From: Yuukianura sp. NJ FZ-2021 | Lineage: Eukaryota | DNA length: 64,000 nt | Direction: 5' to 3' | NCBI GenBank assembly: GCA_046563655.1 | Contig: CM102286.1 | Coordinates: 9,858,001-9,922,000, forward strand | Shown: positions 1 to 64,000 of the stretch, piece by piece | How the letters are laid out: the number at the start of each line of letters is the position of its first letter | Numbering within the stretch: position 1 is the first letter of the stretch | Translations under genes and position numbers: made by a program | The notes under the pieces: model-generated | What the model was told of the DNA's origin: nothing | Seen by the model: only the letters and a program-made list of their open reading frames with translations | The model's database searches: none

Positions 1-12
1 GCCAAAAATGAG

Positions 13-747
13 ATGGCAGAACTCCAGCGTCTCATCACCTCTCCACAACACCTCAGCAAGGTCAACCTCTTCTGCATTGGTGAAAGTATCAACTTTCACT
101 TTTCTCCACCCTATGGACCACATCATGGCGGTATTTGGGAAGCAGCCGTGAAAAGTATGAAGACGAACCTTGCCAAGGTCATCCAAGGTCATCACCCTTC
201 CATTGAAGAGTTCGTGACCTTACTAGCCAGAACTTCCGCCAATCTCAATTCCAGACCGCTCACTCCACTCTCCGACTCTCCAGACGACTTCCAGGTCCTT
301 ACACCATTCCACTTTCTCACCCTACGCGGACCTAGAGAAGTGACCGAAGAAGACGTCACTTGGATGAAAACTCACCATTCCCGATGGCAACACGTTCAGC
401 AGATGGCCCAACATTTGTTCAAACGCTGGAGGTTGGATTACCTCCATACTCTCCAGCAAAAGGGAAAGTGGCTCGACTCCAAGCCGAACATCTCCAACGA
501 CATGCTCGTCCTCCTCCACGACTCCGATGCTGCCATTGGACCACAACGCTGGACACTTGGACGGATCGAGGACGTTTTCCCAGGAAAGGACGGTCTTGTG
601 CGCAGCTGCGATGTGCGCATTCCAGTCCCACCGGATCCAGCCAAACCGGATGGAAAACCATTCAAGATTTTCCATCGACCAATTACCAAGCTTTCCCCAC
701 TCCCATTGGACGACAACGTCATCTCCAACTACACCACGCTCCAATAA
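13..747 (+). CDS. BEL/Pao LTR retrotransposon pol C-terminus (integrase core end plus DUF5641-like tail); 5' part is outside the window
   Basis: PPYGPHHGGIWEAAVKSMK, LNSRPLTPLS, LTPFHFL, WxLGRIxxVFPGKDGLVR and RPITKL are characteristic BEL/Pao integrase motifs. Confidence 0.93.
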   Translation: MAELQRLITSPQHLSKVNLFCIGESINFHFSPPYGPHHGGIWEAAVKSMKTNLAKVIQGHHPSIEEFVTLLARTSANLNSRPLTPLSDSPDDFQVLTPFHFLTLRGPREVTEEDVTWMKTHHSRWQHVQQMAQHLFKRWRLDYLHTLQQKGKWLDSKPNISNDMLVLLHDSDAAIGPQRWTLGRIEDVFPGKDGLVRSCDVRIPVPPDPAKPDGKPFKIFHRPITKLSPLPLDDNVISNYTTLQ

Positions 748-1749
748 CTTTAAGTTTTCTTTTCTTTTTCAAATTCGAGTAAAGTAAACACTAGAGTTAC
801 TTTAAATATACTTAAATTTAATTAATTATTTACCTATTTACAAATTTACAAATTTCCCTTTTTCCTAGGGTTGGCTTTTTCTCCAGCACTCCATTTCATT
901 TCCACATTCAATTTTCCATTTTCAAATTTCATTTTCCAAAATCTCTTGGTGGATCTTAAATCCACCAAGGGCCGGGAGTGTTGGAGGAATTGACAAGGCC
1001 AAGCCAATAGCCGCTTGACCTTGGTCAACCCCTCCACTAATTAAATCAAAATTCTTTCTTTTCTCTGAGTCTTACAGGCTCTAAAGCCTGTCATAGTGTC
1101 ATGCCTTGTGACATGATCCATGGCACAAGGTGAGGCATTTTGTGTTCTTGGACTGAAGAGTGACCAAGGTCACTCAGCAGCCCATGTCAAGACTCTCCTG
1201 CCCCACCAACCTCAGTCGGTCTGTAACTCTCCTCCTATCAACTTGTTAGTTGTTACACAGTCTGATTCTCCAATAATTCTAAAATCGAAACAATTGGCTC
1301 CTTCATTTTCTTTCTGTTTTAATAAAAGGGTGAAAGCCCCAAAAAATCCACTTCTCATCTTCACAAAAAAAAAAACTTCCATTCGACCAGAAAATACGTT
1401 TTCCAGTGTGTACAGTTTTATTTCCTGTGTGGAACAAGTTTTAATTAAACGCGACAGGCAATTAAAATGTCAAAGCGTTGATTAGATTTAGTTAACTTTT
1501 ACTTTCGTTTTAAAATATACTTACAAAATTTATTACCAAAACATTACCAACGGACAACTTTACTGTTCATCATCATCAACAATCAGCTGACTACGATTTA
1601 ACTCATGGCACCGTGCAAACGACTATAAGTAAGTTCCGTCTTACATTAGTATTTGTAGTGACACGAAGGTCATAATCATCCAAATTGAAACCAAAAGATA
1701 CTGGCACCAGTTCTGGTATTTATCTAGTTTACTTCCTGATGATGAACCG

Positions 1750-2502
1750 ATGATTTCTTTGGAGAAACCAAATACCAGAGGAACAAAACGTAAAGCTATT
1801 ACTAACTCTGAAACCAACACTCAAAAAGCACTGAAGATGGGTGACACTGACATTGCCTCAATCCTGACTACAATCAAAGATCAAATCAAAGATCTTAGTG
1901 ACCAAGTCAAAACCAATCATGTTGAACTTTCACAGCAATTACAGTCGCTTACATCAGAAGTTACCTCAATCAAGGAAAGAGTTCAAGCAACTGAAAATGA
2001 GCAGAAGTACATAATTCAAAACGTTCAAACACATGACTCAGAAATTGAAAAGCTTCAAATCGCCATTAACAAAACTAACCTCGTGTTGCATGGACTTCAA
2101 CGGTACACGAACGAAACTACAGAATCACTTCTTTCCGGACTCGAAACGATCTTCTCCAATAGTCTCCAAATTACCAATTCGACTTTTGTCTCTGAAGCAT
2201 TTAGACTTGGCAAATCAACCCCTCAAAATCCAAACAAACCTGTCAAAATTATCTTCAAATCGCTTGAAGCTAGAAACATGATCTGGAAGAATCGTGATAA
2301 AATCAAAATTGCACACCCGGGCATCAAAATCACACAAGACCTCCCTTTCAGTACACGACAAAAACTAGCAATCAAATACCGTATGCAAAATACTGGCAAC
2401 GTACACATGAATACTACTACCTCTCAAGCTCCAACTTTCGCTTCCGTTGCTCGAACTTCAGGGTTTGGACGTAGCAGTATTACACCCCGTTCTCCAATCT
2501 GA
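1750..2502 (+). CDS. LINE ORF1 (coiled coil plus RRM-like domain)
   Basis: Heptad-rich N-half, then NLVLHGL...AFRLGK...PVKIIF...ITQDLP, the typical L1/CR1-type ORF1p pattern. Confidence 0.85.
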   Translation: MISLEKPNTRGTKRKAITNSETNTQKALKMGDTDIASILTTIKDQIKDLSDQVKTNHVELSQQLQSLTSEVTSIKERVQATENEQKYIIQNVQTHDSEIEKLQIAINKTNLVLHGLQRYTNETTESLLSGLETIFSNSLQITNSTFVSEAFRLGKSTPQNPNKPVKIIFKSLEARNMIWKNRDKIKIAHPGIKITQDLPFSTRQKLAIKYRMQNTGNVHMNTTTSQAPTFASVARTSGFGRSSITPRSPI

Positions 2503-5426
2503 CTATCAAAACTTGATTACTCCGGTCGAGATCGCGTCAATCAATGCAGAAACCGACTTGCAAGCAGTTCAAACATCAATTCTCCTTGTATTTTAAAAAA
2601 TCGACTCAACATAGCAGCCTTAAATGTCTGTGGCTTCAATTCAAAAGCTGACTTAATAAAAATACTACTTGACATGTATCAGTTTGACGTTCTGTGCATC
2701 ACCGAAACTCATTTGAAAGAAAACAACCCACCAAGGCCTATCGATGGCTATGACTTTCTTCATAAAGGTCGTGACTGGCAAGCAAAAGGAGGAGTCGGAA
2801 TCCTCCTACGATCATCTTTAAAATTTAACGTAAAAAACATTGAATTACCCGAAAACAAGAACATGGAAGTGATCACAGCAAAAATTCAATTAAACTACAA
2901 CAAATCTATATTAATCAGCAGCGTCTACAGAATCCCAAACTACAACCATGCAATCATTGACTGTGACCTTGACACTATTGAGAAACTGTTTAGTGAACTT
3001 AATATTATCAAGAATGCTTCGTTTGTGCTTGGTGACTTTAACCTTAACCCTACTTACATTCCTCAGAGATGTAAACACGGAGTGAAACACCTTAATGCTA
3101 TCTTCAAACAATTAGTTAAACTTCCGACCCGTGGTGACTCTGTTCTGGATTTAATTTTCTGCAATAATCCGGATCTTGTACTTGATGTTCAGATCTTTGA
3201 TCCGTCCATTTCAGATCACAGTGTTACATCGGTGTCTGTGAATCTGTCAAAACCAAAAGTCAAAAAACGACATTCCAATACCATGACTACAAGAACTTTG
3301 ATTTTGAAGAATTTGGATTGAAATCAATTTATACAACATGTGACAATTCAGAAACAGATGATCTTGACTCTCTCTTCACTGCGTCCATGTCAACAATCAA
3401 TTCCAATTTTGAATCTACAGTTAAAGTACGTAAAGTGTCCTTCGTTCCGCGACCACTACCACTCTTACTTTCTGATCACACTAAAACGCTTATGACAGAG
3501 AGACGAAAGTTAGAAAGTATGAAACCGCTGTCCCAGGTCCAGCATGCATATCTGAGAAAACTTACGAAGTCATTGAAGTTAAAAATCGCTCAAGACAGGA
3601 GAGACGCTCTCAACCTTGACATAAAAAAGCTTGGCCCATTCAAAGCGATTGCAAAGATTCGTTCACCAGCGAATTCAAAAAATCAAGTTCTCCAGTTCTC
3701 CGCCGACGAAATTAATGACTATTTCACTTCAATTACCACACCTCAATTTGTTTCTACTCTTTTACCAAAGAAACCGGATCTCATCATCACACCCGCTGAT
3801 CAGTTTAGTTTCTCTAACGTAACCTCTTCAATGTTCAAGCAAACTTGGAAGAATCTAAAAAACAAAAATAGCAAAAGCAAAGACCAATTTGGAATGTCAA
3901 ACTGGATTTTAACACACTGCCTTGGATCACCAAATATTGAAAAACAAATTATTTACCTTATCAACAAAACGCTGAGAAGTGGAACTTTCCCTAAATGTCT
4001 CAAACATTCATCGGTAATACCACTACCTAAAGTGCCCAAACCTTCACATCCAAACGAAACTCGTCCAATCTCACTACAGCCAGTAATTGCGAAATTATGC
4101 GAAAAGTTCGCACTAAATCAGTTGAAACAATTCTTCAATCGCCACAGTTTACTCAATAGTGCCCAATTCGGTTTTCGTGATCATCATTCTACCACAATGG
4201 CACAAATAGCCCTCACCGAACTAATTTATAACCATCTAAATCGTGGTGATTTGTGTATGATTATTTCAATAGATTTAAAGAAAGCCTTCGACAGTGTAAA
4301 CAAAGGCATTCTTTGTGAAAAACTGAGATGGTACAACGTTTCACCTTCGTGGTTTCAATCATATTTAAATGACAGATCTCAGAGTGTAAGGATAAATGGT
4401 GAGACTTCACAATCCAGAGAAACCATTTTGTCAGTTCCTCAAGGCTCAGTACTGGGTCCGTTCCTGTTCTCCATTATGATAAACGATCTCCCACTTGCAG
4501 TTAAAGACGGAGTACCAGTGCTTTTCGCGGATGACAACAACATCGTTATGGGAAGCCCGCCAGACCAGTTTCATCAATTAATCAGAAGAGCTGAAGAAAC
4601 AATTTCCTCCATAACCTCCTGGACTAATCACAACCACATGGGTCTGCAGTTAGAGAAAACAAAAGTGCTTCTTATTGGGAAAGCAAGCCAAATAACAAGT
4701 ATTGGTCGAATTCAACTCAAAGTAGGTGAAACCGAAATTGAGAACGTCGATTCTTTTAAAACGCTCGGCTTGATACTGGACAACACTCTTTCATGGACTG
4801 AACACATAACCAGTGTTGTTAAAAAATGTAACAAAATACTGTGGTCTCTTCATCCAATTCAACACCTATTGTCGCTCCAGAACAGAAAACTAATGATCAG
4901 CGCCTACATCTATCCAGTAATACGTTATTTAATAGTACTTTGGTCAAAAGCGAAGCACTACAAATTCAACTATGTCAACAAAACGTTTCGACGATGTATC
5001 CGTTACATTTTCGGATTAAAAAAACGTGACTGTGTGAATTCGTCGGTCCAAGAGTTAAATTGGCTTTTACCTCACTACTTAAGCGCTATGGATCACCTAC
5101 TCATCTACTCTTCAATTATTGAGCACAATATCCCTTATTTCAGCTCCATGCAAAATGAAATCGAGGCTTATTCAGAAAACACTACCTCAACAAGAAGTGG
5201 AACGTATATTGTCCATAACCGTAAATATCATCCTAAGTCGTTCATCGCAGCAGTGTCAAAAATCTTAAACTCACTATCCGAAGAACATAAACTACTAGTA
5301 ACTCACCCTAAACCCACCAGTAGGGGTAAATTGACAACTTTCTTTTTAAATGTGCAACTACAATCAACTTCCTCAAAACACCATGACGATTCGGACCAAT
5401 ATTCCAGTGACTGTGATTCGTCATGA
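2503..5426 (+). CDS. LINE ORF2, AP endonuclease plus reverse transcriptase, with one frameshift near 3262-3267
   Basis: APE motifs LNIAALNVCG, LCITETHL, GGVGI, VLGDFN, LDLIF and SDH; RT motifs RPISL, QFGFR, DLKKAFD, VPQGSVLGP and FADD. The frame switches at an A6 run (PKVK -> TTFQYHDYKNFD). Confidence 0.92.
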
Positions 5427-6111
5427 TTATTTTAAACTTTAAACTTTAAGTTACGACTTTAAATATTTTAAACTCCAACTTACTTCGATCTTTAATCTTA
5501 AAACCTTAATTCTAATTATTTTCTTAACATACTTTTAACTCACCTAACTTCGTTATTTTTAATTCCTTGTCTACACTTAAAACTCAAAACTTTTCATATC
5601 AAATAAGCAATATTACATAAGACGCCATGGTATAATGACCTGTCAACAGGGCACCATTTGGTCAAATAAAATTCAAATTCAAATTCAAATTCATCTTGTT
5701 CGTTTTCACCCACGTTCTTTCTCAAATTACCAATCGGAGTTTGCTTAGAACTCCGACAAGCGCCACCACCCAAAATGAGCCTCCATCTAAACGCGCCTAA
5801 CAAACAAACGCAGCCACCCAAAAAGCGCCACCATCCAAAATAGTGCGACGATCCACCTCTAGCTCCAATTAAATACCAGGTATATTTGGTTTCATTTAAT
5901 TACAAGTTGGAGGTCCCCAACATGGGTAGTTATCCGCAACCTAAGGCGTCTAGTCTCCTGCGAAGTACGCGCGGTGTTAGGTTTTTAAATTCCCAATACT
6001 GATTGTAATTACGTCTCGAGAGTTTAGATTGGGCAGGGTAGGTTTTTTAAAGTTCGCAATACTGATTACTTCGCGAGGGGTTCTGTTTAGGTTTGTTTAG
6101 TGTTAATGGTG

Positions 6112-6960
6112 GTGTTTAATTGGATTTCGAGGCACTAGAAGAATTAAACCGTTCCCGCCCGTTTGGGAGAATTCTGAAGGATTTTATTGTGAACTACATT
6201 TCTAAAGTATACTTTTATTTCTCTAAATTTTTTCTGTTAACCCCACAAGCAAATGATGCGCTATAAGCTCTGGTTGCTGTTGTTTTAGTTTTGCAGGGAT
6301 GACACAAATCTTAGATTTCAAAAGTGAGCCGTGAAGGTCGCAGTAAATTAAACTATATGTAGTTCCGCCAAATTTGTGTTTGCCTTGACGATTTTTTTTC
6401 AATTTTTAATCATCGTAAGGAAGAAGTATCCAATACCTAGGTGTTTTATTTTTTTTAATATATACTAAATCAGCTAAGCTTAAGCTACAATTGTAGCTTC
6501 ATCAAATTACATTACGGAACCACAACTTTTCATGCTTATCGTTTCCAAGTTCTTTTGACTAGTCAGCAATTCACACAATCCTACCCTGACCGTTTTATAA
6601 CTACACACTACGTTGCATAGTTATTTTCTAAAAAAAAAATATTTGTGCTGGACGGATAGCAACGCAACGTCGTGAAATGTCTCCTCATATTTTGTCGATA
6701 TATATACTTATCCATTTTAGTATTTGGGGTGAAGACCATGAGAAAGCGAGAATCTACATCGTAATAAAGCCATTATGCTGAAAATTAGCGAAATGTTGCG
6801 CAATTTCCAAATTCACTTTTCCAAGCATCATCCTGCGATTTTGCCTACAGCGAAACTTTACTTTAAGGACTGCAACAAGAGGAATTGGGTATACATTTAC
6901 CAGATGTAACTGCATAAGATGCAGTCACCAATTCATTTTTCAAGTAGCACCGCATATATA
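6112..6960 (+). repeat. Copy A (left half) of a duplicated non-coding host segment; paralogs at 45835-47810 and 50077-51325
   Basis: Long colinear matches, e.g. gatgacacaaatcttagatttcaaaa, tatgtagttccgccaaatttgtgt, gcaacaagaggaattgggtata, present in all three copies. Confidence 0.9.
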
Positions 6961-7204
6961 TTTTTGACGAAATATATTTTAAAACTTTGGTACGTCAAGC
7001 TTAGGTTAAGGCTTTGGTTAGGCCAGTTAACAAACAGGGTGTCGTTGGTTTAAACCACTTGGTTTTTTTAAAAACCATTGATTTAAATCAAGCTTATTTA
7101 ACTCGAAATTTTGTTTATTTTTGCTTACAGCAAATATCTCCTATTTATCTCCTTACGTCATTTGTATATATTTTCGCTATAACGTCATTTGTATATATTT
7201 TCGC

Positions 7205-9325
7205 CATAGCAATCTTGAGGTAACATCGAGTTCCCATTGTGATATACAGACTTGAAGCCAAGTGAGAGCGTTTACGAACGAAAAGTTAAAGCAGAATCGA
7301 CTGCTGTGAAGGCAAGCGTTAAGAACGTTAAAGTGGTACAATTATAGTCATAGTCTTGAGTCTGCCATTTAAATGCAAAGTTGAGGTATCAAAATATACC
7401 AACTTCCGGAAACGTGCACCAGGAGTTTGTTGGTAATTCATAAGATCAGAATTATGACGCATCGGTATGAGCCAATATTTGAGGGAACACCGAATTCCCA
7501 TTGTGATGTACAGACTTGAAGCCAAGTGAGAGCGTTTGCAGTACGAACGAAAAGTTAAAGCAGAATCGACTGCTGTGAAGGCAAGCGTTAAGAACGTTAA
7601 AGTGGTACAGCTATAGTCATAGTCTTTAGTCTGCCATTTAAATGCAAAGTTGAGGTATCAAAATATACCAACTTCCGGAAAAGTGCACCAGGACTTTGTT
7701 TGTAATTCATAAGATCAGAATTATGAGGCATCGGTATGAGCCTATATTTTAGGTAACATCGAATTCCCATTGTGATGTACAGACTTGAAACCAAGTGAGA
7801 GCGTTTGCAGTACGAACGAAAAGTTAAAGCAGAATCGACTGCTGTGAAGGCAAGCGTTAAGAACGTTAAAGTGGTACAATTATAGTCATAGTCTTGAGTC
7901 TGCCATTTAAATGCAAAGTTGAGGTATCAAAATATACCAACTTCCGGAAACGTGCACCAGGACTTTGTTGGTAATTCATAAGATCAGAATTATGACGCAT
8001 CGGTATGAGCCAATATTTGAGGGAACACCGAATTCCCATTGTGATGTACAGACTTGAAGCCAAGTGAGAGCGTTTGCAGTACGAACGAAAAGTTAAAGCA
8101 GAATCGACTGCTGTGAAGGCAAGCGTTAAGAACGTTAAAGTGGTACAATTATAGTCATAGTCTTGAGTCTGCCATTTAAATGCAAAGTTGAGGTATCAAA
8201 ATATACCAACTTCCGGAAACGTGCACCAGGACTTTGTTGGTAATTCATAAGATCAGAATTATGACGCATCGGTATGAGCCAATATTTGAGGGAACACCGA
8301 ATTCCCATTGTGATGTACAGACTTGAAGCCAAGTGAGAGCGTTTGCAGTACGAACGAAAAGTTAAAGCAGAATCGACTGCTGTGAAGGCAAGCGTTAAGA
8401 ACGTTAAAGTGGTACAGCTATAGTCATAGTCTTTAGTCTGCCATTTAAATGCAAAGTTGAGGTATCAAAATATACCAACTTCCGGAAAAGTGCACCAGGA
8501 CTTTGTTTGTAATTCATAAGATCAGAATTATGACGCATCGGTATGAGCCTATATTTTAGGTAACATCGAATTCCCATTGTGATGTACAGACTTGAAGCCA
8601 AGTGAGAGCGTTTGCAGTACGAACGAAAAGTTAAAGCAGAATCGACTGCTGTGAAGGCAAGCGTTAAGAACGTTAAAGTGGTACAGCTATAGTCATAGTC
8701 TTGAGTCTGCCATTTAAATGCAAAGTTGAGGTATCAAAATATACCAACTTCCGGAAACGTGCACCAGGAGTTTGTTGGTAATTCATAAGATCAGAATTAT
8801 GACGCATCGGTATGAGCCAATATTTGAGGGAACACCGAATTCCCATTGTGATGTACAGACTTGAAGCCAAGTGAGAGCGTTTGCAGTACGAACGAAAAGT
8901 TAAAGCAGAATCGACTGCTGTGAAGGCAAGCGTTAAGAACGTTAAAGTGGTACAGCTATAGTCATAGTCTTGAGTCTGCCATTTAAATGCAAAGTTGAGG
9001 TATCAAAATATACCAACTTCCGGAAAAGTGCACCAGGACTTTGTTTGTAATTCATAAGATCAGAATTATGACGCATCGGTATGAGCCAATATTTGATGGA
9101 ACACCGAATTCCCATAGTGATGTACAGACTTGAAGCCAAGTGAGATCGTTTGCAGTACGAACGAAAAGTTAAAGCAGAATCGACTGCTGTGAAGGCAAGC
9201 GTTAAGAACGTTAAAGTGGTACAGCTGTAGTCATAGTCTTGAGTCTGTCATTTAAATACAAAGTTGAGGTATCAAAATATACCAACTTCCGTAAAAGTGC
9301 ATCAGGAGTATGTTGGTAATTCATT
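7205..9325. repeat. Tandem satellite, 269-bp unit, about 7.8 copies
   Basis: Near-identical ORF-track hits recur every 269 bp (7328, 7597, 7866, 8135, 8404, 8673, 8942). A single diverged partial unit lies at 10570-10745. Confidence 0.97.
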
Positions 9326-9543
9326 CCGGAAAAGGAATACCAACAAATATAAGCAAATAGTGCTGCTGCTGTGCTGTTGCCGTGGCATTCCCGTGCTTTG
9401 CATTGTTAGCATCCTAACTTCCCAATTTTTTGAGCAAGCACAACATGCTCTCTGCTTACCGTGCTCATGCTCTGCGCGAATTTCTTGCAGCAAGTTAGGG
9501 TCGGATCGGTAAGTTACGAGAGGAAAAATCGTTCTCAAGCAAA

Positions 9544-9665
9544 ATGGCTCCATCAAAGTTACAATTGGCCGTACGTTTGCTTGTGTTGCGCCGTATTCGA
9601 AACAAAGTGATTCAAAGGAAGAAAAGAAGGTCAGAGTACATTCGGCCCATTTTTTTGAACCGATT
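9544..9665 (+). pseudogene. N-terminal stub of a Harbinger-type transposase
   Basis: MAPSKLQLAVRLLVLRRIRNKVIQRKKRRSEYIRPIFLNR resembles the basic RRRxWVRPxxxxR leader of Harbinger transposases; it is convergent with the MADF ORF. Confidence 0.5.
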
Positions 9666-10090
9666 GGCAGCATTGGCGTGGTTGAACATCCAGTTGGCGC
9701 AGGCTCAGTGCCATGTTCATTTGAGACAGTATCCACTCCATCCATTACACCAACTTCGTAAAGTTCTTGAGATTCGAAAATTGGGAGGCTTTCTGTATCC
9801 AAATTTGTCAAAGAGTTCTCTTCTGGTTCACCGATCTCCACCAAAAATTTCATGGCCTCTTCATGACGAAAATACGGTCTTCGCCCATTGGCACTACCAG
9901 ATGGGTTAAAAATTGAAACTTTATTACCAGAAATTCCAAGAGACTCTCCCACTTCCTTCCATGCATTTTCTCGGAGAATTTTATTTTTGTATGTATCACT
10001 GGATTTGTCCCAGGGACACAACCTGTCCCTAACCCCATCAATGAGCCGGTGTTCCAGCTCCACCGAACCTGTGCTAAATCCTTCAGCCAT
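9660..10090 (-). pseudogene. MADF/Myb-SANT-like DNA-binding protein fragment (Harbinger accessory ORF)
   Basis: LIDGVRDRLCPWDKSSDTYKNKILRENAWKEVGESLG...SGS...AMKFL matches the MADF pattern; the middle of the domain is missing. Confidence 0.8.
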
Positions 10091-10391
10091 GATGCTTGAT
10101 GTTATCAAAACTAACTTTGATCAGAAAACGAACAATTGTTTCCAAAAAAGCAAGTTTGCTCTGCTCGTGCTTCTTCAATAATTGCTTCCATCCCTACTTT
10201 CAAAAGAGCACGGCAAGAGCAGGAGCACGGTAAGCAAAACGGGAAGTTAGGATGCATTTCCTTGCTCTGTCGTTGCATTGCCAAAGCACGGCACGTGCAA
10301 GGCACAAGTAAGTTAGGATCGGTGATTTTTAACAAAAACAGCGCAGCAAAGCATCGTCAAGGCAGCAGCACGGTAAGTCCGTACCGAGCGT

Positions 10392-10745
10392 TAGGTTAGG
10401 CTAGTTAACAAACAGGGTGTCGCTGGTTTAAACCAGTTGGTTTAAACCACTTGGTTTTTTTTAAACCATTGGTTTAAATCAAGCTTGTTTAACTCGAAAT
10501 TTTGTTTATTTTTGCTTAGAGCAAATATCTCCTATACATCTCTTTACGCCATTTGTATATATTTTGGCTATAGCAATCTTGATGTAACATCGAATTCCCA
10601 TTGTGATGCACACACTTGAAGCCAAGTGAGAGCGTTTGCAGTACGGACGAAAAGTTAGGGCAGTGTCGACTGCTGTGAAGGCAAGCGTTAAAAACGTTAA
10701 AGTGGTACAGTATGGTCACAGTCTTGTGTCTGCCATTTAAATTTA
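10392..10745 (+). repeat. Second copy of the hAT-like left end (duplicate of ~7017-7375)
   Basis: gttaacaaacagggtgtcg...actcgaaattttgtttatttttgctta...cttgaagccaagtgagagcgtttgcagtac is shared with 7017-7375. Confidence 0.9.
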
Positions 10746-10773
10746 TGTCAATTTGTGCATATTTTTTCTGAAG

Positions 10774-12193
10774 GAAATTCATAACAGCCCGAAGTTCTTT
10801 AGCGGAGTTATTGGCGTTAGTCGGTTTGATGTTAAACAAGGAGAATTAGGTTAAAAATGTTAAAATGTTAAAACATGGTTAAAAATTAGTTGAAATGTTA
10901 AACTAACAATTTTTTAGGAGATTGTTACCTTCTTGCTGCCATTGCCAACTTGACCTTGCACTCTGCCCTTTTCCACCGTGTCGTGCCTGAAGACAATGCA
11001 GAGGACTTGAAGGACGGGAAAGAATATGCTGGAATCTGCCACTTCAAGTAATCAAGAATTACTTTAACTAATTAATTAATTACTCTGACTAATTATTTTT
11101 ACTAACTTTTTATTGTAGTTTCTGTGACATGAGTGGTAACTGGACAGAAGTTATCATTGACGACCGCCTTCCGACTACAGTAGACGGACGCCTTATTTTC
11201 ATGACCTCAGCAGACACTGACGAATTCTGGAGCTGCTTACTGGAGAAAGCTTTTGCCAAGTAAAATTCAATATTTTTCAGCCGTGACCTTTGACCTTGCC
11301 AATTTCAGATTCCTCGGGGGGTATGAGAAGTTGGACCAAGGGGGTAACCCTGGAGTGGCCATGCAACACTTCACAGGCGGATCCACTGAAAACATCAACT
11401 TGAAAATGGACATTTCTGCCTTGTTCCAAGCAATGGACTCTGCTCTAAAGGCGGGAAACATGGTTTCAGCTGCTACTGTACAACTTGTACGTTTTTTTAA
11501 ACTTGTGAAATAGAAAAAGCAAAAGTTGTTACTTTTGGTGACCTTTGACAGTTTGGTGACCTTTGACCTCTCTTTAGCCTAGAGACAGGGGACAAGGTCT
11601 GGTCGGTGGACATGCCTATTCGATTACAGGAGTGAAGCGTTTGATTCTTCGGAGCAGAGGGACAGTGATGCTAGTTCGACTACGAAATCGGTCGAGGTAA
11701 ACTTTAACGACCGTCATTGTAGCCGCACAGTGTAGCCACTCTGCCATTTTTAGTGGCTACAATGGGTGGCTACACCGGTGCGGCAACTTAAGTAGCCGCT
11801 TTAACCTAACCTAACCTAACCTAAAGTGGCAACTTAAGTTGCCACACAGTGTAGCTACCCATTGTACCACTAAAAAGGGCGGTGTGGCTACACTGTGCGG
11901 CCACATTGACGGTCGTTAAAGTTTACCTCAACCACGAAATCCGTGGGAAAATGGGACTGAATGGACTGGAGAATGGCGGGATAGGTAAAGTCATTGACCT
12001 TTGACATTTCCACTCTTAATTAATGTTGGATTAATCGATTAACTTAAATCTCAAGACACCCCTTGTGGACAAGCGGACTCGGAAGGACTTTGAACTGATC
12101 TTTGAAGAAGATGAAGAATTTTGGTTCCCGCTGAAAGAATTCAAAAAATATTTTCATCTTCTGCAAATCTGCTACATCAATTCTACCGTCTAA
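10774..12193 (+). pseudogene. Calpain catalytic-domain (CysPc) gene, multi-exon, 5'-truncated and MITE-disrupted
   Basis: Spliced translation [32 protein letters not shown]|..[36 protein letters not shown]|..GLVGGHAYSITG..VRLRN[MITE]PW..EWTGEWRD|..EFW. The Cys, His and Asn triad and GT-AG introns are visible; there is a frameshift in the last exon. Confidence 0.92.
11690..11933. mobile_element. 244-bp foldback MITE with 8-bp TSD
   Basis: TIRs ggtcgaggtaaactttaacgaccgtca / tgacggtcgttaaagtttacctcaacc; TSD ACGAAATC at 11682-11689 and 11934-11941; palindromic body with a central (TAACC)n. Confidence 0.95.
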
Positions 12194-12520
12194 TGTCACA
12201 TGGTCCACTCCCTCGGACATTTTAAACGCTTTCCGAACGTTTTTATTTTAAAATCTGACCATCCATACCCCATGTTATTTACGTTACAATTATTTTAGTT
12301 ATGGATTTACTTAATTTCACAAGAATGACTCAATTTAATTGATTTCGTTACGAAATTTGGTTAATTTTAGCGTCATTTCCTTTGATTTGACCTACTGCCA
12401 CCGCCCTCTAACGACTGCAGAACAAAATTAAATTGGCGGGAAGGGTGACAGTGGTCTGAGTGGTAGCTGTTAGTTCAACTGCAAAAAGAAAAACACACCG
12501 CTAATCTCGATTAATACTTA

Positions 12521-13876
12521 CCCTATTTCACGGCGTATAAGCCGCCGCGGATTATCTGATCTTTTTCTGGCCCAACCGGAAATCAAAAAAAAATTTTTTT
12601 CTAACTTTGTTGATTTCCTTAATCGGTCTACTCCAAAACTAACAAAACGCCCTCAATCCTCCAAACTAATGTTCTCGAAACATTTGCTTAACCCATTTTT
12701 GACACTCTGTACCGTGATTTTTTTTCCAAGATTTCAAGATCCACTCACAAACGTTGGCAAATATTACCTTACTATGGTTCCGGATTTTTGTGAGCGATTA
12801 GTTTTGTCATGAAATGACCGTTCCAACTCAGCGCGACTCCAACTTCACATAATCGAAACATGCAAATCTTCTAATTAGTATCTTTTGTCTTTGTAAAAAT
12901 GTAAACCAAAAACTAGATCGAACTACTTAGGTCATTGACTTGATGTTAAAATTAGACTTCTGTTTACGAATATGATAATTTGGAGTAACTTCTTACTCCT
13001 CGTTTCCGGTTTAGCGTTTGTCCCTGACCGTATAAATACGGCCAGGAGCCAGCCCAGTACAATTCATTCAACTTCTTGCCTCTGCTCCGCTTGGAACAGA
13101 GTGACCTTTACTACTCGACAGTTTGACCTCTGCGAGGTCAAACTGCCTTTTCATTTTTCAGTTAATTTTTGAATAAAAAGTTCATTGACTCCGCAACAAG
13201 CGGAGAACCTAAAACTTGTAGTGTCGTTGTTTCTTTTAGGCCTAAAAGGCCTTTTTTCACTACAGTTTTATAGTCCAACATCCGCTCATTCCAAAAATTT
13301 GGAATGTTAACCTTAATCGATTCACGGAAATATGAAGTGGCTGCAAAAACTTAACCTAATTCGGCGGAAATGGAAATTACTGCCCGTTGCGTAAATTTTT
13401 GAACCGCTTCTTCTGGTTCGGAGGTGCGACGTTCTGTTTTGGCATCATTAGACCAGGAGGCAGTTTTCCTTTTTTGGTTTGGGAAAAACAAACGTTTTCG
13501 TTTCTCCCATACGTTGTTCATCCGATCTTCAAATAATTCGCCGTTAATCCAGCCTTTTGAATCGGCTGGAATTCGAATTCCAGTGGGAAAGTTTTCTTGT
13601 ATACCCTTCGATGTATTTTTTCCTTCCATGCAAATATCTTCCACGGATTATTTTTAAAATTTTCAGTATTTTCAAAAAAAAATGGATAATGAAAAAATTT
13701 TTTTTTCTATAATGGAGACTCTATCGTATAATAATAAAATAGCAATTGCAAGGGTTAACACACAAGCACTGTTCGCCATGTGAGAGATTTGAGCCAATTT
13801 CACAAATCTTATACCCAACACATTATATTGGGGTGCTACATATACGCGAGTGCGACTTATACGCCGTGAAATAGGG
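12521..13876 (-). mobile_element. Decayed pogo/Tigger-like DNA transposon
   Basis: TIRs ccctatttcacggcgtataag / cttatacgccgtgaaataggg flanked by TA. A minus-strand fragment FPTGIRIPADSKGWINGELFEDRMNNVWEKR resembles the pogo DDE_1 domain. Confidence 0.88.
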
Positions 13877-13950
13877 TAATTTTTAAAACGATTCATTGAT
13901 TGTTGTGGTGCGAAAATTGCTGCAACTTGCAGCAATTAATTAAGTTGACC

Positions 13951-16900
13951 TAACTTATTGAGTTTGGCAAAGTGTACCAGAAAAATTATACTTAGATGCG
14001 GGGAAGTGAGGCCTGACAGGAGCTTTCTTTGAGCGTAAATTTAAAACTAAAGCTTAAACATATTTATGTTGTTAAATATGACCAAGGTTGATGTAGAATT
14101 TCAACGCAACATATCCATAGTATGGTTACGTTTGAGACCAGTTAAAATTGAGTGACGTAACGACAAATGGTTCGTAGAGTTTTGACTGAAACAGGATGGA
14201 GATGTTAAAGCCATTGTCAACAGGAAGAAACGGCTGGATTACTGTAACCTATTTTTGAGTATTCAATTCTTACCAAATAAATGGAAATGGTATCAGTTGT
14301 TTGAGAACATACAAAAACCCGTTTTAACGCTCAACGCAAATTAACAAATCAAAAATGCATTGTTCACAGCAACAGTATATAAACGGTCTTAAACGAATGA
14401 AGCTGTTGAAATTCTACAGCGATGTTTTTATTTCGGAAACTTAGGTCAAATTTCAGGCACAACTTTTTAGAAATAAAAACGCTGGTAAAATGTTTTTTTA
14501 AACCTTAACATTCTAACCGCAACTTATTGAGTTTGGTAAAGTGTACCAGAAAAATTATACTTAGATGCGGGAAAATGAGGCCTGACAAGAGTTTTCTTTG
14601 AGTGTAAATTTAAAACTAAAGCTTAAACATATTTATGTTGTTAAATATGACCAAGGTTGATGTAGAATTTCAACGCAACATATCCATAGTATGGTTACGT
14701 TTGAGACTTCAGTTAAAATTGAATGACGTAACGACAAACGGTTCGTAGAGTTTTGACTGAAACAGGCTGTAGATGTTAAAGTCCTTGTCAACAAGGAGAA
14801 GCGGCTGGATTACTGTAACTTATTTTTGAGTATTCAATTCTTACCAAATAAATGGAAATGGTATCAGTTGTTTGAGAACATACAAAAACCCGTTTTAACG
14901 CTCAACGCAAATTAACAAATCAAAAATGCATTGTTCACAGCAACAGTATATAAACGGTCTTAAACGAATGTAGCTGTTGAAATTCTACAGCGATGTTTTT
15001 ATTTCGGAAACTTAGGTCAAATTTCAGGCACAACTTTTTAGAAATAAAAACCCTGGTAAAATGTTTTTTTAAACCTTAACATTCTAACCGCAACTTATTG
15101 AGTTTGGTAAAGTGTACCAGAAAAATTATACTTAGATGCGGGAAAATGAGGCCTGACAAGAGTTTTCTTTGAGTGTAAATTTAAAACTAAAGCTTAAACA
15201 TATTTATGTTGTTAAATATGACCAAGGTTGATGTAGAATTTCAACGCAACATATCCATAGTATGGTTACGTTTGAGACTTCAGTTAAAATTGAATGACGT
15301 AACGACAAACGGTTCGTAGAGTTTTGACTGAAACAGGCTGTAGATGTTAAAGCCGTTGTCAACAAGGAGAAGCGGCTGGATTACTGTAACTTATTTTTGA
15401 GTATTCAATTCTTACCAAATAAATGGAAATGGTATCAGTTGTTTGAGAACATACAAAAACCCGTTTTAACGCTCAACGCAAATTAACAAATCAAAAATGC
15501 ATTGTTCACAGCAACAGTATATAAACGGTCTTAAACGAATGAAGCTGTTGAAATTCTACAGCGATGTTTTTATTTCGGAAACTTAGGTCAAATTTCAGGC
15601 ACAACTTTTTAGAAATAAAAACGCTGGTAAAATGTTTTTTTAAACCCTAACATTCTAACCGCAACTTATTGAGTTTGGTAAAGTGTACCAGAAAAATTAT
15701 ACTTAGATGCGGGAAAATGAGGCCTGACAAGAGTTTTCTTTGAGTGTAAATTTAAAACTAAAGCTTAAACATATTTATGTTGTTAAATATGACCAAGGTT
15801 GATGTAGAATTTCAACGCAACATATCCATAGTATGGTTACGTTTGAGACTTCAGTTAAAATTGAATGACGTAACGACAAACGGTTCGTAGAGTTTTGACT
15901 GAAACAGGATGGAGATGTTAAAGCCATTGTCAACAAGGAAGAAACGGCTGGATTACTGTAACTTATTTTTGAGTATTCAATTCTTACCAAATAAATGGAA
16001 ATGGTATCAGTTGTTTGAGAACATACAAAAACCCGTTTTAACGCTCAACGCAAATTAACAAATCAAAAATGCATTGTTCACAGCAACAGTATATAAACGG
16101 TCTTAAACGAATGAAGCTGTTGAAATTCTACAGCGATGTTTTTATTTCGGAAACTTAGGTCAAATTTCAGGCACAACTTTTTAGAAATAAAAACGCTGGT
16201 AAAATGTTTTTTTAAACCCTAACATTCTAACCGCAACTTATTGAGTTTGGTAAAGTGTACCAGAAAAATTATACTTAGATGCGGGAAAATGAGGCCTGAC
16301 AAGAGTTTTCTTTGAGTGTAAATTTAAAACTAAAGCTTAAACATATTTATGTTGTTAAATATGACCAAGGTTGATGTAGAATTTCAACGCAACATATCCA
16401 TAGTATGGTTACGTTTGAGACCAGTTAAAATTGAGTGACGTAACGACAAATGGTTCGTAGAGTTTTGACTGAAACAGGATGGAGATGTTAAAGCCATTGT
16501 CAACAGGAAGAAACGGCTGGATTACTGTAACCTATTTTTGAGTATTCAATTCTTACCAAATAAATGGAAATGGTATCAGTTGTTTGAGAACATACAAAAA
16601 CCCGTTTTAACGCTCAACGCAAATTAACAAATCAAAAATGCATTGTTCACAGCAACAGTATATAAACGGTCTTAAACGAATGAAGCTGTTGAAATTCTAC
16701 AGCGATGTTTTTATTTCGGAAACTTAGGTCAAATTTCAGGCACAACTTTTTAGAAATAAAAACGCTGGTAAAATGTTTTTTTAAACCCTAACATTCTAAC
16801 CGCAACTTATTGAGTTTGGTAAAGTGTACCAGAAAAATTATACTTAGATGCGGGAAAATGAGGCCTGACAAGAGTTTTCTTTGAGTGTAAATTTAAAACT

Positions 16901-19900
16901 AAAGCTTAAACATATTTATGTTGTTAAATATGACCAAGGTTGATGTAAAATTTCAACGAAACATATCCATAGTATGGTTACGTTTGAGACCAGTTAAAAT
17001 TGAATGACGTAACGACAAATGGTTCGTAGAGTTTTGACTGAAACAGGATGGAGATGTTAAAGCCATTGTCAACAAGAAGAAACGGCTGGATTACTGTAAC
17101 CTATTTTTGAGTATTCAATTCTTACCAAATAAATGGAAATGGTATCAGTTGTTTGAGAACATACAAAAACCCGTTTTAACGCTCAACGCAAATTAACAAA
17201 TCAAAAATGCATTGTTCACAGCAACAGTATATAAACGGTCTTAAACGAATGAAGCTGTTGAAATTCTACAGCGATGTTTTTATTTCGGAAACTTAGGTCA
17301 AATTTCAGGCACAACTTTTTAGAAATAAAAACGCTGGTAAAATGTTTTTTTAAACCCTAACATTCTAACCGCAACTTATTGAGTTTGATAAAGTGTACCA
17401 GAAAAATTATACTTAGATGCGGGAAAATGAGGCCTGACAAGAGTTTTCTTTGAGTGTAAATTTAAAACTAAAGCTTAAACATATTTATGTTGTTAAATAT
17501 GACCAAGGTTGATGTAAAATTTCAACGCAACATATCCATAGTATGGTTACGTTTGAGACTTCAGTTAAAATTGAGTGACGTAACGACAAATGGTTCGTAG
17601 AGTTTTGACTGAAACAGGATGGAGATGTTAAAGCCATTGTCAACAAGGAGAAACGGCTGGATTACTGTAACTTATTTTTGAGTATTCAATTCTTACCAAA
17701 TAAATGGAAATGGTATCAGTTGTTTGAGAACATACAAAAACCCGTTTTAACGCTCAACGCAAATTAACAAATCAAAAATGCATTGTTCACAGCAACAGTA
17801 TATAAACGGTCTTAAACGAATGAAGCTGTTGAAATTCTACAGCGATGTTTTTATTTCGGAAACTTAGGTCAAATTTCAGGCACAACTTTTTAGAAATAAA
17901 AACGCTGGTAAAATGTTTTTTTAAACCCTAACATTCTAACCGCAACTTATTGAGTTTGGTAAAGTGTACCAGAAAAATTATACTTAGATGCGGGAAAATG
18001 AGGCCTGACAAGAGTTTTCTTTGAGTGTAAATTTAAAACTAAAGCTTAAACATATTTATGTTGTTAAATATGACCAAGGTTGATGTAGAATTTCAACGCA
18101 ACATATCCATAGTATGGTTACGTTTGAGACCAGTTAAAATTGAGTGACGTAACGACAAATGGTTCGTAGAGTTTTGACTGAAACAGGATGGAGATGTTAA
18201 AGCCATTGTCAACAGGAAGAAACGGCTGGATTACTGTAACCTATTTTTGAGTATTCAATTCTTACCAAATAAATGGAAATGGTATCAGTTGTTTGAGAAC
18301 ATACAAAAACCCGTTTTAACGCTCAACGCAAATTAACAAATCAAAAATGCATTGTTCACAGCAACAGTATATAAACGGTCTTAAACGAATGAAGCTGTTG
18401 AAATTCTACAGCGATGTTTTTATTTCGGAAACTTAGGTCAAATTTCAGGCACAACTTTTTAGAAATAAAAACGCTGGTAAAATGTTTTTTTAAACCCTAA
18501 CATTCTAACCGCAACTTATTGAGTTTGGTAAAGTGTACCAGAAAAATTATACTTAGATGCGGGAAAATGAGGCCTGACAAGAGTTTTCTTTGAGTGTAAA
18601 TTTAAAACTAAAGCTTAAACATATTTATGTTGTTAAATATGACCAAGGTTGATGTAGAATTTCAACGCAACATATCCATAGTATGGTTACGTTTGAGACT
18701 TCAGTTAAAATTGAGTGACGTAACGACAAATGGTTCGTAGAGTTTTGACTGAAACAGGATGGAGATGTTAAAGCCATTGTCAACAGGAAGAAACGGCTGG
18801 ATTACTGTAACCTATTTTTGAGTATTCAATTCTTACCAAATAAATGGAAATGGTATCAGTTGTTTGAGAACATACAAAAACCCGTTTTAACGCTCAACGC
18901 AAATTAACAAATCAAAAATGCATTGTTCACAGCAACAGTATATAAACGGTCTTAAACGAATGTAGCTGTTGAAATTCTACAGCGATGTTTTTATTTCGGA
19001 AACTTAGGTCAAATTTCAGCCACAACTTTTTAGAAATAAAAACGCTGGTAAAATGTTTTTTTAAACCCTAACATTCTAACCGCAACTTATTGAGTTTGAT
19101 AAAGTGTACCAGAAAAATTATACTTAGCTGAGGGCAAATGAGGCCTGACAAGAGTTTTCTTTGAGTGTAAATTTAAAACTAAAGCTTAAACATATTTATG
19201 TTGTTAAATATGACCAAGGTTGATGTAAAATTTCAACGCAACATATCCATAGTATGGTTACGTTTGAGACTTCAGTTAAAATTGAATGACGTAACGACAA
19301 ACGGTTCGTAGAGTTTTGACTGAAACAGGCTGTAGATGTTAAAGCCGTTGTCAACAAGGAGAAGCGGCTGGATTACTGTAACTTATTTTTGAGTATTCAA
19401 TTCTTACCAAATAAATGGAAATGGTATCAGTTGTTTGAGAACATACAAAAACCCGTTTTAACGCTCAACGCAAATTAACAAATCAAAAATGCATTGTTCA
19501 CAGCAACAGTATATAAACGGTCTTAAACGAATGAAGCTGTTGAAATTCTACAGCGATGTTTCTATTTCGGAAACTTAGGTCAAATTTCAGGCACAACTTT
19601 TTAGAAATAAAAACGCTGGTAAAATGTTTTTTTAAACCTTAACATTCTAACCGCAACTTATTGAGTTTGGTAAAGTGTACCAGAAAAATTATACTTAGAT
19701 GCGGGAAAATGAGGCCTGACAAGAGTTTTCTTTGAGTGTAAATTTAAAACTAAAGCTTAAACATATTTATGTTGTTAAATATGACCAAGGTTGATGTAGA
19801 ATTTCAACGCAACATATCCATAGTATGGTTACGTTTGAGACCAGTTAAAATTGAGTGACGTAACGACAAATGGTTCGTAGAGTTTTGACTGAAACAGGAT

Positions 19901-22900
19901 GGAGATGTTAAAGCCATTGTCAACAGGAAGAAACGGCTGGATTACTGTAACCTATTTTTGAGTATTCAATTCTTACCAAATAAATGGAAATGGTATCAGT
20001 TGTTTGAGAACATACAAAAACCCGTTTTAACGCTCAACGCAAATTAACAAATCAAAAATGCATTGTTCACAGCAACAGTATATAAACGGTCTTAAACGAA
20101 TGAAGCTGTTGAAATTCTACAGCGATGTTTTTATTTCGGAAACTTAGGTCAAATTTCAGGCACAACTTTTTAGAAATAAAAACGCTGGTAAAATGTTTTT
20201 TAAACCCTAACATTCTAACCGCAACTTATTGAGTTTGGTAAAGTGTACCAGAAAAATTATACTTAGATGCGGGAAAATGAGGCCTGACAAGAGTTTTCTT
20301 TGAGTGTAAATTTAAAACTAAAGCTTAAACATATTTATGTTGTTAAATATGACCAAGGTTGATGTAGAATTTCAACGCAACATATCCATAGTATGGTTAC
20401 GTTTGAGACCAGTTAAAATTGAGTGACGTAACGACAAATGGTTCGTAGAGTTTTGACTGAAACAGGATGGAGATGTTAAAACCATTGTCAACAGGAAGAA
20501 ACGGCTGGATTACTGTAACCTATTTTTGAGTATTCAATTCTTACCAAATAAATGGAAATGGTATCAGTTGTTTGAGAACATACAAAAACCCGTTTTAACG
20601 CTCAACGCAAATTAACAAATCAAAAATGCATTGTTCACAGCAACAGTATATAAACGGTCTTAAACGAATGAAGCTGTTGAAATTCTACAGCGATGTTTTT
20701 ATTTCGGAAACTTAGGTCAAATTTCAGGCACAACTTTTTAGAAATAAAAACGCTGGTAAAATGTTTTTTTAAACCCTAACATTCTAACCGCAACTTATTG
20801 AGTTTGGTAAAGTGTACCAGAAAAATTATACTTAGATGCGGGCAAATGAGGCCTGACAAGAGTTTTCTTTGGGTGTAAATTTAAAACTAAAGCTTAAACA
20901 TATTTATGTTGTTAAATATGACCAAGGTTGATGTAGAATTTCAACGCAACATATCCATAGTATGGTTACGTTTGAGACTTCAGTTAAAATTGAGTGACGT
21001 AACGACAAATGGTTCGTAGAGTTTTGACTGAAACAGGATGGAGATGTTAAAGCCATTGTCAACAGGAAGAAACGGCTGGATTACTGTAACCTATTTTTGA
21101 GTATTCAATTCTTACCAAATAAATGGAAATGGTATCAGTTGTTTGAGAACATACAAAAACCCGTTTTAACGCTCAACGCAAATTAACAAATCAAAAATGC
21201 ATTGTTCACAGCAACAGTATATAAACGGTCTTAAACGAATGAAGCTGTTGAAATTCTACAGCGATGTTTTTATTTCGGAAACTTAGGTCAAATTTCAGGC
21301 ACAACTTTTTAGAAATAAAAACGCTGGTAAAATGTTTTTTTAAACCCTAACATTCTAACCGCAACTTATTGAGTTTGGTAAAGTGTACCAGAAAAATTAT
21401 ACTTAGATGCGGGAAAATGAGGCCTGACAAGAGTTTTCTTTGAGTGTAAATTTAAAACTAAAGCTTAAACATATTTATGTTGTTAAATATGACCAAGGTT
21501 GATGTAGAATTTCAACGCAACATATCCATAGTATGGTTACGTTTGAGACCAGTTAAAATTGAGTGACGTAACGACAAATGGTTCGTAGAGTTTTGACTGA
21601 AACAGGATGGAGATGTTAAAGCCATTGTCAACAGGAAGAAACGGCTGGATTACTGTAACCTATTTTTGAGTATTCAATTCTTACCAAATAAATGGAAATG
21701 GTATCAGTTGTTTGAGAACATACAAAAACCCGTTTTAACGCTCAACGCAAATTAACAAATCAAAAATGCATTGTTCACAGCAACAGTATATAAACGGTCT
21801 TAAACGAATGAAGCTGTTGAAATTCTACAGCGATGTTTTTATTTCGGAAACTTAGGTCAAATTTCAGGCACAACTTTTTAGAAATAAAAACGCTGGTAAA
21901 ATGTTTTTTTAAACCCTAACATTCTAACCGCAACTTATTGAGTTTGGTAAAGTGTACCAGAAAAATTATACTTAGATGCGGGAAAATGAGGCCTGACAAG
22001 AGTTTTCTTTGAGTGTAAATTTAAAACTAAAGCTTAAACATATTTATGTTGTTAAATATGACCAAGGTTGATGTAGAATTTCAACGCAACATATCCATAG
22101 TATGGTTACGTTTGAGACCAGTTAAAATTGAGTGACGTAACGACAAATGGTTCGTAGAGTTTTGACTGAAACAGGATGGAGATGTTAAAACCATTGTCAA
22201 CAGGAAGAAACGGCTGGATTACTGTAACCTATTTTTGAGTATTCAATTCTTACCAAATAAATGGAAATGGTATCAGTTGTTTGAGAACATACAAAAACCC
22301 GTTTTAACGCTCAACGCAAATTAACAAATCAAAAATGCATTGTTCACAGCAACAGTATATAAACGGTCTTAAACGAATGAAGCTGTTGAAATTCTACAGC
22401 GATGTTTTTATTTCGGAAACTTAGGTCAAATTTCAGGCACAACTTTTTAGAAATAAAAACGCTGGTAAAATGTTTTTTTAAACCCTAACATTCTAACCGC
22501 AACTTATTGAGTTTGGTAAAGTGTACCAGAAAAATTATACTTAGATGCGGGAAAATGAGGCCTGACAAGAGTTTTCTTTGAGTGTAAATTTAAAACTAAA
22601 GCTTAAACATATTTATGTTGTTAAATATGACCAAGGTTGATGTAGAATTTCAACGCAACATATCCATAGTATGGTTACGTTTGAGACCAGTTAAAATTGA
22701 GTGACGTAACGACAAATGGTTCGTAGAGTTTTGACTGAAACAGGATGGAGATGTTAAAACCATTGTCAACAGGAAGAAACGGCTGGATTACTGTAACCTA
22801 TTTTTGAGTATTCAATTCTTACCAAATAAATGGAAATGGTATCAGTTGTTTGAGAACATACAAAAACCCGTTTTAACGCTCAACGCAAATTAACAAATCA

Positions 22901-25900
22901 AAAATGCATTGTTCACAGCAACAGTATATAAACGGTCTTAAACGAATGAAGCTGTTGAAATTCTACAGCGATGTTTTTATTTCGGAAACTTAGGTCAAAT
23001 TTCAGGCACAACTTTTTAGAAATAAAAACGCTGGTAAAATGTTTTTTTAAACCCTAACATTCTAACCGCAACTTATTGAGTTTGGTAAAGTGTACCAGAA
23101 AAATTATACTTAGATGCGGGAAAATGAGGCCTGACAAGAGTTTTCTTTGAGTGTAAATTTAAAACTAAAGCTTAAACATATTTATGTTGTTAAATATGAC
23201 CAAGGTTGATGTAGAATTTCAACGCAACATATCCATAGTATGGTTACGTTTGAGACCAGTTAAAATTGAGTGACGTAACGACAAATGGTTCGTAGAGTTT
23301 TGACTGAAACAGGATGGAGATGTTAAAACCATTGTCAACAAGGAAGAAACGGCTGGATTACTGTAACCTATTTTTGAGTATTCAATTCTTACCAAATAAA
23401 TGGAAATGGTATCAGTTGTTTGAGAACATACAAAAACCCGTTTTAACGCTCAACGCAAATTAACAAATCAAAAATGCATTGTTCACAGCAACAGTATATA
23501 AACGGTCTTAAACGAATGAAGCTGTTGAAATTCTACAGCGATGTTTTTATTTCGGAAACTTAGGTCAAATTTCAGGCACAACTTTTTAGAAATAAAAACG
23601 CTGGTAAAATGTTTTTTTAAACCCTAACATTCTAACCGCAACTTATTGAGTTTGGTAAAGTGTACCAGAAAAATTATACTTAGATGCGGGCAAATGAGGC
23701 CTGACAAGAGTTTTCTTTGGGTGTAAATTTAAAACTAAAGCTTAAACATATTTATGTTGTTAAATATGACCAAGGTTGATGTAGAATTTCAACGCAACAT
23801 ATCCATAGTATGGTTACGTTTGAGACTTCAGTTAAAATTGAATGACGTAACGACAAATGGTTCGTAGAGTTTTGACTGAAACAGGCTGTAGATGTTAAAG
23901 CCGTTGTCAACAAGGAGAAGCGGCTGGATTACTGTAACCTTATTTTTGAGTATTCAATTCTTACCAAATAAATGGAAATGGTATCAGTTGTTTGAGAACA
24001 TACAAAAACCCGTTTTAACGCTCAACGCAAATTAACAAATCAAAAATGCATTGTTCACAGCAACAGTATATAAACGGTCTTAAACGAATGAAGCTGTTGA
24101 AATTCTACAGCGATGTTTTTATTTCGGAAACTTAGGTCAAATTTCAGGCACAACTTTTTAGAAATAAAAACGCTGGTAAAATGTTTTTTTAAACCCTAAC
24201 ATTCTAACCGCAACTTATTGAGTTTGGTAAAGTGTACCAGAAAAATTATACTTAGATGCGGGAAAATGAGGCCTGACAAGAGTTTTCTTTGAGTGTAAAT
24301 TTAAAACTAAAGCTTAAACATATTTATGTTGTTAAATATGACCAAGGTTGATGTAGAATTTCAACGCAACATATCCATAGTATGGTTACGTTTGAGACCA
24401 GTTAAAATTGAGTGACGTAACGACAAATGGTTCGTAGAGTTTTGACTGAAACAGGATGGAGATGTTAAAACCATTGTCAACAGGAAGAAACGGCTGGATT
24501 ACTGTAACCTATTTTTGAGTATTCAATTCTTACCAAATAAATGGAAATGGTATCAGTTGTTTGAGAACATACAAAAACCCGTTTTAACGCTCAACGCAAA
24601 TTAACAAATCAAAAATGCATTGTTCACAGCAACAGTATATAAACGGTCTTAAACGAATGTAGCTGTTGAAATTCTACAGCGATGTTTTTATTTCGGAAAC
24701 TTAGGTCAAATTTCAGGCACAACTTTTTAGAAATAAAAACGCTGGTAAAATGTTTTTTTAAACCCTAACATTCTAACCGCAACTTATTGAGTTTGGTAAA
24801 GTGTACCAGAAAAATTATACTTAGCTGAGGGCAAATGAGGCCTGACAAGAGTTTTCTTTGAGTGTAAATTTAAAACTAAAGCTTAAACATATTTATGTTG
24901 TTAAATATGACCAAGGTTGATGTAGAATTTCAACGCAACATATCCATAGTATGGTTACGTTTGAGACTTCAGTTAAAATTGAATGACGTAACGACAAACG
25001 GTTCGTAGAGTTTTGACTGAAACAGGCTGTAGATGTTAAAGCCGTTGTCAACAAGGAGAAGCGGCTGGATTACTGTAACTTATTTTTGAGTATTCAATTC
25101 TTACCAAATAAATGGAAATGGTATCAGTTGTTTGAGAACATACAAAAACCCGTTTTAACGCTCAACGCAAATTAACAAATCAAAAATGCATTGTTCACAG
25201 CAACAGTATATAAACGGTCTTAAACGAATGAAGCTGTTGAAATTCTACAGCGATGTTTTTATTTCGGAAACTTAGGTCAAATTTCAGGCACAACTTTTTA
25301 GAAATAAAAACGCTGGTAAAATGTTTTTTTAAACCCTAACATTCTAACCGCAACTTATTGAGTTTGGTAAAGTGTACCAGAAAAATTATACTTAGATGCG
25401 GGCAAATGAGGCCTGACAAGAGTTTTCTTTGGGTGTAAATTTAAAACTAAAGCTTAAACATATTTATGTTGTTAAATATGACCAAGGTTGATGTAGAATT
25501 TCAACGCAACATATCCATAGTATGGTTACGTTTGAGACTTCAGTTAAAATTGAATGACGTAACGACAAACGGTTCGTAGAGTTTTGACTGAAACAGGCTG
25601 TAGATGTTAAAGCCGTTGTCAACAAGGAGAAGCGGCTGGATTACTGTAACTTATTTTTGAGTATTCAATTCTTACCAAATAAATGGAAATGGTATCAGTT
25701 GTTTGAGAACATACAAAAACCCGTTTTAACGCTCAACGCAAATTAACAAATCAAAAATGCATTGTTCACAGCAACAGTATATAAACGGTCTTAAACGAAT
25801 GAAGCTGTTGAAATTCTACAGCGATGTTTTTATTTCGGAAACTTAGGTCAAATTTCAGGCACAACTTTTTAGAAATAAAAACGCTGGTAAAATGTTTTTT

Positions 25901-28900
25901 TAAACCCTAACATTCTAACCGCAACTTATTGAGTTTGGTAAAGTGTACCAGAAAAATTATACTTAGCTGAGAGCAAATGAGGCCTGACAAGAGTTTTCTT
26001 TGAGTGTAAATTTAAAACTAAAGCTTAAACATATTTATGTTGTTAAATATGACCAAGGTTGATGTAGAATTTCAACGCAACATATCCATAGTATGGTTAC
26101 GTTTGAGACCAGTTAAAATTGAGTGACGTAACGACAAATGGTTCGTAGAGTTTTGACTGAAACAGGATGGAGATGTTAAAGCCATTGTCAACAGGAAGAA
26201 ACGGCTGGATTACTGTAACCTATTTTTGAGTATTCAATTCTTACCAAATAAATGGAAATGGTATCAGTTGTTTGAGAACATACAAAAACCCGTTTTAACG
26301 CTCAACGCAAATTAACAAATCAAAAATGCATTGTTCACAGCAACAGTATATAAACGGTCTTAAACGAATGAAGCTGTTGAAATTCTACAGCGATGTTTTT
26401 ATTTCGGAAACTTAGGTCAAATTTCAGGCACAACTTTTTAGAAATAAAAACGCTGGTAAAATGTTTTTTTAAACCCTAACATTCTAACCGCAACTTATTG
26501 AGTTTGGTAAAGTGTACCAGAAAAATTATACTTAGCTGAGAGCAAATGAGGCCTGACAAGAGTTTTCTTTGAGTGTAAATTTAAAACTAAAGCTTAAACA
26601 TATTTATGTTGTTAAATATGACCAAGGTTGATGTAGAATTTCAACGCAACATATCCATAGTATGGTTACGTTTGAGACCAGTTAAAATTGAGTGACGTAA
26701 CGACAAATGGTTCGTAGAGTTTTGACTGAAACAGGATGGAGATGTTAAAGCCATTGTCAACAGGAAGAAACGGCTGGATTACTGTAACCTATTTTTGAGT
26801 ATTCAATTCTTACCAAATAAATGGAAATGGTATCAGTTGTTTGAGAACATACAAAAACCCGTTTTAACGCTCAACGCAAATTAACAAATCAAAAATGCAT
26901 TGTTCACAGCAACAGTATATAAACGGTCTTAAACGAATGAAGCTGTTGAAATTCTACAGCGATGTTTTTATTTCGGAAACTTAGGTCAAATTTCAGGCAC
27001 AACTTTTTAGAAATAAAAACGCTGGTAAAATGTTTTTTTAAACCCTAACATTCTAACCGCAACTTATTGAGTTTGGTAAAGTGTACCAGAAAAATTATAC
27101 TTAGCTGAGAGCAAATGAGGCCTGACAAGAGTTTTCTTTGAGTGTAAATTTAAAACTAAAGCTTAAACATATTTATGTTGTTAAATATGACCAAGGTTGA
27201 TGTAGAATTTCAACGCAACATATCCATAGTATGGTTACGTTTGAGACTTCAGTTAAAATTGAATGACGTAACGACAAATGGTTCGTAGAGTTTTGACTGA
27301 AACAGGCTGTAGATGTTAAAGCCATTGTCAACAGGAAGAAGCGGCTGGATTACTGTAACTTATTTTTGAGTATTCAATTCTTACCAAATAAATGGAAATG
27401 GTATCAGTTGTTTGAGAACATACAAAAACCCGTTTTAACGCTCAACGCAAATTAACAAATCAAAAATGCATTGTTCACAGCAACAGTATATAAACGGTCT
27501 TAAACGAATGAAGCTGTTGAAATTCTACAGCGATGTTTTTATTTCGGAAACTTAGGTCAAATTTCAGGCACAACTTTTTAGAAATAAAAACGCTGGTAAA
27601 ATGTTTTTTTAAACCCTAACATTCTAACCGCAACTTATTGAGTTTGGTAAAGTGTACCAGAAAAATTATACTTAGCTGAGAGCAAATGAGGCCTGACAAG
27701 AGTTTTCTTTGAGTGTAAATTTAAAACTAAAGCTTAAACATATTTATGTTGTTAAATATGACCAAGGTTGATGTAGAATTTCAACGCAACATATCCATAG
27801 TATGGTTACGTTTGAGACCAGTTAAAATTGAGTGACGTAACGACAAATGGTTCGTAGAGTTTTGACTGAAACAGGATGGAGATGTTAAAGCCATTGTCAA
27901 CAGGAAGAAACGGCTGGATTACTGTAACCTATTTTTGAGTATTCAATTCTTACCAAATAAATGGAAATGGTATCAGTTGTTTGAGAACATACAAAAACCC
28001 GTTTTAACGCTCAACGCAAATTAACAAATCAAAAATGCATTGTTCACAGCAACAGTATATAAACGGTCTTAAACGAATGAAGCTGTTGAAATTCTACAGC
28101 GATGTTTTTATTTCGGAAACTTAGGTCAAATTTCAGGCACAACTTTTTAGAAATAAAAACGCTGGTAAAATGTTTTTATGGAGATGTTAAAGCCATTGTC
28201 AACAGGAAGAAACGGCTGGATTACTGTAACCTATTTTTGAGTATTCAATTCTTACCAAATAAATGGAAATGGTATCAGTTGTTTGAGAACATACAAAAAC
28301 CCGTTTTAACGCTCAACGCAAATTAACAAATCAAAAATGCATTGTTCACAGCAACAGTATATAAACGGTCTTAAACGAATGAAGCTGTTGAAATTCTACA
28401 GCGATGTTTTTATTTCGGAAACTTAGGTCAAATTTCAGGCACAACTTTTTAGAAATAAAAACGCTGGTAAAATGTTTTTAAACCCTAACATTCTAACCGC
28501 AACTTATTGAGTTTGGTAAAGTGTACCAGAAAAATTATACTTAGCTGAGAGCAAATGAGGCCTGACAAGAGTTTTCTTTGAGTGTAAATTTAAAACTAAA
28601 GCTTAAACATATTTATGTTGTTAAATATCACCAAGGTTGATGTAGAATTTCAACGCAACATATCCATAGTATGGTTACGTTTGAGACCAGTTAAAATTGA
28701 GTGACGTAACGACAAATGGTTCGTAGAGTTTTGACTGAAACGGGATGGAGATGTTAAAGCCATTGTCAACAGGAAGAAACGGCTGGATTACTGTAACCTA
28801 TTTTTGAGTATTCAATTCTTACCAAATAAATGGAAATGGTATCAGTTGTTTGAGAACATACAAAAACCCGTTTTAACGCTCAACGCAAATTAACAAATCA

Positions 28901-30198
28901 AAAATGCATTGTTCACAGCAACAGTATATAAACGGTCTTAAACGAATGAAGCTGTTGAAATTCTACAGCGATGTTTTTATTTCGGAAACTTAGGTCAAAT
29001 TTCAGGCACAACTTTTTAGAAATAAAAACGCTGGTAAAATGTTTTTTTAAACCCTAACATTCTAACCGCAACTTATTGAGTTTGGTAAAGTGTACCAGAA
29101 AAATTATACTTAGCTGAGAGCAAATGAGGCCTGACAAGAGTTTTCTTTGAGTGTAAATTTAAAACTAAAGCTTAAACATATTTATGTTGTTAAATATGAC
29201 CAAGGTTGATGTAGAATTTCAACGCAACATATCCATAGTATGGTTACGTTTGAGACCAGTTAAAATTGAGTGACGTAACGACAAATGGTTCGTAGAGTTT
29301 TGACTGAAACAGGATGGAGATGTTAAAGCCATTGTCAACAGGAAGAAACGGCTGGATTACTGTAACCTATTTTTGAGTATTCAATTCTTACCAAATAAAT
29401 GGAAATGGTATCAGTTGTTTGAGAACATACAAAAACCCGTTTTAACGCTCAACGCAAATTAACAAATCAAAAATGCATTGTTCACAGCAACAGTATATAA
29501 ACGGTCTTAAACGAATGAAGCTGTTGAAATTCTACAGCGATGTTTTTATTTCGGAAACTTAGGTCAAATTTCAGGCACAACTTTTTAGAAATAAAAACGC
29601 TGGTAAAATGTTTTTTAAACCCTAACATTCTAACCGCAACTTATTGAGTTTGGTAAAGTGTACCAGAAAAATTATACTTAGCTGAGAGCAAATGAGGCCT
29701 GACAAGAGTTTTCTTTGAGTGTAAATTTAAAACTAAAGCTTAAACATATTTATGTTGTTAAATATGACCAAGGTTGATGTAGAATTTCAACGCAACATAT
29801 CCATAGTATGGTTACGTTTGAGACCAGTTAAAATTGAGTGACGTAACGACAAATGGTTCGTAGAGTTTTGACTGAAACAGGATGGAGATGTTAAAGCCAT
29901 TGTCAACAGGAAGAAACGGCTGGATTACTGTAACCTATTTTTGAGTATTCAATTCTTACCAAATAAATGGAAATGGTATCAGTTGTTTGAGAACATACAA
30001 AAACCCGTTTTAACGCTCAACGCAAATTAACAAATCAAAAATGCATTGTTCACAGCAACAGTATATAAACGGTCTTAAACGAATGAAGCTGTTGAAATTC
30101 TACAGCGATGTTTTTATTTCGGAAACTTAGGTCAAATTTCAGGCACAACTTTTTAGAAATAAAAACGCTGGTAAAATGTTTTTTTAAACCCTAACATT
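13951..30198. repeat. Tandem satellite, 569-571-bp unit, about 29 units (left array)
   Basis: The unit aacttattgagtttggtaaagtgtaccag...taacattctaaccgc repeats head to tail. Two subtypes (gagaccagtt vs gagacttcagtt) and one internally deleted unit at ~28178. Confidence 0.98.
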
Positions 30199-30410
30199 AG
30201 TAGCATGGTTGGTGTGTGCAAGAACGTAAAACGTTCTAGTTTCGAAAGTTGATTCATCGAGATAACTCAAACAAGAATGCAAGGTGAAGGTCCAAAGTAT
30301 TTGGCGGTTGAGTCATAGAATTAGGTCGTTAATAAGTCACATAAGAAGGTTAAGTTCAATGATGGCATTTTAATATCTTTGGAAATATTATTTGGTACAA
30401 AGTCTGATCT

Positions 30411-30562
30411 GTTTTCAAGGACGGAGGTGACTCACACCTTACGTGCACACGCGTGAACAAAGTCCAAAATCGTTTTTGTGTGGTCCAAAGTCCGACCCTT
30501 TTTCAAGGACGGTGGTGAGTCATGTCCTTAGGTGCACACGTGGGAACAAAGTCCAGAGTCGT
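30411..30562 (+). repeat. Two ~60-bp imperfect direct repeats (period ~89 bp) in the viral left terminus
   Basis: ttttcaaggacggaggtgactcacaccttacgtgcacacgcgtgaacaaagtcca vs ttttcaaggacggtggtgagtcatgtccttaggtgcacacgtgggaacaaagtcca. Confidence 0.85.
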
Positions 30563-30625
30563 ATGTTCATCGTCATTTCAATTTGTACTATTAATAGCCG
30601 GCCCTACAATTAGGTTTTGCGCATG

Positions 30626-30662
30626 TATATATATAGTAACGCTTGAGTTGTGAGAAGTCAGT
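30626..30662 (+). promoter_or_regulatory. Putative Pol II core promoter of the viral IAP (TATA plus arthropod TCAGT initiator)
   Basis: TATATATA at ~30626-30635, TCAGT at 30658-30662 about 30 bp downstream, ATG at 30672. Confidence 0.6.
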
Positions 30663-30671
30663 CAAAGGAAT

Positions 30672-31582
30672 ATGGAGGGCCTCATGAGTTATGAGGGGAG
30701 ACTACAAACGTTTCAGAACGCTCAAGTAATATGGCCATTGAATTTTGTGGCCCCGGAAGCATTTTCGTTTGCGGGATTTTTCTACCTCGGAGTAGATGAC
30801 AAGGTGGGTAATTTTCAACTTTTTCTAAAAAAGTAAAAAATTTGGAATAATTTGTTTTCTGTTGAACAGGTTGCGTGTCCATATTGCCGGGGTGTCGTTG
30901 GGGAATGGGTGGTTGGTGATGAGCCGTTGCTGGAACACCGGAAACATTTCCCACGCTGTCCGTATGTTGTAGTCATGACCGGTCTATTATCCGGGGTCGG
31001 GTTTGTTACCGTTCCGGATGTAACTGGGACCCACGGAGCCGAAGCGACCGGAGCAGCAAGGATTGATGTTTTCGAATATGTGACCACAGGAACCGGTATG
31101 CCCGGCACGGTAGCTTCTGATGTTTCCACCGACCCTGGCCAGATGGGAATAGATGTTGCCGGTGCTGGGACGAGAGGAATCGAGATGGCCGCAGCAGCCG
31201 CACCCGAAACCGACATGGCGGGAAGAACCAGGCCCGAAGCCGACATTCCCAGCGATGGAGGAGGAGGAGCCGATTTGGCCGGGTCGGCAACACGTTACGT
31301 GACAGAAATAACTAGCCTCGAAACTGATATTCCCAGTGTGGGTGGAACTGATGTTGCCGGGACATCTGAACATGTTTCAAGTGCGGCATCCGGCGTGTTG
31401 GCTACTGGTGTTACCAGAGACGACTCTGGCAACAGTATTACTTGTAAGATTTGTTGGGACAAAGAAGCCTGCGACGTATGCCATGTAAACATTTGGTTGC
31501 TTGTCCTACATGTTCATTGTCATTAAGAAGTTGTGCAGTTTGCCGAGAACCTATACTAATTAGATTAAGGGTGTATACTTAG
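30672..31582 (+). pseudogene. iap: Inhibitor of apoptosis (single BIR, low-complexity linker, RING); one intron; frameshift in the RING
   Basis: Exon 1 (30672-30803) RLQTF..WP..AGFFYLGVDDK; GT-AG intron 30804-30869; exon 2 VACPYC..W..GDEPLLEHRKHFPRC. RING CKICWD / PCKHLVACPTC..CAVCR is split by a frameshift near 31477. AATAAA at ~31689. Confidence 0.92.
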
Positions 31583-31814
31583 TCAAGTGTTGGTATTTTG
31601 TGTTGAGTTAGGTTAGCTAGGTTTTAGCTAGGTTTTAGGCTTTAGTTAGGTTTTGTTGCTGTGAGTTCGATTCCTACATTGAGAAATGAATAAAAAAAAA
31701 ATTCGATTCTTTGAAGTGTTTTCGTTTGATCTACGTTTTGTCATTTACTATTTAATGAAGTGAAATTTTTGAGTAAATAAACATTTGTTGTGAGAGCTAA
31801 GAAGAAGAAGAAGT

Positions 31815-34800
31815 ATGGAAGGGATCCGGAGATTTAAGTGTGACAATTGTGGCGACCGTTTCGATTCGCAAGATTCCTTTTGGGATCACGCTTTTGAACA
31901 TCATGTTTACGACCTTCGCATACCACGTCAAGGTATTTCTCTCAAAAAAAGAAAACGTACGCTTTTGGGTATCTTATAAAGTTGTGTAAATTTTGTTAGA
32001 GTGGGAACCAATAGACGGAGAAGTTGCGGGTCCAAGTCGTCCCAGGGTACCAGTCAATGACGAATCTGGAGCAAGGAATTTGGAAAGACCATTAGACCCA
32101 GTTGTAGATGCAATTTTAGAAGGGCTGCTTGATTATGAAGGTATTAGCAACAGAAAAAAAAAGAGTGATATGGATGGTTAGTCTTGAAAATAAAAGAAAT
32201 GGATTTTTCTGTAGAAGAATTGTCAGAAATTCAACAATCAGCCATGAATGAAGATTTGTCAAACTTTCGCGAGAGGTTCTGCTCACAATGTGCCATCAAG
32301 TTTGAGAATGCAGGAGAGCTCGACTACCATCGGTTTGAGTTTCATCGCGAACTTTACATTGATCAAATGGAAGGTCAACAGTGGGGAGGAACTCAAAGTG
32401 GGCTCGAGATTCGAGAAGTTCGGAGGGCTGGACGTCGGCGAAATGGCGCTGACGGTGGTATTGTACGTGAATTCGAGGTGGATTTGACTCCACAACTCTT
32501 TGCAGATGTGACGGGTGTGATGCGAAGTACAGCTAACGCGCTGACAACTTTGGTGGAAGGACTTCTTCAGGAGTTTGGGGGCATGAAGTTGATTTGTACG
32601 TTGGTTGCAGAGATGACAAGAACATCAAGGGAACGACCAGGTGAAGCCGAGGTGGAACGGTTTCCGTTCAACAGTTTTCTACATGGATGTTTTCATCAGA
32701 GTATGATTCAAACTATTTTGAGGCAAATGTATTCTAAAATGAGATTGTCTATGGAATCATTCGTTCACCACGGTTCGGGCTGGAAATTGAAGCGCTTCTT
32801 GGTACTTCAACTGAGAGTTTTCGAGTATAGGATGGACCGAGGGTCAAGTTGGATTCCGACTCCAAAAGTCATTCGCGACAAACGATGCATCATAAATATT
32901 CGTAACAATGACGAATTCTGCTTCAAGTACGCTATCATGGCAGAACTCAACCCACTTTACAAAAACCCAAATGTAGACTGGTACGCCTTTAACAATCCTA
33001 AAAATTATCAGACGGATCTTGGTAAGATTGACTGGGATTGTATAAATTTTCCGATGACCATCGCTCAACTTGACAAGTTCCATCACTTCAATCCACAGAT
33101 TGCTGTAAATGTGTTTGGTTACGAACCTCGAGACGAACTTGCTCCAAGTGTGAAAGGGAAAAAGAAGATTGATATTTTTCCTCTCTACGTATTTAGAGAA
33201 GCAAGAGCTAAAACTGTTGATTTGTTATTGTTAATCGACGGAAACAAGTCTCATTACACACTTTTGCGGCAAAGTGATTATAATCCTACGGAGGGCCTGT
33301 CTCGATTACTAGGAACAGGTGAACGGTGGTATGAAAAGTTTGTGTGTCGTTTTTGTATGTGTTTTTCAAAAAGCGAAAAGAAATTGCAAAATCACCAAAA
33401 GTTTTGTGCGGCGTTGGACGTACAACGTGTCGTTTTTCCAACCGAAATATACTTTACGTCAAGATTCCTCGTGCAACGTCTTCCTGTGCCCTATGTCATA
33501 TACTTAGATTTTGAAGCACTGTTAGTTCCAACAGACGGGATTGGTACTCGACAGATTGGTGACGTTTATAATGAACATTTAGACTGTGGGTGGTCAATGA
33601 GTATCATTGGGCCGGACGGTTATCTGGCGGACCGTGTAGTGACATTTTGTGGTCCGAATGCTGCACTAAGGTTGGTTGACGAACTCGTGTCTGTTGCCGG
33701 AAAGATATATCCAATTTTGAAAGAAGATGTTGGCCTCGACACACGATGGACAGAATCTGACTATGCTCACCTTTTGCTGGCTTCAACTCACTGTATTCAT
33801 TGTGGACTGGAGTTTGTGGAAGGGGTTGACACTAAGTGCATTGACCACTGCCATATTACATCAACCATTCGTGGAGTGAGTTGCGGTCCTTGTAACCTGA
33901 ACGCCCAAGTTTGTTCATTCATTCCAGTTGTTTGTCATGGTTTTCGACATTATGATTCGAAATTTATTGTACAAGCGTTGCGTGCTAGTACAATTAAATC
34001 TGTGGAAGTTTTGGCGAGCAGCAGCACCGAGAAGTTTACTGCGCTTCGGTTGACAACCCATGGAGATCATGTTCTGCGAATGATTGATTCGTATCAGTTT
34101 ATTAGTGCGAGCTTAGCAGAGCAAGTCAAAATGCTTGCCAAAGAAGGAAAAGATAAATTTGGTGTGACTTGTCACCATTTTCAACAGTACGGAAGTAAAA
34201 TTGAATTACTTTTAAGAAAAGGGGTTTACCCTTACAGTTACTTTGACTCCATGGAGCGATTTGATGAAACGTGTTTGCCACCTGCCGAAAAATGGAAAAG
34301 CGATTTGACTGGAAAATCCATCAGTCCTGAAGATTTGGAACATGCGCATACGGTTTGGCGGGAATTTGGCTGTCAAACATTGAGAGATTATCACAACTTG
34401 TACGTTTCTCTTGATGTTTGCCTCCTGGCGGATTGTTTCCAGAATATGAAAAGAAGTATGCTCGAGAGTTTCCGCCTGGATCCGGCGCACTATCTCACTC
34501 TTCCAGGAATAGCATACGACGCAGCAATGTTGGCAGGAAAAGTGGAGTACGAGTATCTGGATGAGATTGACAAGTACATGTATTTTGAACGCGGGATTCG
34601 GGGTGGAATTTGTTCTGTCGGACTACGTTATGCAAAAGCAAATAACCCTTACTTGTGGGATTTGTATGACCCGGCGCTTCTATTGAGTTACATTTGTTAC
34701 TGGGATGCAAACGCCTTGTACGCAACTTGTTTGAGGAACTACGTTCCGTGGAAAGATTTTGTGTAGGAAATGTCACTGGAAAACAGAACAAGAAATTTGG

Positions 34801-36085
34801 ATAGTGTCGTGAAGATGATCATGGATTTGGAGGATTGTGGTCCGGAGGGATTAGTTTTGGAGGTAGATTTGGATTATCCGCAAGAATTGCATGATTCTCA
34901 CAATGACTACCCATTAGCAGTACAGCGAAGTGAAATAACATACGATTGGCTCTCCGACTACACAAAAGAAGTTTTGAAGAACGTGGGAGCTACACCTGGA
35001 TCTTGCAAAAAAACAAAACTTTTCGGAACATTGTGTAACAAAAGAAACTACATTGTCCATTATCGACTTTTAAAGTTGTTTTTGGAGCTTGGACTGAAAC
35101 TTGTGAAGGTTCACAGAGCCATACGGTTTACACAAGCTCCATTATTTCGTGTATACACGGACATTTGTATAACACGTCGACGCGAAGCGACGAATCCGGT
35201 GGATAAGAACTTTTACAAGGCCATGGGAAACATTTTGGCGGGAAAAGTTTACCAAAATGTCCGGAAATATAGGCGGATCAACATTGCATTATCAAGAGAG
35301 AAGATGAGAGAATACGCCCGAAAGCCAACCGTTGAGGACGTCAAAATCATTCATGATGAGTGTGTTTTGTTTGTGATGAAAAAGTTGGCTGCTAGGCTAG
35401 ACAAACCTATTTTTGTTGGACAGTGCATTTTGGATGATTCCAAATGCAGAATGTGCAGTTTTTACTATAAGTGGTTAAAGCCGCGATATGGAGACAACAT
35501 GAGGCTGATGTATACGGATACGGATAGCTTCTTACTTCACATAAAAACGGAAGATGTTTATGCAGATATAGCTGAAAGTGTGAGGAGGAATGAAGGCGTC
35601 TTTGACACATCAAAGTACGACAGAGGAAATGAAAAATTTGGATATTTGTGGAGTGACCAATTTGAAGGGGTTGGTGGTTGCTTCAAGGACGAATGTGCCA
35701 ACGAAGTGATTTCGGAAGCAATAGCATTGAAGCCAAAAATGTATGCAATCAAGATGTTGAAGGACGATGGGACGCAAACTCAACTGAAGAAGGCAAAAGA
35801 AACAGTTCGCTCTGTTGTCGAGAATGAATTGGATTTTGAAGATTACAAAAAAGTTTTAGAAAACGGACGGTTCAAGTCTTGTAGTATGAATACAATTCGA
35901 AGTTTAAATCACCGTTTATATACAACTACAATGTACAAAAAAGTTTGTCAGCATATGAAGATAAGAGTTTTTATTTGTCTCCAATTGATTCATTAAGATT
36001 TGGTCATTATAGAATTGAATTAGAAAAGAATTTGCATCAAATTGTAGACGATTTGGAAGAAGATGAATCAAGCCAATTAGATTAA
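31815..36085 (+). pseudogene. polB: Protein-primed family B DNA polymerase with N-terminal C2H2 fingers and an inserted endonuclease VII/HNH-like domain
   Basis: Exo motifs YLDFEA and HGFRHYDS; Pol motifs YWDANALY, KAMGNILAGK, YTDTDS; insert CIHC..DHCH...RGVSCGPCN. In-frame TAG at 34764-34766, frameshift at the A-run near 35940, and predicted introns 31933-31999 and 32141-32214. Confidence 0.93.
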
Positions 36086-36128
36086 ATGTCCTTCCAGTTA
36101 GTAGTTGTTTGGGGTTTGATTTGTCAAG

Positions 36129-36788
36129 ATGGAAATTCAATGTTCATTGCAGCATCCGTTTGTCATGGTGTTGGCCGGTCCTACACAAAGTGGAAAAAGT
36201 ACATTGATTAAAAAAGTTTTGGAACGCATAGACGAAGTTGTTGAGCCAAAAATCAAGCGTATAATCTACTGTTATGCCGAGAATGAGCCGGATTTTGCAA
36301 AAAGTTTAAAAGGAGTTCACAGTGGAAAAGAAATTGAAATTGATTTTCGCCAAGGTATGAATCAAATTGATGTTGACATTGGAAACAAGACGCCAACTCT
36401 TGTTGTGTTGGATGACTTTATGGAAGACCTTGGATCATCCTTGGATATTTGTAGATTGGTAACTCGGGGTTCCCATCACCGTTCACTGTCTCTTATGATT
36501 ACGATTCAAAATTTTTTCTTTAAAGGATGTAGGAATTTGACTTTAAGTGCAAAATATGTTGCATTATTTCGAAATCCAAGGGATAAGACTATAATAAAAT
36601 ATTTGGGACGACAAATGAATGGCGGAAAAGCAAATTCGACGTTAGAAGAAGCATTTGAGGATGCTACAAAAAATAAGCCAAATAGCTATTTATTTTTAGA
36701 TATGTCTCAAAGTCAAAATGATGACTTTCGAATAAGATCAAATGTATTTGCAGATCCAGAATCTTGTCTAGTATATTTGAAAAAGTAA
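36129..36788 (+). CDS. Polinton-type genome-packaging ATPase (A32/FtsK-like)
   Basis: Walker A GPTQSGKS, Walker B LVVLDD, GSHHRSLS..ITIQN, FRNPRD and YLFLD motifs. Confidence 0.92.
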   Translation: MEIQCSLQHPFVMVLAGPTQSGKSTLIKKVLERIDEVVEPKIKRIIYCYAENEPDFAKSLKGVHSGKEIEIDFRQGMNQIDVDIGNKTPTLVVLDDFMEDLGSSLDICRLVTRGSHHRSLSLMITIQNFFFKGCRNLTLSAKYVALFRNPRDKTIIKYLGRQMNGGKANSTLEEAFEDATKNKPNSYLFLDMSQSQNDDFRIRSNVFADPESCLVYLKK

Positions 36789-36794
36789 CATACC

Positions 36795-37145
36795 TTAGTT
36801 TCGTTTCAATTTTGAAAGTCCTTCTGTGAGACAATCAAATAAATGGATTGGAATCACAGCACTAGATGCAGCATCGTAAACATTTTTAATATGTAAATGT
36901 GTGAGGGGTCCTTGGTCGTTTCCTTGTTCGTTGCCAATGTATAGCTGCCAACCATCTTCCAAATTAACTCGTGGTGGCGGATGTGGTTTAGGAAATTCTT
37001 GACGAACTTCAACTACCATTGCCAAAGATGTGACTTTGCGAGGAAGTTTGGGAATACGAACACGTTTGCGTTGCTTCTTTTCTTGGAGTTCTCCTGTGAT
37101 AAGATTTGGATTTAGGTTAAGAAAATCTTGAATTGGAGAATCCAT
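36795..37145 (-). CDS. Hypothetical viral protein with a basic NLS-like stretch
   Basis: Open frame MDSPIQDFLN..KKQRKRVRIPKLPRK.. tightly packed between the ATPase and the integrase; no family recognised. Confidence 0.5.
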   Translation of the reverse strand: MDSPIQDFLNLNPNLITGELQEKKQRKRVRIPKLPRKVTSLAMVVEVRQEFPKPHPPPRVNLEDGWQLYIGNEQGNDQGPLTHLHIKNVYDAASSAVIPIHLFDCLTEGLSKLKRN

Positions 37146-37303
37146 TTCGGATGACTTTTGTTCTGTTTTGTTGAGGTTACAGTTACAAGAAAATGTTTCA
37201 CAAACAGTAATTGTAGTAGTAGAATTTTTCTTGAAACAAAAATTTGCAAATGAACGCCAGAGAGAGCAAATTTGACATGAGCTCATGTCACGGAAAGTTA
37301 AAC

Positions 37304-38292
37304 TCAAGACTGAGGAATGCGTTGAAGTTCTTCGTTGTAAAATATTCCAAATATGTGTTCACCTTTGCCATCTTTTAACTTGTAGGTTACGGGTTGCGTA
37401 TTACAAACTTCAACAATTTGAAAAATTTCTTTTGTCCAGCTTTGGGCATATCCCTTTTCAAAAATCATTTTAGTTTTACTAATTATTACGGAGTCTCCGA
37501 CGTTGAAGTTAGGACGTTTGTGTTTTGCTTGGCTTTGTTTTGGTGAGTATCCGTACAAGTTTAGAAATACTTGAGTTTTTGTGTCTTCATTGACTTGATT
37601 TGGCGTAACATTTGATGGAACGATGATATGTGTTGTTGTATTATTATTATTATTATTATTATTAGTATTAGTATATTTACAATACTTTGCAAAACATCTA
37701 AAAATTTATTAGTCTGATTGTGTGTCATATATCTTGCCAACCTTCTCATTAATGTTTGGTTAAATCTTTCAACTATTACTGCCTTCAGTTCGGATCTAGT
37801 ACTAAAGTATGAAACAGAATGTTGTTTTAAAAGTTGTTTAACATTTTGATTTAAAAACTCTTTCCCTTCATCAAATTGAATTGACTTGGGAGGGCCTCTT
37901 TTCTTAAAAATTTTTTGCAACGCGTTTGCTACTTGACTTCCAGTTTTCTTTTTTAAAGGAATGACGTCAGCGACTTTAGAAAAACCGTCAATACAAGTTA
38001 ACAAGAAGTTATGATTCGTATTCGACTCGGAATACTTTGAAATGTCGATTAGGTCAATTATATACTGATATCTAATAGACGGTATAAAAACTTTTCGTCT
38101 TTTGTATCGTTTTCTAGCAGGTTTGTGAAGAGTATAAGCTGGAAGTTGTTCTAATGCTTTTAGTACACTTCTTTTGCTGAATCCATTTTTCTTTTGAGCT
38201 TGAAAAGTTCCTTCTAATCCAGAAAATGCAAAAGTTGAACGAGGATTAACGTATTCTTTACGAATTTTCTCTGTCAACTGTTTCTGTGCCAT
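37304..38292 (-). pseudogene. Polinton retroviral-like (rve/DDE) integrase, frameshifted
   Basis: YTLHKPARKRY, IIDLID, QFDEGKEF, VERFNQTL, YNNTYHRSIK, FNVGDSVIIS..FEKGY..WTKEIF..FYNEELQ. An (ATT)n insertion at ~37640-37672 breaks the frame. Confidence 0.93.
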
Positions 38293-38436
38293 TGTACAGA
38301 TTAAGTCTGACTACAAGAATTGGAGATGCAACAGTATATATCGTGGAGGTATATAAACGAGGTTAATCATTTGAAGTCTCAACATGAAACTGTTCACACC
38401 ACGTACAAAACAAGGCCGTGTGGTTGTTGGATCATC

Positions 38437-38772
38437 ATGTCTACAACTGTGAAAGAAAATTCTGATTTTTTGAGATATCTAATCAAGTGTTCACCCCAAC
38501 AAAGAAAAGCGTTAATTAAATATGCGAGTAGTGGTGAAGTCAAAAGTATTTGTGAATGTGTTTTGAATATATATAAAAAAAATGTTGGACTAAAAAAGTC
38601 GTCAATTGAAAAATTACGTCCATTCAAAAGAGCAATACTTTCAATTGTCAAGAGAAGAGGTTCATCGTTGGTCAAAAAGAAAAAACTTTTGTCTCAAAAG
38701 GGTGGTGCAATAATTCCTTTAATTTTAGGATCCATGATTCCAAGCGTTTTATCAGCAATTTTACAAAAATGA
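38437..38772 (+). CDS. Polinton/adintovirus small basic virion core-like protein
   Basis: Basic protein with ICECVLNI..L..KKKKLLSQKGG followed by a hydrophobic tail AIIPLILGSMIP; the GG/hydrophobic junction is an adenain-type cleavage context. Confidence 0.7.
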   Translation: MSTTVKENSDFLRYLIKCSPQQRKALIKYASSGEVKSICECVLNIYKKNVGLKKSSIEKLRPFKRAILSIVKRRGSSLVKKKKLLSQKGGAIIPLILGSMIPSVLSAILQK

Positions 38773-39285
38773 AACGAATGCGTCTAATTTCCGAATTAGA
38801 CTACAAGAACCTATACGAAGAACCAAAAAAGAAAAAAGTTCCCTTGAGTCATTAAAGACTGCTTATGGAAATGAAGATTTGGAACACAAGAAGCAAACAA
38901 TTTTATCTGTGGACGATGTACCAGATGACATCAAAGCTCTGTTGTATTATGATTTTTCTCGTCGACTATTACAAAAACGAAAACTTTTGTCAAATCGTCC
39001 AGTTTTAGTAAAATCTGTTTCTCCAGCAAATCCAAATTTGACATCAAACTATCCAAACAGCAATAGTAACAACCAATCCAACTTGTTACAAAAAATTGAG
39101 TATGTTACTGAACCATACATTTTAAAACAAGTACCAGGAAAGGATGCTAAAAAGTTTGTAAACTTTATGAAATTGAGTAATATTAGTTGGAATTCGGATT
39201 TGGAAATTTTAATTGATAATCAGCGTATTCCTTCTTCAAATATCATCAATGTCCTCTCCCAGTTTATTTCATTTAAAAAGCAACT
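38769..39285 (+). pseudogene. Conserved Polinton hypothetical protein, frameshifted and truncated by the satellite
   Basis: ATGA overlap with the upstream stop; MKRMRLIS.. / IL..PDDIKALLY.. / ISWN..EILID...IPSSNII pattern; the frame runs into satellite DNA at 39286. Confidence 0.6.
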
Positions 39286-42200
39286 TAACCGCAACTTATT
39301 GAGTTTGGTAAAGTGTACCAGAAAAATTATACTTAGATGCGGGCAAATGAGGCCTGACAAGAGTTTTCTTTGGGTGTAAATTTAAAACTAAAGCTTAAAC
39401 ATATTTATGTTGTTAAATATGACCAAGGTTGATGTAGAATTTCAACGCAACATATCCATAGTATGGTTAGGTTTAAGACTTCAGTTAAAATTGAGTGACG
39501 TAACGACAAATGGTTCGTAGAGTTTTGACTGAAACAGGCTGGAGATGTTGAAGCCATTGTCAACAAGAAGAAACGGCTGGATTACTGTAACTTATTTTTG
39601 AGTATTCAATTCTTACCAAATAAATGGAAATGGTATCAGTTGTTTGAGAACATACAAAAACCCGTTTTAACGCTCAACGCAAATTAACAAATCAAAAATG
39701 CATTGTTCACAGCAACAGCATATAAACGGTCTTAAACGAATGTAGCTGTTGAAATTCTACAGCGATGTTTTTATTTCGGAAACTTAGGTCAAATTTCAGC
39801 CACAACTTTTTAGAAATAAAAACGCTGGTAAAATGTTTTTTTAAACCCTAACATTCTAACCGCAACTTATTGAGTTTTATTAAAATGTACCAGAAAAAGT
39901 ATACTTAGATGCGGGCAAATGAGGCCTGACAAGAACTTTCTTTGAGTGTAAATTTAACACTAAAGCTTAAACATATTTATGTTGTTAAATATGACCAAGG
40001 TTGTTGTAGAATTTCAACGCAACATATCCATAGTATGGTTAGGTTTAAGACTTCAGTTAAAATTGAGTGATGTAACGACAAATGGTTCGTAGAGTTTTGA
40101 CTGAAACAGATTGTAGATGTTAAAGCCGTTGTCGACAAGGAGAAGCGGCTGGATTACTGTAACTTATTTTTGAGTATTCAGTTCTTACCAAATAAATGGA
40201 AATGGTATCAGTTGTTTGAGAACATACAAAAACCCGTTTTAACGCTCAACGCAAATTAACAAATCAAAAATGCATTGTTCACAGCAACAGTATATAAACG
40301 GTCTTAAACGAATGAAGCTGTTGAAATTCTACAGCGATGTTTTTATTTCGGAAACTTAGGTCAAATTTCAGGCACAACTTTTTAGAAATAAAAACGCTGG
40401 TAAAATGTTTTTTAAACCCTAACATTCTAACCGCAACTTATTGAGTTTGATAAAGTGTACCAGAAAAATTATACTTAGCTGAGGGCAAATGAGGCCTGAC
40501 AAGAGTTTTCTTTGAGTGTAAATTTAAAACTAAAGCTTAAACATATTTATGTTGTTAAATATGACCAAGGTTGATGTAGAATTTCAACGCAACATATCCA
40601 TAGTATGGTTACGTTTGAGACCAGTTAAAATTGAGTGACGTAACGACAAATGGTTCGTAGAGTTTTGACTGAAACAGGATGGAGATGTTAAAGCCATTGT
40701 CAACAGGAAGAAACGGCCGGATTACTGTAACCTATTTTTGAGTATTCAATTCTTACCAAATAAATGGAAATGGTATCAGTTGTTTGAGAACATACAAAAA
40801 CCCGTTTTAACGCTCAACGCAAATTAACAAATCAAAAATGCATTGTTCACAGCAACTGTATATAAACGGTCTTAAACGAATGTAGCTGTTGAAATTCTAC
40901 AGCGATGTTTTTATTTCGGAAACTTAGGTCAAATTTCAGGCACAACTTTTTAGAAATAAAAACGCTGGTAAAATGTTTTTTAAACCCTAACATTCTAACC
41001 GCAACTTATTGAGTTTGGTAAAGTGTACCAGAAAAAGTATACTTAGATGCGGGCAAATGAGGCCTGACAAGAGTTTTCTTTGAGTGTAAATTTAAAACTA
41101 AAGCTTAAACATATTTATGTTGTTAAATATGACCAAGGTTGATGTAGAATTTCAACGCAACATATCCATAGTATGGTTAGGTTTAAGACTTCAGTTAAAA
41201 TTGAGTGATGTAACGACAAATGGTTCGTAGAGTTTTGACTGAAACAGACTGTAGATGTTAAAGCCGTTGTCGACAAGGAGAAGCGGCTGGATTACTGTAA
41301 CTTATTTTTGAGTATTCAATTCTTACCAAATAAATGGAAATGGTATCAGTTGTTTGAGAACATACAAAAACCCGTTTTAACGCTCAACGCAAATTAACAA
41401 ATCAAAAATGCATTGTTCACAGCAACAGTATATAAACGGTCTTAAACGAATGAAGCTGTTGAAATTCTACAGCGATGTTTTTATTTCGGAAACTTAGGTC
41501 AAATTTCAGGCACAACTTTTTAGAAATAAAAACGCTGGTAAAATGTTTTTTTAAACCCTAACATTCTAACCGCAACTTATTGAGTTTGATAAAGTGTACC
41601 AGAAAAATTATACTTAGCTGAGGGCAAATGATGCCTGACAAGAGTTTTCTTTGAGTGTAAATTTAAAACTAAAGCTTAAACATATTTATGTTGTTAAATA
41701 TGACCAAGGTTGATGTAGAATTTCAACGCAACATATCCATAGTATGGTTAGGTTTAAGACTTCAGTTAAAATTGAGTGATGTAACGACAAATGGTTCGTA
41801 GAGTTTTGACTGAAACAGACTGTAGATGTTAAAGCCGTTGTCGACAAGGAGAAGCGGCTGGATTACTGTAACTTATTTTTGAGTATTCAATTCTTACCAA
41901 ATAAATGGAAATGGTATCAGTTGTTTGAGAACATACAAAAACCCGTTTTAACGCTCAACGCAAATTAACAAATCAAAAATGCATTGTTCACAGCAACAGT
42001 ATATAAACGGTCTTAAACGAATGAAGCTGTTGAAATTCTACAGCGATGTTTTTATTTCGGAAACTTAGGTCAAATTTCAGGCACAACTTTTTAGAAATAA
42101 AAACGCTGGTAAAATGTTTTTTTAAACCCTAACATTCTAACCGCAACTTATTGAGATTGATAAAGTGTACCAGAAAAATTATACTTAGCTGAGGGCAAAT

Positions 42201-43088
42201 GAGGCCTGACAAGAGTTTTCTTTGAGTGTAAATTTAAAACTAAAGCTTAAACATATTTATGTTGTTAAATATGACCAAGGTTGATGTAGAATTTCAACGC
42301 AACATATCCATAGTATGGTTACGTTTGAGACCAGTTAAAATTGAGTGACGTAACGACAAATGGTTCGTAGAGTTTTGACTGAAACAGGATGGAGATGTTA
42401 AAGCCATTGTCAACAGGAAGAAACGGCCGGATTACTGTAACCTATTTTTGAGTATTCAATTCTTACCAAATAAATGGAAATGGTATCAGTTGTTTGAGAA
42501 CATACAAAAACCCGTTTTAACGCTCAACGCAAATTAACAAATCAAAAATGCATTGTTCACAGCAACTGTATATAAACGGTCTTAAACGAATGTAGCTGTT
42601 GAAATTCTACAGCGATGTTTTTATTTCGGAAACTTAGGTCAAATTTCAGGCACAACTTTTTAGAAATAAAAACGCTGGTAAAATGTTTTTTTAAACCCTA
42701 ACATTCTAACCGCAACTTATTGAGTTTGGTAAAGTGTACCAGAAAAAGTATACTTAGATGCGGGCAAATGAGGCCTGACAAGAGTTTTCTTTGAGTGTAA
42801 ATTTAAAACTAAAGCTTAAACATATTTATGTTGTTAAATATGACCAAGGTTGATGTAGAATTTCAACGCAACATATCCATAGTATGGTTAGGTTTAAGAC
42901 TTCAGTTAAAATTGAGTGATGTAACGACAAATGGTTCGTAGAGTTTTGACTGAAACAGACTGTAGATGTTAAAGCCGTTGTCGACAAGGAGAAGCGGCTG
43001 GATTACTGTAACTTATTTTTGAGTATTCAATTCTTACCAAATAAATGGAAATGGTATCAGTTGTTTGAGAAAGTACAAAAACCCATTT
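39286..43088. repeat. Tandem ~570-bp satellite, about 6.7 units (right array)
   Basis: Same unit as 13951-30198, resuming in register at taaccgcaacttattgag, with several private variants. Confidence 0.97.
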
Positions 43089-43220
43089 TAGTTTTGCTTG
43101 AAAAACTAAAACCTCTTGGTGTTGTATTTTCAGAATTAGACCGCCTTAAACGCATTCAAAGTTCAATGGGCCATTTCGTTTTAAGGGTAAAATCGTCCGT
43201 AGTTTTCAGTTAATTGAACA

Positions 43221-43590
43221 ATGAGTAGCGGTATGACACGTGACATCGTTTGGTTAAGCTTCCAGGAAGTAGTTTCTTGTGACCGAGAGTTCAGTAGTGC
43301 AAACTGTAACGCCTATGGACAAGAAATGCAAGGTCAAGTGGCAATTTTTAACTGCAAGTGTTCCGAAAAATGTAATGGATTGCACTAGGAAGACAATGTC
43401 GCAGGCACTGCTTCCTATTCATTATTTGGCATCCTGTCTAGCTTGGTAAAAAACTGTCGGAGTATGTAATTGAACTCGCCGTTACTTATGCAGCAGTTGA
43501 AAACGAAAGGTGTTCAGGAATCTTAGCAGCTTTACGCAGTACAGAGCACAAACGGGACCACTCCGAAAAGTTTTGTTTTCTAACACTGTT
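43221..43590 (+). pseudogene. Heavily deleted hAT transposase remnant (BED-finger N-terminus plus C-terminal scraps)
   Basis: MSSGMTRDIVWLSFQEV..ANCNAYGQEMQGQVA..KC resembles a decayed BED finger. LPIHYLA and VE.R/EKxxxL-like scraps follow, ~200 bp from the right TIR. Confidence 0.6.
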
Positions 43591-43810
43591 TTAAACGACA
43601 TATCTGCTTCGGATTGGTAGGACTTATATTGTTTTAGTTTAGTTTAAGTTTCAACTTGATTCGAAAGGGTACCTTTTTGGCACCCATTTTTAATTTAATT
43701 CTACACAATTCTTCTTCTTCGCGCATGAATTCTCAAGCCTTGGTTTAAACAAAAAAAAAACGTTTTTTTTTGGGGTTTTTTGGAAAAAAACGAAACAACC
43801 CGACACCCTG

Positions 43811-44665
43811 CATACAAAACTATCTCGTGCCGACCTTGTGATAAATTTCAGCTTATAAAACAATTAGGTTAAGGAAACGTGGACTTGGACTTCCATTGCA
43901 AAAAGAAAAACTAGGAGTATTACGTATTTCCTCTATACACGACGAAATATATTTGAAAATCAGTTTGTGCTCCACCTTTCTCATGTAAGATTTTCAAAAA
44001 AAAATTATTCTTAATTAAGACTTACACCATTATTAAAACCTTTCTATGCCAAGTTTTAATAAATAAATAAATAAATTTCAGTCTCGAACAAGCGATTTGG
44101 TATTATTGCAACGAATGATAAGTTTACTGGGAATTCAAACTTATGTAAGCATTACCTATAGTACTGTGAATACACCTTGACATTAATTATATGCATCTTT
44201 ACGTTAAACTAGGTTCAAGTCGTAGTCATCATATGCTTGCCCGTGAGTTTAATTGTCTGAAGAATTGATTTCGGAATCGCTAGTTAATATGGTAAACAAC
44301 ATACCAACAAGTTTTTTTTTATTGGACTGTGACTGCATAAGAATTCTGAAAAGGGATTGACCTTCCCTAAATTAAAAATTTATTTTCCTCAGCAAAATTA
44401 CAAAGTTTGCCTAAAACGGAAAATATTCTTCTGCCAATAAATTTGGACGTACGTTCCAAATCCAGTTCAGTTTAAACGTTAGACGGATCCGAAGAATATT
44501 GTATAGAAAAAGCATTAGAGCTCTCTATGGAGAAAGCATTACAGCCAGTACTTTGGTGCATAAAAATATCTAGTAAGTTTGGACTTCATGGCCTTCGCTG
44601 GTCACACGCACACAATTGTATTCAGCTAAAACCGCAACGTGGAGTCAAAGGGCGTATGCTAAAAT
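43811..44665 (+). repeat. Copy A (right half) of the duplicated host segment, ending in a truncated 5' copy of the chemoreceptor gene (ATG ~44527)
   Basis: Colinear with 51405-52280, e.g. caaaactatctcgtgccgacctt and aaaagcattagagctctctatggagaaagcatta..ggagtcaaaggg. Confidence 0.9.
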
Positions 44666-45830
44666 TTGAAAATATGTAGCAGGAATTGACCGCTTCATTA
44701 CGTAAATTCCGCCTAGAGGGCGCAAACCCCGGAGCTCCTAACTGGTAGTAGTGCTACGGTCTCCATCTTCCACTTTCTGCCAATGTAGAATCAAGTTTCT
44801 ACTTACAGTATTTAAACTGGTTCCAACTATTATTGTTACAGAAATTACAATAACGCTTGCGGACATTGTAATTAGAAACATTATGTAGCTGCCATTATCT
44901 AACTCTTCATGCTTACTAATTACGAAGGAGGCTTGAATGATCAAAGTACTAGCGAATAGGGTAAGCGCCGTTGGTATAATAGCCGGAGCATAGCACTTGT
45001 TGAAGAGTTGGTTAACGATTTGGTACTGGCGGTAAATACCAATGCGACATGTTCCTTCCTCTCTGCTCAAAACATTAAAAATTTCAAACTAAAGACTTTC
45101 CTTAGGTTAAAGTTGTAATATTATATGGTTCTTTTTACCGCATTAGCTTAAGGGACTTGACTGCTGGAAGAATGTGAACGAATATGTAATAAACATGAAT
45201 AGATCCAAATCCTTAAAATGAGTAAGTTACGAAGGTGTCCATACAAGCGCATAACAGGATGAGCAGCACGTTGTCATCGTAGCCAAGTAGCTTCTGCACA
45301 TAGTAGTACGAGTAAAACACTTTCCTGGGAAGTGCCAATCCAAGTATAAAAAATACTCCCAAACTATCAATGACCCAAGTGACGTTCATTAATTTTGCAA
45401 AATTCACAACTGTTTTCCAGAGATTTTCGAACTTCTTTGGATAAATGTCTAAAAAATAAAACGGTCATAAAAACTTAAAAATTTCTTTTTCAGACAAAAA
45501 AAAATCCTTACCTTCTACCAAGCTGTGAAGAAAAAGTACTTGATTCAAAGTGTAGGCAAAATCTTTTAGGTTGCCAATTACTCCAGCATGAAACAAAGTG
45601 GAGGTCAAATAAGATATTGCAAAAAATGTAGTAATTATTAAATCAAGAAGTTGCAATTTCACACATTTAACATAAGACTGTAGTAGAATATTAACCAGAG
45701 ACAGGAATCGGATACAATTTACGCTCACAACTGACAACCAAATGAACTGTTTTACTTTTGAAGCCACAACAAACCCAACGGGTATCAAAAGTATCAAAAG
45801 TGAACGGTGAAATACACAAATGACCCAGAA
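44665..45830 (-). pseudogene. 7TM chemoreceptor-like (gustatory-receptor-like) pseudogene, three exons
   Basis: Hydrophobic exons (..YTLNQV..VEG|..|..YRQYQIVNQLFNKCYAPAIIP..LRPL) with GT-AG introns; in-frame stops at ~45213 and ~44738; the 5' end is lost. Confidence 0.7.
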
Positions 45831-45860
45831 AAACGATAAATTTTGCGATGTATTTAATTG

Positions 45861-47097
45861 CAATTCCAACAATTTAGCAAGAATCTCCTCATCATGTTCG
45901 CCGATGACAACACTATGGTGGTTACTGGAGACCCCAATACCCTTCAACAATTTAAACAAGAAGTTGAGAAAAGTGTAGAGTTTGTTGCTAAGTGGATGAG
46001 TGAAAATCAGTTGAACATAAACCCAAGGAAATGTGCAATTTTATTATGCGCAAAACCCAGTATTTTAAAAAGTGCCGGAGAAATGGACTTTCTAATTTGC
46101 GGAGAAAGTATAAAATCAAGTAACCAAATCACCAGTTTAGGACTAATTATTGACAATTCAATGAAATGGGACGCACACATCACTTCCACTTCTAAGAAAG
46201 CACTTAGTCTCATCGCGTCACTCTATCCTCTGCAAAGATTTCTTAACACGAAAAACCGGAAAACTGTGATGGAAGCTTATGTTCTCTCTAAAGTTACATA
46301 CATGTGCGAGATCTGGGGAAAAGCGAACAAGCGACACCTTAAAACTATGGAAAAGGTTATTCGCTCTGCGGGAAGATTTGTACTGAACGTGAAGAAATAT
46401 GATCCAGTGAAAGCGAAGATTACGTCCGAATTGAACTGGCTCTTTCCCAAACACCTAGCTGATTTCCGTACCACATGCATAGTCTCGACTATCGTTTTAG
46501 AAAACTGCCCAAACTACTTTAAAAATTACTTCAGTGAAGTCCAGTCAACTCAATCAAGCACAACAACTAGAAAAAACTCACGTCGCAAACTTAAACCGAA
46601 AAATTCATCCTCAATCCTTCAAAGCAAGTGGTTTCCGTAAGTGGATGGAAACGAAAGAAGATGTCCGACGTCTTACCAATCTGACGGCAATAAAGATGAA
46701 ACTTAAGGACCATTTTATCAAAGCGCAACACAAAGAACTCGAACGCCTAACTGATGCAGATGAAGAAGACTAAAAAAAAAAAATTTGAACATACATATTA
46801 ATAATACGCAATATACTTTAGCAAGCAAATATTCTAAAAAAAACTATAATTAAATCACCCTAACTGCTAAATTTTAAATTTTAAAACATTTTAGAACAAT
46901 TTCAAAAATAATACATATTAGAAATGCCACTTCTCAAAGAAAATAATAATAATAATAATAATAGTAATAATAATAATAATACTGGTAAACATACAACTTT
47001 CTAATTTACAACCGCTGCATGTATACTAATTATCACTTACTACTTATTCTGAAAAGCCTGCCAGAAACAGGAGAATAAATGAAATGAAATGAAAAAA
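45861..47097 (+). mobile_element. 5'-truncated LINE (RT C-terminal half)
   Basis: MFADD, LNINPRKC, SLGLIIDNSMKWDAHI and LNWL; AATAAA plus a (TGAAA)n tail; TSD AATTG; the empty site is visible in the paralog at ~50090-50110. Confidence 0.9.
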
Positions 47098-47810
47098 AAT
47101 TGGGCACGCTGGATTTGTAGAGTTTATTTTAACCCGTTTCCACTCGTTTCTGGTAGATTCTTAGAGAATTTTGGAAGATTTTATTGAGAACTTAATTTCT
47201 GAGCTATAGTTTTATTTTTCTAAAATTTTTCTGTTAACCTCAGTAGGAAATGATGCGTTTTAGGCTCTGGTTGCTGCTGTTTTAGATTTGCAGGATGACA
47301 CAAATCTTAGATTTCAAAATTTAGCCGTGAAGGTCGCAGTAAATTAAACTATGTAGTTCCGCCAAATTTGTGTCTGTCTTGAACACTTCTTTAATCAGAG
47401 TAAGGAGAAAAAGATCCATATACCTAGGTGTTTATATTTTTTTTTATACAAGCTCAATCGGCTAGCTTGTAGCTTCATCAAATCAGTAGTCAGTAATTCA
47501 GACAACATTGATCGTTTCATAATCATAACTACGCACTACGTTGCATAGGTATGTTCTAAAACATATTAGTTCTGGACGGATAGCAACGCAACGGCATGGA
47601 ATGTCTCCTCATATTTTGTCCATTTATTTATCCATTCTAGTACTTGAGGTGAAGGCAATGAGAAAGCGAGAATCTACATTGTAACGCCATTGTTCTGAAA
47701 ATTAGCGAAATGTTGTGCAATTTCCAAATTCACTTTTCGAAGCATCATCCTGCGATTTTGTCTACAAAGAAACCCTATTTTAATGACGGCAACAAGAGGA
47801 ATTGGGTATA
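47098..47810 (+). repeat. Copy B of the duplicated host segment (begins at 45835, split by the LINE)
   Basis: Colinear with 6112-6893 and 50098-51256. Confidence 0.9.
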
Positions 47811-48915
47811 GGGGAGGATGGAGGGCAAGTGAATCATGGGGTCAGGGGAATCACTCTCAATAACTTTAATTAGTACATCACTAAAATTCTGTAAAAATCA
47901 ATTATAGATGACCCCAATTGTTAACTTGAGGCGGCAAATCATAGAACCCCAGTTTCATGTTGTTCTTATCGATGAGCCTTATTCAAAAAATTTTTTCACA
48001 AATATTCAGCAAAAGTAAAAATTTTCCAGTGACACTTGGTCGTCGATTTTTCAATTGGTGACGTCTAAACCGAAACATTAGGTAAGTGATTAATTGTATT
48101 AGACAGTCCAAACTTAAGGTAAAAGTATTTGTACAAGGTCAATCCACACTAAGCAATTGCTTAAAAAAAAGCTGTATGGGGTCAAGTGAATCACTCGGTT
48201 GGAGGGCAAATGAATCACCTTTTCTTCATATTTGCAGAACGATGCCCCGAAAACGTTTAAGAAAAACTACCTGGTGGATTGAGCAGGAGGTAATGAACTT
48301 GCTGGAGAGCAAGTTGTTAAAGGAAAAAGCATTAGGAAAGCGGCAGCGCTGAACAATACAGCCTGCAGTACGCCTCGAGATTTGTTTCAAAATTGCAAGA
48401 CCCTATGGCAAGAAGTCCTGCCCGAACTGGGTTAAGCTATTCAAATCGTGTGTTTTCAGTAGAACAGAACGCCTACCAACCGTGTACTTCTGATTTTAGA
48501 TAATCACGATTCCCACATCTCCGTTCAAGCGATTGATTTTGCGAAGGAAAATGGAATCGTAGTTTTGACGTCTATCTTGCCTTATCACAAAGCTGCGCAG
48601 CGTAAAACAAGGAAAGGATGAAAGCGCAAGTGGTCTCTTCTTACAGACACGGCAGTTTTAGCAATAGTTATGGCAGAAGAAGCTGAACGTTCGTTACGGT
48701 CCGCTAAAAAGATCGAAAAGAAACCTGCGACTCCAAAACGCGTTACAAAATGCCGCAAAACTGTGTCAAAATCTGAACCATCCACTTCCCAGAGGCCAAA
48801 AAGAACAAAACTTAGTTTTCTGATGATAAGTCTGTTCATTTTTGTTGAGAATTAAATAGTAAATTAACTATTTTCAAAAACACCAGAGGTGATTCACCTG
48901 ACCCCAATGTCACCC
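47811..48915 (+). mobile_element. Decayed pogo/Fot1-like DNA transposon
   Basis: Inserted after TA. Repeated ggggtcaaRtgaatca motifs with an inverted copy (tgattcacctgacccc) at ~48890. Fragments MPRKRLRKT.. and VLLILDNHDSHISVQAIDFAKENGIVVL (DDE_1). Confidence 0.8.
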
Positions 48916-49745
48916 GAAATCGGTGGCAAGTTAACTGAAGAGTAGGTCTCTTGGGACTTACTTGATCGGAGGTGGTTCATTTTCCCTCTGTCCCCGAGGC
49001 CTATCTGTTGCCGAAACAACCGACGACACTGAGGTGCTACTGTAGTCTGGTACGCTATTGTAAGATGAACGGTATGGTATACTTCCGGTATGCTTCGTGA
49101 AATGAGCGTTAGGTAACAATAAGATGAACGGCAGTGTTAGAAATTTATTAATCCACTGTTTGAACAGAACCGTCCTCTTTGTTTGGAGGATGTTTCTCTA
49201 GGAGAGTCTGAAATATGCCAATGAGCATGCTCAGCGTGGACCTCACTATTCTAATCAATAGATAGTGAGTCCCCTCTTATAAACATATATATATATTTGT
49301 TTGGAGGATCAAAGGCAGAAAAACTTAAGATAGTATTTTCTAAAGGATCCATAAATTCTAGCTTGGAGCTAAACTTTGGAGTTAGTACTGCATCTTTTAA
49401 CGCAAACTCTGACCTTCTAGAACATTCTTCTGGAAGGGATGACGTGACATCGTTAAGGATCCTTCTAGAAGGAAGGGCAATAAAAATATTCCAGAGAGAA
49501 TAAACAATGCAATTTAAAGTGTGACAGTAATCATTATCTTTAAGGTCAAGATTGAAAAATGACGACTGAGTTTTTCCAATAGGCAGAACAACAAAGTTGG
49601 TCGAGCACTAGCTTATTTGGAGTAAAAACTACCTACTCCAAGTAGGTAAATCAGCGTGGTTCTAGGTTCGGCGTTCCCCACAAGGGAACTCCGACCTTTA
49701 TGACTCTCCGTCTACTCTTATTGTTATAAGGACGTCATTGTCCAA

Positions 49746-50075
49746 CTGATACTGATACTATTTGAAACGGTGTGTGACATACGCTGTGACAGTGCTAATC
49801 GGTCTGGTGTAATATTTTATTGTTATTTTGGCTTTGAATATTCTGAAAACAAAATCTTGCCAGTGGCAGGTTGTAACCTTTAAACATCACGATAGTGATA
49901 CGAATTTGAAACGGCGTGTGGTATACGCTGTGGCAGCACCAGTTTCGCGATGGTATCATTCCGTTGTTATTTTTGTGTTGAATATTTATTCTGAAAATAA
50001 AATCTTGCAAGTGCAAAGTTGCAACCCTTAAACACCACGAATACTGATACTATTTGAAACGGCGTGTGACATACA
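49746..50075. repeat. Degenerate tandem repeat, ~145-150-bp period, about 2.3 copies
   Basis: tgatacta-tttgaaacggYgtgtgacatac recurs at ~49753, ~49896 and ~50045. Confidence 0.75.
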
Positions 50076-50076
50076 T

Positions 50077-52141
50077 GATAAATTTTGCGATGTATTTAAT
50101 TGGGTACGCAGGATTTGTGGAGTCTATTTTAACCCGTTCCCACTCGTTTCTGGAAGATTCTAGGAGAATTTTGGAAGATTTTATTGCGAACTTCATTTCT
50201 GAGCTATACTTTTATTTTTCTAAAATTTTTCTGTTAACCTCTCTAGCAAATGACGGGTTTTAGCCTCCGGTTGCTGCTGTTTTAGATTTGCAGGATGACA
50301 CAAATCTTAGATTTCAAAATTGAGCTGTGAATGTCGCAGTAAATTAAACTTATGTAGTTCCGCCAAATTTGTGTCTGTCTTGAACGCTTCCTTAATTTTT
50401 AATCAGTAAGGTGTGCGAACACCCTGGAAACGGGGGGTCAAAATGCGGCTGTAACTCATCAAATGGAAAATGGTCTGGATCAGCGTAGGAAGGTCGTACA
50501 ATGACCTACAATATATCAAAATTTAGGAAAAGACTTGATCTAGTAACCTGCCCTAGCAAATTACAAAATTTTAGTTCTATCTATGTAAATATGGAGGCGG
50601 AATGTTTGGGTCAATTTTTTTAACAGTTAGAACTAAAATTTTGTAATTTGCTATTGCAGGGTACTAGATCAAGTCTTTTCCTAAAGTTTGATACATTGTG
50701 GGTCACTGTACCACATTCCTACGCTGACCCAGACCATTTTTCAATTTCAGTGTCGCGGTCTCAGAAAAGTTGGTTGCAATACCCAAACGAAGGCAAACCG
50801 AACTTGAACGCATAAAACACGTCCGTAAGGAGGAAAATATCCATATACCTAGGTGTTTATATTTTTTACTACAAACTCAATCGGCCAGCTTGTAGCTTCA
50901 TCGAATTATTTTTCGGGACTACAACTTTTCATGCTTATCGTTTCCAAGTCCTTTTGACTAGTCAGTAATTCAGACAACCTTAATCGTTTCATAACTACGC
51001 ACTAAGTTGCATAGGTTTTTCTAAAAAAAATATTAGTTCTGGACGGATCGCAACGCAACTTCATGGAATGTCTCCTCATATTTTGTCGAGTTATTTATCC
51101 CATTATCCCAAGCGAGAATATACATCGTAACGCCATTGTCCTGAAAATTGGCGAAGTGTTGTGCAATTTCCAAATTCACTTTTCCAAGCCTCGTCCTGCG
51201 ATTTTGTCTACAACAAAACCTTACTTTAAGGACGGCAACAAGAGGAATTGGGTATACAATTACCAGATGTATAATTGCATAAAATGCGGTCACCAATTCA
51301 TTTTTTGAGTTGCACCGTATATACAACACCGTATCTACAAATTATAATTAGTAGTAAATTGCCTTGTTAAATTTATGTTGATGGCACAATTGACTTTATT
51401 AGTACTTGCAAAACTACCTCGTGCCGACCTTGCGATAAACTTCAGCTTATAAAACTTAGATAAAGCAAACGTGGACTTCCATCGCAAAAGCAAAAAAAAA
51501 CTAGGAGTTTTCCGGATTTCCTCTACAAGACAAAACATATTCGAAATAAGTTTGTGCTCCACCTTTCTCATGTAGGATATTGAAAAAAAATTTATTCTTC
51601 GCTTTTATGAGTTACGCCATTATTAAAACCTTTCTAGGGCAGGTTTTAATAAAAAAAAAACATTTAATGAAAGCAATTCCAGTTTCCAACAAGCGATTTG
51701 GTATTATTGCAAGGAATGATAGGTTTACTGGGAATTCAAGTTTATCTAAGCATTCAGTACTGTGAATACACTTTTACATCTACTAATAATCTTTACATTT
51801 AACAAGGTTCAGGTCGTAGTTATCAGCTTTTCGCTTGTCCGTGAGTTCGTAATAAGTTTTAATTGTCTGAAAAATTGGTTTCGGAAATGCTGATTAATAT
51901 TGTAAAGAACATAACCAACAAGGCTTTTTTTTAATGGACAGTAGTGGCTGCTTAAGAATTCTGAAAAAAAATGCACCCTCCCTACATTAAAAATTAATTT
52001 TCCTCAGGAAAATTATGCAGATTGCCTAAAATGGAAAACAGTCGACTGCCGATACAGTTGGCTGTCGGTTCCAATTTCCAATTCAATTTAAACCTTAGAC
52101 AGATCCAAGGAATTTTAGGAAAAGCAGCATTAGAGCTCTCT
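50077..52141 (+). repeat. Copy C (uninterrupted apart from a small insert) of the duplicated segment; upstream region of the chemoreceptor gene
   Basis: Contains, contiguously, the sequences found separately at 6112-6960 and 43811-44526. Confidence 0.9.
50412..50824. mobile_element. ~410-bp foldback insertion
   Basis: Absent from the paralogs at ~6415 and ~47400; flanked by GTAAGG twice; ~112-bp inverted arms at 50467-50579 and 50628-50741. Confidence 0.8.
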
Positions 52142-53465
52142 ATGGAGAAAGCATTAGAGCCAGCACTTTTGTGCATAAAAATATCTGGTACGTTTGGACT
52201 TCATCGCCTTCGCTGGTCACAAGAGCAAAATTGTGTTCAGCTAAAACCACAAAGTGGAGTCAAAGGGCATATGCTAAAATGGATTCAGATAACATTGGAA
52301 CTAGTCGTATATGGCTATTTATCCTACATGTTAGCCACAGCCCCTGATTCAAACCCTCGCGACTTTATCATTTTCGTTATTTTAGGGATTGTATTTATAA
52401 TTCATATTTTCACCCATGCTGTGTTTCACTTCGCTTCGACTGAAATGGCAATGTTAGTGAATGGAGATATCATTATTGATGGCTTAATCGGTACGTATCA
52501 AAGCATTGATTAGCTAGGATTAGATTGTACAAATTATTGTAAAACAATATATTCAATTTACCAGAAAATCTTACTGGGAAAACGCCTGAAATCCGAAAAG
52601 CCGAGACTGTCTCGTACAAGCTCATGATGTCGTCAGTAAAATCTCTTAAAGTGGCTCACCTGCTGTTCGGAATTGGAAGTTTCATTGCAATTGAAGGAAA
52701 TGTGCCATTTTGTCGCTTCTTAAATTTTGGCTCCATTTTTATAACAATACCAATTGTGGTACCAGTCACCATCGTTGCGTACATGATGAACGTAATGTCA
52801 CATATCATTGCGTTCACTTTCCTACTTCATCTGTTCTCGACACGCAACTGTCTCAATATGGCAACTCAACTTAGGTAGCCTAAGGAGTTTATCCATTCTT
52901 ACATAATTTATTATAATTGTAGTATATAAGAAGACTACATCGTATTAATGTCATAACGGAACACAAAATGGTTGTTTGTTTGAGCAGGAAAAGAAGCGCT
53001 GAAGGGAGCTGGAGCAATCGGAAGCAGTTCCATTTGCTGTACAGGACGCTGCAAAGCAATCATCAAATGGTCCATGATTTCTTCATTACTATTGCAACGC
53101 CATCTTTGCTCACCATGGAGTCTCTTCTTATATTTTGCCCATTTGTTCTCATTCGATTTGACTTTGACCTCTTCGCATTTACGAGTAGTCTGTGGCTTTT
53201 TGTAATTAATTTGACTATAATGCATGTCTTGCTCTCACTCGGTAACACAGTGACGGAGGCTTCTGGAACTTGCATTGTATATGAAGGAGGGATAGTCAAG
53301 CGACACCGAATGCTGGAGGCTATGGTGAGCCGTGAATTTAAATCGTATCGTCCCTTGTACTGGAAACTGGGGAAGTGCTGCACTATTTCCAAGGTCACTT
53401 ACCTAAACATCCTCAACGACATTGTCATTAACAACGTCATCAGTTTACTCGTAACAATTCCATAA
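52142..53465 (+). CDS. Intact divergent 7TM chemoreceptor-like protein (378 aa; exons 52142-52490, 52565-52874, 52988-53465)
   Basis: Three exons splice in frame through GT-AG introns. Multiple hydrophobic segments and a C-terminal YRPL..KLG..TYL..I.NNVISLL tail like insect GR/OR-superfamily proteins. Confidence 0.8.
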
Positions 53466-53708
53466 TCAAAAGTAAAAACTTCGAACCGATTTCACCGTGC
53501 GACAATTTAATTGGTATTCGTGTCCGTGTAATACTTATGTTATCTCCGATGCTTTGCTAAGAATGTTGTTGCTGTTTTATGCTTTTGAACTTCGGTGAGT
53601 ATTTTTTTTAGAAAATTAAATCTTATTTCTATTTACAATTTCTAATCTTAGAAAATTGATCCTGTTTTGCAAAAAAATAAAAAAAAAAAAGCTCCAAACA
53701 GTTGGTAA

Positions 53709-56700
53709 TTTTTTTTTTTTTTTGAATGTACAAAAGTCTTTTATTTAACATAACAGAACTGAAAAAACTTACACCTGCCAGAGGCAGGTTGAGGTATTTA
53801 AAGACGTATTGAAAAAATTTTTAAATCATATAAATTTCGTAGAGTTCTTTTCCTGACGGTAGGGTACCCAATATAGAAGTGGCATTTCCTCTTTGGATGG
53901 CAAGGCTAATTCGTTGAAAGAGGAAGGATGTTGCTCGATTGTCACCGGTGGCTTCTGAGAGGCGATGTCCAATGGAATTGAGTAGACGTCGGCCTTCTTC
54001 CCCGTAGACTCCAGTTGTCTCGACTGCAATGATGGAAACAATAAATCGATGATCAAGGTCACGGTAGAGGTCATGCTTATGGATTTCAGCAACGGCAGCA
54101 GGATGACCGAGAACGGAGGATGATGTTGCTAGGTAGGAAGCAGCGAAGGTGTCACGGCAGGTAAAGTCCCAGGCAAGGGAGCGACCGGACTTCCAAGGAA
54201 TGAGAGTGATTCCATCAGGTCGCTTTCCATCAGTTCTGGAACAGCCGGAAGGTTCTTTCATACATGGTATTCCACTTGTTTGAAGCGATCTTGAAATGAT
54301 GTCGTTTACAGCGGCGTGTCTTGAATGTCTGCCTGCACTTCTCGTACAGCTTAGGCCGTGCAAGCCGTTGCTTGATACCAAAGTTCCGCATGGACATCGA
54401 TGAGGTTGGCAAATTTCGGTGCCTAGCCGCAATCCACAAGAAATTCTGAAGGTTTCGTCTGAAAGGAGCGTCCCAAGAGGCGAAGATGGAATAGCCAGTA
54501 GCCAATCTCCAGAATGAGGGGCGGCTGAAGCAAGCAGTCGTGCTTTATCGATGAGAGTGGTTGATTTCTCCAGCAGGTTGGAGTAGATCTTTTCGAAGAT
54601 CTGAATTTCCCAGAGTTTTTGTATTTTTCCATCTTGCGGCGTTATGAAGTCCAAATTTGACCAACTGAGGGAAGCAAGGTCCACTGAATTATCGAAAGGC
54701 GAAAGATGTGGTGGAAGGAAGGTAGAAATTAGTTCGGCACAACTATAGACTGAAGCCAAAAAGGAAAATGTAGCACAGTCCGTCGCGTGGCGAATGCCTA
54801 AACCACCTTGATTCACAGGCAAAGAAGACTGCAACCATGCTTCTTCATTCAAACTTGAGTTCAGGATGGATTCCAACACGGTGCGTAAAGCTGAGTCGTA
54901 AGCTTGTAGGAGGTCAGGTTCGAGGAATGCAGGAGAACATCTGACAAAGTACAGAAGTCTTGGTGTTGAAATTGATGCCCTAAGTAGAAAAAACGCTACA
55001 TGGGCTGGCAGGCAAGAGAGTCTTGATGAAAGTCTGTTGAAGTCATCAGTTTTGGATTTGAGGATACGACGTGAAGATTCTTTGAACAGAGGCGCTCCCA
55101 ACAGTTCTGTTTGTCCTTTCTCGGGGAAGACGAACTCCGGCGAAATCGATTTGAAGGAGTTGGTGATTAACTTTTGTTCAGACTGGTCGGCAGACAGAAT
55201 GATTACTTCGCATTTCTTCATGTTCAAATGCAGACCAAAAGAACTGGCACTAGATTGGATGGTTATGAGGTTTTTGAGCACAACATCTGGAGAGTCGCCA
55301 ATTGTCGCGTCGTCTAAGTACCACGAATTGAATTCGGTCGTTAGGGATGCGGCTAGTGGGTGAATTGTTAGTGCGAAAAGTGCAGGACCCAATGGGCAAC
55401 CTTGTTGGACTCTAACTTGGACTTGATGCAGCTAGAGTTGTAGAAGAGGTCTGATTCGAACGAGTATGCTTGAGAGACGAAATTGAAGATTTCTGGTAGA
55501 TGAGTTTTCACAGCATTCAGCATTTGATCTCTTCTGATAAGATTAAAGGCGTTTCGAAAATCCAACTTCAGAAGAACCTTGGGAGAGGCGTGATTGGCGT
55601 TGCAGAAGATCCTGGCAGCGTGAGCCACGGCTTCGGCTCCGTTCTTGACGCCGACGCCTGTTTGAATTGGATGTAGGATGGACGAAATGGCGTTCATTGA
55701 GCGCGACAGGATTAGCTTCGACACTAGGCGTCTCCAGGTGAGGCCGATTGCAATTGGCCGGATTCCACCTTTTTCTTCTGAATCGCAATAAGGGAAGCAC
55801 CGAAGAACACAGGCCGGATGTCGACAGGAAGAGAATCATTAGCGATGAGATTGCACAGCTTGGAAATTGAAGATAGCAGCGCTAAACCTGCATCTCCTGA
55901 TGATTTTGATGTAAGTTCTTTTAGTATTTGAGGACGAAGCGAGTCAAGGCCACCGGAAGAACCATTTGGGAATGAAGAGATAGATTTCAGGATGTCACTT
56001 TCTTCGAAAATGATGTTTGTTGGAGAAGGTGGGTCTGGCATGACGGTTGGTAGAGGATGAGCCGGGTGTAACTCGTGGAGGGCTTCAATAGTGGAGGAGT
56101 CATCCGATGCCAAACAGTCATCAGAACAGAGAACTCGAATGGATCCACGAATGTCGCCGTCCGCTAGTTTAGATTGAACGAGTTTGGAACAATTCCAGTG
56201 TTGGGATGATGGCAAGTAGCGGGGGAGATTATGAGTTGATGGTGAGTTGAAGAACGTAGACGATGAGAAGGAGGAGAAGCGGTTGACATTTGACTTCACC
56301 CATTTGGTCAGATTTGGAACAGGGTCTTCTTTTTTCGGAAGATGTAGTGCAGCATATGGAAAAAAGAAAAGCCTTTCCCACGATTCCGAGGAGTTCTCGG
56401 TAACGACTTGTTCTATGACGGCGGAGAGTGTGGATGCCACAACTTGTCTAGCTCCCTTGGGGATGTGTTTGAGAATTTGAATTGATTTTTTCAAAAGTGC
56501 GAGTCGTGAACCAATAGTAAGATCCGGAGATGATGATTGAGCAGTGGGGTCCAAAAATGTAATCCCAAGATACGATTGTTCAATGTGTTTCCGTCCGCTC
56601 GCCCTTGTTTTGGTGATATTTGGAAATATCTTCAAAAGTTTTGAACCCATGGTTGTGTCAGCTAGTGGTTTGATATGAATTGATGCACAAAAGCGGTGGT

Positions 56701-57100
56701 ATTTGTCTTTAAATTCCTGCTTTTTCATCAAACCACCGGAGACAAGGCGGATATTGTTTGAGATCCAGTCGTCACTTAGTTTGGAAATTACAGATTTGCT
56801 TCGATTCTCGGAAGTAGAAGTACGATTGGAGAATGTCTGATGTCTGGCTGAATCGTCAACTCCCAATCCGCAGTCATCTAATGATGACCCGATTCCGGGA
56901 ATCTCCACGATTGTAATGTCACGGATCGATGTTTCTGGGTCGTTTTGAACGACATTGGGATCAGACGAACAGTCAAAAGTAAAGTTGGTTTGAGAGTCTT
57001 GATTCGGATGAATGTTTGAACTGAAGTTTTCCATTCTCTCACTTGTTGTTGTTGTCAAGGTTATGCGAATGATAATTGTGAATTCGGAATTTTTCGAAGA
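53709..57100 (-). mobile_element. CRE-like non-LTR retrotransposon (RT plus restriction-like endonuclease); two frameshifts; 5' end not defined
   Basis: KLDFRNAFN and WYLDDATI; zinc knuckle CPCG..HGLSC..RH; RLE RPDG..WKSGRSLAWDFT..E..K; QRISLAIQRGNA. AATAAA plus a polyA tail at 53709-53723. Frameshifts near 55750 and 55400. Confidence 0.9.
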
Positions 57101-58191
57101 AAAATTAGTGAAGGCCCAATGTTGTCCAGGAGATAAGCAATTGATGATTTGTTTGTTTGAGTTATGATGTCTTGAGAGCGAATTTTGGAGTCAGAATTTC
57201 AGGACTTTGGTTGACGAAAGTGGGCCAGTTGACAAGTGTCCGGTTGTAAAATGCATGTAGAAGCACATCAAAGGATGCGCGACAATGAGATGAACAATCT
57301 GATATGAAAATGATGGACTTTTATACTAAATTCACTCAGAAAACAATCAAAAACTCGGGAGCGAATTTTTGCGTGTCAACAGATTGTTTTGATGATGTTG
57401 TAATTGATTGAAGTTGATGTTGGTAATTTGTTTATCAGAATCTTTGCGTTTTGGCAATCCAATAGAATTGATGATTGATGAATTGATAACTTGATGAATA
57501 AATAAATCGTGAATAATGCTGGACTTGTAAAAGCATCCAGCAACACTTACCCACTGGACTAGGCTAGTACTAGGCATTGCATTGCATTTTAGTATTGCAT
57601 TTGTATTTGCGTTAAGAATTTGAATGAAAGATCAAGGCACCCTCTAGCGCAAATGGTCACTTGAATCCAAAATGATCTTAGAACAAACTCTAGGATAGGA
57701 GGATAGGGGTATAAGGGAGCAGCAAAAACTGAACGCTGAAACTCTCAGCTGGAAGATCAGGCATCAGGTAAGGTTAGTTTCGATATTTTTCAATCATCCT
57801 GTTAAAACTAGAAGCGGCTGATTGTCATGATTTAAGTTAACCTGTTGAGTCATAGTAGTAGTTAACCTTTTAGTTAGTAGTACATAGTAGAGGTAATACT
57901 ACTCCTAGAGGAGAGGTAGAGGAGAGGTACTCCTAGGTTGACGTGGAACCAAGAAAAGCGAATTTCCTTGTATTTGGCGAATCGTTTAGGAACCGATACA
58001 TCTTTAAGACTTCAAAGAAAGTATCAACTTGAGTAGCATTTCATTACAGTACGTAAGTGGTGGCTCAATATGTTAGCGAAAATTAGCACAAGGGAGACGT
58101 AAGATCGTAGGCTGTACTTAGTGACTTCTCCGTTCGATCTCCACCAGAACTATAACCTGATGTTTTTTTAATGGAATTTTAGTGTCGGAGG

Positions 58192-59206
58192 ATGGATATG
58201 CAAGATCGGCGTATAAGCGAGGAATCTGGGGATTCCTGTCAACTTCAGCTTGTTAGGTAAAATCATGTTGCCAACCAAACCATTAGTAATACCAAGTGCG
58301 CAAAAGCTACTTCTTTGTTTTGAACCTTGTATTACGTTCAGGAACATATGGATTCCAGGCCCACAATTCCGTGGGAGGACGTCAGTTTCGGCTGTAAGAC
58401 CTGCTCGTACCCGTCCTCCATTTGCTGCAGTAAGAATTGCACAGCCAACATCAATCTCAGTTCGTCCGTCCTATGGCGTCAATCGACCTGAACGACTTAG
58501 ATTCCGTGCAACTCGAAATTCGGGCAACGAACCCTTCATTACGGGTATTCGTCCTCCTCGTCGTCCTGGTTTGCCCGGAGCAGTACGTTTCCCGGTGCCT
58601 GTCGCTGGCAGAGGGATTGAAGCGAGTGACATTGTTCCGTCTTCAAGACCTGGCAATCCAGCTGAGCCTTCGAATGATCCATTTGCTTGGTGTAAGAAAA
58701 TACCATGTAGGTATTTCGCGAACGGCAGTTGTATTCTGGGTACAACATGCAGATACCTTCATCCGGTTTCTTTACCCGGTAAGATGTAGGATATGGATAA
58801 GAGCTGAGTGCCGAGGGCGTAAGAGATTTAGGTCCTAAAACGTGTCAAGGCCTAATTGTTTAGGGCCTTAGCATGCTGAAGGCTTAAAACTTTGGAGCGA
58901 ATTCATATGACCAAGTGACTGCGTCCCAAATTCATACGGCCTAATCGCATAGAACCTTACCATTAGTCTATTATTTATCTGTTCATTATCATCTGTGACC
59001 ATAATTCAATTTAAATGTTAATATCGTTTCTTATTTCCTATACAGCAGCTACTCCGCAACAGGAAGAGGAAACTGGAGTGACTGTAGTCCCTCCAGTCGA
59101 ACCAGTTACAGCCCCGAAAGCCGCTCCTATTCTTCGTCCTCCAATTCTCCGTGAACTCAAACAGCAGGATGTGATGATGGATTTTTCAGATTCTGACTCC
59201 GATTGA
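58192..59206 (+). CDS. Pro/Arg-rich protein with one CCCH zinc finger (220 aa; exons 58192-58256, 58342-58778, 59046-59206)
   Basis: In-frame GT-AG splicing; KIPCRYFANGSCILGTTCRYLH (C-x7-C-x5-C-x3-H). Confidence 0.75.
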
Positions 59207-59618
59207 GACGTCGGGGTTTGCCTTTGCAGTGTTCCACTTCTACTCTACATCACAACCACAATGGCAATTCATCGTTGTCGCTACAGGTTACATCAATAAT
59301 ATTGGTACATCAAAGCTATGTACTTCTATTGCATTATATTTGTCGTTTGTCTCCACTTTTTTTTTCTTCCTTCAAATTTTTGTTAGTAGTTACTTTAGCA
59401 ATTATTTGTTAATTGCATTTGGTTCTTAGTATATTAGAAATGTAATTCAGTAAAATTAGAGGCAAGCTGTAGTAGACAAGACAGGCCGACCACATGCGTG
59501 TTCAAGTAATTCCTCTTGTTGAAGTGGGAATTGGTGGATACGACGAGAGATACGAAAGCACATTGTCTATCAGTGTAAATGCGTTCTAATCGCTAAAGTC
59601 ACTTCTTAGAATTATTTG

Positions 59619-59632
59619 GTTGTCATAGCAAC
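59619..59632. promoter_or_regulatory. X-box (RFX binding site) upstream of the ciliary gene
   Basis: GTTGTCATAGCAAC, a near-consensus palindromic X-box, ~210 bp upstream of the EFHC2-like ATG. Confidence 0.8.
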
Positions 59633-59839
59633 GGTTCTGATAGTAGCTTTCGATCAAACATTTGGCTTTTTGTTTATGGATTTTTGGTTTGCCTGTCAAT
59701 CGAAGTTTTTCCTTTTTCTGTCTGAAGTTTCGTACGCTTCGTGGCCTGTCTGCTAGCGACTTTCTCTATATCAATCTATCGACTGCTTCAAAGAATTTAA
59801 CACCCTTCAACAATTTCTGGAACTGTTGAGTATTTCGAC

Positions 59840-62800
59840 ATGAATCCACAAATGAATCCATTTGGGAACATCATTGACCAAAGCTTGGCAAAAAGCCTCC
59901 CTTTGCTTCCTGGGAACACCTTCAACTTCAACGTAAGGCTTCACCATTTACATATAACTTACAAACTAGAACGTATGCTTACTTATTAACAGACCTTGTG
60001 TATTGATTACATATAGGTTGGCGCTGATCGCTTCCAGTTATCTCAACATTGGGCTCTCAAGGATGGTATACCAGTTTTGGCTGATCGTGACCTTCCTCGT
60101 AACAAACCTGGAATTGGAGGACTTGTAAGCTACTGCTAGACACATTAAATTTGACTTAAGCATTAATGATAGTAACTATTGTGTTCGCACTTTGCAGGAA
60201 CCGCCACCGTGGGCTCCACGCAAGCTTCCTGAAGAATGTCCTCTTTATCCAAAGACTCATGGTTCAAAGGTGCCGGCGTTCATCAAATTCGACAAGAAGG
60301 TAGCAGAAACAATTTTTGGTGCACTTTATGTTATGTTCAACCCATTAACCAAATCTATTAATTGCAGGTTCTCACTTTTCAAGCATACTATCAGGAGCCA
60401 ATTCCTGAGTCAGCGGCTGAGAATTATCGGGTTCACCAGTGCAAAATCTACTACTACCTTGATGACAACACTATCCAAGTAGTCGAGCCCAAAACATTCA
60501 ACTCCGGAATGCCTCAAGGGACGCTGATTCGGCGACACCGAATCCCGATGGATCCGCCGTGCAAAGATGAATACTTCAACCTTCTGCATTTTAACGTCGG
60601 ATGTGAGGTGACGCTGTACGGGAAAACATTCTTCATCTGCTCTTGCGATCCATTCACACGAAATTTTCTGAATCGTCTTGGAATTCGGGTGGCTGCGGAT
60701 ATGGAGCTCCCACCCGATGTTGCGACTGAAAAGCTAAAAGATGTGAGGCTTACCAATTTGTCTACTAAGATTTCAATTCTAAATATTGATTTTTTTTATC
60801 ACAGAAAAAGACAAGCCAATTTGCTCGAAAGCCACATCATTGCTTGGACACTCGTGGGCCATTTCTATTACACGACAGACATGTTCTGCGTTTCTGGGCC
60901 TACTGGGATGACCGTTGCAACCTTTACGGCGACTTGAGGGAATTCGTTGTTCACTACTTTCTCAGCGACGATACAATGGAGATTCGGGAAATCATCAAGC
61001 CAAACACCGGATATGACTCCTTCCCATGCTTCCTTCGGCGCGGGAAGCTTATCAAGGTATGCCAGACTAAAACACTTTTACATAGAAACTTGGAGTGATT
61101 TAGAACGAAATTAAGGTCCTAGTGCTTACTTGTTTCTTTACTTTGTTTACACCAAGGATCCTTCTAAACTTGTTGCATTACCTGGAGTGGAGACGCCACA
61201 GACAATTCTGAACGTTTTCGGATCGATGCATGGAACGAAAAACAAGAAGGCTCATTTCATCGTTGACAATTTGGGACTTGGAGCTCGAAATTTGGAGTAC
61301 TACACAGACAGGGACTTGGCAATCGGCGCTGTGATCAACGCGCTGGGTCGTGCGTTCACGCTTATTAGATGTGACGAGTTTACCAAAAAGTACTACCAGG
61401 AACGTTATGGTGTCGGTAAGACTTACTTATAAAGCTTCAGTAGCATTCTGTAACCATTTTAATCTTTCCGTGTATATTTTTTTCAGAGGATTTTACTCCA
61501 CTTGAGCTATCAAAGGCAGAGGAAGAACCGGAACTCCCACGACCCGAAACACGTAAGATTATTTACAACTACAGCTTATTTTGTGTCACAAGTTAACTGC
61601 TTAATCAATTAATTTTCAATTCAGCTCCATACACTGGCTGGGGAACTGAGGTTTGTTTAATTTGCACTATCAAGCTAATTCCGTTGTTTCCAGCTAACTG
61701 TAAACGTTTCATTATAATTTATTTCATAGGAAGATTCGTTGGTGAGCTGGAGAAGTATTGAAATGAAACCCCATGTAAAGGACTACCGGAAATTTGCTGA
61801 GAAGGAAAAGTAAGTTGCAATATTTCCAAAGGAAACTAAAAGTAAATGTCTGTAGGACAATTGGTTCCGCTGAATTGGTAATCCTAGTACTAAAATTATT
61901 GAATTTAAACCTTTACATTTTGTTTATTTAGGGATATCCTTCGCTTTGAAGCCAGGCTGTACAACCCATTGCAGAAAGTGAATCGCGATCGACGATTCAC
62001 AATTAGTTACTATATGGCTGATGACACGACGCAGGTTTTTGAAAACCTACACCCCAATACTGGTAAGACACTTTTTAATAGGTAAAACACAGACTTTTTA
62101 ATACGAATTTTTGCTCACATGCTGACTAAATGAATTGCTGTTTGTAGGCTTACCGAAGGGTAACTTCTTCTACCGTGGTCGTGCCATGAAGCCGGGCGCT
62201 CAAAGAGAGCTTGGATTCAAACCTGAATACTACGAGCCGAAAGACTTCTTTGTCGGAAACATTTTGAAGATCAATTCCTTTGACTTCCAGCTCGTCCTGG
62301 CGGACGAGTTTACGTACTCGTACATGGAACGTAACAAGGATCAAGTAAGTAAACGTAATCAGTTTAAACATTCTTAAAAATCAAACAACGTTGTTCCATC
62401 ATTTTCTTTTGTTTTCAGTTTCCAGCCTCAGATATTTGCATCTGCCTGAACAAAATTCGGGAAGCATTTGGTCCACTTCAAGCAGAAGATGTTTTGAAGT
62501 GTTTTGCGGAAAATGACACCAATCTCCAAGGCGTGATGGACGTTCGCAACTTCCGCTCGTTGTTGCTTCAGATTTCAAAGTGTGCGTTGAGTGAGCATGA
62601 AATTCAGACGCTAGCTCGATGCTACGCCGCTCATGCTCCTCCCCCGGCGTAGACTTTGAAACGCTCCAGTAAGACATGAACATCAAACTTATTTAACTAC
62701 TTTTACACAGATTCAGTTTGATTTTTGTTTTCTTAGGGCAATTGTCCAGACGGAATTGCGGAAATCTAACTTCGACAAGTTTCTTATGGAGCGGGTAGAG

Positions 62801-63609
62801 TATACCCTTCGCCATCATGATCCATGTCGCACAGGAAATGTAGATCGTGAGACACTTCGTGCAACTTTGAAGGGGGCCAGACTTCCATTGGATCGCGCCA
62901 TTTTGGATTTTCTAGTGGACAAGTGAGACATGAGATATCAAATTATCTGTTAGCCAACTTATGTGCTTAATAAGCTTAACTTAACTACGGAGATTAATCG
63001 TTTGTTGTTTTATTTTCTAGATTTCCCGCCGGAGACAACTGCGACCGAGTTCCATATTGTGAGTTGCTGAAGTTTCTGGACTGGGAAGACAACCCTGCAG
63101 CAGTTGCAAAACCAACCGCAATTAAGGTACTAAAAGACATCGACTGTGTTATGACGACTCACGAAGCCAAATATTATTTTGCAATTTTTCTTTAGTGTAT
63201 CATGGAATGGATCTTTCCACAACCGCCACTCAAGATCATCTGTGTCAACTACCGAGCATTCTTAGAAGACGTTTGTCCCAACTTCAAGTGTTCTATTCCT
63301 GAACTATGCTGTTGCGCTCAAATGAAACCATGCCCGAAACATCCTCAAACTTGCAAGACACAATCTACTCCAGCTCAGGACCAGGAGTCTTACTGCCCAG
63401 AGGAGACGCAACAAACGTTACCAGTGGAAGAGTGTCCTCCTCAAGAACCAATCACACTCCATGTCAAGCCTTGCTTCATTAAACCTATCGATGGAAAAAC
63501 GCACAAATGCGCACCAGGAGCGTTAAAATGCTTTGCTCACACGAATGAGGACGTTGAAGAAAAGCCTACAGCGAAAATGGACTTTGGTAATACACCAACC
63601 TGCAACTAA
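59840..63609 (+). CDS. EFHC2: EF-hand domain-containing family member C2-like (Rib72/DM10 axonemal protein), about 15 exons
   Basis: N-terminus LPLLPGNTFN..SQHW..PGIGG; three DM10 domains (FDKKVLTFQAYY..YYYLDDNT, DRHVLRFWAYWDD..YFLSDDT, ILRFEA..YYMADDT); C-terminal EF-hand-like region and a Cys/Pro-rich tail; AATAAA at ~63687. Confidence 0.9.
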
Positions 63610-63834
63610 TTGAAGACTCACAAACAGCGCACATCCTTAACCAATGAAAGAACAGTATTGTACTAGTATGCAACATTTACTTGACAAATAAACGAGCTTC
63701 AATTCTGCATTTCTACTTGTGTATCGTAAAGTAGTAGTACATAACGTTAGGTTTATCAAATCAGAATGAACATTCAAATCATTCTCTGCATTACGACCAT
63801 TGTGGTAGAAGTTCATCTTGGTGAAACGGAGCTT

Positions 63835-63984
63835 TTAGCGTTTGCTAATCTTCGTCAATGCTGATGTTTGACCTGCCTTGTTGCCGGAGAGAACTATGTA
63901 CGGAGTATGGGATTGCTTTTGCCTCTCCTGTAGCAGTTCCAATGTTCCAAGCGGCGTATCCGTGGAATTCATATGTTGCATGAG
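63835..63984 (-). CDS. Last coding exon of an unidentified convergent gene
   Basis: Polypyrimidine tract and AG acceptor, then a 150-nt open exon [53 protein letters not shown]. Confidence 0.55.
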
Positions 63985-64000
63985 CTTGAGAAAAAAAACA

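Follow-up and report, generated by a model that had tools for sequence, protein, structure and literature searches.

The 37-kb block described here is probably a repeat island that accreted in place in the genome of Yuukianura sp. NJ FZ-2021, seeded by a copy of a common inverted-repeat family (family E), and is not one mobile unit. It lies in a window of 64 kb, which means the whole stretch of 64,000 nucleotides that was analysed. As listed in Table 1, the block consists mostly of repeats; satellites account for 60.3% of it and a fragment of a Polinton/Maverick-like element for 24.7% (together 85%). The locus is ordinary for such a repeat-rich genome. A preliminary description, made from the sequence alone, had offered two explanations, growth in place and movement as a giant composite transposon. 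The signs of stepwise growth, the satellites and the nested elements favour the former, while no second copy, target duplication or transposase was found for the latter.

Table 1. Features of the block and of the host segment R (positions in the 64-kb window).
Feature	Positions	Strand	Remarks
R1-left	6112..6962	+	Left part of the triplicated segment R; homology stops at 6962
Junction filler, non-R	6963..7012		Templated copy (6966-6984) of R1-right 43941-43959
22 bp before the inverted repeat	7013..7034	+	Shared with 10391-10412; contains TTAACAAA
E1, first left-end copy of family E	7035..7214	+	Begins with CAGGGTGTCG; holds the palindrome GGTTTAAACC
269-bp satellite	7215..9324	+	7.9 copies as assembled, units 95-98% alike (Tandem Repeats Finder)
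M, nested element	9360..10377	-	Long imperfect inverted arms (9360-9473 and 10209-10377)
E2, second left-end copy	10391..10742	+	Same 22 bp ahead; CAGGGTGTCG at 10413
Calpain gene fragment	10743..12510	+	Lacks the 5' part; Peptidase_C2 positions 55-297 in four reading-frame pieces
Foldback MITE, 252 bp	11683..11934		In a calpain exon; perfect 8-bp target duplication ACGAAATC; (CCTAA)4 at the centre
T, nested 1.4-kb element	12511..13886		35-nt inverted ends; TTAA on both sides
570-bp satellite, left array	13952..30198	+	About 28.5 copies as assembled, 98-99% alike
Polinton/Maverick-like fragment	30199..39285	+	PolB, ATPase, rve integrase (minus strand), BIR reading frame
570-bp satellite, right array	39286..43090	+	About 6.7 copies as assembled; 96-97% identical to the left array
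E-right	43091..43810	+	720 bp, non-satellite; ends in CGACACCCTG; no detectable protein domain
R1-right	43811..44665	+	Matches R3 51405-52280 from the first base after the inverted repeat
R2, third local copy of R	47098..47810		Pairs with R1-left over 47164-47810
R3, uninterrupted copy of R	50077..52280	+	Self-BLAST

The host segment and its interruption

By self-BLAST, the interrupted segment R was found to be one of three local copies (R1, R2 and R3) within the 64-kb window. The left part of R1 pairs with R3 at 85% identity (6166-6420 with 50163-50411) and at 80% identity (6414-6958 with 50824-51323), and the right part pairs with it at 81% identity (43815-44665 with 51409-52280). In a pairwise alignment, the left breakpoint falls at 51323|51324 of R3 and the right one at 51404|51405, and thus 81 bp of R are absent from R1 at the interruption. 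According to the preliminary description, the two halves of R1 adjoin each other in a segment that is unbroken elsewhere in the window, and both self-BLAST and alignment agree; the distance between them, given there as about 85 bp, is 81 bp. That R is intact elsewhere also holds for R3, while it had been overlooked that R has a third local copy. These alignments support the reading that the block splits a host segment which would formerly have been contiguous. R is the upstream region of a multi-pass membrane-protein gene, the end of R3 lying about 10 bp beyond the ATG of the membrane-protein reading frame 51998-52510. Another identity for R, the 3' tail of the upstream LINE, was rejected; the LINE terminates in (AAATTC)n near 5693, and the reverse transcriptase fragment ahead of R2 is merely 31% identical in protein.

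On the right side, R homology resumes directly after the inverted repeat. This supports the view that on this side the block ends in a transposon terminus that directly abuts the host sequence. On the left side, the 72 bp between R and the repeat (6963-7034) are non-R sequence. Their global alignment score against R is at the shuffle mean (1139 of 2000 shuffles were equally good), whereas neighbouring R sequence, used as a positive control, scored 56 against a shuffle mean of -8.6, with none of 2000 shuffles equalling it. A 14-mer of the filler (6966-6979) is identical to 43941-43954, and the match extends to 18 of 19 residues over 6966-6984; in addition, an 11-mer (7001-7011) is identical to 43864-43874. 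The 14-nt copy had been noticed in the preliminary description, and it is beyond chance, being reached by none of 1000 control segments and by 2 of 1000 shuffles. The templated patch shows R1-specific variants at three positions where R3 differs, and its source in R1 lies 131-149 bp past the right junction. Since this template is now 37 kb away, it is suggested that the host flanks were close together when the left junction formed. If so, the block began with a small event or at one single break, and most of its length was added later. To judge from its sequence, the left junction looks like an end-joining scar with an 81-bp deletion, and it is the most instructive part of the locus.

The 8-mers flanking the block, TTAACAAA on the left and CATACAAA on the right, agree at just five of eight positions, as had been pointed out, and their comparison gave no 8-bp target-site duplication around the block. 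The left 8-mer lies in non-R sequence and is repeated identically before E2; thus, it is not a duplicated target.

The ends of family E

An exact CAGGGTGTCG is present in the window only at 7035-7044 (plus strand), 10413 (plus strand) and 43801-43810 (minus strand), that is, as two left ends and one right end; the outer two bracket a span of 36,776 bp. The copy at 10413 had escaped the preliminary description. The two left-end copies, E1 and E2, are 80-86% identical (10391-10742 compared with 7013-7374). Since their homology starts 22 bp before the repeat, the same TTAACAAA precedes both. When up to three mismatches were allowed, the 19-mer GGTTAGGCYAGTTAACAAA was found at just two sites, before E1 and before E2, against 0.03 expected by chance. 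If these 22 bp are part of the true terminus of the E family, the left junction needs a different reading.

The inverted match between CAGGGTGTCG and CGACACCCTG is exact over 10 bp, which agrees with the claim that inverted repeats at 7035 and 43810 bracket the block. Past these 10 bp, the ends show no significant similarity (177 and 559 of 2000 shuffles were as good). The chance of a given 10-mer lying no more than about 100 bp from a fixed junction is estimated at about 1 in 10,000. Is E a hAT element? The terminal inverted repeats of hAT elements are short and have the end pattern YARNG, which the E terminus CAGGG fits. The BED/hAT remnant that had been proposed at 43218-43594 was not recovered, with no zf-BED or hAT match in Pfam at E-values up to 10. 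Likewise, the reading frames of 43218-43620 gave no BED zinc finger, DDE/RNase H core or hAT C-terminal dimerisation domain in Pfam at E ≤10. Two homologue searches with the reading frames of 43218-43594, which are weak for short decayed peptides, returned no relatives among longer proteins, and a protein-atlas search with the frame of E-right returned chance-level rows alone (the best was 0.82, ribbon-helix-helix families). With neither a BED/hAT domain nor a verifiable 8-bp target duplication, the assignment of the bounding element to hAT was not upheld.

The block was also compared with contigs from four runs. X1-X3, which represent the stretch well, are from one sample, possibly the source of the assembly, while X4 is from a second organism or species. 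The summed contig depth at 10369-10542, the left end of E, is the second highest on the compared stretch, although contig depth is not equal to copy number. The E left end, the M arms, the MITE, T and the 570-bp satellite appear as separate high-depth contigs in the organism itself and in the second one (X4). Thus, they are genome-wide families and not cargo peculiar to the block. Two metagenome scans for the E left end (with 23-nt and 21-nt patterns) gave no matches, and springtail DNA is unlikely there. Among the contig ends listed for the compared stretch, none lies at 10391 or 10413. A joint from 10391 to 13969 in one X3 contig has just 28 letters on its short side and was taken as noise. 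In summary, E is most likely an abundant, unclassified, non-autonomous inverted-repeat family, and I infer that E-left and E-right were once parts of one element.

Satellites, nested elements and gene fragments

The preliminary description placed two satellites inside the block, and two were found, with units of 269 bp and 570 bp. Of the 269-bp unit, 164 bp are present singly in E2 (10579-10742), and the units of the array are 89-92.5% identical to this single partial unit. These comparisons support the notion that the 269-bp satellite derives from E-internal sequence. Since the units are 95-98% alike but merely 89-92.5% like the E2 unit, the array is younger than the E1/E2 split. A transposon-derived satellite is recognised by a unit that is single in one element copy and amplified in another, and this is what was found for the 269-bp unit. 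For the 570-bp unit, no single-copy counterpart was found within the window. By eye, this unit resembled the N-terminus of a transposase; the idea was abandoned, as Pfam gave no match at E-values up to 1. The left 570-bp array has a phase jump and an exact 302-bp duplication at 27876-28480, and the right array keeps the phase of the left one across the Polinton fragment, without duplication. The left array is more homogeneous (98-99%) than the left compared with the right (96-97%), which would fit continued local amplification.

That other transposable elements are nested in the block was also correct, as M, T and the MITE demonstrate. The arms of M, which are high-copy by contig depth, enclose a MADF-domain reading frame on the minus strand (9302-10120; Pfam MADF_DNA_bdg, E 2.6e-6). 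A contig joint from 12539 to 13841 represents a short deleted form of the T family found elsewhere. The summed contig depth of the MITE is 5,800-42,800 in runs X1-X3. A contig joint from 11682 to 11935 is present in all four runs. One contig with this joint, which lacks the MITE, is about 97-98% identical to the calpain fragment. Thus, the MITE was inserted after the calpain copies separated. Its clean insertion with an 8-bp target duplication in the same block indicates that such transposases have been active in this genome.

The calpain gene that had been reported in the block is calpain sequence, but it is a fragment; the 5' part is missing, one exon is split by the MITE, and no calpain domain III was found by Pfam or by reading the frames of the fragment. 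The four pieces match Peptidase_C2 in Pfam (E 3.7e-10, 1.4e-14, 1.1e-5 and 1e-4). Positions 197-260 of the profile are absent from these matches and were read by eye only, and the Cys, His and Asn motifs are present by frame reading. The fragment starts in an intron, with a splice acceptor near 10776, and the boundary between E2-left and calpain is inside a calpain intron, 34 bp ahead of the acceptor. A calpain exon gave no homologue among longer proteins (a 56-aa query with a weak word index).

The virus of the preliminary description corresponds to a virus-like Polinton/Maverick piece, which is a broken fragment without inverted ends. In Pfam, its rve integrase has an E-value of 2.6e-11, its protein-primed PolB an E-value of 9e-4, which is under the Pfam cut-off, and its packaging-type ATPase a weak match, while no capsid or protease match was found. 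Besides the three enzymes, Polinton/Maverick elements are characterised by inverted ends that are long and by a target duplication of 5-6 bp. For the fragment within the satellite, neither a target duplication nor inverted ends were found (the best inverted end similarity score was 21).

Origin of the block

The accretion that I consider probable would have proceeded as follows. A copy of E would have seeded the block, its right terminus being joined flush to R1, as expected of a junction made by transposase. The left side may have been closed by end joining, with 81 bp of R lost and replaced by the 72-bp filler; part of the filler would have been copied from R1 131-149 bp past the right junction, and its last 22 bp would move together with the left end of E. 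This end, along with the 22 bp ahead of it, may then have been duplicated into E1 and E2, which are now about 15-20% diverged. Subsequently, a 269-bp internal piece of E1 would have been amplified to 7.9 copies, the 570-bp satellite expanded to about 35 copies, and M, T, the 252-bp foldback MITE and the Polinton/Maverick fragment inserted. The calpain piece may be an inert genomic fragment, captured or carried in as donor-site flank. I infer the order of these steps. It should also be noted that an exact 10-bp inverted bracketing with CAGGG ends is also expected of a single large element.

Was there ever one element spanning the block? This idea of the preliminary description is backed by the inverted ends at both edges, while the two left ends with one right end and the left junction with its end-joining scar speak against it. 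In its strongest form, a giant composite transposon of about 33-37 kb would have been mobile with its cargo as a unit, mobilised in trans by a hAT-type transposase. Although the terminal inverted repeat is exact over 10 bp and starts with CAGGG, and the segment split by the block is unbroken in the paralogue, I regard this as very improbable. No target duplication was found, and the left 8-mer is non-host and repeated at E2; no transposase remnant was found; satellites and the Polinton fragment make up 85% of the length, and there are signs that it grew locally, step by step; and no second copy was seen, to which the absence of matches to the left end in the metagenome scans adds a little. At the other extreme, the ends may be products of unrelated events, E-right being the solo end of an old insertion into R1 and the left ends having arrived with larger foreign DNA via break repair or segmental duplication, so that no element ever spanned 7035-43810. 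The excess of left ends, the limitation of the left/right match to 10 bp, the lack of a target duplication and the same non-R flank at both left ends would all suit this explanation, and several copies within 37 kb are unsurprising for a high-copy family. However, the right end and the outermost left end stand, correctly inverted, at opposite edges of one and the same interruption of R1, which is not expected of independent fragments, and no partner end for any of them was found in the window with up to one mismatch or by sensitive BLAST. This explanation is thus quite unlikely. An assembly artefact, in which the satellite arrays were misjoined and the block is chimeric or wrong in length, is hardly credible either. 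It is true that 16.2 kb of 98-99% identical 570-bp units are hard to assemble, that the left array contains the exact 302-bp duplication and the phase jump, and that none of the listed contigs spans the compared stretch. Nevertheless, the R1 halves flank the block in their proper order and orientation, an arrangement that joining different loci by mistake would not recreate, and contigs identical to the window were found for 9848-10112 and 12228-12616, though probably from the same sample.

The remaining alternative, which is unlikely, is a composite insertion by aberrant (alternative or one-ended) transposition. Two nearby donor E termini, with one broken end in a calpain intron, would have carried donor flank into R1; of the two ends, one would have been attached by transposase and one by end joining, and the satellites and nested elements would have come later. 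The boundary between E2-left and calpain lies in a calpain intron, where an element inserted into the gene would sit, 22 bp of flank that is not R precede both left ends, and the left junction shows a deletion and templated filler while the right one is flush. Moreover, composite insertions of up to 19,341 bp, consisting of termini and flanking DNA, are described for maize in the excerpts of PMC4270019. According to the same excerpts, on the other hand, the maize insertions retain 8-bp target duplications (PMC4270019), and none is found here. Further, the donor locus is not seen, the twin calpain contig stops short of the E boundary, the two left ends are direct and not reversed, and the superfamily of E is unproven. 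The specialist interest of the locus is limited to this less likely reading, in which aberrant transposition in an animal let transposon ends carry off a piece of a host gene. For accretion in place, the lesson is one for annotation; a giant transposon should not be called on the strength of a short inverted-repeat pair around 37 kb.

Comparison with known systems

In the alternative transposition of maize Ac/fAc, which are hAT elements, composite insertions arise and the donor loci are known (excerpts of PMC4270019). As far as those excerpts go (PMC4270019), the present block is similar in that termini are outside and donor-flanking DNA inside, tens of kb are possible, and an internal or lateral junction is made by end joining. 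It differs in that there is no target duplication, donor or hAT proof here, and most of the length is later satellite growth (PMC4270019, excerpts). Pack-TYPE transposons of plants and Turmoil-1 of Caenorhabditis elegans gain gene fragments by transduplication (excerpts of PMC8903248 and PMC2572040). With these, as portrayed in the same excerpts (PMC8903248 and PMC2572040), the block shares the end of a non-autonomous DNA transposon abutting a gene fragment that keeps its introns. In contrast, those elements are small and have several copies, with both ends and target duplications, while the calpain piece is seen once, by one left end (PMC8903248 and PMC2572040, excerpts). That the block began as an animal counterpart of a maize Ac/fAc composite insertion or of Pack-type capture, in which two hAT-like ends, one of them in a calpain intron, moved the calpain piece by a half-transposase, half-end-joining event and then seeded two satellites, is doubtful. 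If it did so, the locus would be a fossil, formed in nature, of alternative transposition that relocated parts of host genes in an arthropod.

The block resembles non-autonomous hAT elements of the Ds type in its terminal CAGGG, which fits the hAT end pattern, and it contains a small clean insertion with an 8-bp target duplication, the 252-bp MITE. In contrast to such elements, its bounding element has an additional left end, and neither a BED or hAT dimerisation domain nor a verifiable 8-bp duplication was found for it.

The excerpts of PMC4079207 describe Tetris of Drosophila virilis, a foldback transposon with the TIR-220 satellite, whose internal tandem repeats give rise to satellite-like arrays of kb size. 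Going by those excerpts (PMC4079207), the Tetris repeats are in long inverted ends and many rearranged copies were studied, unlike the one locus with a 10-bp inverted repeat analysed here. Moreover, the 570-bp satellite has no shown origin in an element, which is another difference from Tetris. Like Tetris as portrayed there (PMC4079207), however, E is a non-autonomous inverted-repeat element with an amplified internal unit; E2 has just one, partial 269-bp unit, and 7.9 copies are present by E1. If the plain reading of accretion in place is right, the block is one more case of two known processes, in which small DNA transposons seed arrays and satellites collect mobile elements.

The interrupted host segment

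The window is animal DNA and contains, besides LINEs and a Polinton-like element, an MADF reading frame and calpain exons together with their introns. I found that the block at 7035-43810 splits one copy (R1) of a segment, R, that is repeated nearby. By self-BLAST of the window, 6166-6958 pairs with 50163-50411 plus 50824-51323 (80-85% identity), and 43815-44665 pairs with 51409-52280 (81% identity). Finer alignment placed the breakpoints in the uninterrupted copy, R3, between 51323 and 51324 and between 51404 and 51405. The two halves of R1 are thus neighbours in R3, with 81 bp absent between them in the alignment, and the preliminary description was right that the split segment is contiguous elsewhere in the window. 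Self-BLAST also revealed a third, partial copy (R2, 47098-47810). R was also considered as the tail of the upstream LINE. This was rejected: that LINE terminates in (AAATTC)n near 5693, and the reverse-transcriptase fragment preceding R2 is only 31% protein-identical, which also counts against it. R3 extends about 10 bp beyond the ATG of a multi-pass membrane-protein reading frame, for which Pfam gave no match. Since R3 reaches this ATG and R is not a LINE tail, R appears to be an upstream region that was triplicated locally within a small gene cluster, and it is fair to call it a host segment.

By eye, frames at 44741-46040 (minus) and 51998-53462 (plus) resemble multi-pass membrane, chemoreceptor-like proteins, again with no Pfam match. 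The R copies appear as upstream regions of this cluster, and the first-exon copy belonging to R1 ends after MLKFENM. On the minus strand, a reverse-transcriptase frame (53821-55431) is immediately preceded by a frame (55724-57190) in which an RFX DNA-binding domain was matched at E 3e-6, slightly above Pfam's cut-off; 53821-57190 may represent a LINE with an RFX-like domain in its first reading frame.

Two unlike junctions

Exact copies of CAGGGTGTCG stand in the window at 7035 (+), 10413 (+) and 43801-43810 (-). On the right the junction is flush: in the alignment, R homology begins with the base that directly follows the repeat. The left junction is not flush: 72 bp of filler separate the end of R homology (6962) from the repeat. 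In global alignment, the filler resembles the missing R sequence no better than shuffled sequence does: it scored -9, shuffles averaged -8.6, and 1139 of the 2000 did equally well or better; the neighbouring R sequence, as the positive control, scored 56, which was reached by 0 of 2000 shuffles. Residues 6966-6979 are an exact copy of 43941-43954 (18/19 across 6966-6984), as had been noticed earlier, and this 14-nt match was reached by none of 1000 control window segments and by 2 of 1000 shuffled fillers. The copy agrees with the right half of R1 at the three positions where that half and R3 differ. In addition, the 11-mer 7001-7011 is identical to 43864-43874. Patchy copying of sequence lying shortly past the opposite side of a break is a known signature of polymerase-theta-type end joining.

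The 8-mers flanking the block, which match at 5/8, are not a target duplication because the left one falls outside the host sequence. Reading frames at 43218-43620, near the right end, look BED-like and hAT-C-like by eye. Pfam gave no zf-BED or hAT dimerisation match to them at E up to 10, no relatives were found among longer proteins, and a protein atlas returned chance-level rows only, all three being weak tests for such short, decayed peptides. With these searches negative, the BED/hAT remnant proposed for the right end is unsupported. The locus cannot be filed as hAT, because neither a target duplication nor a transposase remnant was found and only the short repeat fits.

Composition of the block

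The satellites occupy 60.3% of the 36,776 bp and, together with the Polinton fragment, 85%.

Components of the block in order, with their lengths and shares (E, inverted-repeat element family with two left-end copies, E1 and E2; M and T, nested elements)
Feature	Position	Length	Share of block
E1 left end	7035-7214	180 bp	0.5%
269-bp satellite	7215-9324	2,110 bp	5.7%
Element M	9360-10377	1,018 bp	2.8%
E2 left end	10413-10742	330 bp	0.9%
Calpain fragment	10743-12510	1,768 bp	4.8%
Element T	12511-13886	1,376 bp	3.7%
570-bp satellite, left	13952-30198	16,247 bp	44.2%
Polinton/Maverick-like fragment	30199-39285	9,087 bp	24.7%
570-bp satellite, right	39286-43090	3,805 bp	10.3%
E-right	43091-43810	720 bp	2.0%
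Three short spacers		135 bp	0.4%

It was found that 10391-10742 is homologous to 7013-7374 (80% over 381 columns, 86% over the first 183). Given this homology and the third CAGGGTGTCG, at 10413, the block has two left ends in direct orientation versus one right end. The homology begins 22 bp ahead of the inverted repeat, and both left ends are preceded by the same GGTTAGGC[C/T]AGTTAACAAA, a 19-mer found at only these two sites of the window at up to 3 mismatches (0.03 expected). Ahead of E2, this shared sequence may reach as far as the end of M. The sequence before the left ends could be flank of donor or duplicated origin, or it could belong to the true terminus of the family.

Public contigs from three runs of one sample, which is probably the source of the assembly itself, and from one run of a second organism were compared with 9325-14521 at ≥80% likeness. 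In both organisms, high depth and multiple contigs mark the arms of M, the initial ~130 bp of E2, a foldback MITE, T and the 570-bp unit as families, depth not being equal to copy number. Neither 10391 nor 10413 is among the contig loose ends listed for this region. Many contig matches start at 10480 and stop at 10518-10520, which delimits a core of 40 bp within the E left end (10480-10520), and this module seems common to another, more abundant repeat family.

The 269-bp satellite has 7.9 copies, whose units are 95-98% alike and 89-92.5% similar to the single partial unit in E2. The array arose from sequence internal to the element, probably once E1 and E2 had separated. The 570-bp satellite has about 28.5 copies in the left array and 6.7 in the right; the left array is 98-99% homogeneous, left and right are 96-97% alike, and the two arrays keep exact phase on either side of the Polinton fragment (offset 561 to 562). 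The unit is likewise tandem in the second organism, where one contig "goes back 569". An exact 302-bp duplication (27876-28480, 100% identical) makes a phase jump in the array; it either arose very recently or results from a slip in assembly.

Element M has long imperfect inverted arms (~115-170 nt) enclosing a minus-strand MADF-domain reading frame. In contigs, its interior is much rarer than its arms, as if short arm-only derivatives were common. Element T (1.4 kb) has 35-nt inverted ends with TTAA on both sides, and contigs elsewhere connect 12539 to 13841, a short deleted form of its family. The Polinton/Maverick-like fragment encodes PolB, ATPase, rve and BIR reading frames (Pfam). Since it lacks both a target duplication and inverted ends, it is a fragment placed by something other than its own integrase. 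The BIR (inhibitor-of-apoptosis) frame (30837-31526, E 2.4e-8) lies at its left edge, adjoined by an 88-bp tandem repeat (30393-30562).

The calpain sequence, taken earlier for a gene carried as cargo, is a fragment. Pfam matched Peptidase_C2 positions 55-297 in four pieces, and frame reading showed a retained exon-intron structure with the Cys, His and Asn motifs present. The fragment begins within an intron, with a polypyrimidine tract and an AG near 10776, 34 bp past the end of E2 homology; domain III was not found in it, and its RLRNPWG exon is interrupted by the 252-bp MITE (11683-11934), flanked by a perfect 8-bp target duplication, ACGAAATC. A contig ~97-98% identical to the fragment links 11682 to 11935 without the MITE in 4/4 runs, and further calpain-like contigs are ~89% identical. 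At the centre of the MITE stand four CCTAA repeats, of the telomere type TTAGG, and its summed contig depth is the highest of 9325-14521 in both organisms (5,800-42,800 in the three runs, 1,554 in the second organism).

Proposed history and known parallels

It is fairly probable that a member of a common inverted-repeat family inserted in R1 and that the block then grew locally, step by step. The founding element would have settled in R1 with its right end joined in the manner of a transposase, while the left side would have been closed by end joining, with a loss of 81 bp and the addition of templated filler. Since the template of the filler now lies 37 kb off, the left junction probably formed with both host flanks near each other; thus, the founding insert may have been small, or everything may have happened at one break. 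Later local growth would have comprised the left-end duplication, the amplification of two satellites and no fewer than four nested insertions.

The main rival, unlikely in my estimate, is that the founding event was a composite insertion by alternative transposition. It would explain why an E end adjoins a calpain intron, but it calls for an 8-bp duplication, and the block has none. In maize, such insertions, with transposon termini around duplicated donor DNA, are up to 19 kb long (PMC4270019). The two ends of the block are alike over 10 bases only, and without these, 177 of 2000 shuffles align as well; that the ends are independent is a little less probable than a composite insertion. None of the public contigs spans the block. 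Misassembly is very improbable, and equally so is a giant element mobile as a unit, which had been suggested beside growth in place on a hAT-type scaffold.

The left-junction scar and the possible composite-insertion origin are the only parts that merit more attention. DNA transposons that capture gene fragments are known from plants, with a report also for C. elegans (PMC8903248, PMC2572040). Satellites seeded by transposon ends are also known, such as the TIR-220 repeats of Tetris (PMC4079207).

Follow-up and report, generated by a model that had tools for sequence, protein, structure and literature searches.

A decayed Polinton/Maverick-type element with conserved predicted polymerase introns, inserted in a satellite array of Yuukianura sp.

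A foreign block of 9087 nt (30199–39285) interrupts a satellite of ~570 bp in the window, that is, the whole 64,000-nt stretch of Yuukianura sp. NJ FZ-2021 DNA analysed here (contig CM102286.1). Sequence comparisons confirm that it is a real Polinton/adintovirus-like element with conserved predicted introns in its polymerase gene. We consider it probable that the block represents the left 9.1 kb of an intron-bearing Polinton/Maverick-type family, in a copy that is inert and was inserted incomplete. The initial annotation had proposed a Polinton/adintovirus-like element at exactly this place within the satellite, and both points hold: the satellite breaks precisely at the borders of the block, and Pfam domains, homologues of the protein-primed family B polymerase (pPolB) and a gene order collinear with the closest relative, the metagenome contig L034, all agree with the assignment.

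The insertion site and the non-coding features of the left end are as follows:

14000..30198, no strand, satellite array, left part, running up to the last unit letter ahead of the insertion
30199..39280, + strand, element-derived DNA (9082 nt), left part of a Polinton/Maverick-type element, right side cut
39281..39285, no strand, junction letters (5 nt), matching neither other element copies nor in-register satellite
39286..43000, no strand, satellite array, right part, resuming one unit letter beyond the stop of the left part
30199..30300, + strand, left terminal stretch, starting with AG
30393..30562, + strand, subterminal 88-nt direct repeat (1.9 copies, 81% matches)
30626..30636, + strand, TATA-like run, 36–46 nt before the IAP ATG
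31689..31694, + strand, AATAAA, 107 nt past the IAP stop

The satellite unit measures 568–572 nt and is present in 36 copies in the window (counted with a 300-nt reference piece). Contigs from all four public DNA runs contain the uninterrupted satellite, in which 30198 is joined to 39286 with one extra letter, so that one base was lost and none duplicated at the insertion and the satellite runs across it without a 6-bp target-site duplication (TSD). The absence of a TSD fits an end-joining insertion of a truncated copy and is silent on full-length copies. In contigs from host DNA runs, other copies start at 30199 beside unrelated DNA and run past 39280, with at least 255 nt of further sequence; position 30199 is thus the true terminus of the element, as had been proposed for the satellite junction, and the adjoining DNA differs between copies. 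The five junction letters, together with the preceding base, repeat a 7-mer 7 nt downstream. Searches of the window with blastn and tblastx recovered neither a second copy of the element nor an inverted partner, only the 88-nt repeat. Because the copy stops short on the right, at 39280, it lacks the capsid/protease module, and none of the 12 window ORFs scanned against Pfam matched a capsid or protease.

Two interrupted genes, an inhibitor-of-apoptosis (IAP) gene and the polymerase gene, occupy the left end of the element:

30672..30803, + strand, IAP exon 1, first BIR half (Pfam model positions 1–37)
30804..30869, + strand, predicted IAP intron, 66 nt, phase 0, AAG/GTGGGT...AACAG/, GC 0.24, in-frame TAA
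30870..31582, + strand, IAP exon 2, second BIR half, Gly/Ala/Thr-rich linker, RING
31815..31932, + strand, pPolB exon 1, ATG and C2H2 zinc finger (zf-C2H2_4, E 1.4e-4, below cut-off)
31933..31999, + strand, predicted pPolB intron A, 67 nt, phase 1, AAG/GTATTT...GTTAG/, GC 0.28
32000..32140, + strand, pPolB exon 2, conserved motif, then acidic stretch
32141..32214, + strand, predicted pPolB intron B, 74 nt, phase 1, AAG/GTATTA...TGTAG/, GC 0.28
32215..36034, + strand, pPolB exon 3, second zinc finger, His-Me/Endonuclease_7-like insert, polymerase

The BIR domain is found in two pieces, model positions 1–37 in 30672–30836 and 35–69 in 30852–31526 (20.8 and 34.8 bits), which become contiguous once the 66-nt intron is taken out. 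It is followed by the C-terminal RING half of the IAP type (PF13920) in 31481–31579, read in a shifted frame (E 1.1e-6, 28.8 bits; cut-off 27), and the gene thereby has both parts of a BIR plus RING E3 protein. The frame change lies at 31478/31479, within the RING, and the gene is broken in the window copy; four extra letters at this position account for about half of the depth in three runs, depth figures not being read as copy numbers. The three indels listed for exon 2 in other copies measure 3, 6 and 6 nt, each divisible by three. The TATA-like run upstream is a candidate promoter element, and the AATAAA downstream could serve as a poly(A) signal, both judged by motif and position. In the polymerase gene, Endonuclease_7 and DNA_pol_B_2 were matched in 32184–34766.

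When the exons are joined, no internal stops remain (IAP, 247 aa; pPolB, 936 aa up to its first break), and each of the three introns carries an in-frame stop if retained. All three have the sequence features of spliceosomal (U2-type) introns, namely GT-AG borders, a pyrimidine-rich acceptor and restoration of the frame, and with a GC content of 0.24–0.28 they differ from the exons (0.46–0.54). Introns of similar size, ~60–100 nt as estimated by eye and one perhaps of ~40 nt, occur in an EFHC2-like host gene that also lies in the window. The earlier proposal of three GT-AG introns of 66, 67 and 74 nt, in the right phases and with in-frame stops, could be reproduced to the base. Because the splice sites were picked so that the frames fit, the agreement in phase is weak evidence taken alone. 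No other copies of any of the three introns were found in the window by blastn; diverged copies in host reads span introns A and B (run X3, record 16; run X4, record 24), and no intron-removed contig occurs among the joints listed for the four host DNA runs. Together these features suggest that the three introns are spliced. An in-frame ATG at 32199, within intron B, could start the window polymerase without splicing.

The conservation of the polymerase introns is best seen in relatives. Among 7999 scored candidates, 185 pPolB homologues were found with E ≤ 0.001, and those with named hosts come from molluscs, a sponge, a coral, a fly and a snake; one of the homologues (P0001) aligns with the window polymerase over its residues 22–1250 in a single HSP. 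The closest relative found, L034, has a pPolB that is 44% identical and is collinear with the block over 32005–39022, with the same gene order and with open polymerase, ATPase and integrase genes. Its exon 2137–2260 is the counterpart of exon 1 in the window (with a zinc finger that likewise stays below the Pfam cut-offs), its phase-1 intron 2261–2355 sits at the position of intron A, and its intron 2668–2749 shares junction and phase 1 with intron B. The motif of exon 2 (32005–32046) matches L034 2358–2399 in 11 of 14 residues by tblastx, in the frame predicted by splicing. With one additional intron, the four joined exons of L034 encode 1391 aa without a stop, and since no ATG lies ahead of the conserved zinc finger, the L034 polymerase ORF needs the start in exon 1. 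A second relative, L035, keeps the last junction (GGAG/GT...AG/TGC); as a single metagenome yielded both L034 and L035, they count as one independent lineage beside the window. Relatives that lack the intervening sequences had been named in the initial annotation as evidence that would speak against splicing; instead, both pPolB introns recur in L034. Conservation of the junctions across 44% identity implies inheritance within the element lineage, and as the polymerase ORF is unbroken in nine relatives that are more distant, the introns look lineage-specific. The IAP intron has no counterpart for comparison in L034, which is without an IAP gene. Two to three N-terminal C2H2 fingers are fused to pPolB in one ORF in four homologues (P0014, P0025, P0026 and P0027), and the finger pattern occurs in the first 330 aa of 13 of the 120 matches listed. 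The exon 2 peptide had no match at E ≤ 10 in any of 22 longer candidate proteins.

To the right of the polymerase, the element carries intronless genes on both strands, for the ATPase, the integrase and three small conserved ORFs:

36129..36788, + strand, packaging-type ATPase, A32/IVa2-like, intact
36795..37286, − strand, conserved ORF, ~163 aa, intact
37304..38292, − strand, rve integrase, broken by a frame change
38437..38772, + strand, small basic protein, 111 aa, with hydrophobic C-terminal tail, intact
38769..39280, + strand, last ORF, cut off by the element end

The ATPase is 52% identical to that of L034 over 212 of 212 residues, and its place beside pPolB is conserved there. Its Pfam matches are all below the cut-offs (AAA_14, 2.1e-5; Adeno_IVa2, 0.005; in L034, Pox_A32, 1.5e-4). 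The rve domain is matched in 37561–38292 (E 2.5e-11; 7.5e-12 in L034). Pfam matches were thus found for the IAP, pPolB, packaging ATPase and integrase genes previously named, that for the ATPase being weak; the "core-like" genes proposed for the right-hand part could not be substantiated, as these ORFs belong to no Pfam family in either the window or L034. The minus-strand ORF is 37% identical to residues 1–172 of a 173-aa ORF of L034, with no Pfam family and no usable match in the ESM Atlas (170-aa query). The 111-aa protein is 47% identical to a 109-aa ORF of L034, which in the ESM Atlas shows a feature likeness of 0.94 to clusters of hypothetical proteins of 108–115 aa, some of them labelled Preplasmiviricota.

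The window copy is dead and unable to express working genes, being inert through a TAG stop in pPolB (34764–34766), frame changes in four genes and the cut at 39280; the initial annotation mentions none of these, nor the missing TSD. The tblastn HSP runs unbroken across the TAG in 27 of 30 homologues, which align there in one frame, and an interpretation of the TAG as part of another intron was therefore ruled out; no variant at the TAG was found among the 40 rows listed for other copies (619 further rows exist). Besides the IAP gene, the frame is changed in pPolB near 35936, where three runs have one more letter, in the integrase and in the last ORF, and other host copies differ in length at these places. 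The integrase change falls at a (TAT)12 microsatellite (37639–37674), in the interval 37610–37675, and splits the gene into two tblastn HSPs in different frames, between which residues 213–223 of L034 are missing. In the last ORF it lies between about 38805 and 38879, with an extra letter at 38824 in all four runs. Internal deletions also occur in other family copies, whose joints skip 497, 583 and 2652 nt.

In the model that we propose, the left end of the family would consist of Pol II-type transcription units, a one-intron gene for an anti-apoptotic IAP and a spliced polymerase gene. The pPolB mRNA would need splicing, of two introns here and three in the relatives, by which the exon with the ATG and C2H2 finger and the exon with the acidic linker would be joined to the large polymerase exon. 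The rightward genes (ATPase, minus-strand ORF and rve integrase, small plus-strand ORFs) are intronless. Such a lineage would be transcribed in the nucleus, and expression of its replication gene would rely on the spliceosome of the host. As to the copy in the window, an incomplete linear DNA probably entered the satellite, with its left end being the true terminus and its right end an internal breakpoint that end joining closed, leaving 5 nt of filler and costing one satellite base. The TAG and the frame changes may have arisen after insertion or have been copied along.

Two other readings of the intervening sequences have to be considered. The upstream exons might form a separate small zinc-finger gene similar to the "Oncoid" ORFs that precede PolB in adintoviruses, with only intron A being real and pPolB starting at the ATG at 32199, a start that is indeed available in frame. 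Read-through of intron B would end the frame after 13 codons and yield a plausible protein of ~100 aa, and small ORFs with Cys motifs upstream of PolB are reported for adintoviruses in the available parts of Starrett et al. (2021, PMC8502044). However, the L034 polymerase ORF has no such ATG before its conserved second zinc finger, the last junction is kept in L034 and L035 with a phase (1 in L034 and the window) that fits the polymerase frame, and zinc fingers are fused to pPolB in single ORFs of relatives; alternative splicing, moreover, could give both products. We regard a separate gene as improbable. Still less credible, and in our view very improbable, is that the intervening sequences stem from small insertions or from the decay of dead copies, with GT-AG borders and frames arising by coincidence. 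The window copy is plainly decayed elsewhere, and short "introns" in vertebrate Mavericks were considered likely insertions in the sections available of Barreat and Katzourakis (2021, PMC8097293), but coincidence would have to produce the same junctions and phases in L034, where the genes are open and splice to 1391 aa, and again a junction in L035; it would also have to account for a BIR domain rebuilt exactly by intron removal, for the AT-richness and host-like size of the introns, and for diverged host-read copies that span the same intervals.

A further alternative concerns the history of the insertion alone: a full-length element with a TSD would have integrated, and its right half would have been lost later by deletion or satellite recombination. 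Satellite arrays often recombine, and the internal deletions in other family copies lend this scenario some weight. Yet with only one satellite base missing, such a deletion must have ended within one or two bases of the element's former right border and also removed the TSD, and a 5-nt filler that repeats nearby satellite would fit end joining as the element went in. We therefore think later deletion unlikely, if less so than the two readings above, and favor the insertion of an already incomplete copy.

The element shares with Polintons/Mavericks the protein-primed family B polymerase, an rve integrase (broken here), an FtsK/A32-type ATPase, its presence in multiple copies and a terminus that starts with 5'-AG. 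Kapitonov and Jurka are said to have described in 2006 that Polinton termini begin in this way. According to the accessible parts of Barreat and Katzourakis (2021, PMC8097293), intact vertebrate Mavericks are intronless and have terminal inverted repeats and a 6-bp TSD, whereas we find conserved GT-AG introns in the polymerase gene and a further one in the IAP gene, in a window copy without TSD, right end, capsid or protease genes. Adintovirus contigs carry homologues of IAP and Bcl2 (Starrett et al., 2021, PMC8502044, in the portions available), and our element resembles them, by description, in being associated with animals, in combining PolB with an integrase and in carrying accessory genes ahead of PolB; the nearest pPolB found, that of L034, is however only 44% identical. 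The text of Starrett et al. (2021, PMC8502044) contains no instance of "splic", and its sole mention of "intron" concerns group II introns. Spliceosomal-type introns inside Polinton-like elements have a parallel in the maverick-polinton-like proviruses of dinoflagellates, whose mobile introner families were mostly acquired after integration, as far as the text seen of Gozashti et al. (2025, PMC11957031) goes. In contrast to introners, the introns described here are short and single-copy in the window, and the pPolB junctions are conserved at 44% identity. In its predicted mode of expression, with nuclear Pol II transcription and the spliceosome, the element would work like adenoviruses and adomaviruses, although it belongs to neither family. 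Adenoviruses are nuclear DNA viruses whose Pol II transcripts are processed by the host spliceosome. For adomaviruses, the use of splice acceptors by late genes is described in the excerpt available of a preprint (bioRxiv 10.1101/341131). Both use leaders and alternative splicing of long transcripts, while here short introns break individual coding sequences.

A lineage with conserved polymerase introns would be mis-annotated by pipelines that take genes to be intronless. Surveys of Polintons, Mavericks and Polinton-like viruses (PLVs) usually rely on prokaryote-style ORF finders, on the stated premise that introns are absent (Bellas et al., 2023, PMC10120064, in the sections available), and the same ground for gene calling is given in the parts seen of a Tetraselmis PLV preprint and of Barreat and Katzourakis (2021, PMC8097293); P0001, for instance, is without its three leading exons. 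An intron-bearing lineage of this kind would also point to nuclear expression that depends on Pol II and the spliceosome, which bears on the site and mode of replication. It is tempting, although speculative and rather unlikely, to go further and assume that the replication gene is obligatorily dependent on the host spliceosome, that the introns have a regulatory role and that the insertion is a fragment captured from a free linear genome. If so, keeping or splicing out the introns could decide whether a short zinc-finger protein, a polymerase truncated at its N terminus or the full polymerase is made, intron-bearing transcripts could mimic host genes and evade defences against intronless mobile DNA, and the truncated insertion without TSD would be a piece of free linear genome joined at a chromosome break. 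With one true terminus and an internal breakpoint with filler and no TSD, the insertion is itself a small indication that incomplete linear copies occur and that host repair can capture them.

As a lead only, the left terminal stretch (30199..30300), which has no inverted partner within the window, may be a terminal inverted repeat of ~100 nt: contigs in runs X2 and X3 match it through 30300 and diverge after.

The satellite array runs from ~14,000 to ~43,000 with a unit of 568-572 nt, and 36 copies of a 300-nt satellite reference piece lie in the window; GC is 0.33. When the junctions were aligned to neighbouring units, the satellite was found to halt at 30198 and to restart at 39286, which delimits a foreign block of 9087 nt (30199-39285). 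The initial annotation had placed a Polinton/adintovirus-like element with spliced genes here; its borders proved exact to the nucleotide, its account of the satellite setting holds, and its identification of the element is borne out by a gene set and a terminus shared with Polintons/Mavericks and the proposed adintoviruses. The element is a real member of this group, represented here by a dead and truncated copy. Pfam scans and comparison with relatives give the following map:

30672-30836, IAP BIR, piece 1 (model positions 1-37; Pfam)
30852-31526, IAP BIR, piece 2 (model positions 35-69; Pfam)
31481-31579, C-terminal half of the IAP RING, in a shifted frame (PF13920, E 1.1e-6, 28.8 bits, cut-off 27)
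31815 to ~36034, protein-primed PolB (pPolB) with an Endonuclease_7-like insert
36129-36788, ATPase (52% identity to that of L034, a metagenome contig with a related polymerase; weak matches to the Pox_A32, Adeno_IVa2 and AAA families)
36795-37286, minus strand, conserved ORF with no function assigned
37304-38292, minus strand, rve integrase
38437-38772, small basic protein with a hydrophobic tail
from ~38769, last ORF

Among 7999 scored candidates, 185 pPolB homologues had E <= 0.001, the best match (P0001) showing 44% identity over 99% of the query. The label "core-like" given earlier to the right-hand ORFs found no Pfam family in its support; by language-model features, the small basic protein resembles clusters of 108-115-aa hypothetical proteins, partly labelled Preplasmiviricota. 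For adintoviruses, homologues of IAP have been noted, as have small ORFs with Cys motifs lying upstream of PolB (PMC8502044). The insert in the polymerase is a His-Me finger (Endonuclease_7; 33738-33899, residues ~519-572, Pfam E 1e-5), and among the 120 pPolB homologues listed from animals and metagenomes, many have PF02945 precomputed; Jeong et al. (2023, PMC10748475) call an HNH insert peculiar to oomycete/nematode pPolB2. The window has a direct repeat of 88 nt in a subterminal position (30393-30562, 1.9 copies, 81% matches), and L034 has, similarly placed upstream of the polymerase gene (1629-1944), a pair of similar stretches ~180 nt apart, recognized as two similar ORF translations. These repeats may be regulatory or origin-related.

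Three intervals within the IAP and pPolB genes are predicted to be introns (a slash marks the exon boundary):

30804-30869, IAP intron, 66 nt, phase 0, donor AAG/GTGGGT, acceptor TTTTCTGTTGAACAG/, GC 0.24
31933-31999, pPolB intron A, 67 nt, phase 1, donor AAG/GTATTT, acceptor AATTTTGTTAG/, GC 0.28
32141-32214, pPolB intron B, 74 nt, phase 1, donor AAG/GTATTA, acceptor TTTTTCTGTAG/, GC 0.28

Their placement in the initial annotation was correct in sites, lengths, phases and the in-frame stop that each interval introduces when retained. The GC content of 0.24-0.28 contrasts with 0.46-0.54 in the exons, and the joined exons stay open until the gene's first break (IAP 247 aa, pPolB 936 aa). Frame fit by itself is weak evidence, since the splice sites were picked to fit. 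The case is instead made by three independent lines: removal of the 66 nt makes the BIR pieces contiguous along the Pfam model, L034 has the same architecture, and L035, a second contig from the metagenome of L034, retains the last junction. Resting on this comparison with relatives, the predicted introns are well supported. An in-frame ATG lies at 32199, inside intron B, from which an N-terminally shorter polymerase could be made from unspliced RNA; L034 lacks such an ATG.

L034, the closest relative found (9680 nt, pPolB 44% identical), is collinear with window positions 32005-39022 and repeats the same arrangement upstream of its polymerase ORF (contig positions):

2137 (ATG) to 2260, exon 1, with a C2H2 finger inside
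2261-2355, first intron, phase 1
exon 2, with the conserved motif also present in window exon 2 (11 of 14 residues shared), read in the frame predicted by the splice model
2422-2508, extra intron
2668-2749, last intron, phase 1, directly 5' of the polymerase ORF

Together the four exons encode 1391 aa free of stops, and the ATPase and integrase are likewise open. The polymerase ORF has no ATG upstream of the conserved second finger, and the start in exon 1 is therefore needed. The initial annotation had left its intron claim to be judged by intact relatives, and L034, apparently such a relative, keeps the pPolB introns; L035 (~74% identical to P0001) does so for the last junction, with small indels within the intron. 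Introns A and B are also spanned by more diverged copies in host reads (records 16 and 24), and among the joints listed in contigs from public DNA runs none removes an intron.

In nine relatives at a greater distance (L001-L008 and L036; 28-32% identity), a single ORF of 1229-1388 aa encodes the polymerase and has a Met among its first 2-18 codons; the introns therefore appear to be a trait of the sub-lineage of the window element and L034, and not of Polintons generally. The predicted spliced product has a known architecture, since two or three N-terminal C2H2 fingers are fused without interruption to pPolB in P0014, P0025, P0026 and P0027; a C2H2 finger pattern occurs in the first 330 aa of 13 of the 120 listed pPolB matches. 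A published description has intact vertebrate Mavericks lacking introns, "in agreement with" Kapitonov and Jurka 2006 (PMC8097293), and large surveys assume endogenous polinton-like viruses to be intron-free (PMC10120064; bioRxiv 10.1101/2022.05.02.489867). The printed exception found is that maverick-polinton-like proviruses of dinoflagellates contain mobile "introners", most of which were acquired after integration (PMC11957031). A full-text literature search, outside whose scope lay the 2006 article by Kapitonov and Jurka, that of Pritham et al. (2007) and the Repbase annotations, returned no description of conserved spliceosomal introns in a Polinton polymerase.

The window copy itself is dead. 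Its pPolB is interrupted by a TAG at 34764-34766, a position that a single HSP spans for 27 of 30 homologues (the remaining three, being shorter proteins, end before it), and the final 34 polymerase residues lie in another frame after a change near 35936. Further frame changes affect the IAP RING (31478/31479), the integrase (somewhere in 37610-37675, where a (TAT)12 microsatellite lies; 11 L034 residues are unmatched) and the last ORF (between ~38805 and 38879). The microsatellite, at 37639-37674 within the integrase coding sequence, reads as an Ile or Asn run depending on frame, and reads at 37627-37684 were skipped as repeat in the read comparison. Other copies differ in length behind 31478 (about half of the depth, three runs) and at 35936 (three runs), 37293, 37607 and 38824 (four of four runs); a part of these breaks may be confined to the window copy or its assembly. 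Three other indels listed in IAP exon 2 of other copies keep the reading frame, being 3, 6 and 6 nt long.

The element is multi-copy in the four public DNA runs whose contigs were compared with it (X1-X4). Of 97 contig pieces in X1, 54 match at >=99% identity, 23 at 95-99% and 20 at 90-95%, and the other runs are similar; X2, whose label gives a second organism, contains 54% of the words sampled from the element, with 22 of 72 contig pieces at >=99% identity, and also the same satellite at ~97% identity. Other copies carry internal deletions, visible as joints that leave out 497, 583 and 2652 nt, and have a replaced stretch of 268 nt located between integrase and small ORF. Position 30199 is a true element end, because contigs from X1 and X2 begin to match there after unrelated flanking DNA; the terminus starts with AG, as the termini of Polintons do. 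The right side is cut internally at 39280, within the last ORF, because contigs from X1, X2 and X3 match up to this point and then continue for up to 255 nt absent from the window.

Neither the junction alignment nor the contigs of the uninterrupted unit revealed a target-site duplication at the block borders, since the satellite unit keeps its register on the far side of the block, less one base and with none duplicated. That uninterrupted unit, 30198 joined to 39286 with one base between, occurs in contigs from all four runs that contain the element. The five letters at 39281-39285 are foreign to both the element copies and the satellite in register; together with the preceding base they repeat a satellite 7-mer 7 nt downstream. 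We suggest that the satellite was broken and took up a linear copy that was incomplete, and that microhomology-guided end joining, with a templated filler, closed the right side of this copy, in which case normal two-ended integrase action would have had no part in this insertion. Deletion of the right half after insertion of a fuller element would also leave a truncated copy; it is less likely, as such a deletion must have stopped within 1-2 bases of the original boundary and also have erased the target-site duplication. A perfect 302-nt internal tandem duplication in one satellite unit (27876-28480, 2.0 copies, 100% matches) is the source of an odd 302-nt spacing in the array.

In the family as a whole, genes would be transcribed by nuclear Pol II and their introns excised by the host spliceosome; a TATA-like run lies 36-46 nt upstream of the IAP ATG and an AATAAA 107 nt downstream of the IAP stop. 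The IAP might delay death of the host cell, the polymerase would bear a zinc finger plus an acidic linker at its N-terminus, the rve integrase would carry out integration, and the ATPase would package the genome in full-length copies, which presumably bear the virion module.

The host is an animal, and an EFHC2-like gene of its own, with DM10 domains, lies at 60365-63126 in about nine blocks separated by short introns. Its best named matches are fish EFHC2 (54-59% identity) and a beetle protein (52%), while a metagenome protein reaches 82%. The element introns are similar in size to those of this gene, since the latter read by eye as ~60-100 nt (one perhaps ~40 nt), with GTAAG or GTGAG donors. 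The flanks are otherwise rich in transposons by Pfam (1-5426, 9302-10120, 45858-46640 and 53821-57190):

1-747, DUF5641, which we take to be a BEL/Pao-type integrase tail
2503-5426, LINE with Exo_endo_phos endonuclease and RVT_1
9302-10120, minus strand, MADF-domain ORF
45858-46640, RVT_1 fragment
53821-55431, minus strand, RVT_1 fragment
55724-57190, minus strand, ORF with an RFX-like DNA-binding match

Follow-up and report, generated by a model that had tools for sequence, protein, structure and literature searches.

A probable anti-apoptotic IAP accessory gene with a predicted intron in its BIR domain, carried by a decayed Maverick/Polinton element in arthropod DNA

The window (the whole stretch of DNA that was analysed, 64,000 nucleotides in length) contains a fragment of a Maverick/Polinton element whose leftmost gene encodes an IAP with one BIR domain, one RING domain and a predicted intron within the BIR. 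We consider it probable that this gene is an accessory anti-apoptotic IAP, combining a BIR with a RING E3 ligase, that belongs to a single lineage among the Maverick/Polinton (adintovirus-like) elements of arthropods. What the window holds is a dead copy, a truncated relic in which the RING is frameshifted, the DNA polymerase gene carries a stop codon and a frame change, the right part of the element is missing, and neither a terminal inverted repeat (TIR) nor a target-site duplication (TSD) is present. A first-pass annotation, made from the sequence alone, had described a captured counter-defence gene of an infective virus. That reading was right in outline, but it overstated both the novelty of the gene and what can be concluded from its intron and its presence.

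The element fragment occupies positions 30199–39285 on the plus strand (~9.09 kb), starting with AG at its left end and stopping on the right at its point of truncation. It resides inside one monomer of a 569-bp satellite, which flanks the insert at 13952–30198 and again at 39286–43090. Monomer position 374 is the last one in the left flank of the satellite and position 376 the first one in the right flank, and the array is thus interrupted in phase with an irregularity of at most one base. When the satellite flanks were compared, no TSD was found at the insert ends, nor was there an inverted repeat pairing the two ends as a TIR would. The IAP start codon is located 473 bp inside the insert, counted from the junction at 30198/30199, which agrees with the earlier placement of the gene within 500 bp of the element terminus. 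Because the gene lies inside an insert that interrupts the satellite in phase, its membership in the mobile unit is supported. The idea that the satellite is the element’s own terminal repeat was also entertained, and was ruled out by the direct, in-phase orientation of the flanks. The satellite array itself comprises about 35 monomers, mostly 96–100% identical to each other, and holds a 302-bp partial-unit duplication at 27876–28480.

Three genes identify the insert as a Maverick/Polinton element of the adintovirus-like type. The gene for a protein-primed PolB (31816–35996, plus strand) begins with short zinc-finger leader exons, which are followed by PolB proper (32169–35996); Pfam recognizes DNA_pol_B_2 and Endonuclease_7 domains in its product, and 103 relatives were recovered (best E 1.6e-190). 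Downstream are an FtsK/A32-type packaging ATPase (36120–36788, plus strand), with AAA and Adeno_IVa2 Pfam matches, and, encoded on the opposite strand, an rve integrase (37316–38310, minus strand; Pfam rve, E 2.6e-11). The IAP had been called the first gene of a Polinton-like virus. It is indeed the gene nearest to the left end and lies upstream of PolB, but a Polinton-like virus in the strict sense is excluded by the protein-primed PolB and the rve integrase. Strict Polinton-like viruses are described in the abstract of PMC5499653 as having a capsid module and as usually lacking both of these proteins. For the 11 translated ORFs from the insert that were compared with Pfam, no match was obtained to a double or single jelly-roll capsid protein or to an adenain-type protease, a negative result that concerns a right-truncated copy, given that other copies continue beyond 39280. 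Likewise, no Rfam family reached its gathering score in the region 30000–39500.

The genes to the right of the IAP show several signs of decay. PolB contains an in-frame TAG at 34764–34766, within a conserved stretch and without splice signals around it, and changes frame near 35933–35942, where other copies differ by a one-letter indel at 35936. The integrase also changes frame relative to that of a related locus, L001, across a stretch rich in (AAT)n/(ATT)n at about 37610–37690; this change may reflect either a lesion or a short intron.

The IAP gene begins with an ATG at 30672. Its first exon (30672–30803, plus strand) consists of 44 codons, ends with the residues GVDDK and encodes the N-terminal half of the BIR. 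A predicted intron of 66 nucleotides follows in phase 0 (30804–30869), starting with GTGGGT, ending with TTGAACAG (..AACAG) and containing an in-frame TAA. The second exon, in its first reading frame (30870–31475), starts with VACPYCRG and encodes the C-terminal half of the BIR (30870–30968), then the linker, and lastly the opening CxxC of the RING. The two exons match the Pfam BIR profile contiguously across the intron, exon 1 covering profile positions 1–36 and exon 2 covering positions 37–69 (E 2.5e-8). Furthermore, a gap of 22–23 columns falls exactly on the intron-coded residues, both in a BLASTP alignment with a Folsomia candida IAP and in a MAFFT alignment with 10 cellular IAPs, and the zinc ligands of the BIR (C-x2-C-x16-H-x6-C), as read from the translation, are intact. 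Because the two profile halves abut, the gap coincides with the intron-coded residues and the ligands are all present, the intron is well supported by homology, and the first-pass annotation’s claim of a single BIR split at DDK/VAC in phase 0 is borne out. The intron had also been taken as a sign of the route by which the gene was captured, a question on which it says little, since the PolB leader, too, shows a candidate intron, of 69 nt.

The RING is of the IAP type (zf-C3HC4_3, E 4.7e-8) but is split over two frames in the window copy. Stop-to-stop ORFs reveal that the frame entered at 30870 carries the first CxxC (31443–31454, within CKICWDKEACD) and then runs into a stop codon at 31524–31526. 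The rest of the domain (PCKH-LVAC-PTC-SLSLRS-CAVC, ending CAVCR) is encoded in a second frame at 31481–31579, with the spacing C-x-H-x3-C-x2-C-x6-C-x2-C, and this frame (31481–31582) closes with the stop codon at 31580–31582. The break is placed at 31476–31480 by the ORF frames and by indels in other copies. Owing to this frameshift, the window copy cannot produce the RING or the full protein. The description of the gene as a single-BIR plus RING IAP therefore holds insofar as both domains are found, but not for an uninterrupted frame leading from the one to the other.

Between the BIR and the RING lies a linker of 155 residues that is rich in G, T, A, V, S and D, with G, T and A together making up 68 of the 155 residues (44%). 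It had been called repetitive, which is correct with respect to composition and to one short motif, but no regular period was found, all offsets from 1 to 40 remaining below a z value of 2.5. The motif D[VIML][APTF][GSE], which was defined post hoc after looking at the sequence, occurs eight times, compared with an average of 0.28 in shuffled linkers, and none of 5000 shuffles reached eight. An 11-sequence alignment hinted that the linker might be a decayed second BIR; this candidate was rejected as unsupported when neither a profile for the last BIR nor one for BIRs in general returned any score for the linker.

Candidate expression signals are present around the gene, each as a motif match only. 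These are a TATA-like run, TATATATATA, at 30626–30635, an initiator-like TCAGT at 30658–30662, whose A follows the first base of the TATA run at a distance of 34 nt and which precedes the ATG at 30672, and an AATAAA at 31689–31694, 107 nt after the stop codon. The promoter and polyadenylation motifs named in the first-pass annotation were thus recovered in this form.

The protein is only distantly related to anything in the databases searched. A phmmer search of 1.84 billion representatives yielded 1337 matches at E ≤ 1e-3 (best 1.8e-25) with identities of 30–52%, and no close relative was found among these matches. Word-indexed protein searches with exon 2 or with the intron read-through protein returned no match. 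The nearest named proteins are mostly cellular IAPs of arthropods (tick, Limulus, Folsomia candida, Macrobrachium, Uloborus and Strigamia), and IAPs of amphioxus and Lingula are also among the top named matches. The F. candida protein XP_021966658.1, which has two BIRs and a RING, is an instructive example. In a BLASTP alignment of 99 columns, the intron-coded gap among them, the window BIR is 39% identical to it (47% by phmmer), and it is of the same class as its first BIR; the RINGs are 48% identical and have the CAVCR ending in common. Unlike arthropod cellular IAPs of the IAP1 type, however, the window protein has no second BIR, carries the low-complexity linker of 155 residues instead, and is encoded within a mobile element.

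The 150 best library matches provide a basis for classifying the BIR. Of the 67 proteins with two BIRs, 54 have their first BIR as the one closest to the window BIR, and of the 64 with three BIRs, 52 have their middle one, by which comparison the window BIR is best assigned to the arthropod IAP1-BIR1 (DIAP1-BIR1)/XIAP-BIR2 type. Processed effector caspases and antagonists of the Reaper type are the partners bound by this penultimate-BIR class. The overall layout of one BIR and a C-terminal RING is shared with ML-IAP/Livin (BIRC7), whose BIR structures match at E ~1.6e-6, whereas the window BIR resembles the penultimate rather than the last BIR of multi-BIR IAPs. A BIR phylogeny had been proposed as a means of separating host from viral origin. 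Arthropod cellular IAPs are the nearest named relatives, but in a FastTree analysis of 406 domains over 77 columns the window BIR (highest identity 53%) falls in no supported clade. Capture of the gene from a host is therefore plausible at most.

If the gene is an anti-apoptotic accessory gene, as we consider probable, its mode of action might be as follows. The gene occupies the accessory slot between the left end of the element and PolB. Where a copy is intact, host RNA polymerase II would transcribe the gene, and a single splicing event would follow. The BIR of the resulting protein would then bind partners bearing an IBM, either processed effector caspases or antagonists of the Reaper type, and the RING would ubiquitylate the partners so bound. 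An infected cell, or one in which the element is reactivating, might thereby stay alive while the element replicates. The transcription, splicing, binding partners and anti-apoptotic effect are all inferred from the gene structure and its homologies. A more ambitious form of this proposal, which we regard as unlikely, posits a springtail-type adintovirus lineage that is currently or recently active, whose spliced, host-derived IAP was cut down to a BIR of the effector-caspase-binding type plus a RING, and whose compact TATA/Inr promoter, with three AP-1/TRE-like sites in front of it, would be induced by the host stress (JNK) response. In this form of the proposal, the D-[VIML]-[AP]-[GS] motifs of the linker could serve as caspase decoy sites.

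The sites invoked in this proposal reside in the region upstream of the gene (30309–30562), which contains an 88-bp tandem duplication (30393–30562, 81% identity) and three TGASTCA motifs of the AP-1/TRE-like kind at 30309, 30428 and 30516. All three fall within a span of 214 bp (30309–30522) that lies upstream of the TATA run, and two of them stem from the duplication. Across the whole window, the motif occurs eight times against 8.6 expected, which is the level of chance. The same motifs would also suit a different function for an intact protein, namely that of a BIR-RING E3 ligase redirecting innate-immune or stress signalling (as DIAP2 and the cIAPs do in signalling of the IMD/NF-kB or JNK type) or degrading a host restriction factor, and not mainly as a caspase inhibitor. 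The domain layout points in this direction as well, as the single BIR, an arrangement shared by only 4 of the 150 best library matches, is joined to a long and probably disordered linker in place of a second BIR. In addition, the best match among solved structures is a BIR of cIAP1 (7qgj_A, E 2.5e-10), followed by BIRs of NAIP, XIAP and Livin, and cIAP1 is a signalling ligase. We nevertheless judge this alternative distinctly unlikely, given that the BIR belongs to the class described above as binding effector caspases and Reaper-type proteins.

Surveys of related elements were used to establish how widely the IAP is distributed. The nearest PolB proteins, from metagenomes, are 46–49% identical to that of the window. 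A search with a PolB alignment supplied 14 IMG/VR loci and, from 492 confirmed relatives, the 80 best metagenomic ones. A profile was built from 404 BIR segments of the phmmer matches, which scores the window exons at 8e-14 and 6e-10 (the latter value for exon 1). No BIR was found in any of the 94 PolB-related loci (~609 kb, six frames; best E 0.9), although this absence is weak evidence for most of the loci because only 15 of the 80 metagenomic ones have at least 1 kb of sequence upstream of PolB. In the reverse comparison, none of 17 BIR-bearing IMG/VR loci carries the window PolB. Of these, 15 are on contigs of ~98–232 kb and two on 6-kb contigs, and their BIR proteins are 26–33% identical to the window protein. 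Scans of IMG/VR with single proteins, either PolB or IAP exon 2, produced no match. Because BIRs are missing from the 94 PolB loci, L001 included, and the window PolB is missing from the 17 BIR loci, the IAP appears to be a lineage-specific accessory gene rather than a core Maverick gene.

The metagenomic locus L001, the closest of the relatives with a collinear layout, is the most informative of them. It is collinear with 32005–39022 of the window, sharing in order the leader exon, PolB, the ATPase, orfX (minus strand), the integrase (minus strand), orfY and orfZ. The ATPase is 52% identical to that of L001, whose protein matches Pox_A32, and the integrase, read in two frames, is 48–59% identical. 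The 2.3-kb left arm of L001, by contrast, contains no BIR and has nothing in common with 30199–32004 of the window; its positions 1–2357 hold small minus-strand ORFs, for which the sole Pfam match is a weak one to CRAL_TRIO_2. Because the left arm of L001 is so different, the stretch ahead of PolB seems to be an accessory region of variable content.

Further copies of the element were sought in Logan contigs of four DNA runs, three from one sample of an organism A and one from an organism B of another study, which were placed on 30199–39283 at a likeness of at least 85%. In each of the four runs, all 30 bins of the insert are covered, those of the IAP included; contig depth is here no measure of copy number, and the best-matching run may be the assembly’s own data. 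Within IAP exon 1, the variant at 30781 is covered by up to five distinct contigs (runs X3 and X4), and the IAP region 30199–31700 is itself repeated in the runs. The intron-less joint 30803>30870 is absent from the DNA contigs of all four. At the RING break, contigs differ by indels that are not divisible by three, at 31478 in all four runs and at 31482 in two, and the lengths of the other copies at this point are compatible with a single frame. Because several diverged copies show such indels, the element family carries the IAP and the window copy is a mutant. A check proposed at the outset, that other copies of the element should carry the gene, thus came out in its favour, with contigs covering it in runs from organism A and from a second organism. 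Contigs of organisms A and B also pass position 39280 into one common non-satellite sequence, from which it follows that fuller copies extend further to the right and that the window copy is truncated. A complete copy was not seen in these runs, and 30199 is therefore only the provisional left terminus of the family. In run X2, from organism B, contigs are ~99% like parts of the element within 32449–38556 (for example, with 0–6 differences per 440–640 nt); such a match between the organisms is explained either by closely related hosts or by recent horizontal spread.

These surveys bear on a further alternative, by which the gene is a passenger, part of an IAP gene that one Maverick lineage acquired from its host, is useless to the element and is decaying neutrally. 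The frameshift in the window copy would be expected of such a passenger, as would the absence of the gene from all 94 sampled PolB relatives and the state of the linker in other copies, where some contigs skip or replace most of it (joints 30948>31446 and 30973>31431) or skip 48 nt (31214>31263). Opposed to this are the zinc ligands of the BIR and the ligands of the RING, all of which are intact in the sequence, the plausible spacing of the TATA, Inr and polyadenylation motifs, and the retention of the region in several diverged copies whose lengths at the break are compatible with one frame. Adintoviruses that are independent of this lineage also carry homologues of IAP or Bcl2, as reported in the text of PMC8502044. 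On balance, a useless passenger is quite improbable. Very improbable is the last alternative, that the IAP lies outside the Maverick because the true boundary is downstream of it or because a second small element is nested at the end: the left end of the window copy does lack a TIR and TSD, the left arm of L001 is unrelated to 30199–32004 and some organism B contigs diverge after matching the first 40–100 bp (loose ends at 30237 and 30300), but a single in-phase interruption of the satellite holds both the IAP and PolB, GC content is 0.42 over 30001–34000 versus 0.33 in the satellite, 30199–31700 is repeated in the runs in its own right, and one contig spans 31580–32963, though no more than 3 nt of this contig lie in the IAP and it may come from the same locus as the window.

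An accessory anti-apoptotic gene in this position, the reading we favour, is of a kind already in print, having been reported for adintoviruses as IAP and Bcl2 homologues in 2021 and again in a 2026 preprint. In adintoviruses, accessory ‘Oncoid’ genes are typically found upstream of PolB, and both Bcl2 and IAP homologues have been observed among them, according to the text of Starrett et al. 2021 (PMC8502044). Two IAP labels and a map named ‘Orchesella springtail’ appear in the text of Supplementary Fig. S2 of that paper, and a figure legend of the 2026 preprint lists a baculoviral-type IAP among the ORFs of a leafhopper adintovirus. The window element resembles the adintoviruses described in PMC8502044 in its protein-primed PolB, rve integrase and FtsK-type ATPase and in the position of its accessory gene, a homologue of anti-apoptotic genes, between the element end and PolB, but differs in that the window copy is a truncated and mutated endogenous relic. 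With the IAPs of large insect DNA viruses, such as the baculoviruses, the window gene shares the combination of BIR and RING in a protein encoded by an arthropod DNA virus.

Whereas two BIRs and a lack of introns are usual in the IAPs of those large viruses, the gene described here has one BIR and a predicted intron inside it. Should the splice be confirmed by RNA, we know of no earlier viral IAP with an intron-interrupted BIR. A literature search, not designed to exclude such a case, brought up no adintovirus IAP that is described as having an intron, and neither an intron in the BIR nor the layout of one BIR plus RING was encountered in the text of PMC8502044. Anti-apoptotic accessory genes are one argument that Mavericks and adintoviruses act as real viruses, for which the survival of the cell is essential, and not as plain transposons. 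To these genes the present locus contributes a case from an arthropod (springtail-like) whose gene structure is clear, with a single predicted intron and fewer BIRs than usual. The IAP appears to be lineage-specific and is present in several copies. The picture drawn in 2021 is unchanged, and the window copy is inert.

Outside the insert and its satellite, the window consists of animal DNA rich in repeats. A second tandem array at 7215–9324 consists of 7.9 copies of a 269-bp unit (96% identity) and is adjoined by an ORF with a MADF domain (9302–10120, minus strand). Retroelement debris is found at 1–5426, 45465–46640 and 53821–57190, including a DUF5641 BEL/Pao tail, a LINE endonuclease and reverse transcriptase (RT), and further RT fragments, and an ORF with an RFX DNA-binding domain is located at 55724–57190 on the minus strand. 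Likely host genes, encoding a CCCH zinc finger and a DM10 domain, are present at 58217–60937.

Follow-up and report, generated by a model that had tools for sequence, protein, structure and literature searches.

A recent R2-like LINE insertion in Yuukianura with an RFX-type winged helix at the position of an N-terminal zinc finger

What is an RFX-type winged helix doing at the N terminus of a retrotransposon protein, and does it decide where the element inserts? The question is raised by a 64-kb stretch of DNA from Yuukianura sp. NJ FZ-2021 (64,000 nt, hereafter the window), for which an initial annotation described a CRE-like retrotransposon with such a domain ahead of its reverse transcriptase (RT) and suggested a swapped-in module that may define a new targeting mode. 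The explanation that we favor, and consider probable with some reserve, is that the locus holds one polymorphic and recent copy of an R2-like LINE, which belongs to a large, non-site-specific family of animal elements and, within it, to a sublineage in which an RFX domain replaces an N-terminal C2H2 finger. The features of the element are listed in Table 1.

Table 1. Features of the retrotransposon and of its insertion site (window coordinates)
Feature	Position	Strand	Remarks
Whole retrotransposon	53712..57418	-	~3.7 kb; bounds from empty-site contigs (runs X4 and X2) and the duplication
Element ends	5' = 57418; 3' = inside poly(A) run	-	non-LTR type
Target-site duplication (11 bp), upstream copy	57419..57429	-	GTTGGTAATTT on the + strand; identical to 53701-53711
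Target-site duplication (11 bp), downstream copy	53701..53711	-	identical to 57419..57429
5' untranslated region	57035..57418	-	384 nt, from element 5' end to first ATG (57034)
ORF piece 1	55772..57034	-	N-terminal tail, RFX domain, conserved PTLRR region, pre-RT region
RFX-type winged-helix DNA-binding domain	56555..56770	-	PF02257, RFX5 match, fold match
First one-base frame break	55769..55770	-	frame change in a run of A (element strand)
ORF piece 2	55413..55769	-	first part of RT; RVT_1 E 0.001, profile 32-106
Second one-base frame break	55411..55412	-	frame change
ORF piece 3	53824..55410	-	remaining RT, linker, CCHC knuckle, endonuclease, conserved C-terminal tail
YLDD of RT	55309-55323	-	within ORF piece 3
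CCHC zinc knuckle	54346..54411	-	C-x5-C-x-C ... H-x3-C; columns invariant in 22 relatives; aligns with R2 knuckle
Restriction-like endonuclease core	54151..54330	-	includes ...DGKRPDG... and ...WDFTC.D; aligns with R2 endonuclease (9nl3_A, 9dou_A)
Stop codon	53821-53823	-	ends ORF piece 3
3' untranslated region	53723..53820	-	AATAAA at 53740-53745
Poly(A) tail	53712..53722	-	11 A; 14 including three A common to the duplication

The RFX-type domain is genuine, and it belongs to the mobile unit. The 71-residue peptide on which the initial annotation was based is encoded exactly at 56555-56767 on the minus strand, as residues 98-168 of an open frame of 444 codons (57058..55727, minus strand), although this places its end eight bases short of the interval first given (56555..56775); the plus strand across this stretch is full of stops. 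Pfam identifies RFX_DNA_binding (PF02257) over profile positions 6-76 of 79, with an E-value of 3e-6 and a score of 28.2 bits, the curated cut-off being 27. When the PDB was searched using phmmer, the single match at E≤1 was the DNA-binding domain of RFX5 (8zjr_M, E 4.2e-5), and a profile built from 12 carriers of the domain retrieves RFX5 at 5.1e-16 and RFX1 (1dp7) at 4.3e-13. The motif had been read as a pattern of RFX and D5 C-terminal domains alike; its RFX half is borne out by Pfam and the PDB, whereas no D5-type family appears at E≤1. Structure prediction, suggested at the outset as a check, agrees. An AlphaFold2 model of residues 77-201 (mean pLDDT 83.2), in which helix, strand, helix, helix, strand, hairpin, and strand succeed one another, superposes in a Foldseek search of the PDB on RFX5 (TM 0.88, rmsd 1.3 Å over 79 columns) and on RFX1 in complex with its X-box (TM 0.90, rmsd 1.3 Å over 75). 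These are the sole matches at E≤0.001, the next one lying at E 0.057.

RFX1 contacts DNA through nine residues, and in RFX proteins wing 1 is described as touching the major groove, the minor groove being contacted by helix 3 (PMC2533330). Most carriers retain the wing signature R-x-G-x-R ... Y-x-G-I, which is weakened in the window copy, where the wing reads T-R-A-S-G-R and is less canonical than the R-R-x-G-x-R of most relatives; the PF02257 score of this copy is also the lowest, the other carriers above the cut-off reaching 36.8-79.6 bits. Cellular RFX factors (RFX1-8 and DAF-19) resemble the element in the sequence and fold of the DNA-binding domain. Unlike in these factors, the domain is fused to an RT and an endonuclease, and Pfam finds no other RFX-factor domain, dimerization included, at E≤1 in the 444-residue piece, for which RFX_DNA_binding and a weak zf-FCS match make up the whole listing at that threshold.

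Public contigs define the unit that moved. A 12,743-nt contig (record 25 of run X4) runs unbroken from 53300-53700 into 57419-57900, and a contig of run X2, from a separate study, begins at 57419 and is preceded there by 16 letters that equal 53685-53700 bar one base. Contigs of both studies thus show the empty site, with an exact 53700|57419 junction, and the insertion is therefore polymorphic; it is also recent, its 11-bp repeats being identical and an empty allele existing. The hallmarks of target-primed reverse transcription are all present, namely the 11-bp duplication, the poly(A) tail, and the exact empty site, and the element has a GC content of 43-50% vs. 32-42% in the flanks. Because the RFX segment lies inside this duplication-bounded unit, which is absent from the empty-site contigs, it is part of what moved. 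The filled allele rests solely on the window assembly, its two junctions, like some other parts of the stretch, being bridged by none among the contig matches listed. While tblastn with three relatives detects no second copy in the 64-kb window, the runs contain many copies, near-identical as well as diverged: in run X1, 124 contigs align to the element, 61 of them at ≥99% identity, 42 at 95-99%, and 21 at 90-95%. In the same run, summed contig depth, which is not a copy number, is ~15 times higher in the 3'-terminal bin than in the element body, a hint of many 5'-truncated copies or related 3' ends.

Could the RFX segment nevertheless be a passenger or an artifact, either a captured host exon with no function or an assembly chimera that joins a retrotransposon to a host RFX gene? 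We regard this as highly improbable. Such an origin would suit a copy that is frame-shifted and scores just above the Pfam cut-off, but the segment is in frame with ORF piece 1 of a unit missing from the empty allele, and contigs of two studies reproduce the RFX stretch. Records 5 and 6 of run X1 show no letter differences over it (one has 3 gaps), and record 12 of run X2 spans 54464-56747. Moreover, no fewer than 16 divergent elements have preserved the domain, among them Folsomia candida proteins on contigs of 1.2-28.5 Mb. Mean identity among carriers is only 26%, yet W, K, Y, FP, R-G-R, and Y-GI are retained.

The coding region of the window copy is broken twice. Relatives encode a single ORF (959-1363 residues); the window shows three pieces, offset by two shifts of one base each, whether real or introduced in assembly, and at both breaks contigs show one extra base, behind 55769 in three of the four aligned runs and behind 55411 in all four. 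Relatives nevertheless align by tblastn along the three pieces (56800-55775, 55769-55416, and 55410-53824, the last at 46-51% identity), and these alignments, together with the Pfam positions, place the RFX-type domain upstream of the RT, as originally described. Since the RT is split over two frames, RVT_1 stays below its cut-off in each piece (in piece 3, E 5.8e-5 over profile positions 125-194), whereas relatives score 39.8-87 bits. In the RT motif QGDPLGP, the window copy has a Cys in place of an Asp that is invariant in 22 relatives; the D, G, W, and D of the endonuclease core likewise do not vary among these 22. The absence of a C2H2 finger from the ORF, noted at the outset, was confirmed by a regular-expression scan of the three pieces, which returned just two matches, the CCHC knuckle of the C-terminal part and a Cys/His stretch (residue 310) in a region where the relative P0001 has no cysteines.

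What kind of LINE is this? The architecture is R2-like, with an RT, a linker, a CCHC knuckle, and a restriction-like endonuclease, and Pfam shows no APE family. A profile of 22 relatives aligns over its positions 281-966, in one stretch, with residues 409-1131 of 9nl3_A (E 1.5e-17) and also aligns with the R2 protein 9dou_A. For a full-length model of P0001 (pLDDT 84.6), the top seven Foldseek matches are R2 structures (E 2e-23 to 3e-19), with LINE-1 ORF2p ranking behind them. The relation is distant, since a single family sequence compared with R2 gives only E ~3e-4. R2 proteins (R2Bm 8gh6, R2Tg 9dou/9nl3, and R2Pm 9nl2) share with the element the succession of pre-RT region, RT, linker, knuckle, and endonuclease; they have a single ORF, and their DNA-binding module is N-terminal and apart from the RT core, as in the element. 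In R2, this N-terminal module is of ZF/Myb type and binds target DNA. Neither a Myb nor a C2H2 module was found in the window copy, where the RFX winged helix occupies that place instead. Further differences are the poly(A) tail, the 11-bp duplication, and the target, R2 being site-specific in 28S rDNA, whereas our element sits in unique AT-rich DNA for which an empty allele exists. An Rfam scan of the whole 64-kb window, rRNA and spliced-leader genes included, gave 0 matches, and hence there is no RNA-gene target in the window.

The latter result also bears on the CRE-like label. CRE-clade elements (CRE1, CRE2, SLACS, and CZAR) are, like ours, restriction-like-endonuclease LINEs, and they insert in spliced-leader genes, whereas the window copy lies in no RNA gene recognized by Rfam. 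Among solved structures, the nearest relatives are R2 proteins. CRE elements are reported from trypanosomatids, Crithidia and Trypanosoma cruzi (PMC5678591). The names that relatives bear in their source records vary: P0225, from a barnacle, is called "Retrotransposable element SLACS protein," SLACS being a CRE-clade name, and P0160 is named after R2DM. Similar by description are the BLAG elements of the German cockroach, which are R2-like, randomly distributed, and endowed with one or two N-terminal CCHH fingers, and whose N-terminal module has been altered by recombination (PMC7650587). This would be the same kind of biology as in the RFX family, although an RFX domain goes unmentioned in that article, where the word "winged" occurs 0 times; BLAG 1-6 have three signature motifs of their own (PMC7650587). 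We found no description that pairs RFX with retrotransposons in the literature consulted; the endonuclease-LINE inventory of Fell et al., mentioned in PMC13580325, may include such elements.

How widespread is the domain in the family, and how did it get there? A family HMM finds it in 18 of the 266 relatives collected, so that its presence in other members, proposed as a check, is now established. Carriers are concentrated among the nearest relatives. PF02257 matches 9 of the 19 best rows of an RT-endonuclease search vs. 0 of the 101 rows that follow, and with the family HMM the carriers among those 19 rise to 12. In a tree of the RT-endonuclease region, 12 of 13 RFX rows fall inside one 17-member clade (SH-aLRT 95), which also holds five rows with C2H2 fingers nested among the RFX bearers. 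The RFX domain lies ~20 residues upstream of a conserved PTLRR-P-GAR motif, and sister elements (P0004, P0005, P0165, P0015, P0167, and P0006) have a conserved C2H2 finger at this very position. Finger-bearing members such as P0004, P0005, P0165, and P0167, which include proteins from Lepidoptera, a barnacle, and a sponge, show 41-55% identity in the RT-endonuclease part and share the PTLRR region; unlike the element, they have one or two fingers of the G-L-K-I-H-x-G-[RK]-K-H type and no RFX. Since one position accommodates RFX in some elements and C2H2 in others, and finger bearers are nested among RFX bearers, the module looks swapped in, as initially suspected. These sequence comparisons support the view that an RFX winged helix replaced a C2H2 finger.

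A strict single origin of RFX in the family was also considered and was rejected by the AU test, with p-values (0.012 for the 13 rows and 0.005 without P0016) that are optimistic, the groups having been named after the tree had been seen. A word search with the RFX segment of P0001 (residues 112-200) returned the query itself as the sole match, and an ESM Atlas search with P0001 yielded unnamed PHD/RVT clusters and no clade name. One Folsomia protein, P0161, carries RVT_1 although its source record calls it "RFX-like transcription factor daf-19," a name that we take for a misannotation.

Does the RFX domain direct insertion to a particular sequence? It would constitute a new mode for endonuclease LINEs if it targeted the element to an X-box-type or other fixed motif. 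X-box motifs are bound by cellular RFX factors and are found in front of cilia genes. The RFX domain family consists of sequence-specific DNA binders (PMC2533330), restriction-like-endonuclease LINEs are described as mostly target-specific (PMC4640811), and an exact X-box-like motif is present in the window, at 59619-59632. The latter, however, is 2.2 kb from the 5' end of the element. X-box matches with up to three mismatches number 7 in the 64 kb against 7.45 expected, which is chance level, and all of them are more than 600 bp away from both element ends. The 160-bp empty site contains 0 exact RFX half-sites (0.4 expected) and 3 with one mismatch (6.25 expected from the window), and no motif of this kind could be made out by eye in the 5' flanks of two other copies, each visible as a 30-letter loose end. 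The element also has a single RFX domain and, at E≤1, no dimerization domain. With neither an X-box nor an excess of half-sites at the single readable target, the proposal of a new targeting mode is so far unsupported, and we consider it unlikely, bearing in mind that one readable target site permits no statement on preference.

A related and broader idea is that the N-terminal modules of the family (C2H2, RFX, ING-type PHD with RFX, and SAP) are interchangeable address labels and that RFX steers the element to a class of sites unused by known retrotransposons. Such sites might be promoter motifs of RFX type, promoter half-sites, or repeats whose DNA is recognized by RFX-type domains. We view this idea as doubtful, if worth keeping in mind.

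Might the domain instead serve something other than target DNA, such as the element's own promoter or RNA, interference with host RFX factors, entry into the nucleus, or the reading of chromatin jointly with a PHD finger? The company that it keeps would fit such a role. Of 16 carriers inspected, 7 have a PHD-like finger ahead of RFX, an eighth has a partial one, and in one a PHD finger follows RFX. The PHD finger of P0001 is of ING type (PHO23/ING, E 1.6e-15 to 1e-8), a type of finger that reads a histone mark. SAP, OTU, or UCH modules are found at the ends of other family members, which indicates that the family termini accept modules of several functions. However, RFX sits exactly where sister elements have their finger, and no X-box-like match is found inside the element, its 5' UTR included, and hence there is no visible site for binding to its own promoter. 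In R2, moreover, the corresponding ZF/Myb/-1 region is described as a separate small N-terminal globular domain, present in all early-branching LINEs (PMC5678591). A role away from target DNA therefore strikes us as improbable.

We thus return to our preferred reading, a non-site-specific R2-like LINE with RFX in the place of the finger, in which the domain would be expected to add general or weakly specific tethering to DNA or chromatin rather than strict site choice. A plausible cycle would run as follows. The element protein would bind its own RNA, and the RFX domain, flexibly tethered, would give it affinity for double-strand DNA. This affinity would be at half-site level at most, since there is one RFX domain and no dimerization module. 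Tethering of this kind fits the P0001 model, in which the segments flanking the RFX domain (99-110 and 197-201) are predicted with a pLDDT below 50. The RFX domain may then anchor the particle to the target DNA, a task that falls to the ZF/Myb module in R2, while the endonuclease would nick the strand ending in ...TAATTT, whose T could pair with the poly(A) tail and so prime its reverse transcription. The duplication would follow from another nick at a distance of 11 bp.

These findings matter beyond this locus. For annotation, Folsomia candida elements that a public arthropod genome annotation names as RFX factors (daf-19) can mislead gene-family counts. For the biology of the family, the polymorphic insertion and the abundance of near-identical copies among the reads indicate that the lineage stayed mobile. 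A natural lineage has thus exchanged its DNA-binding fold and remained mobile, which implies that the scaffold tolerates such swaps. R2-like enzymes are under development as gene-insertion tools, in which the address is set by the DNA-binding module at the N terminus. Sister pairs with RFX vs. C2H2 are ready material for determining the share of this module in target choice. If the N-terminal modules do act as interchangeable address labels, nature would already have run the module-swap experiment that is sought in the retargeting of R2-like elements.

The initial annotation had proposed a CRE-like retrotransposon with an RFX-type winged helix at its N terminus, quoting a peptide for 56555..56775. 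The peptide is real, with all 71 residues encoded, but it lies on the minus strand and at 56555-56767; the plus strand of 56555-56775 is stop-rich. The open frame that holds it, at 57058..55727 on the minus strand, is 444 codons long with its first ATG at 57034, and the peptide makes up its residues 98-168. A Pfam search placed RFX_DNA_binding on residues 97-167 (E 3e-6, 28.2 bits vs. a cut-off of 27). Among PDB sequences, the sole match at E<=1 was the DNA-binding domain of RFX5 (8zjr_M, E 4.2e-5), and a profile of 12 carriers (protein relatives of the element with an RFX domain) matched RFX5 (5.1e-16) and RFX1 (4.3e-13). Residues 77-201, modelled with AlphaFold2 from a 12-row alignment (pLDDT 83.2), show the element order of a winged helix, and Foldseek matched the model in the PDB at E<=0.001 only to RFX5 (TM 0.88) and the RFX1-X-box complex (TM 0.90), with an rmsd of 1.3 Å each. 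The segment is thus an RFX domain by several independent checks (Pfam, PDB sequence, profile, and fold). For the D5 half of the originally proposed RFX/D5 pattern, there was no D5-type family among the Pfam matches listed. The reported absence of a C2H2 finger holds for the ORF, the exception being a C-terminal CCHC knuckle. At a mean identity of just 26%, the RFX domains of carriers retain W, K, Y, FP, R-G-R, and Y-GI, a conserved signature that speaks for constraint.

Relatives match three successive minus-strand frames (56800-55775, 55769-55416, and 55410-53824), so the reading frame of the window copy is broken twice by a single base, near 55770 and near 55412. Exactly at these breaks, public sequencing runs (X1-X4) carry one extra base, after 55411 in four of four runs and after 55769 in three of four, and each downstream ORF piece of the window is offset by one base in the direction that losing a base would produce. 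Either the breaks are thus private to the window copy or they are assembly errors, and unbroken versions are present in the organism. A profile of 22 relatives gave one unbroken alignment to R2 proteins that covers everything from the segment preceding the reverse transcriptase (RT) to the endonuclease (9nl3_A 409-1131, E 1.5e-17). When relative P0001 was modelled at full length (pLDDT 84.6), its top seven structure matches were R2, followed by LINE-1 ORF2p, group II intron RTs, and Prp8. Judged by this alignment and these model matches, the element is an R2-like LINE with a restriction-like endonuclease (its features are collected in the table); source names of relatives split on the clade, with SLACS for P0225 and R2DM for P0160. 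In the RT motif Q-G-D-P-L-G-P, whose Asp is invariant in 22/22 aligned relatives, the window copy has a Cys (codon 55396-55398, minus strand), and the sole read variant listed at that codon (55396 in X4) leaves the Cys unchanged by codon reading. Human LINE-1 ORF2p likewise has Cys at this position.

Features of the element in the window
Feature	Position	Strand	Basis
Region before RT	in ORF pieces	minus	sequence reading
RVT_1	divided by frame break	minus	Pfam, below cut-off in either piece because the break divides it
YLDD	55309-55323	minus	sequence reading
CCHC knuckle	54346-54411	minus	sequence reading
Endonuclease core	54151-54330	minus	sequence reading
Conserved tail	downstream of endonuclease core	minus	sequence reading
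Stop codon	53821-53823	minus	
3' UTR, 98 nt with AATAAA	3' of stop codon	minus	
Poly(A) run, 14 A	3' of 3' UTR	minus	

An 11-bp direct repeat (plus strand, GTTGGTAATTT) is found at 53701-53711, past the A run, and again at 57419-57429. We aligned public contigs of X1-X4 across 53300-57900. A 12,743-nt X4 contig spans 53300-53700 and passes directly to 57419-57900, and an X2 contig, from another study and under another organism label, begins at 57419, its 16 preceding letters being those of 53685-53700 bar one base. Since these contigs join 53700 to 57419, the empty site is real, and what moved comprises 53712-57418 together with one 11-bp duplication. The RFX segment lies inside this mobile unit. 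X4, X1, and X3 are one common sample, which may be the source of the window assembly; because X4 has the empty site, the insertion is recent and either polymorphic or heterozygous. For the filled allele the evidence is the window assembly, with no contig bridging its junctions among the matches listed because the poly(A) run breaks contigs there. X2 and X4 contigs depart from the element at 57377-57387, 31-41 bases inside its 5' end, into unrelated AT-rich sequence. They may come from further copies whose 5' ends are a little shorter or whose 5' UTR differs. X1 contigs number 61 at >=99% identity, 42 at 95-99%, and 21 at 90-95%, those at 90-99% showing a multi-copy family. Summed contig depth, which is not copy number, is ~8 to 26x that of the element body in the 3'-terminal coding bin (53762-53915) across the four runs, and loose contig ends diverge at 53752-53828. 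Both observations could be due to an abundance of 5'-truncated copies or to related subfamilies with a common 3' end.

The N-terminal ZF/Myb module of R2 binds target DNA and, by analogy, the RFX domain would most likely tether the ribonucleoprotein to double-stranded target DNA. The R2 module is described as a separate globular domain (PMC5678591), and wing 1 of RFX reads the major groove (PMC2533330). In the P0001 model, the RFX domain is bordered by low-confidence linkers. While cellular RFX factors have a dimerisation part, Pfam found none beside the element's RFX domain, which stands alone; half-site-level specificity at best would be expected of it. The target, ending in ...TAATTT on the primer strand, could pair with the poly(A) tail, and the second nick would fall 11 bp away. 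An X-box pattern, allowed up to three mismatches, matched seven times in the 64-kb window vs. 7.45 expected, never near the element. In the empty site, rebuilt as 160 bp, there were no exact half-sites (0.4 expected) and three with one mismatch (6.25 expected). The idea that the domain defines a new targeting mode thus draws no support from X-boxes or half-sites at this single site, and one site cannot settle preference.

The sole window sequence with 0 mismatches to the nematode-type X-box consensus is GTTGTCATAGCAAC at 59619-59632 (plus strand). The 5' end of the element is 2.2 kb away, and ~570 bp downstream of the site a run of ORFs opens with one at 60192. Four ORFs of this run, within 60362-62377 (plus strand), match the DM10 domain (E 2.6e-28 to 2.4e-6). 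Because they look like an EFHC-like cilia gene, the X-box-like sequence probably marks a normal promoter targeted by host RFX. The element itself lies between unannotated ORFs at 52022-53465 and a CCCH zinc finger ORF (58250-58789, plus strand; zf-CCCH E 2.8e-5) that starts ~830 bp beyond its 5' end.

How widespread is the domain? A search of 1.84 billion representatives with the N-terminal piece yielded 2,646 relatives at E<=0.001. Pfam scans of the best 149 of these (sets of 68 and 81), plus nine from a separate search, detected RFX in 10/68 (seven above cut-off), 0/81, and 2/9, respectively. Other termini bear PHD (nine in the first set, seven in the second), OTU (two), SAP (one), or C2H2 matches (four), and five C-terminal UCH fusions were found (P0006, P0051, P0062, P0088, and P0155). 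UCH, a deubiquitinase domain, is also present at the C terminus of P0174, P0234, and P0237, one UCH relative having the source name "Ubiquitin carboxyl-terminal hydrolase 38." Relatives with an N-terminal OTU, also a deubiquitinase domain (P0031, P0059, P0178, P0184, and P0194), form one clade (support 99); P0055 bears SAP. Since its query lacks RFX, an RT-endonuclease search is unbiased for this domain, and it recovered other family members with PF02257, in 9/19 first rows and 0/101 next rows. A family HMM trained on 11 carriers and the window's own segment newly detected P0159-P0163, P0013, and P0018; with P0159, P0163, and P0020 added, RFX is in 12/19 first rows. No paper uniting RFX and a retrotransposon was found in the literature searched, and the R2 and BLAG papers examined make no mention of a winged helix. 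Public annotation flags the domain automatically, as in the Folsomia candida "RFX-type winged-helix domain-containing protein." Another F. candida protein, P0161 (1101 residues), has the source name "RFX-like transcription factor daf-19"; since it combines RFX and RVT_1, we think that a retrotransposon ORF has here been wrongly labelled as a transcription factor of the host.

For a tree over 527 RT-endonuclease columns (quick search, LG+G4), we used 54 rows, namely the window piece, rows 1-43 of the RT-endonuclease search minus P0180 (left out as a fusion with a host gene), eight lower rows, and P0004-P0006. Twelve of the 13 RFX rows fall in one 17-row clade (SH-aLRT 95), P0016 being placed elsewhere on a long branch, and the window piece groups with P0159 and P0010 (support 99). 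The five non-RFX rows of the clade have a C2H2 finger of a conserved type, or its remnant at the end, and outgroups P0167 and P0006 bear the same type. This finger, seen in 0/16 carriers inspected, lies immediately 5' of a PTLRR-P-GAR motif, the motif 3' of the RFX domain in carriers. RFX and C2H2 hence hold the same slot and finger rows nest in the RFX clade, which supports the view of a swapped-in module. Since a clade made up of RFX rows alone is rejected by AU tests (p 0.012 with all 13 rows and 0.005 without P0016, groups having been named after tree inspection), the N-terminal module has changed repeatedly, and recombination between elements is the simplest route. Recombination has likewise been proposed to account for the number of fingers in BLAG elements of the cockroach (PMC7650587). 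A PHD-like finger precedes the RFX domain in 7/16 carriers, partially in an eighth, and a PHD follows it in one. PHD and RFX are neighbours in P0001, P0011, P0017, P0160, P0162, P0012, P0061, and P0075, the PHD of P0001 being of ING type (PHO23/ING, E 1.6e-15 to 1e-8). Such a combination, in which a probable histone-mark reader sits next to a DNA binder, hints at chromatin-directed insertion.
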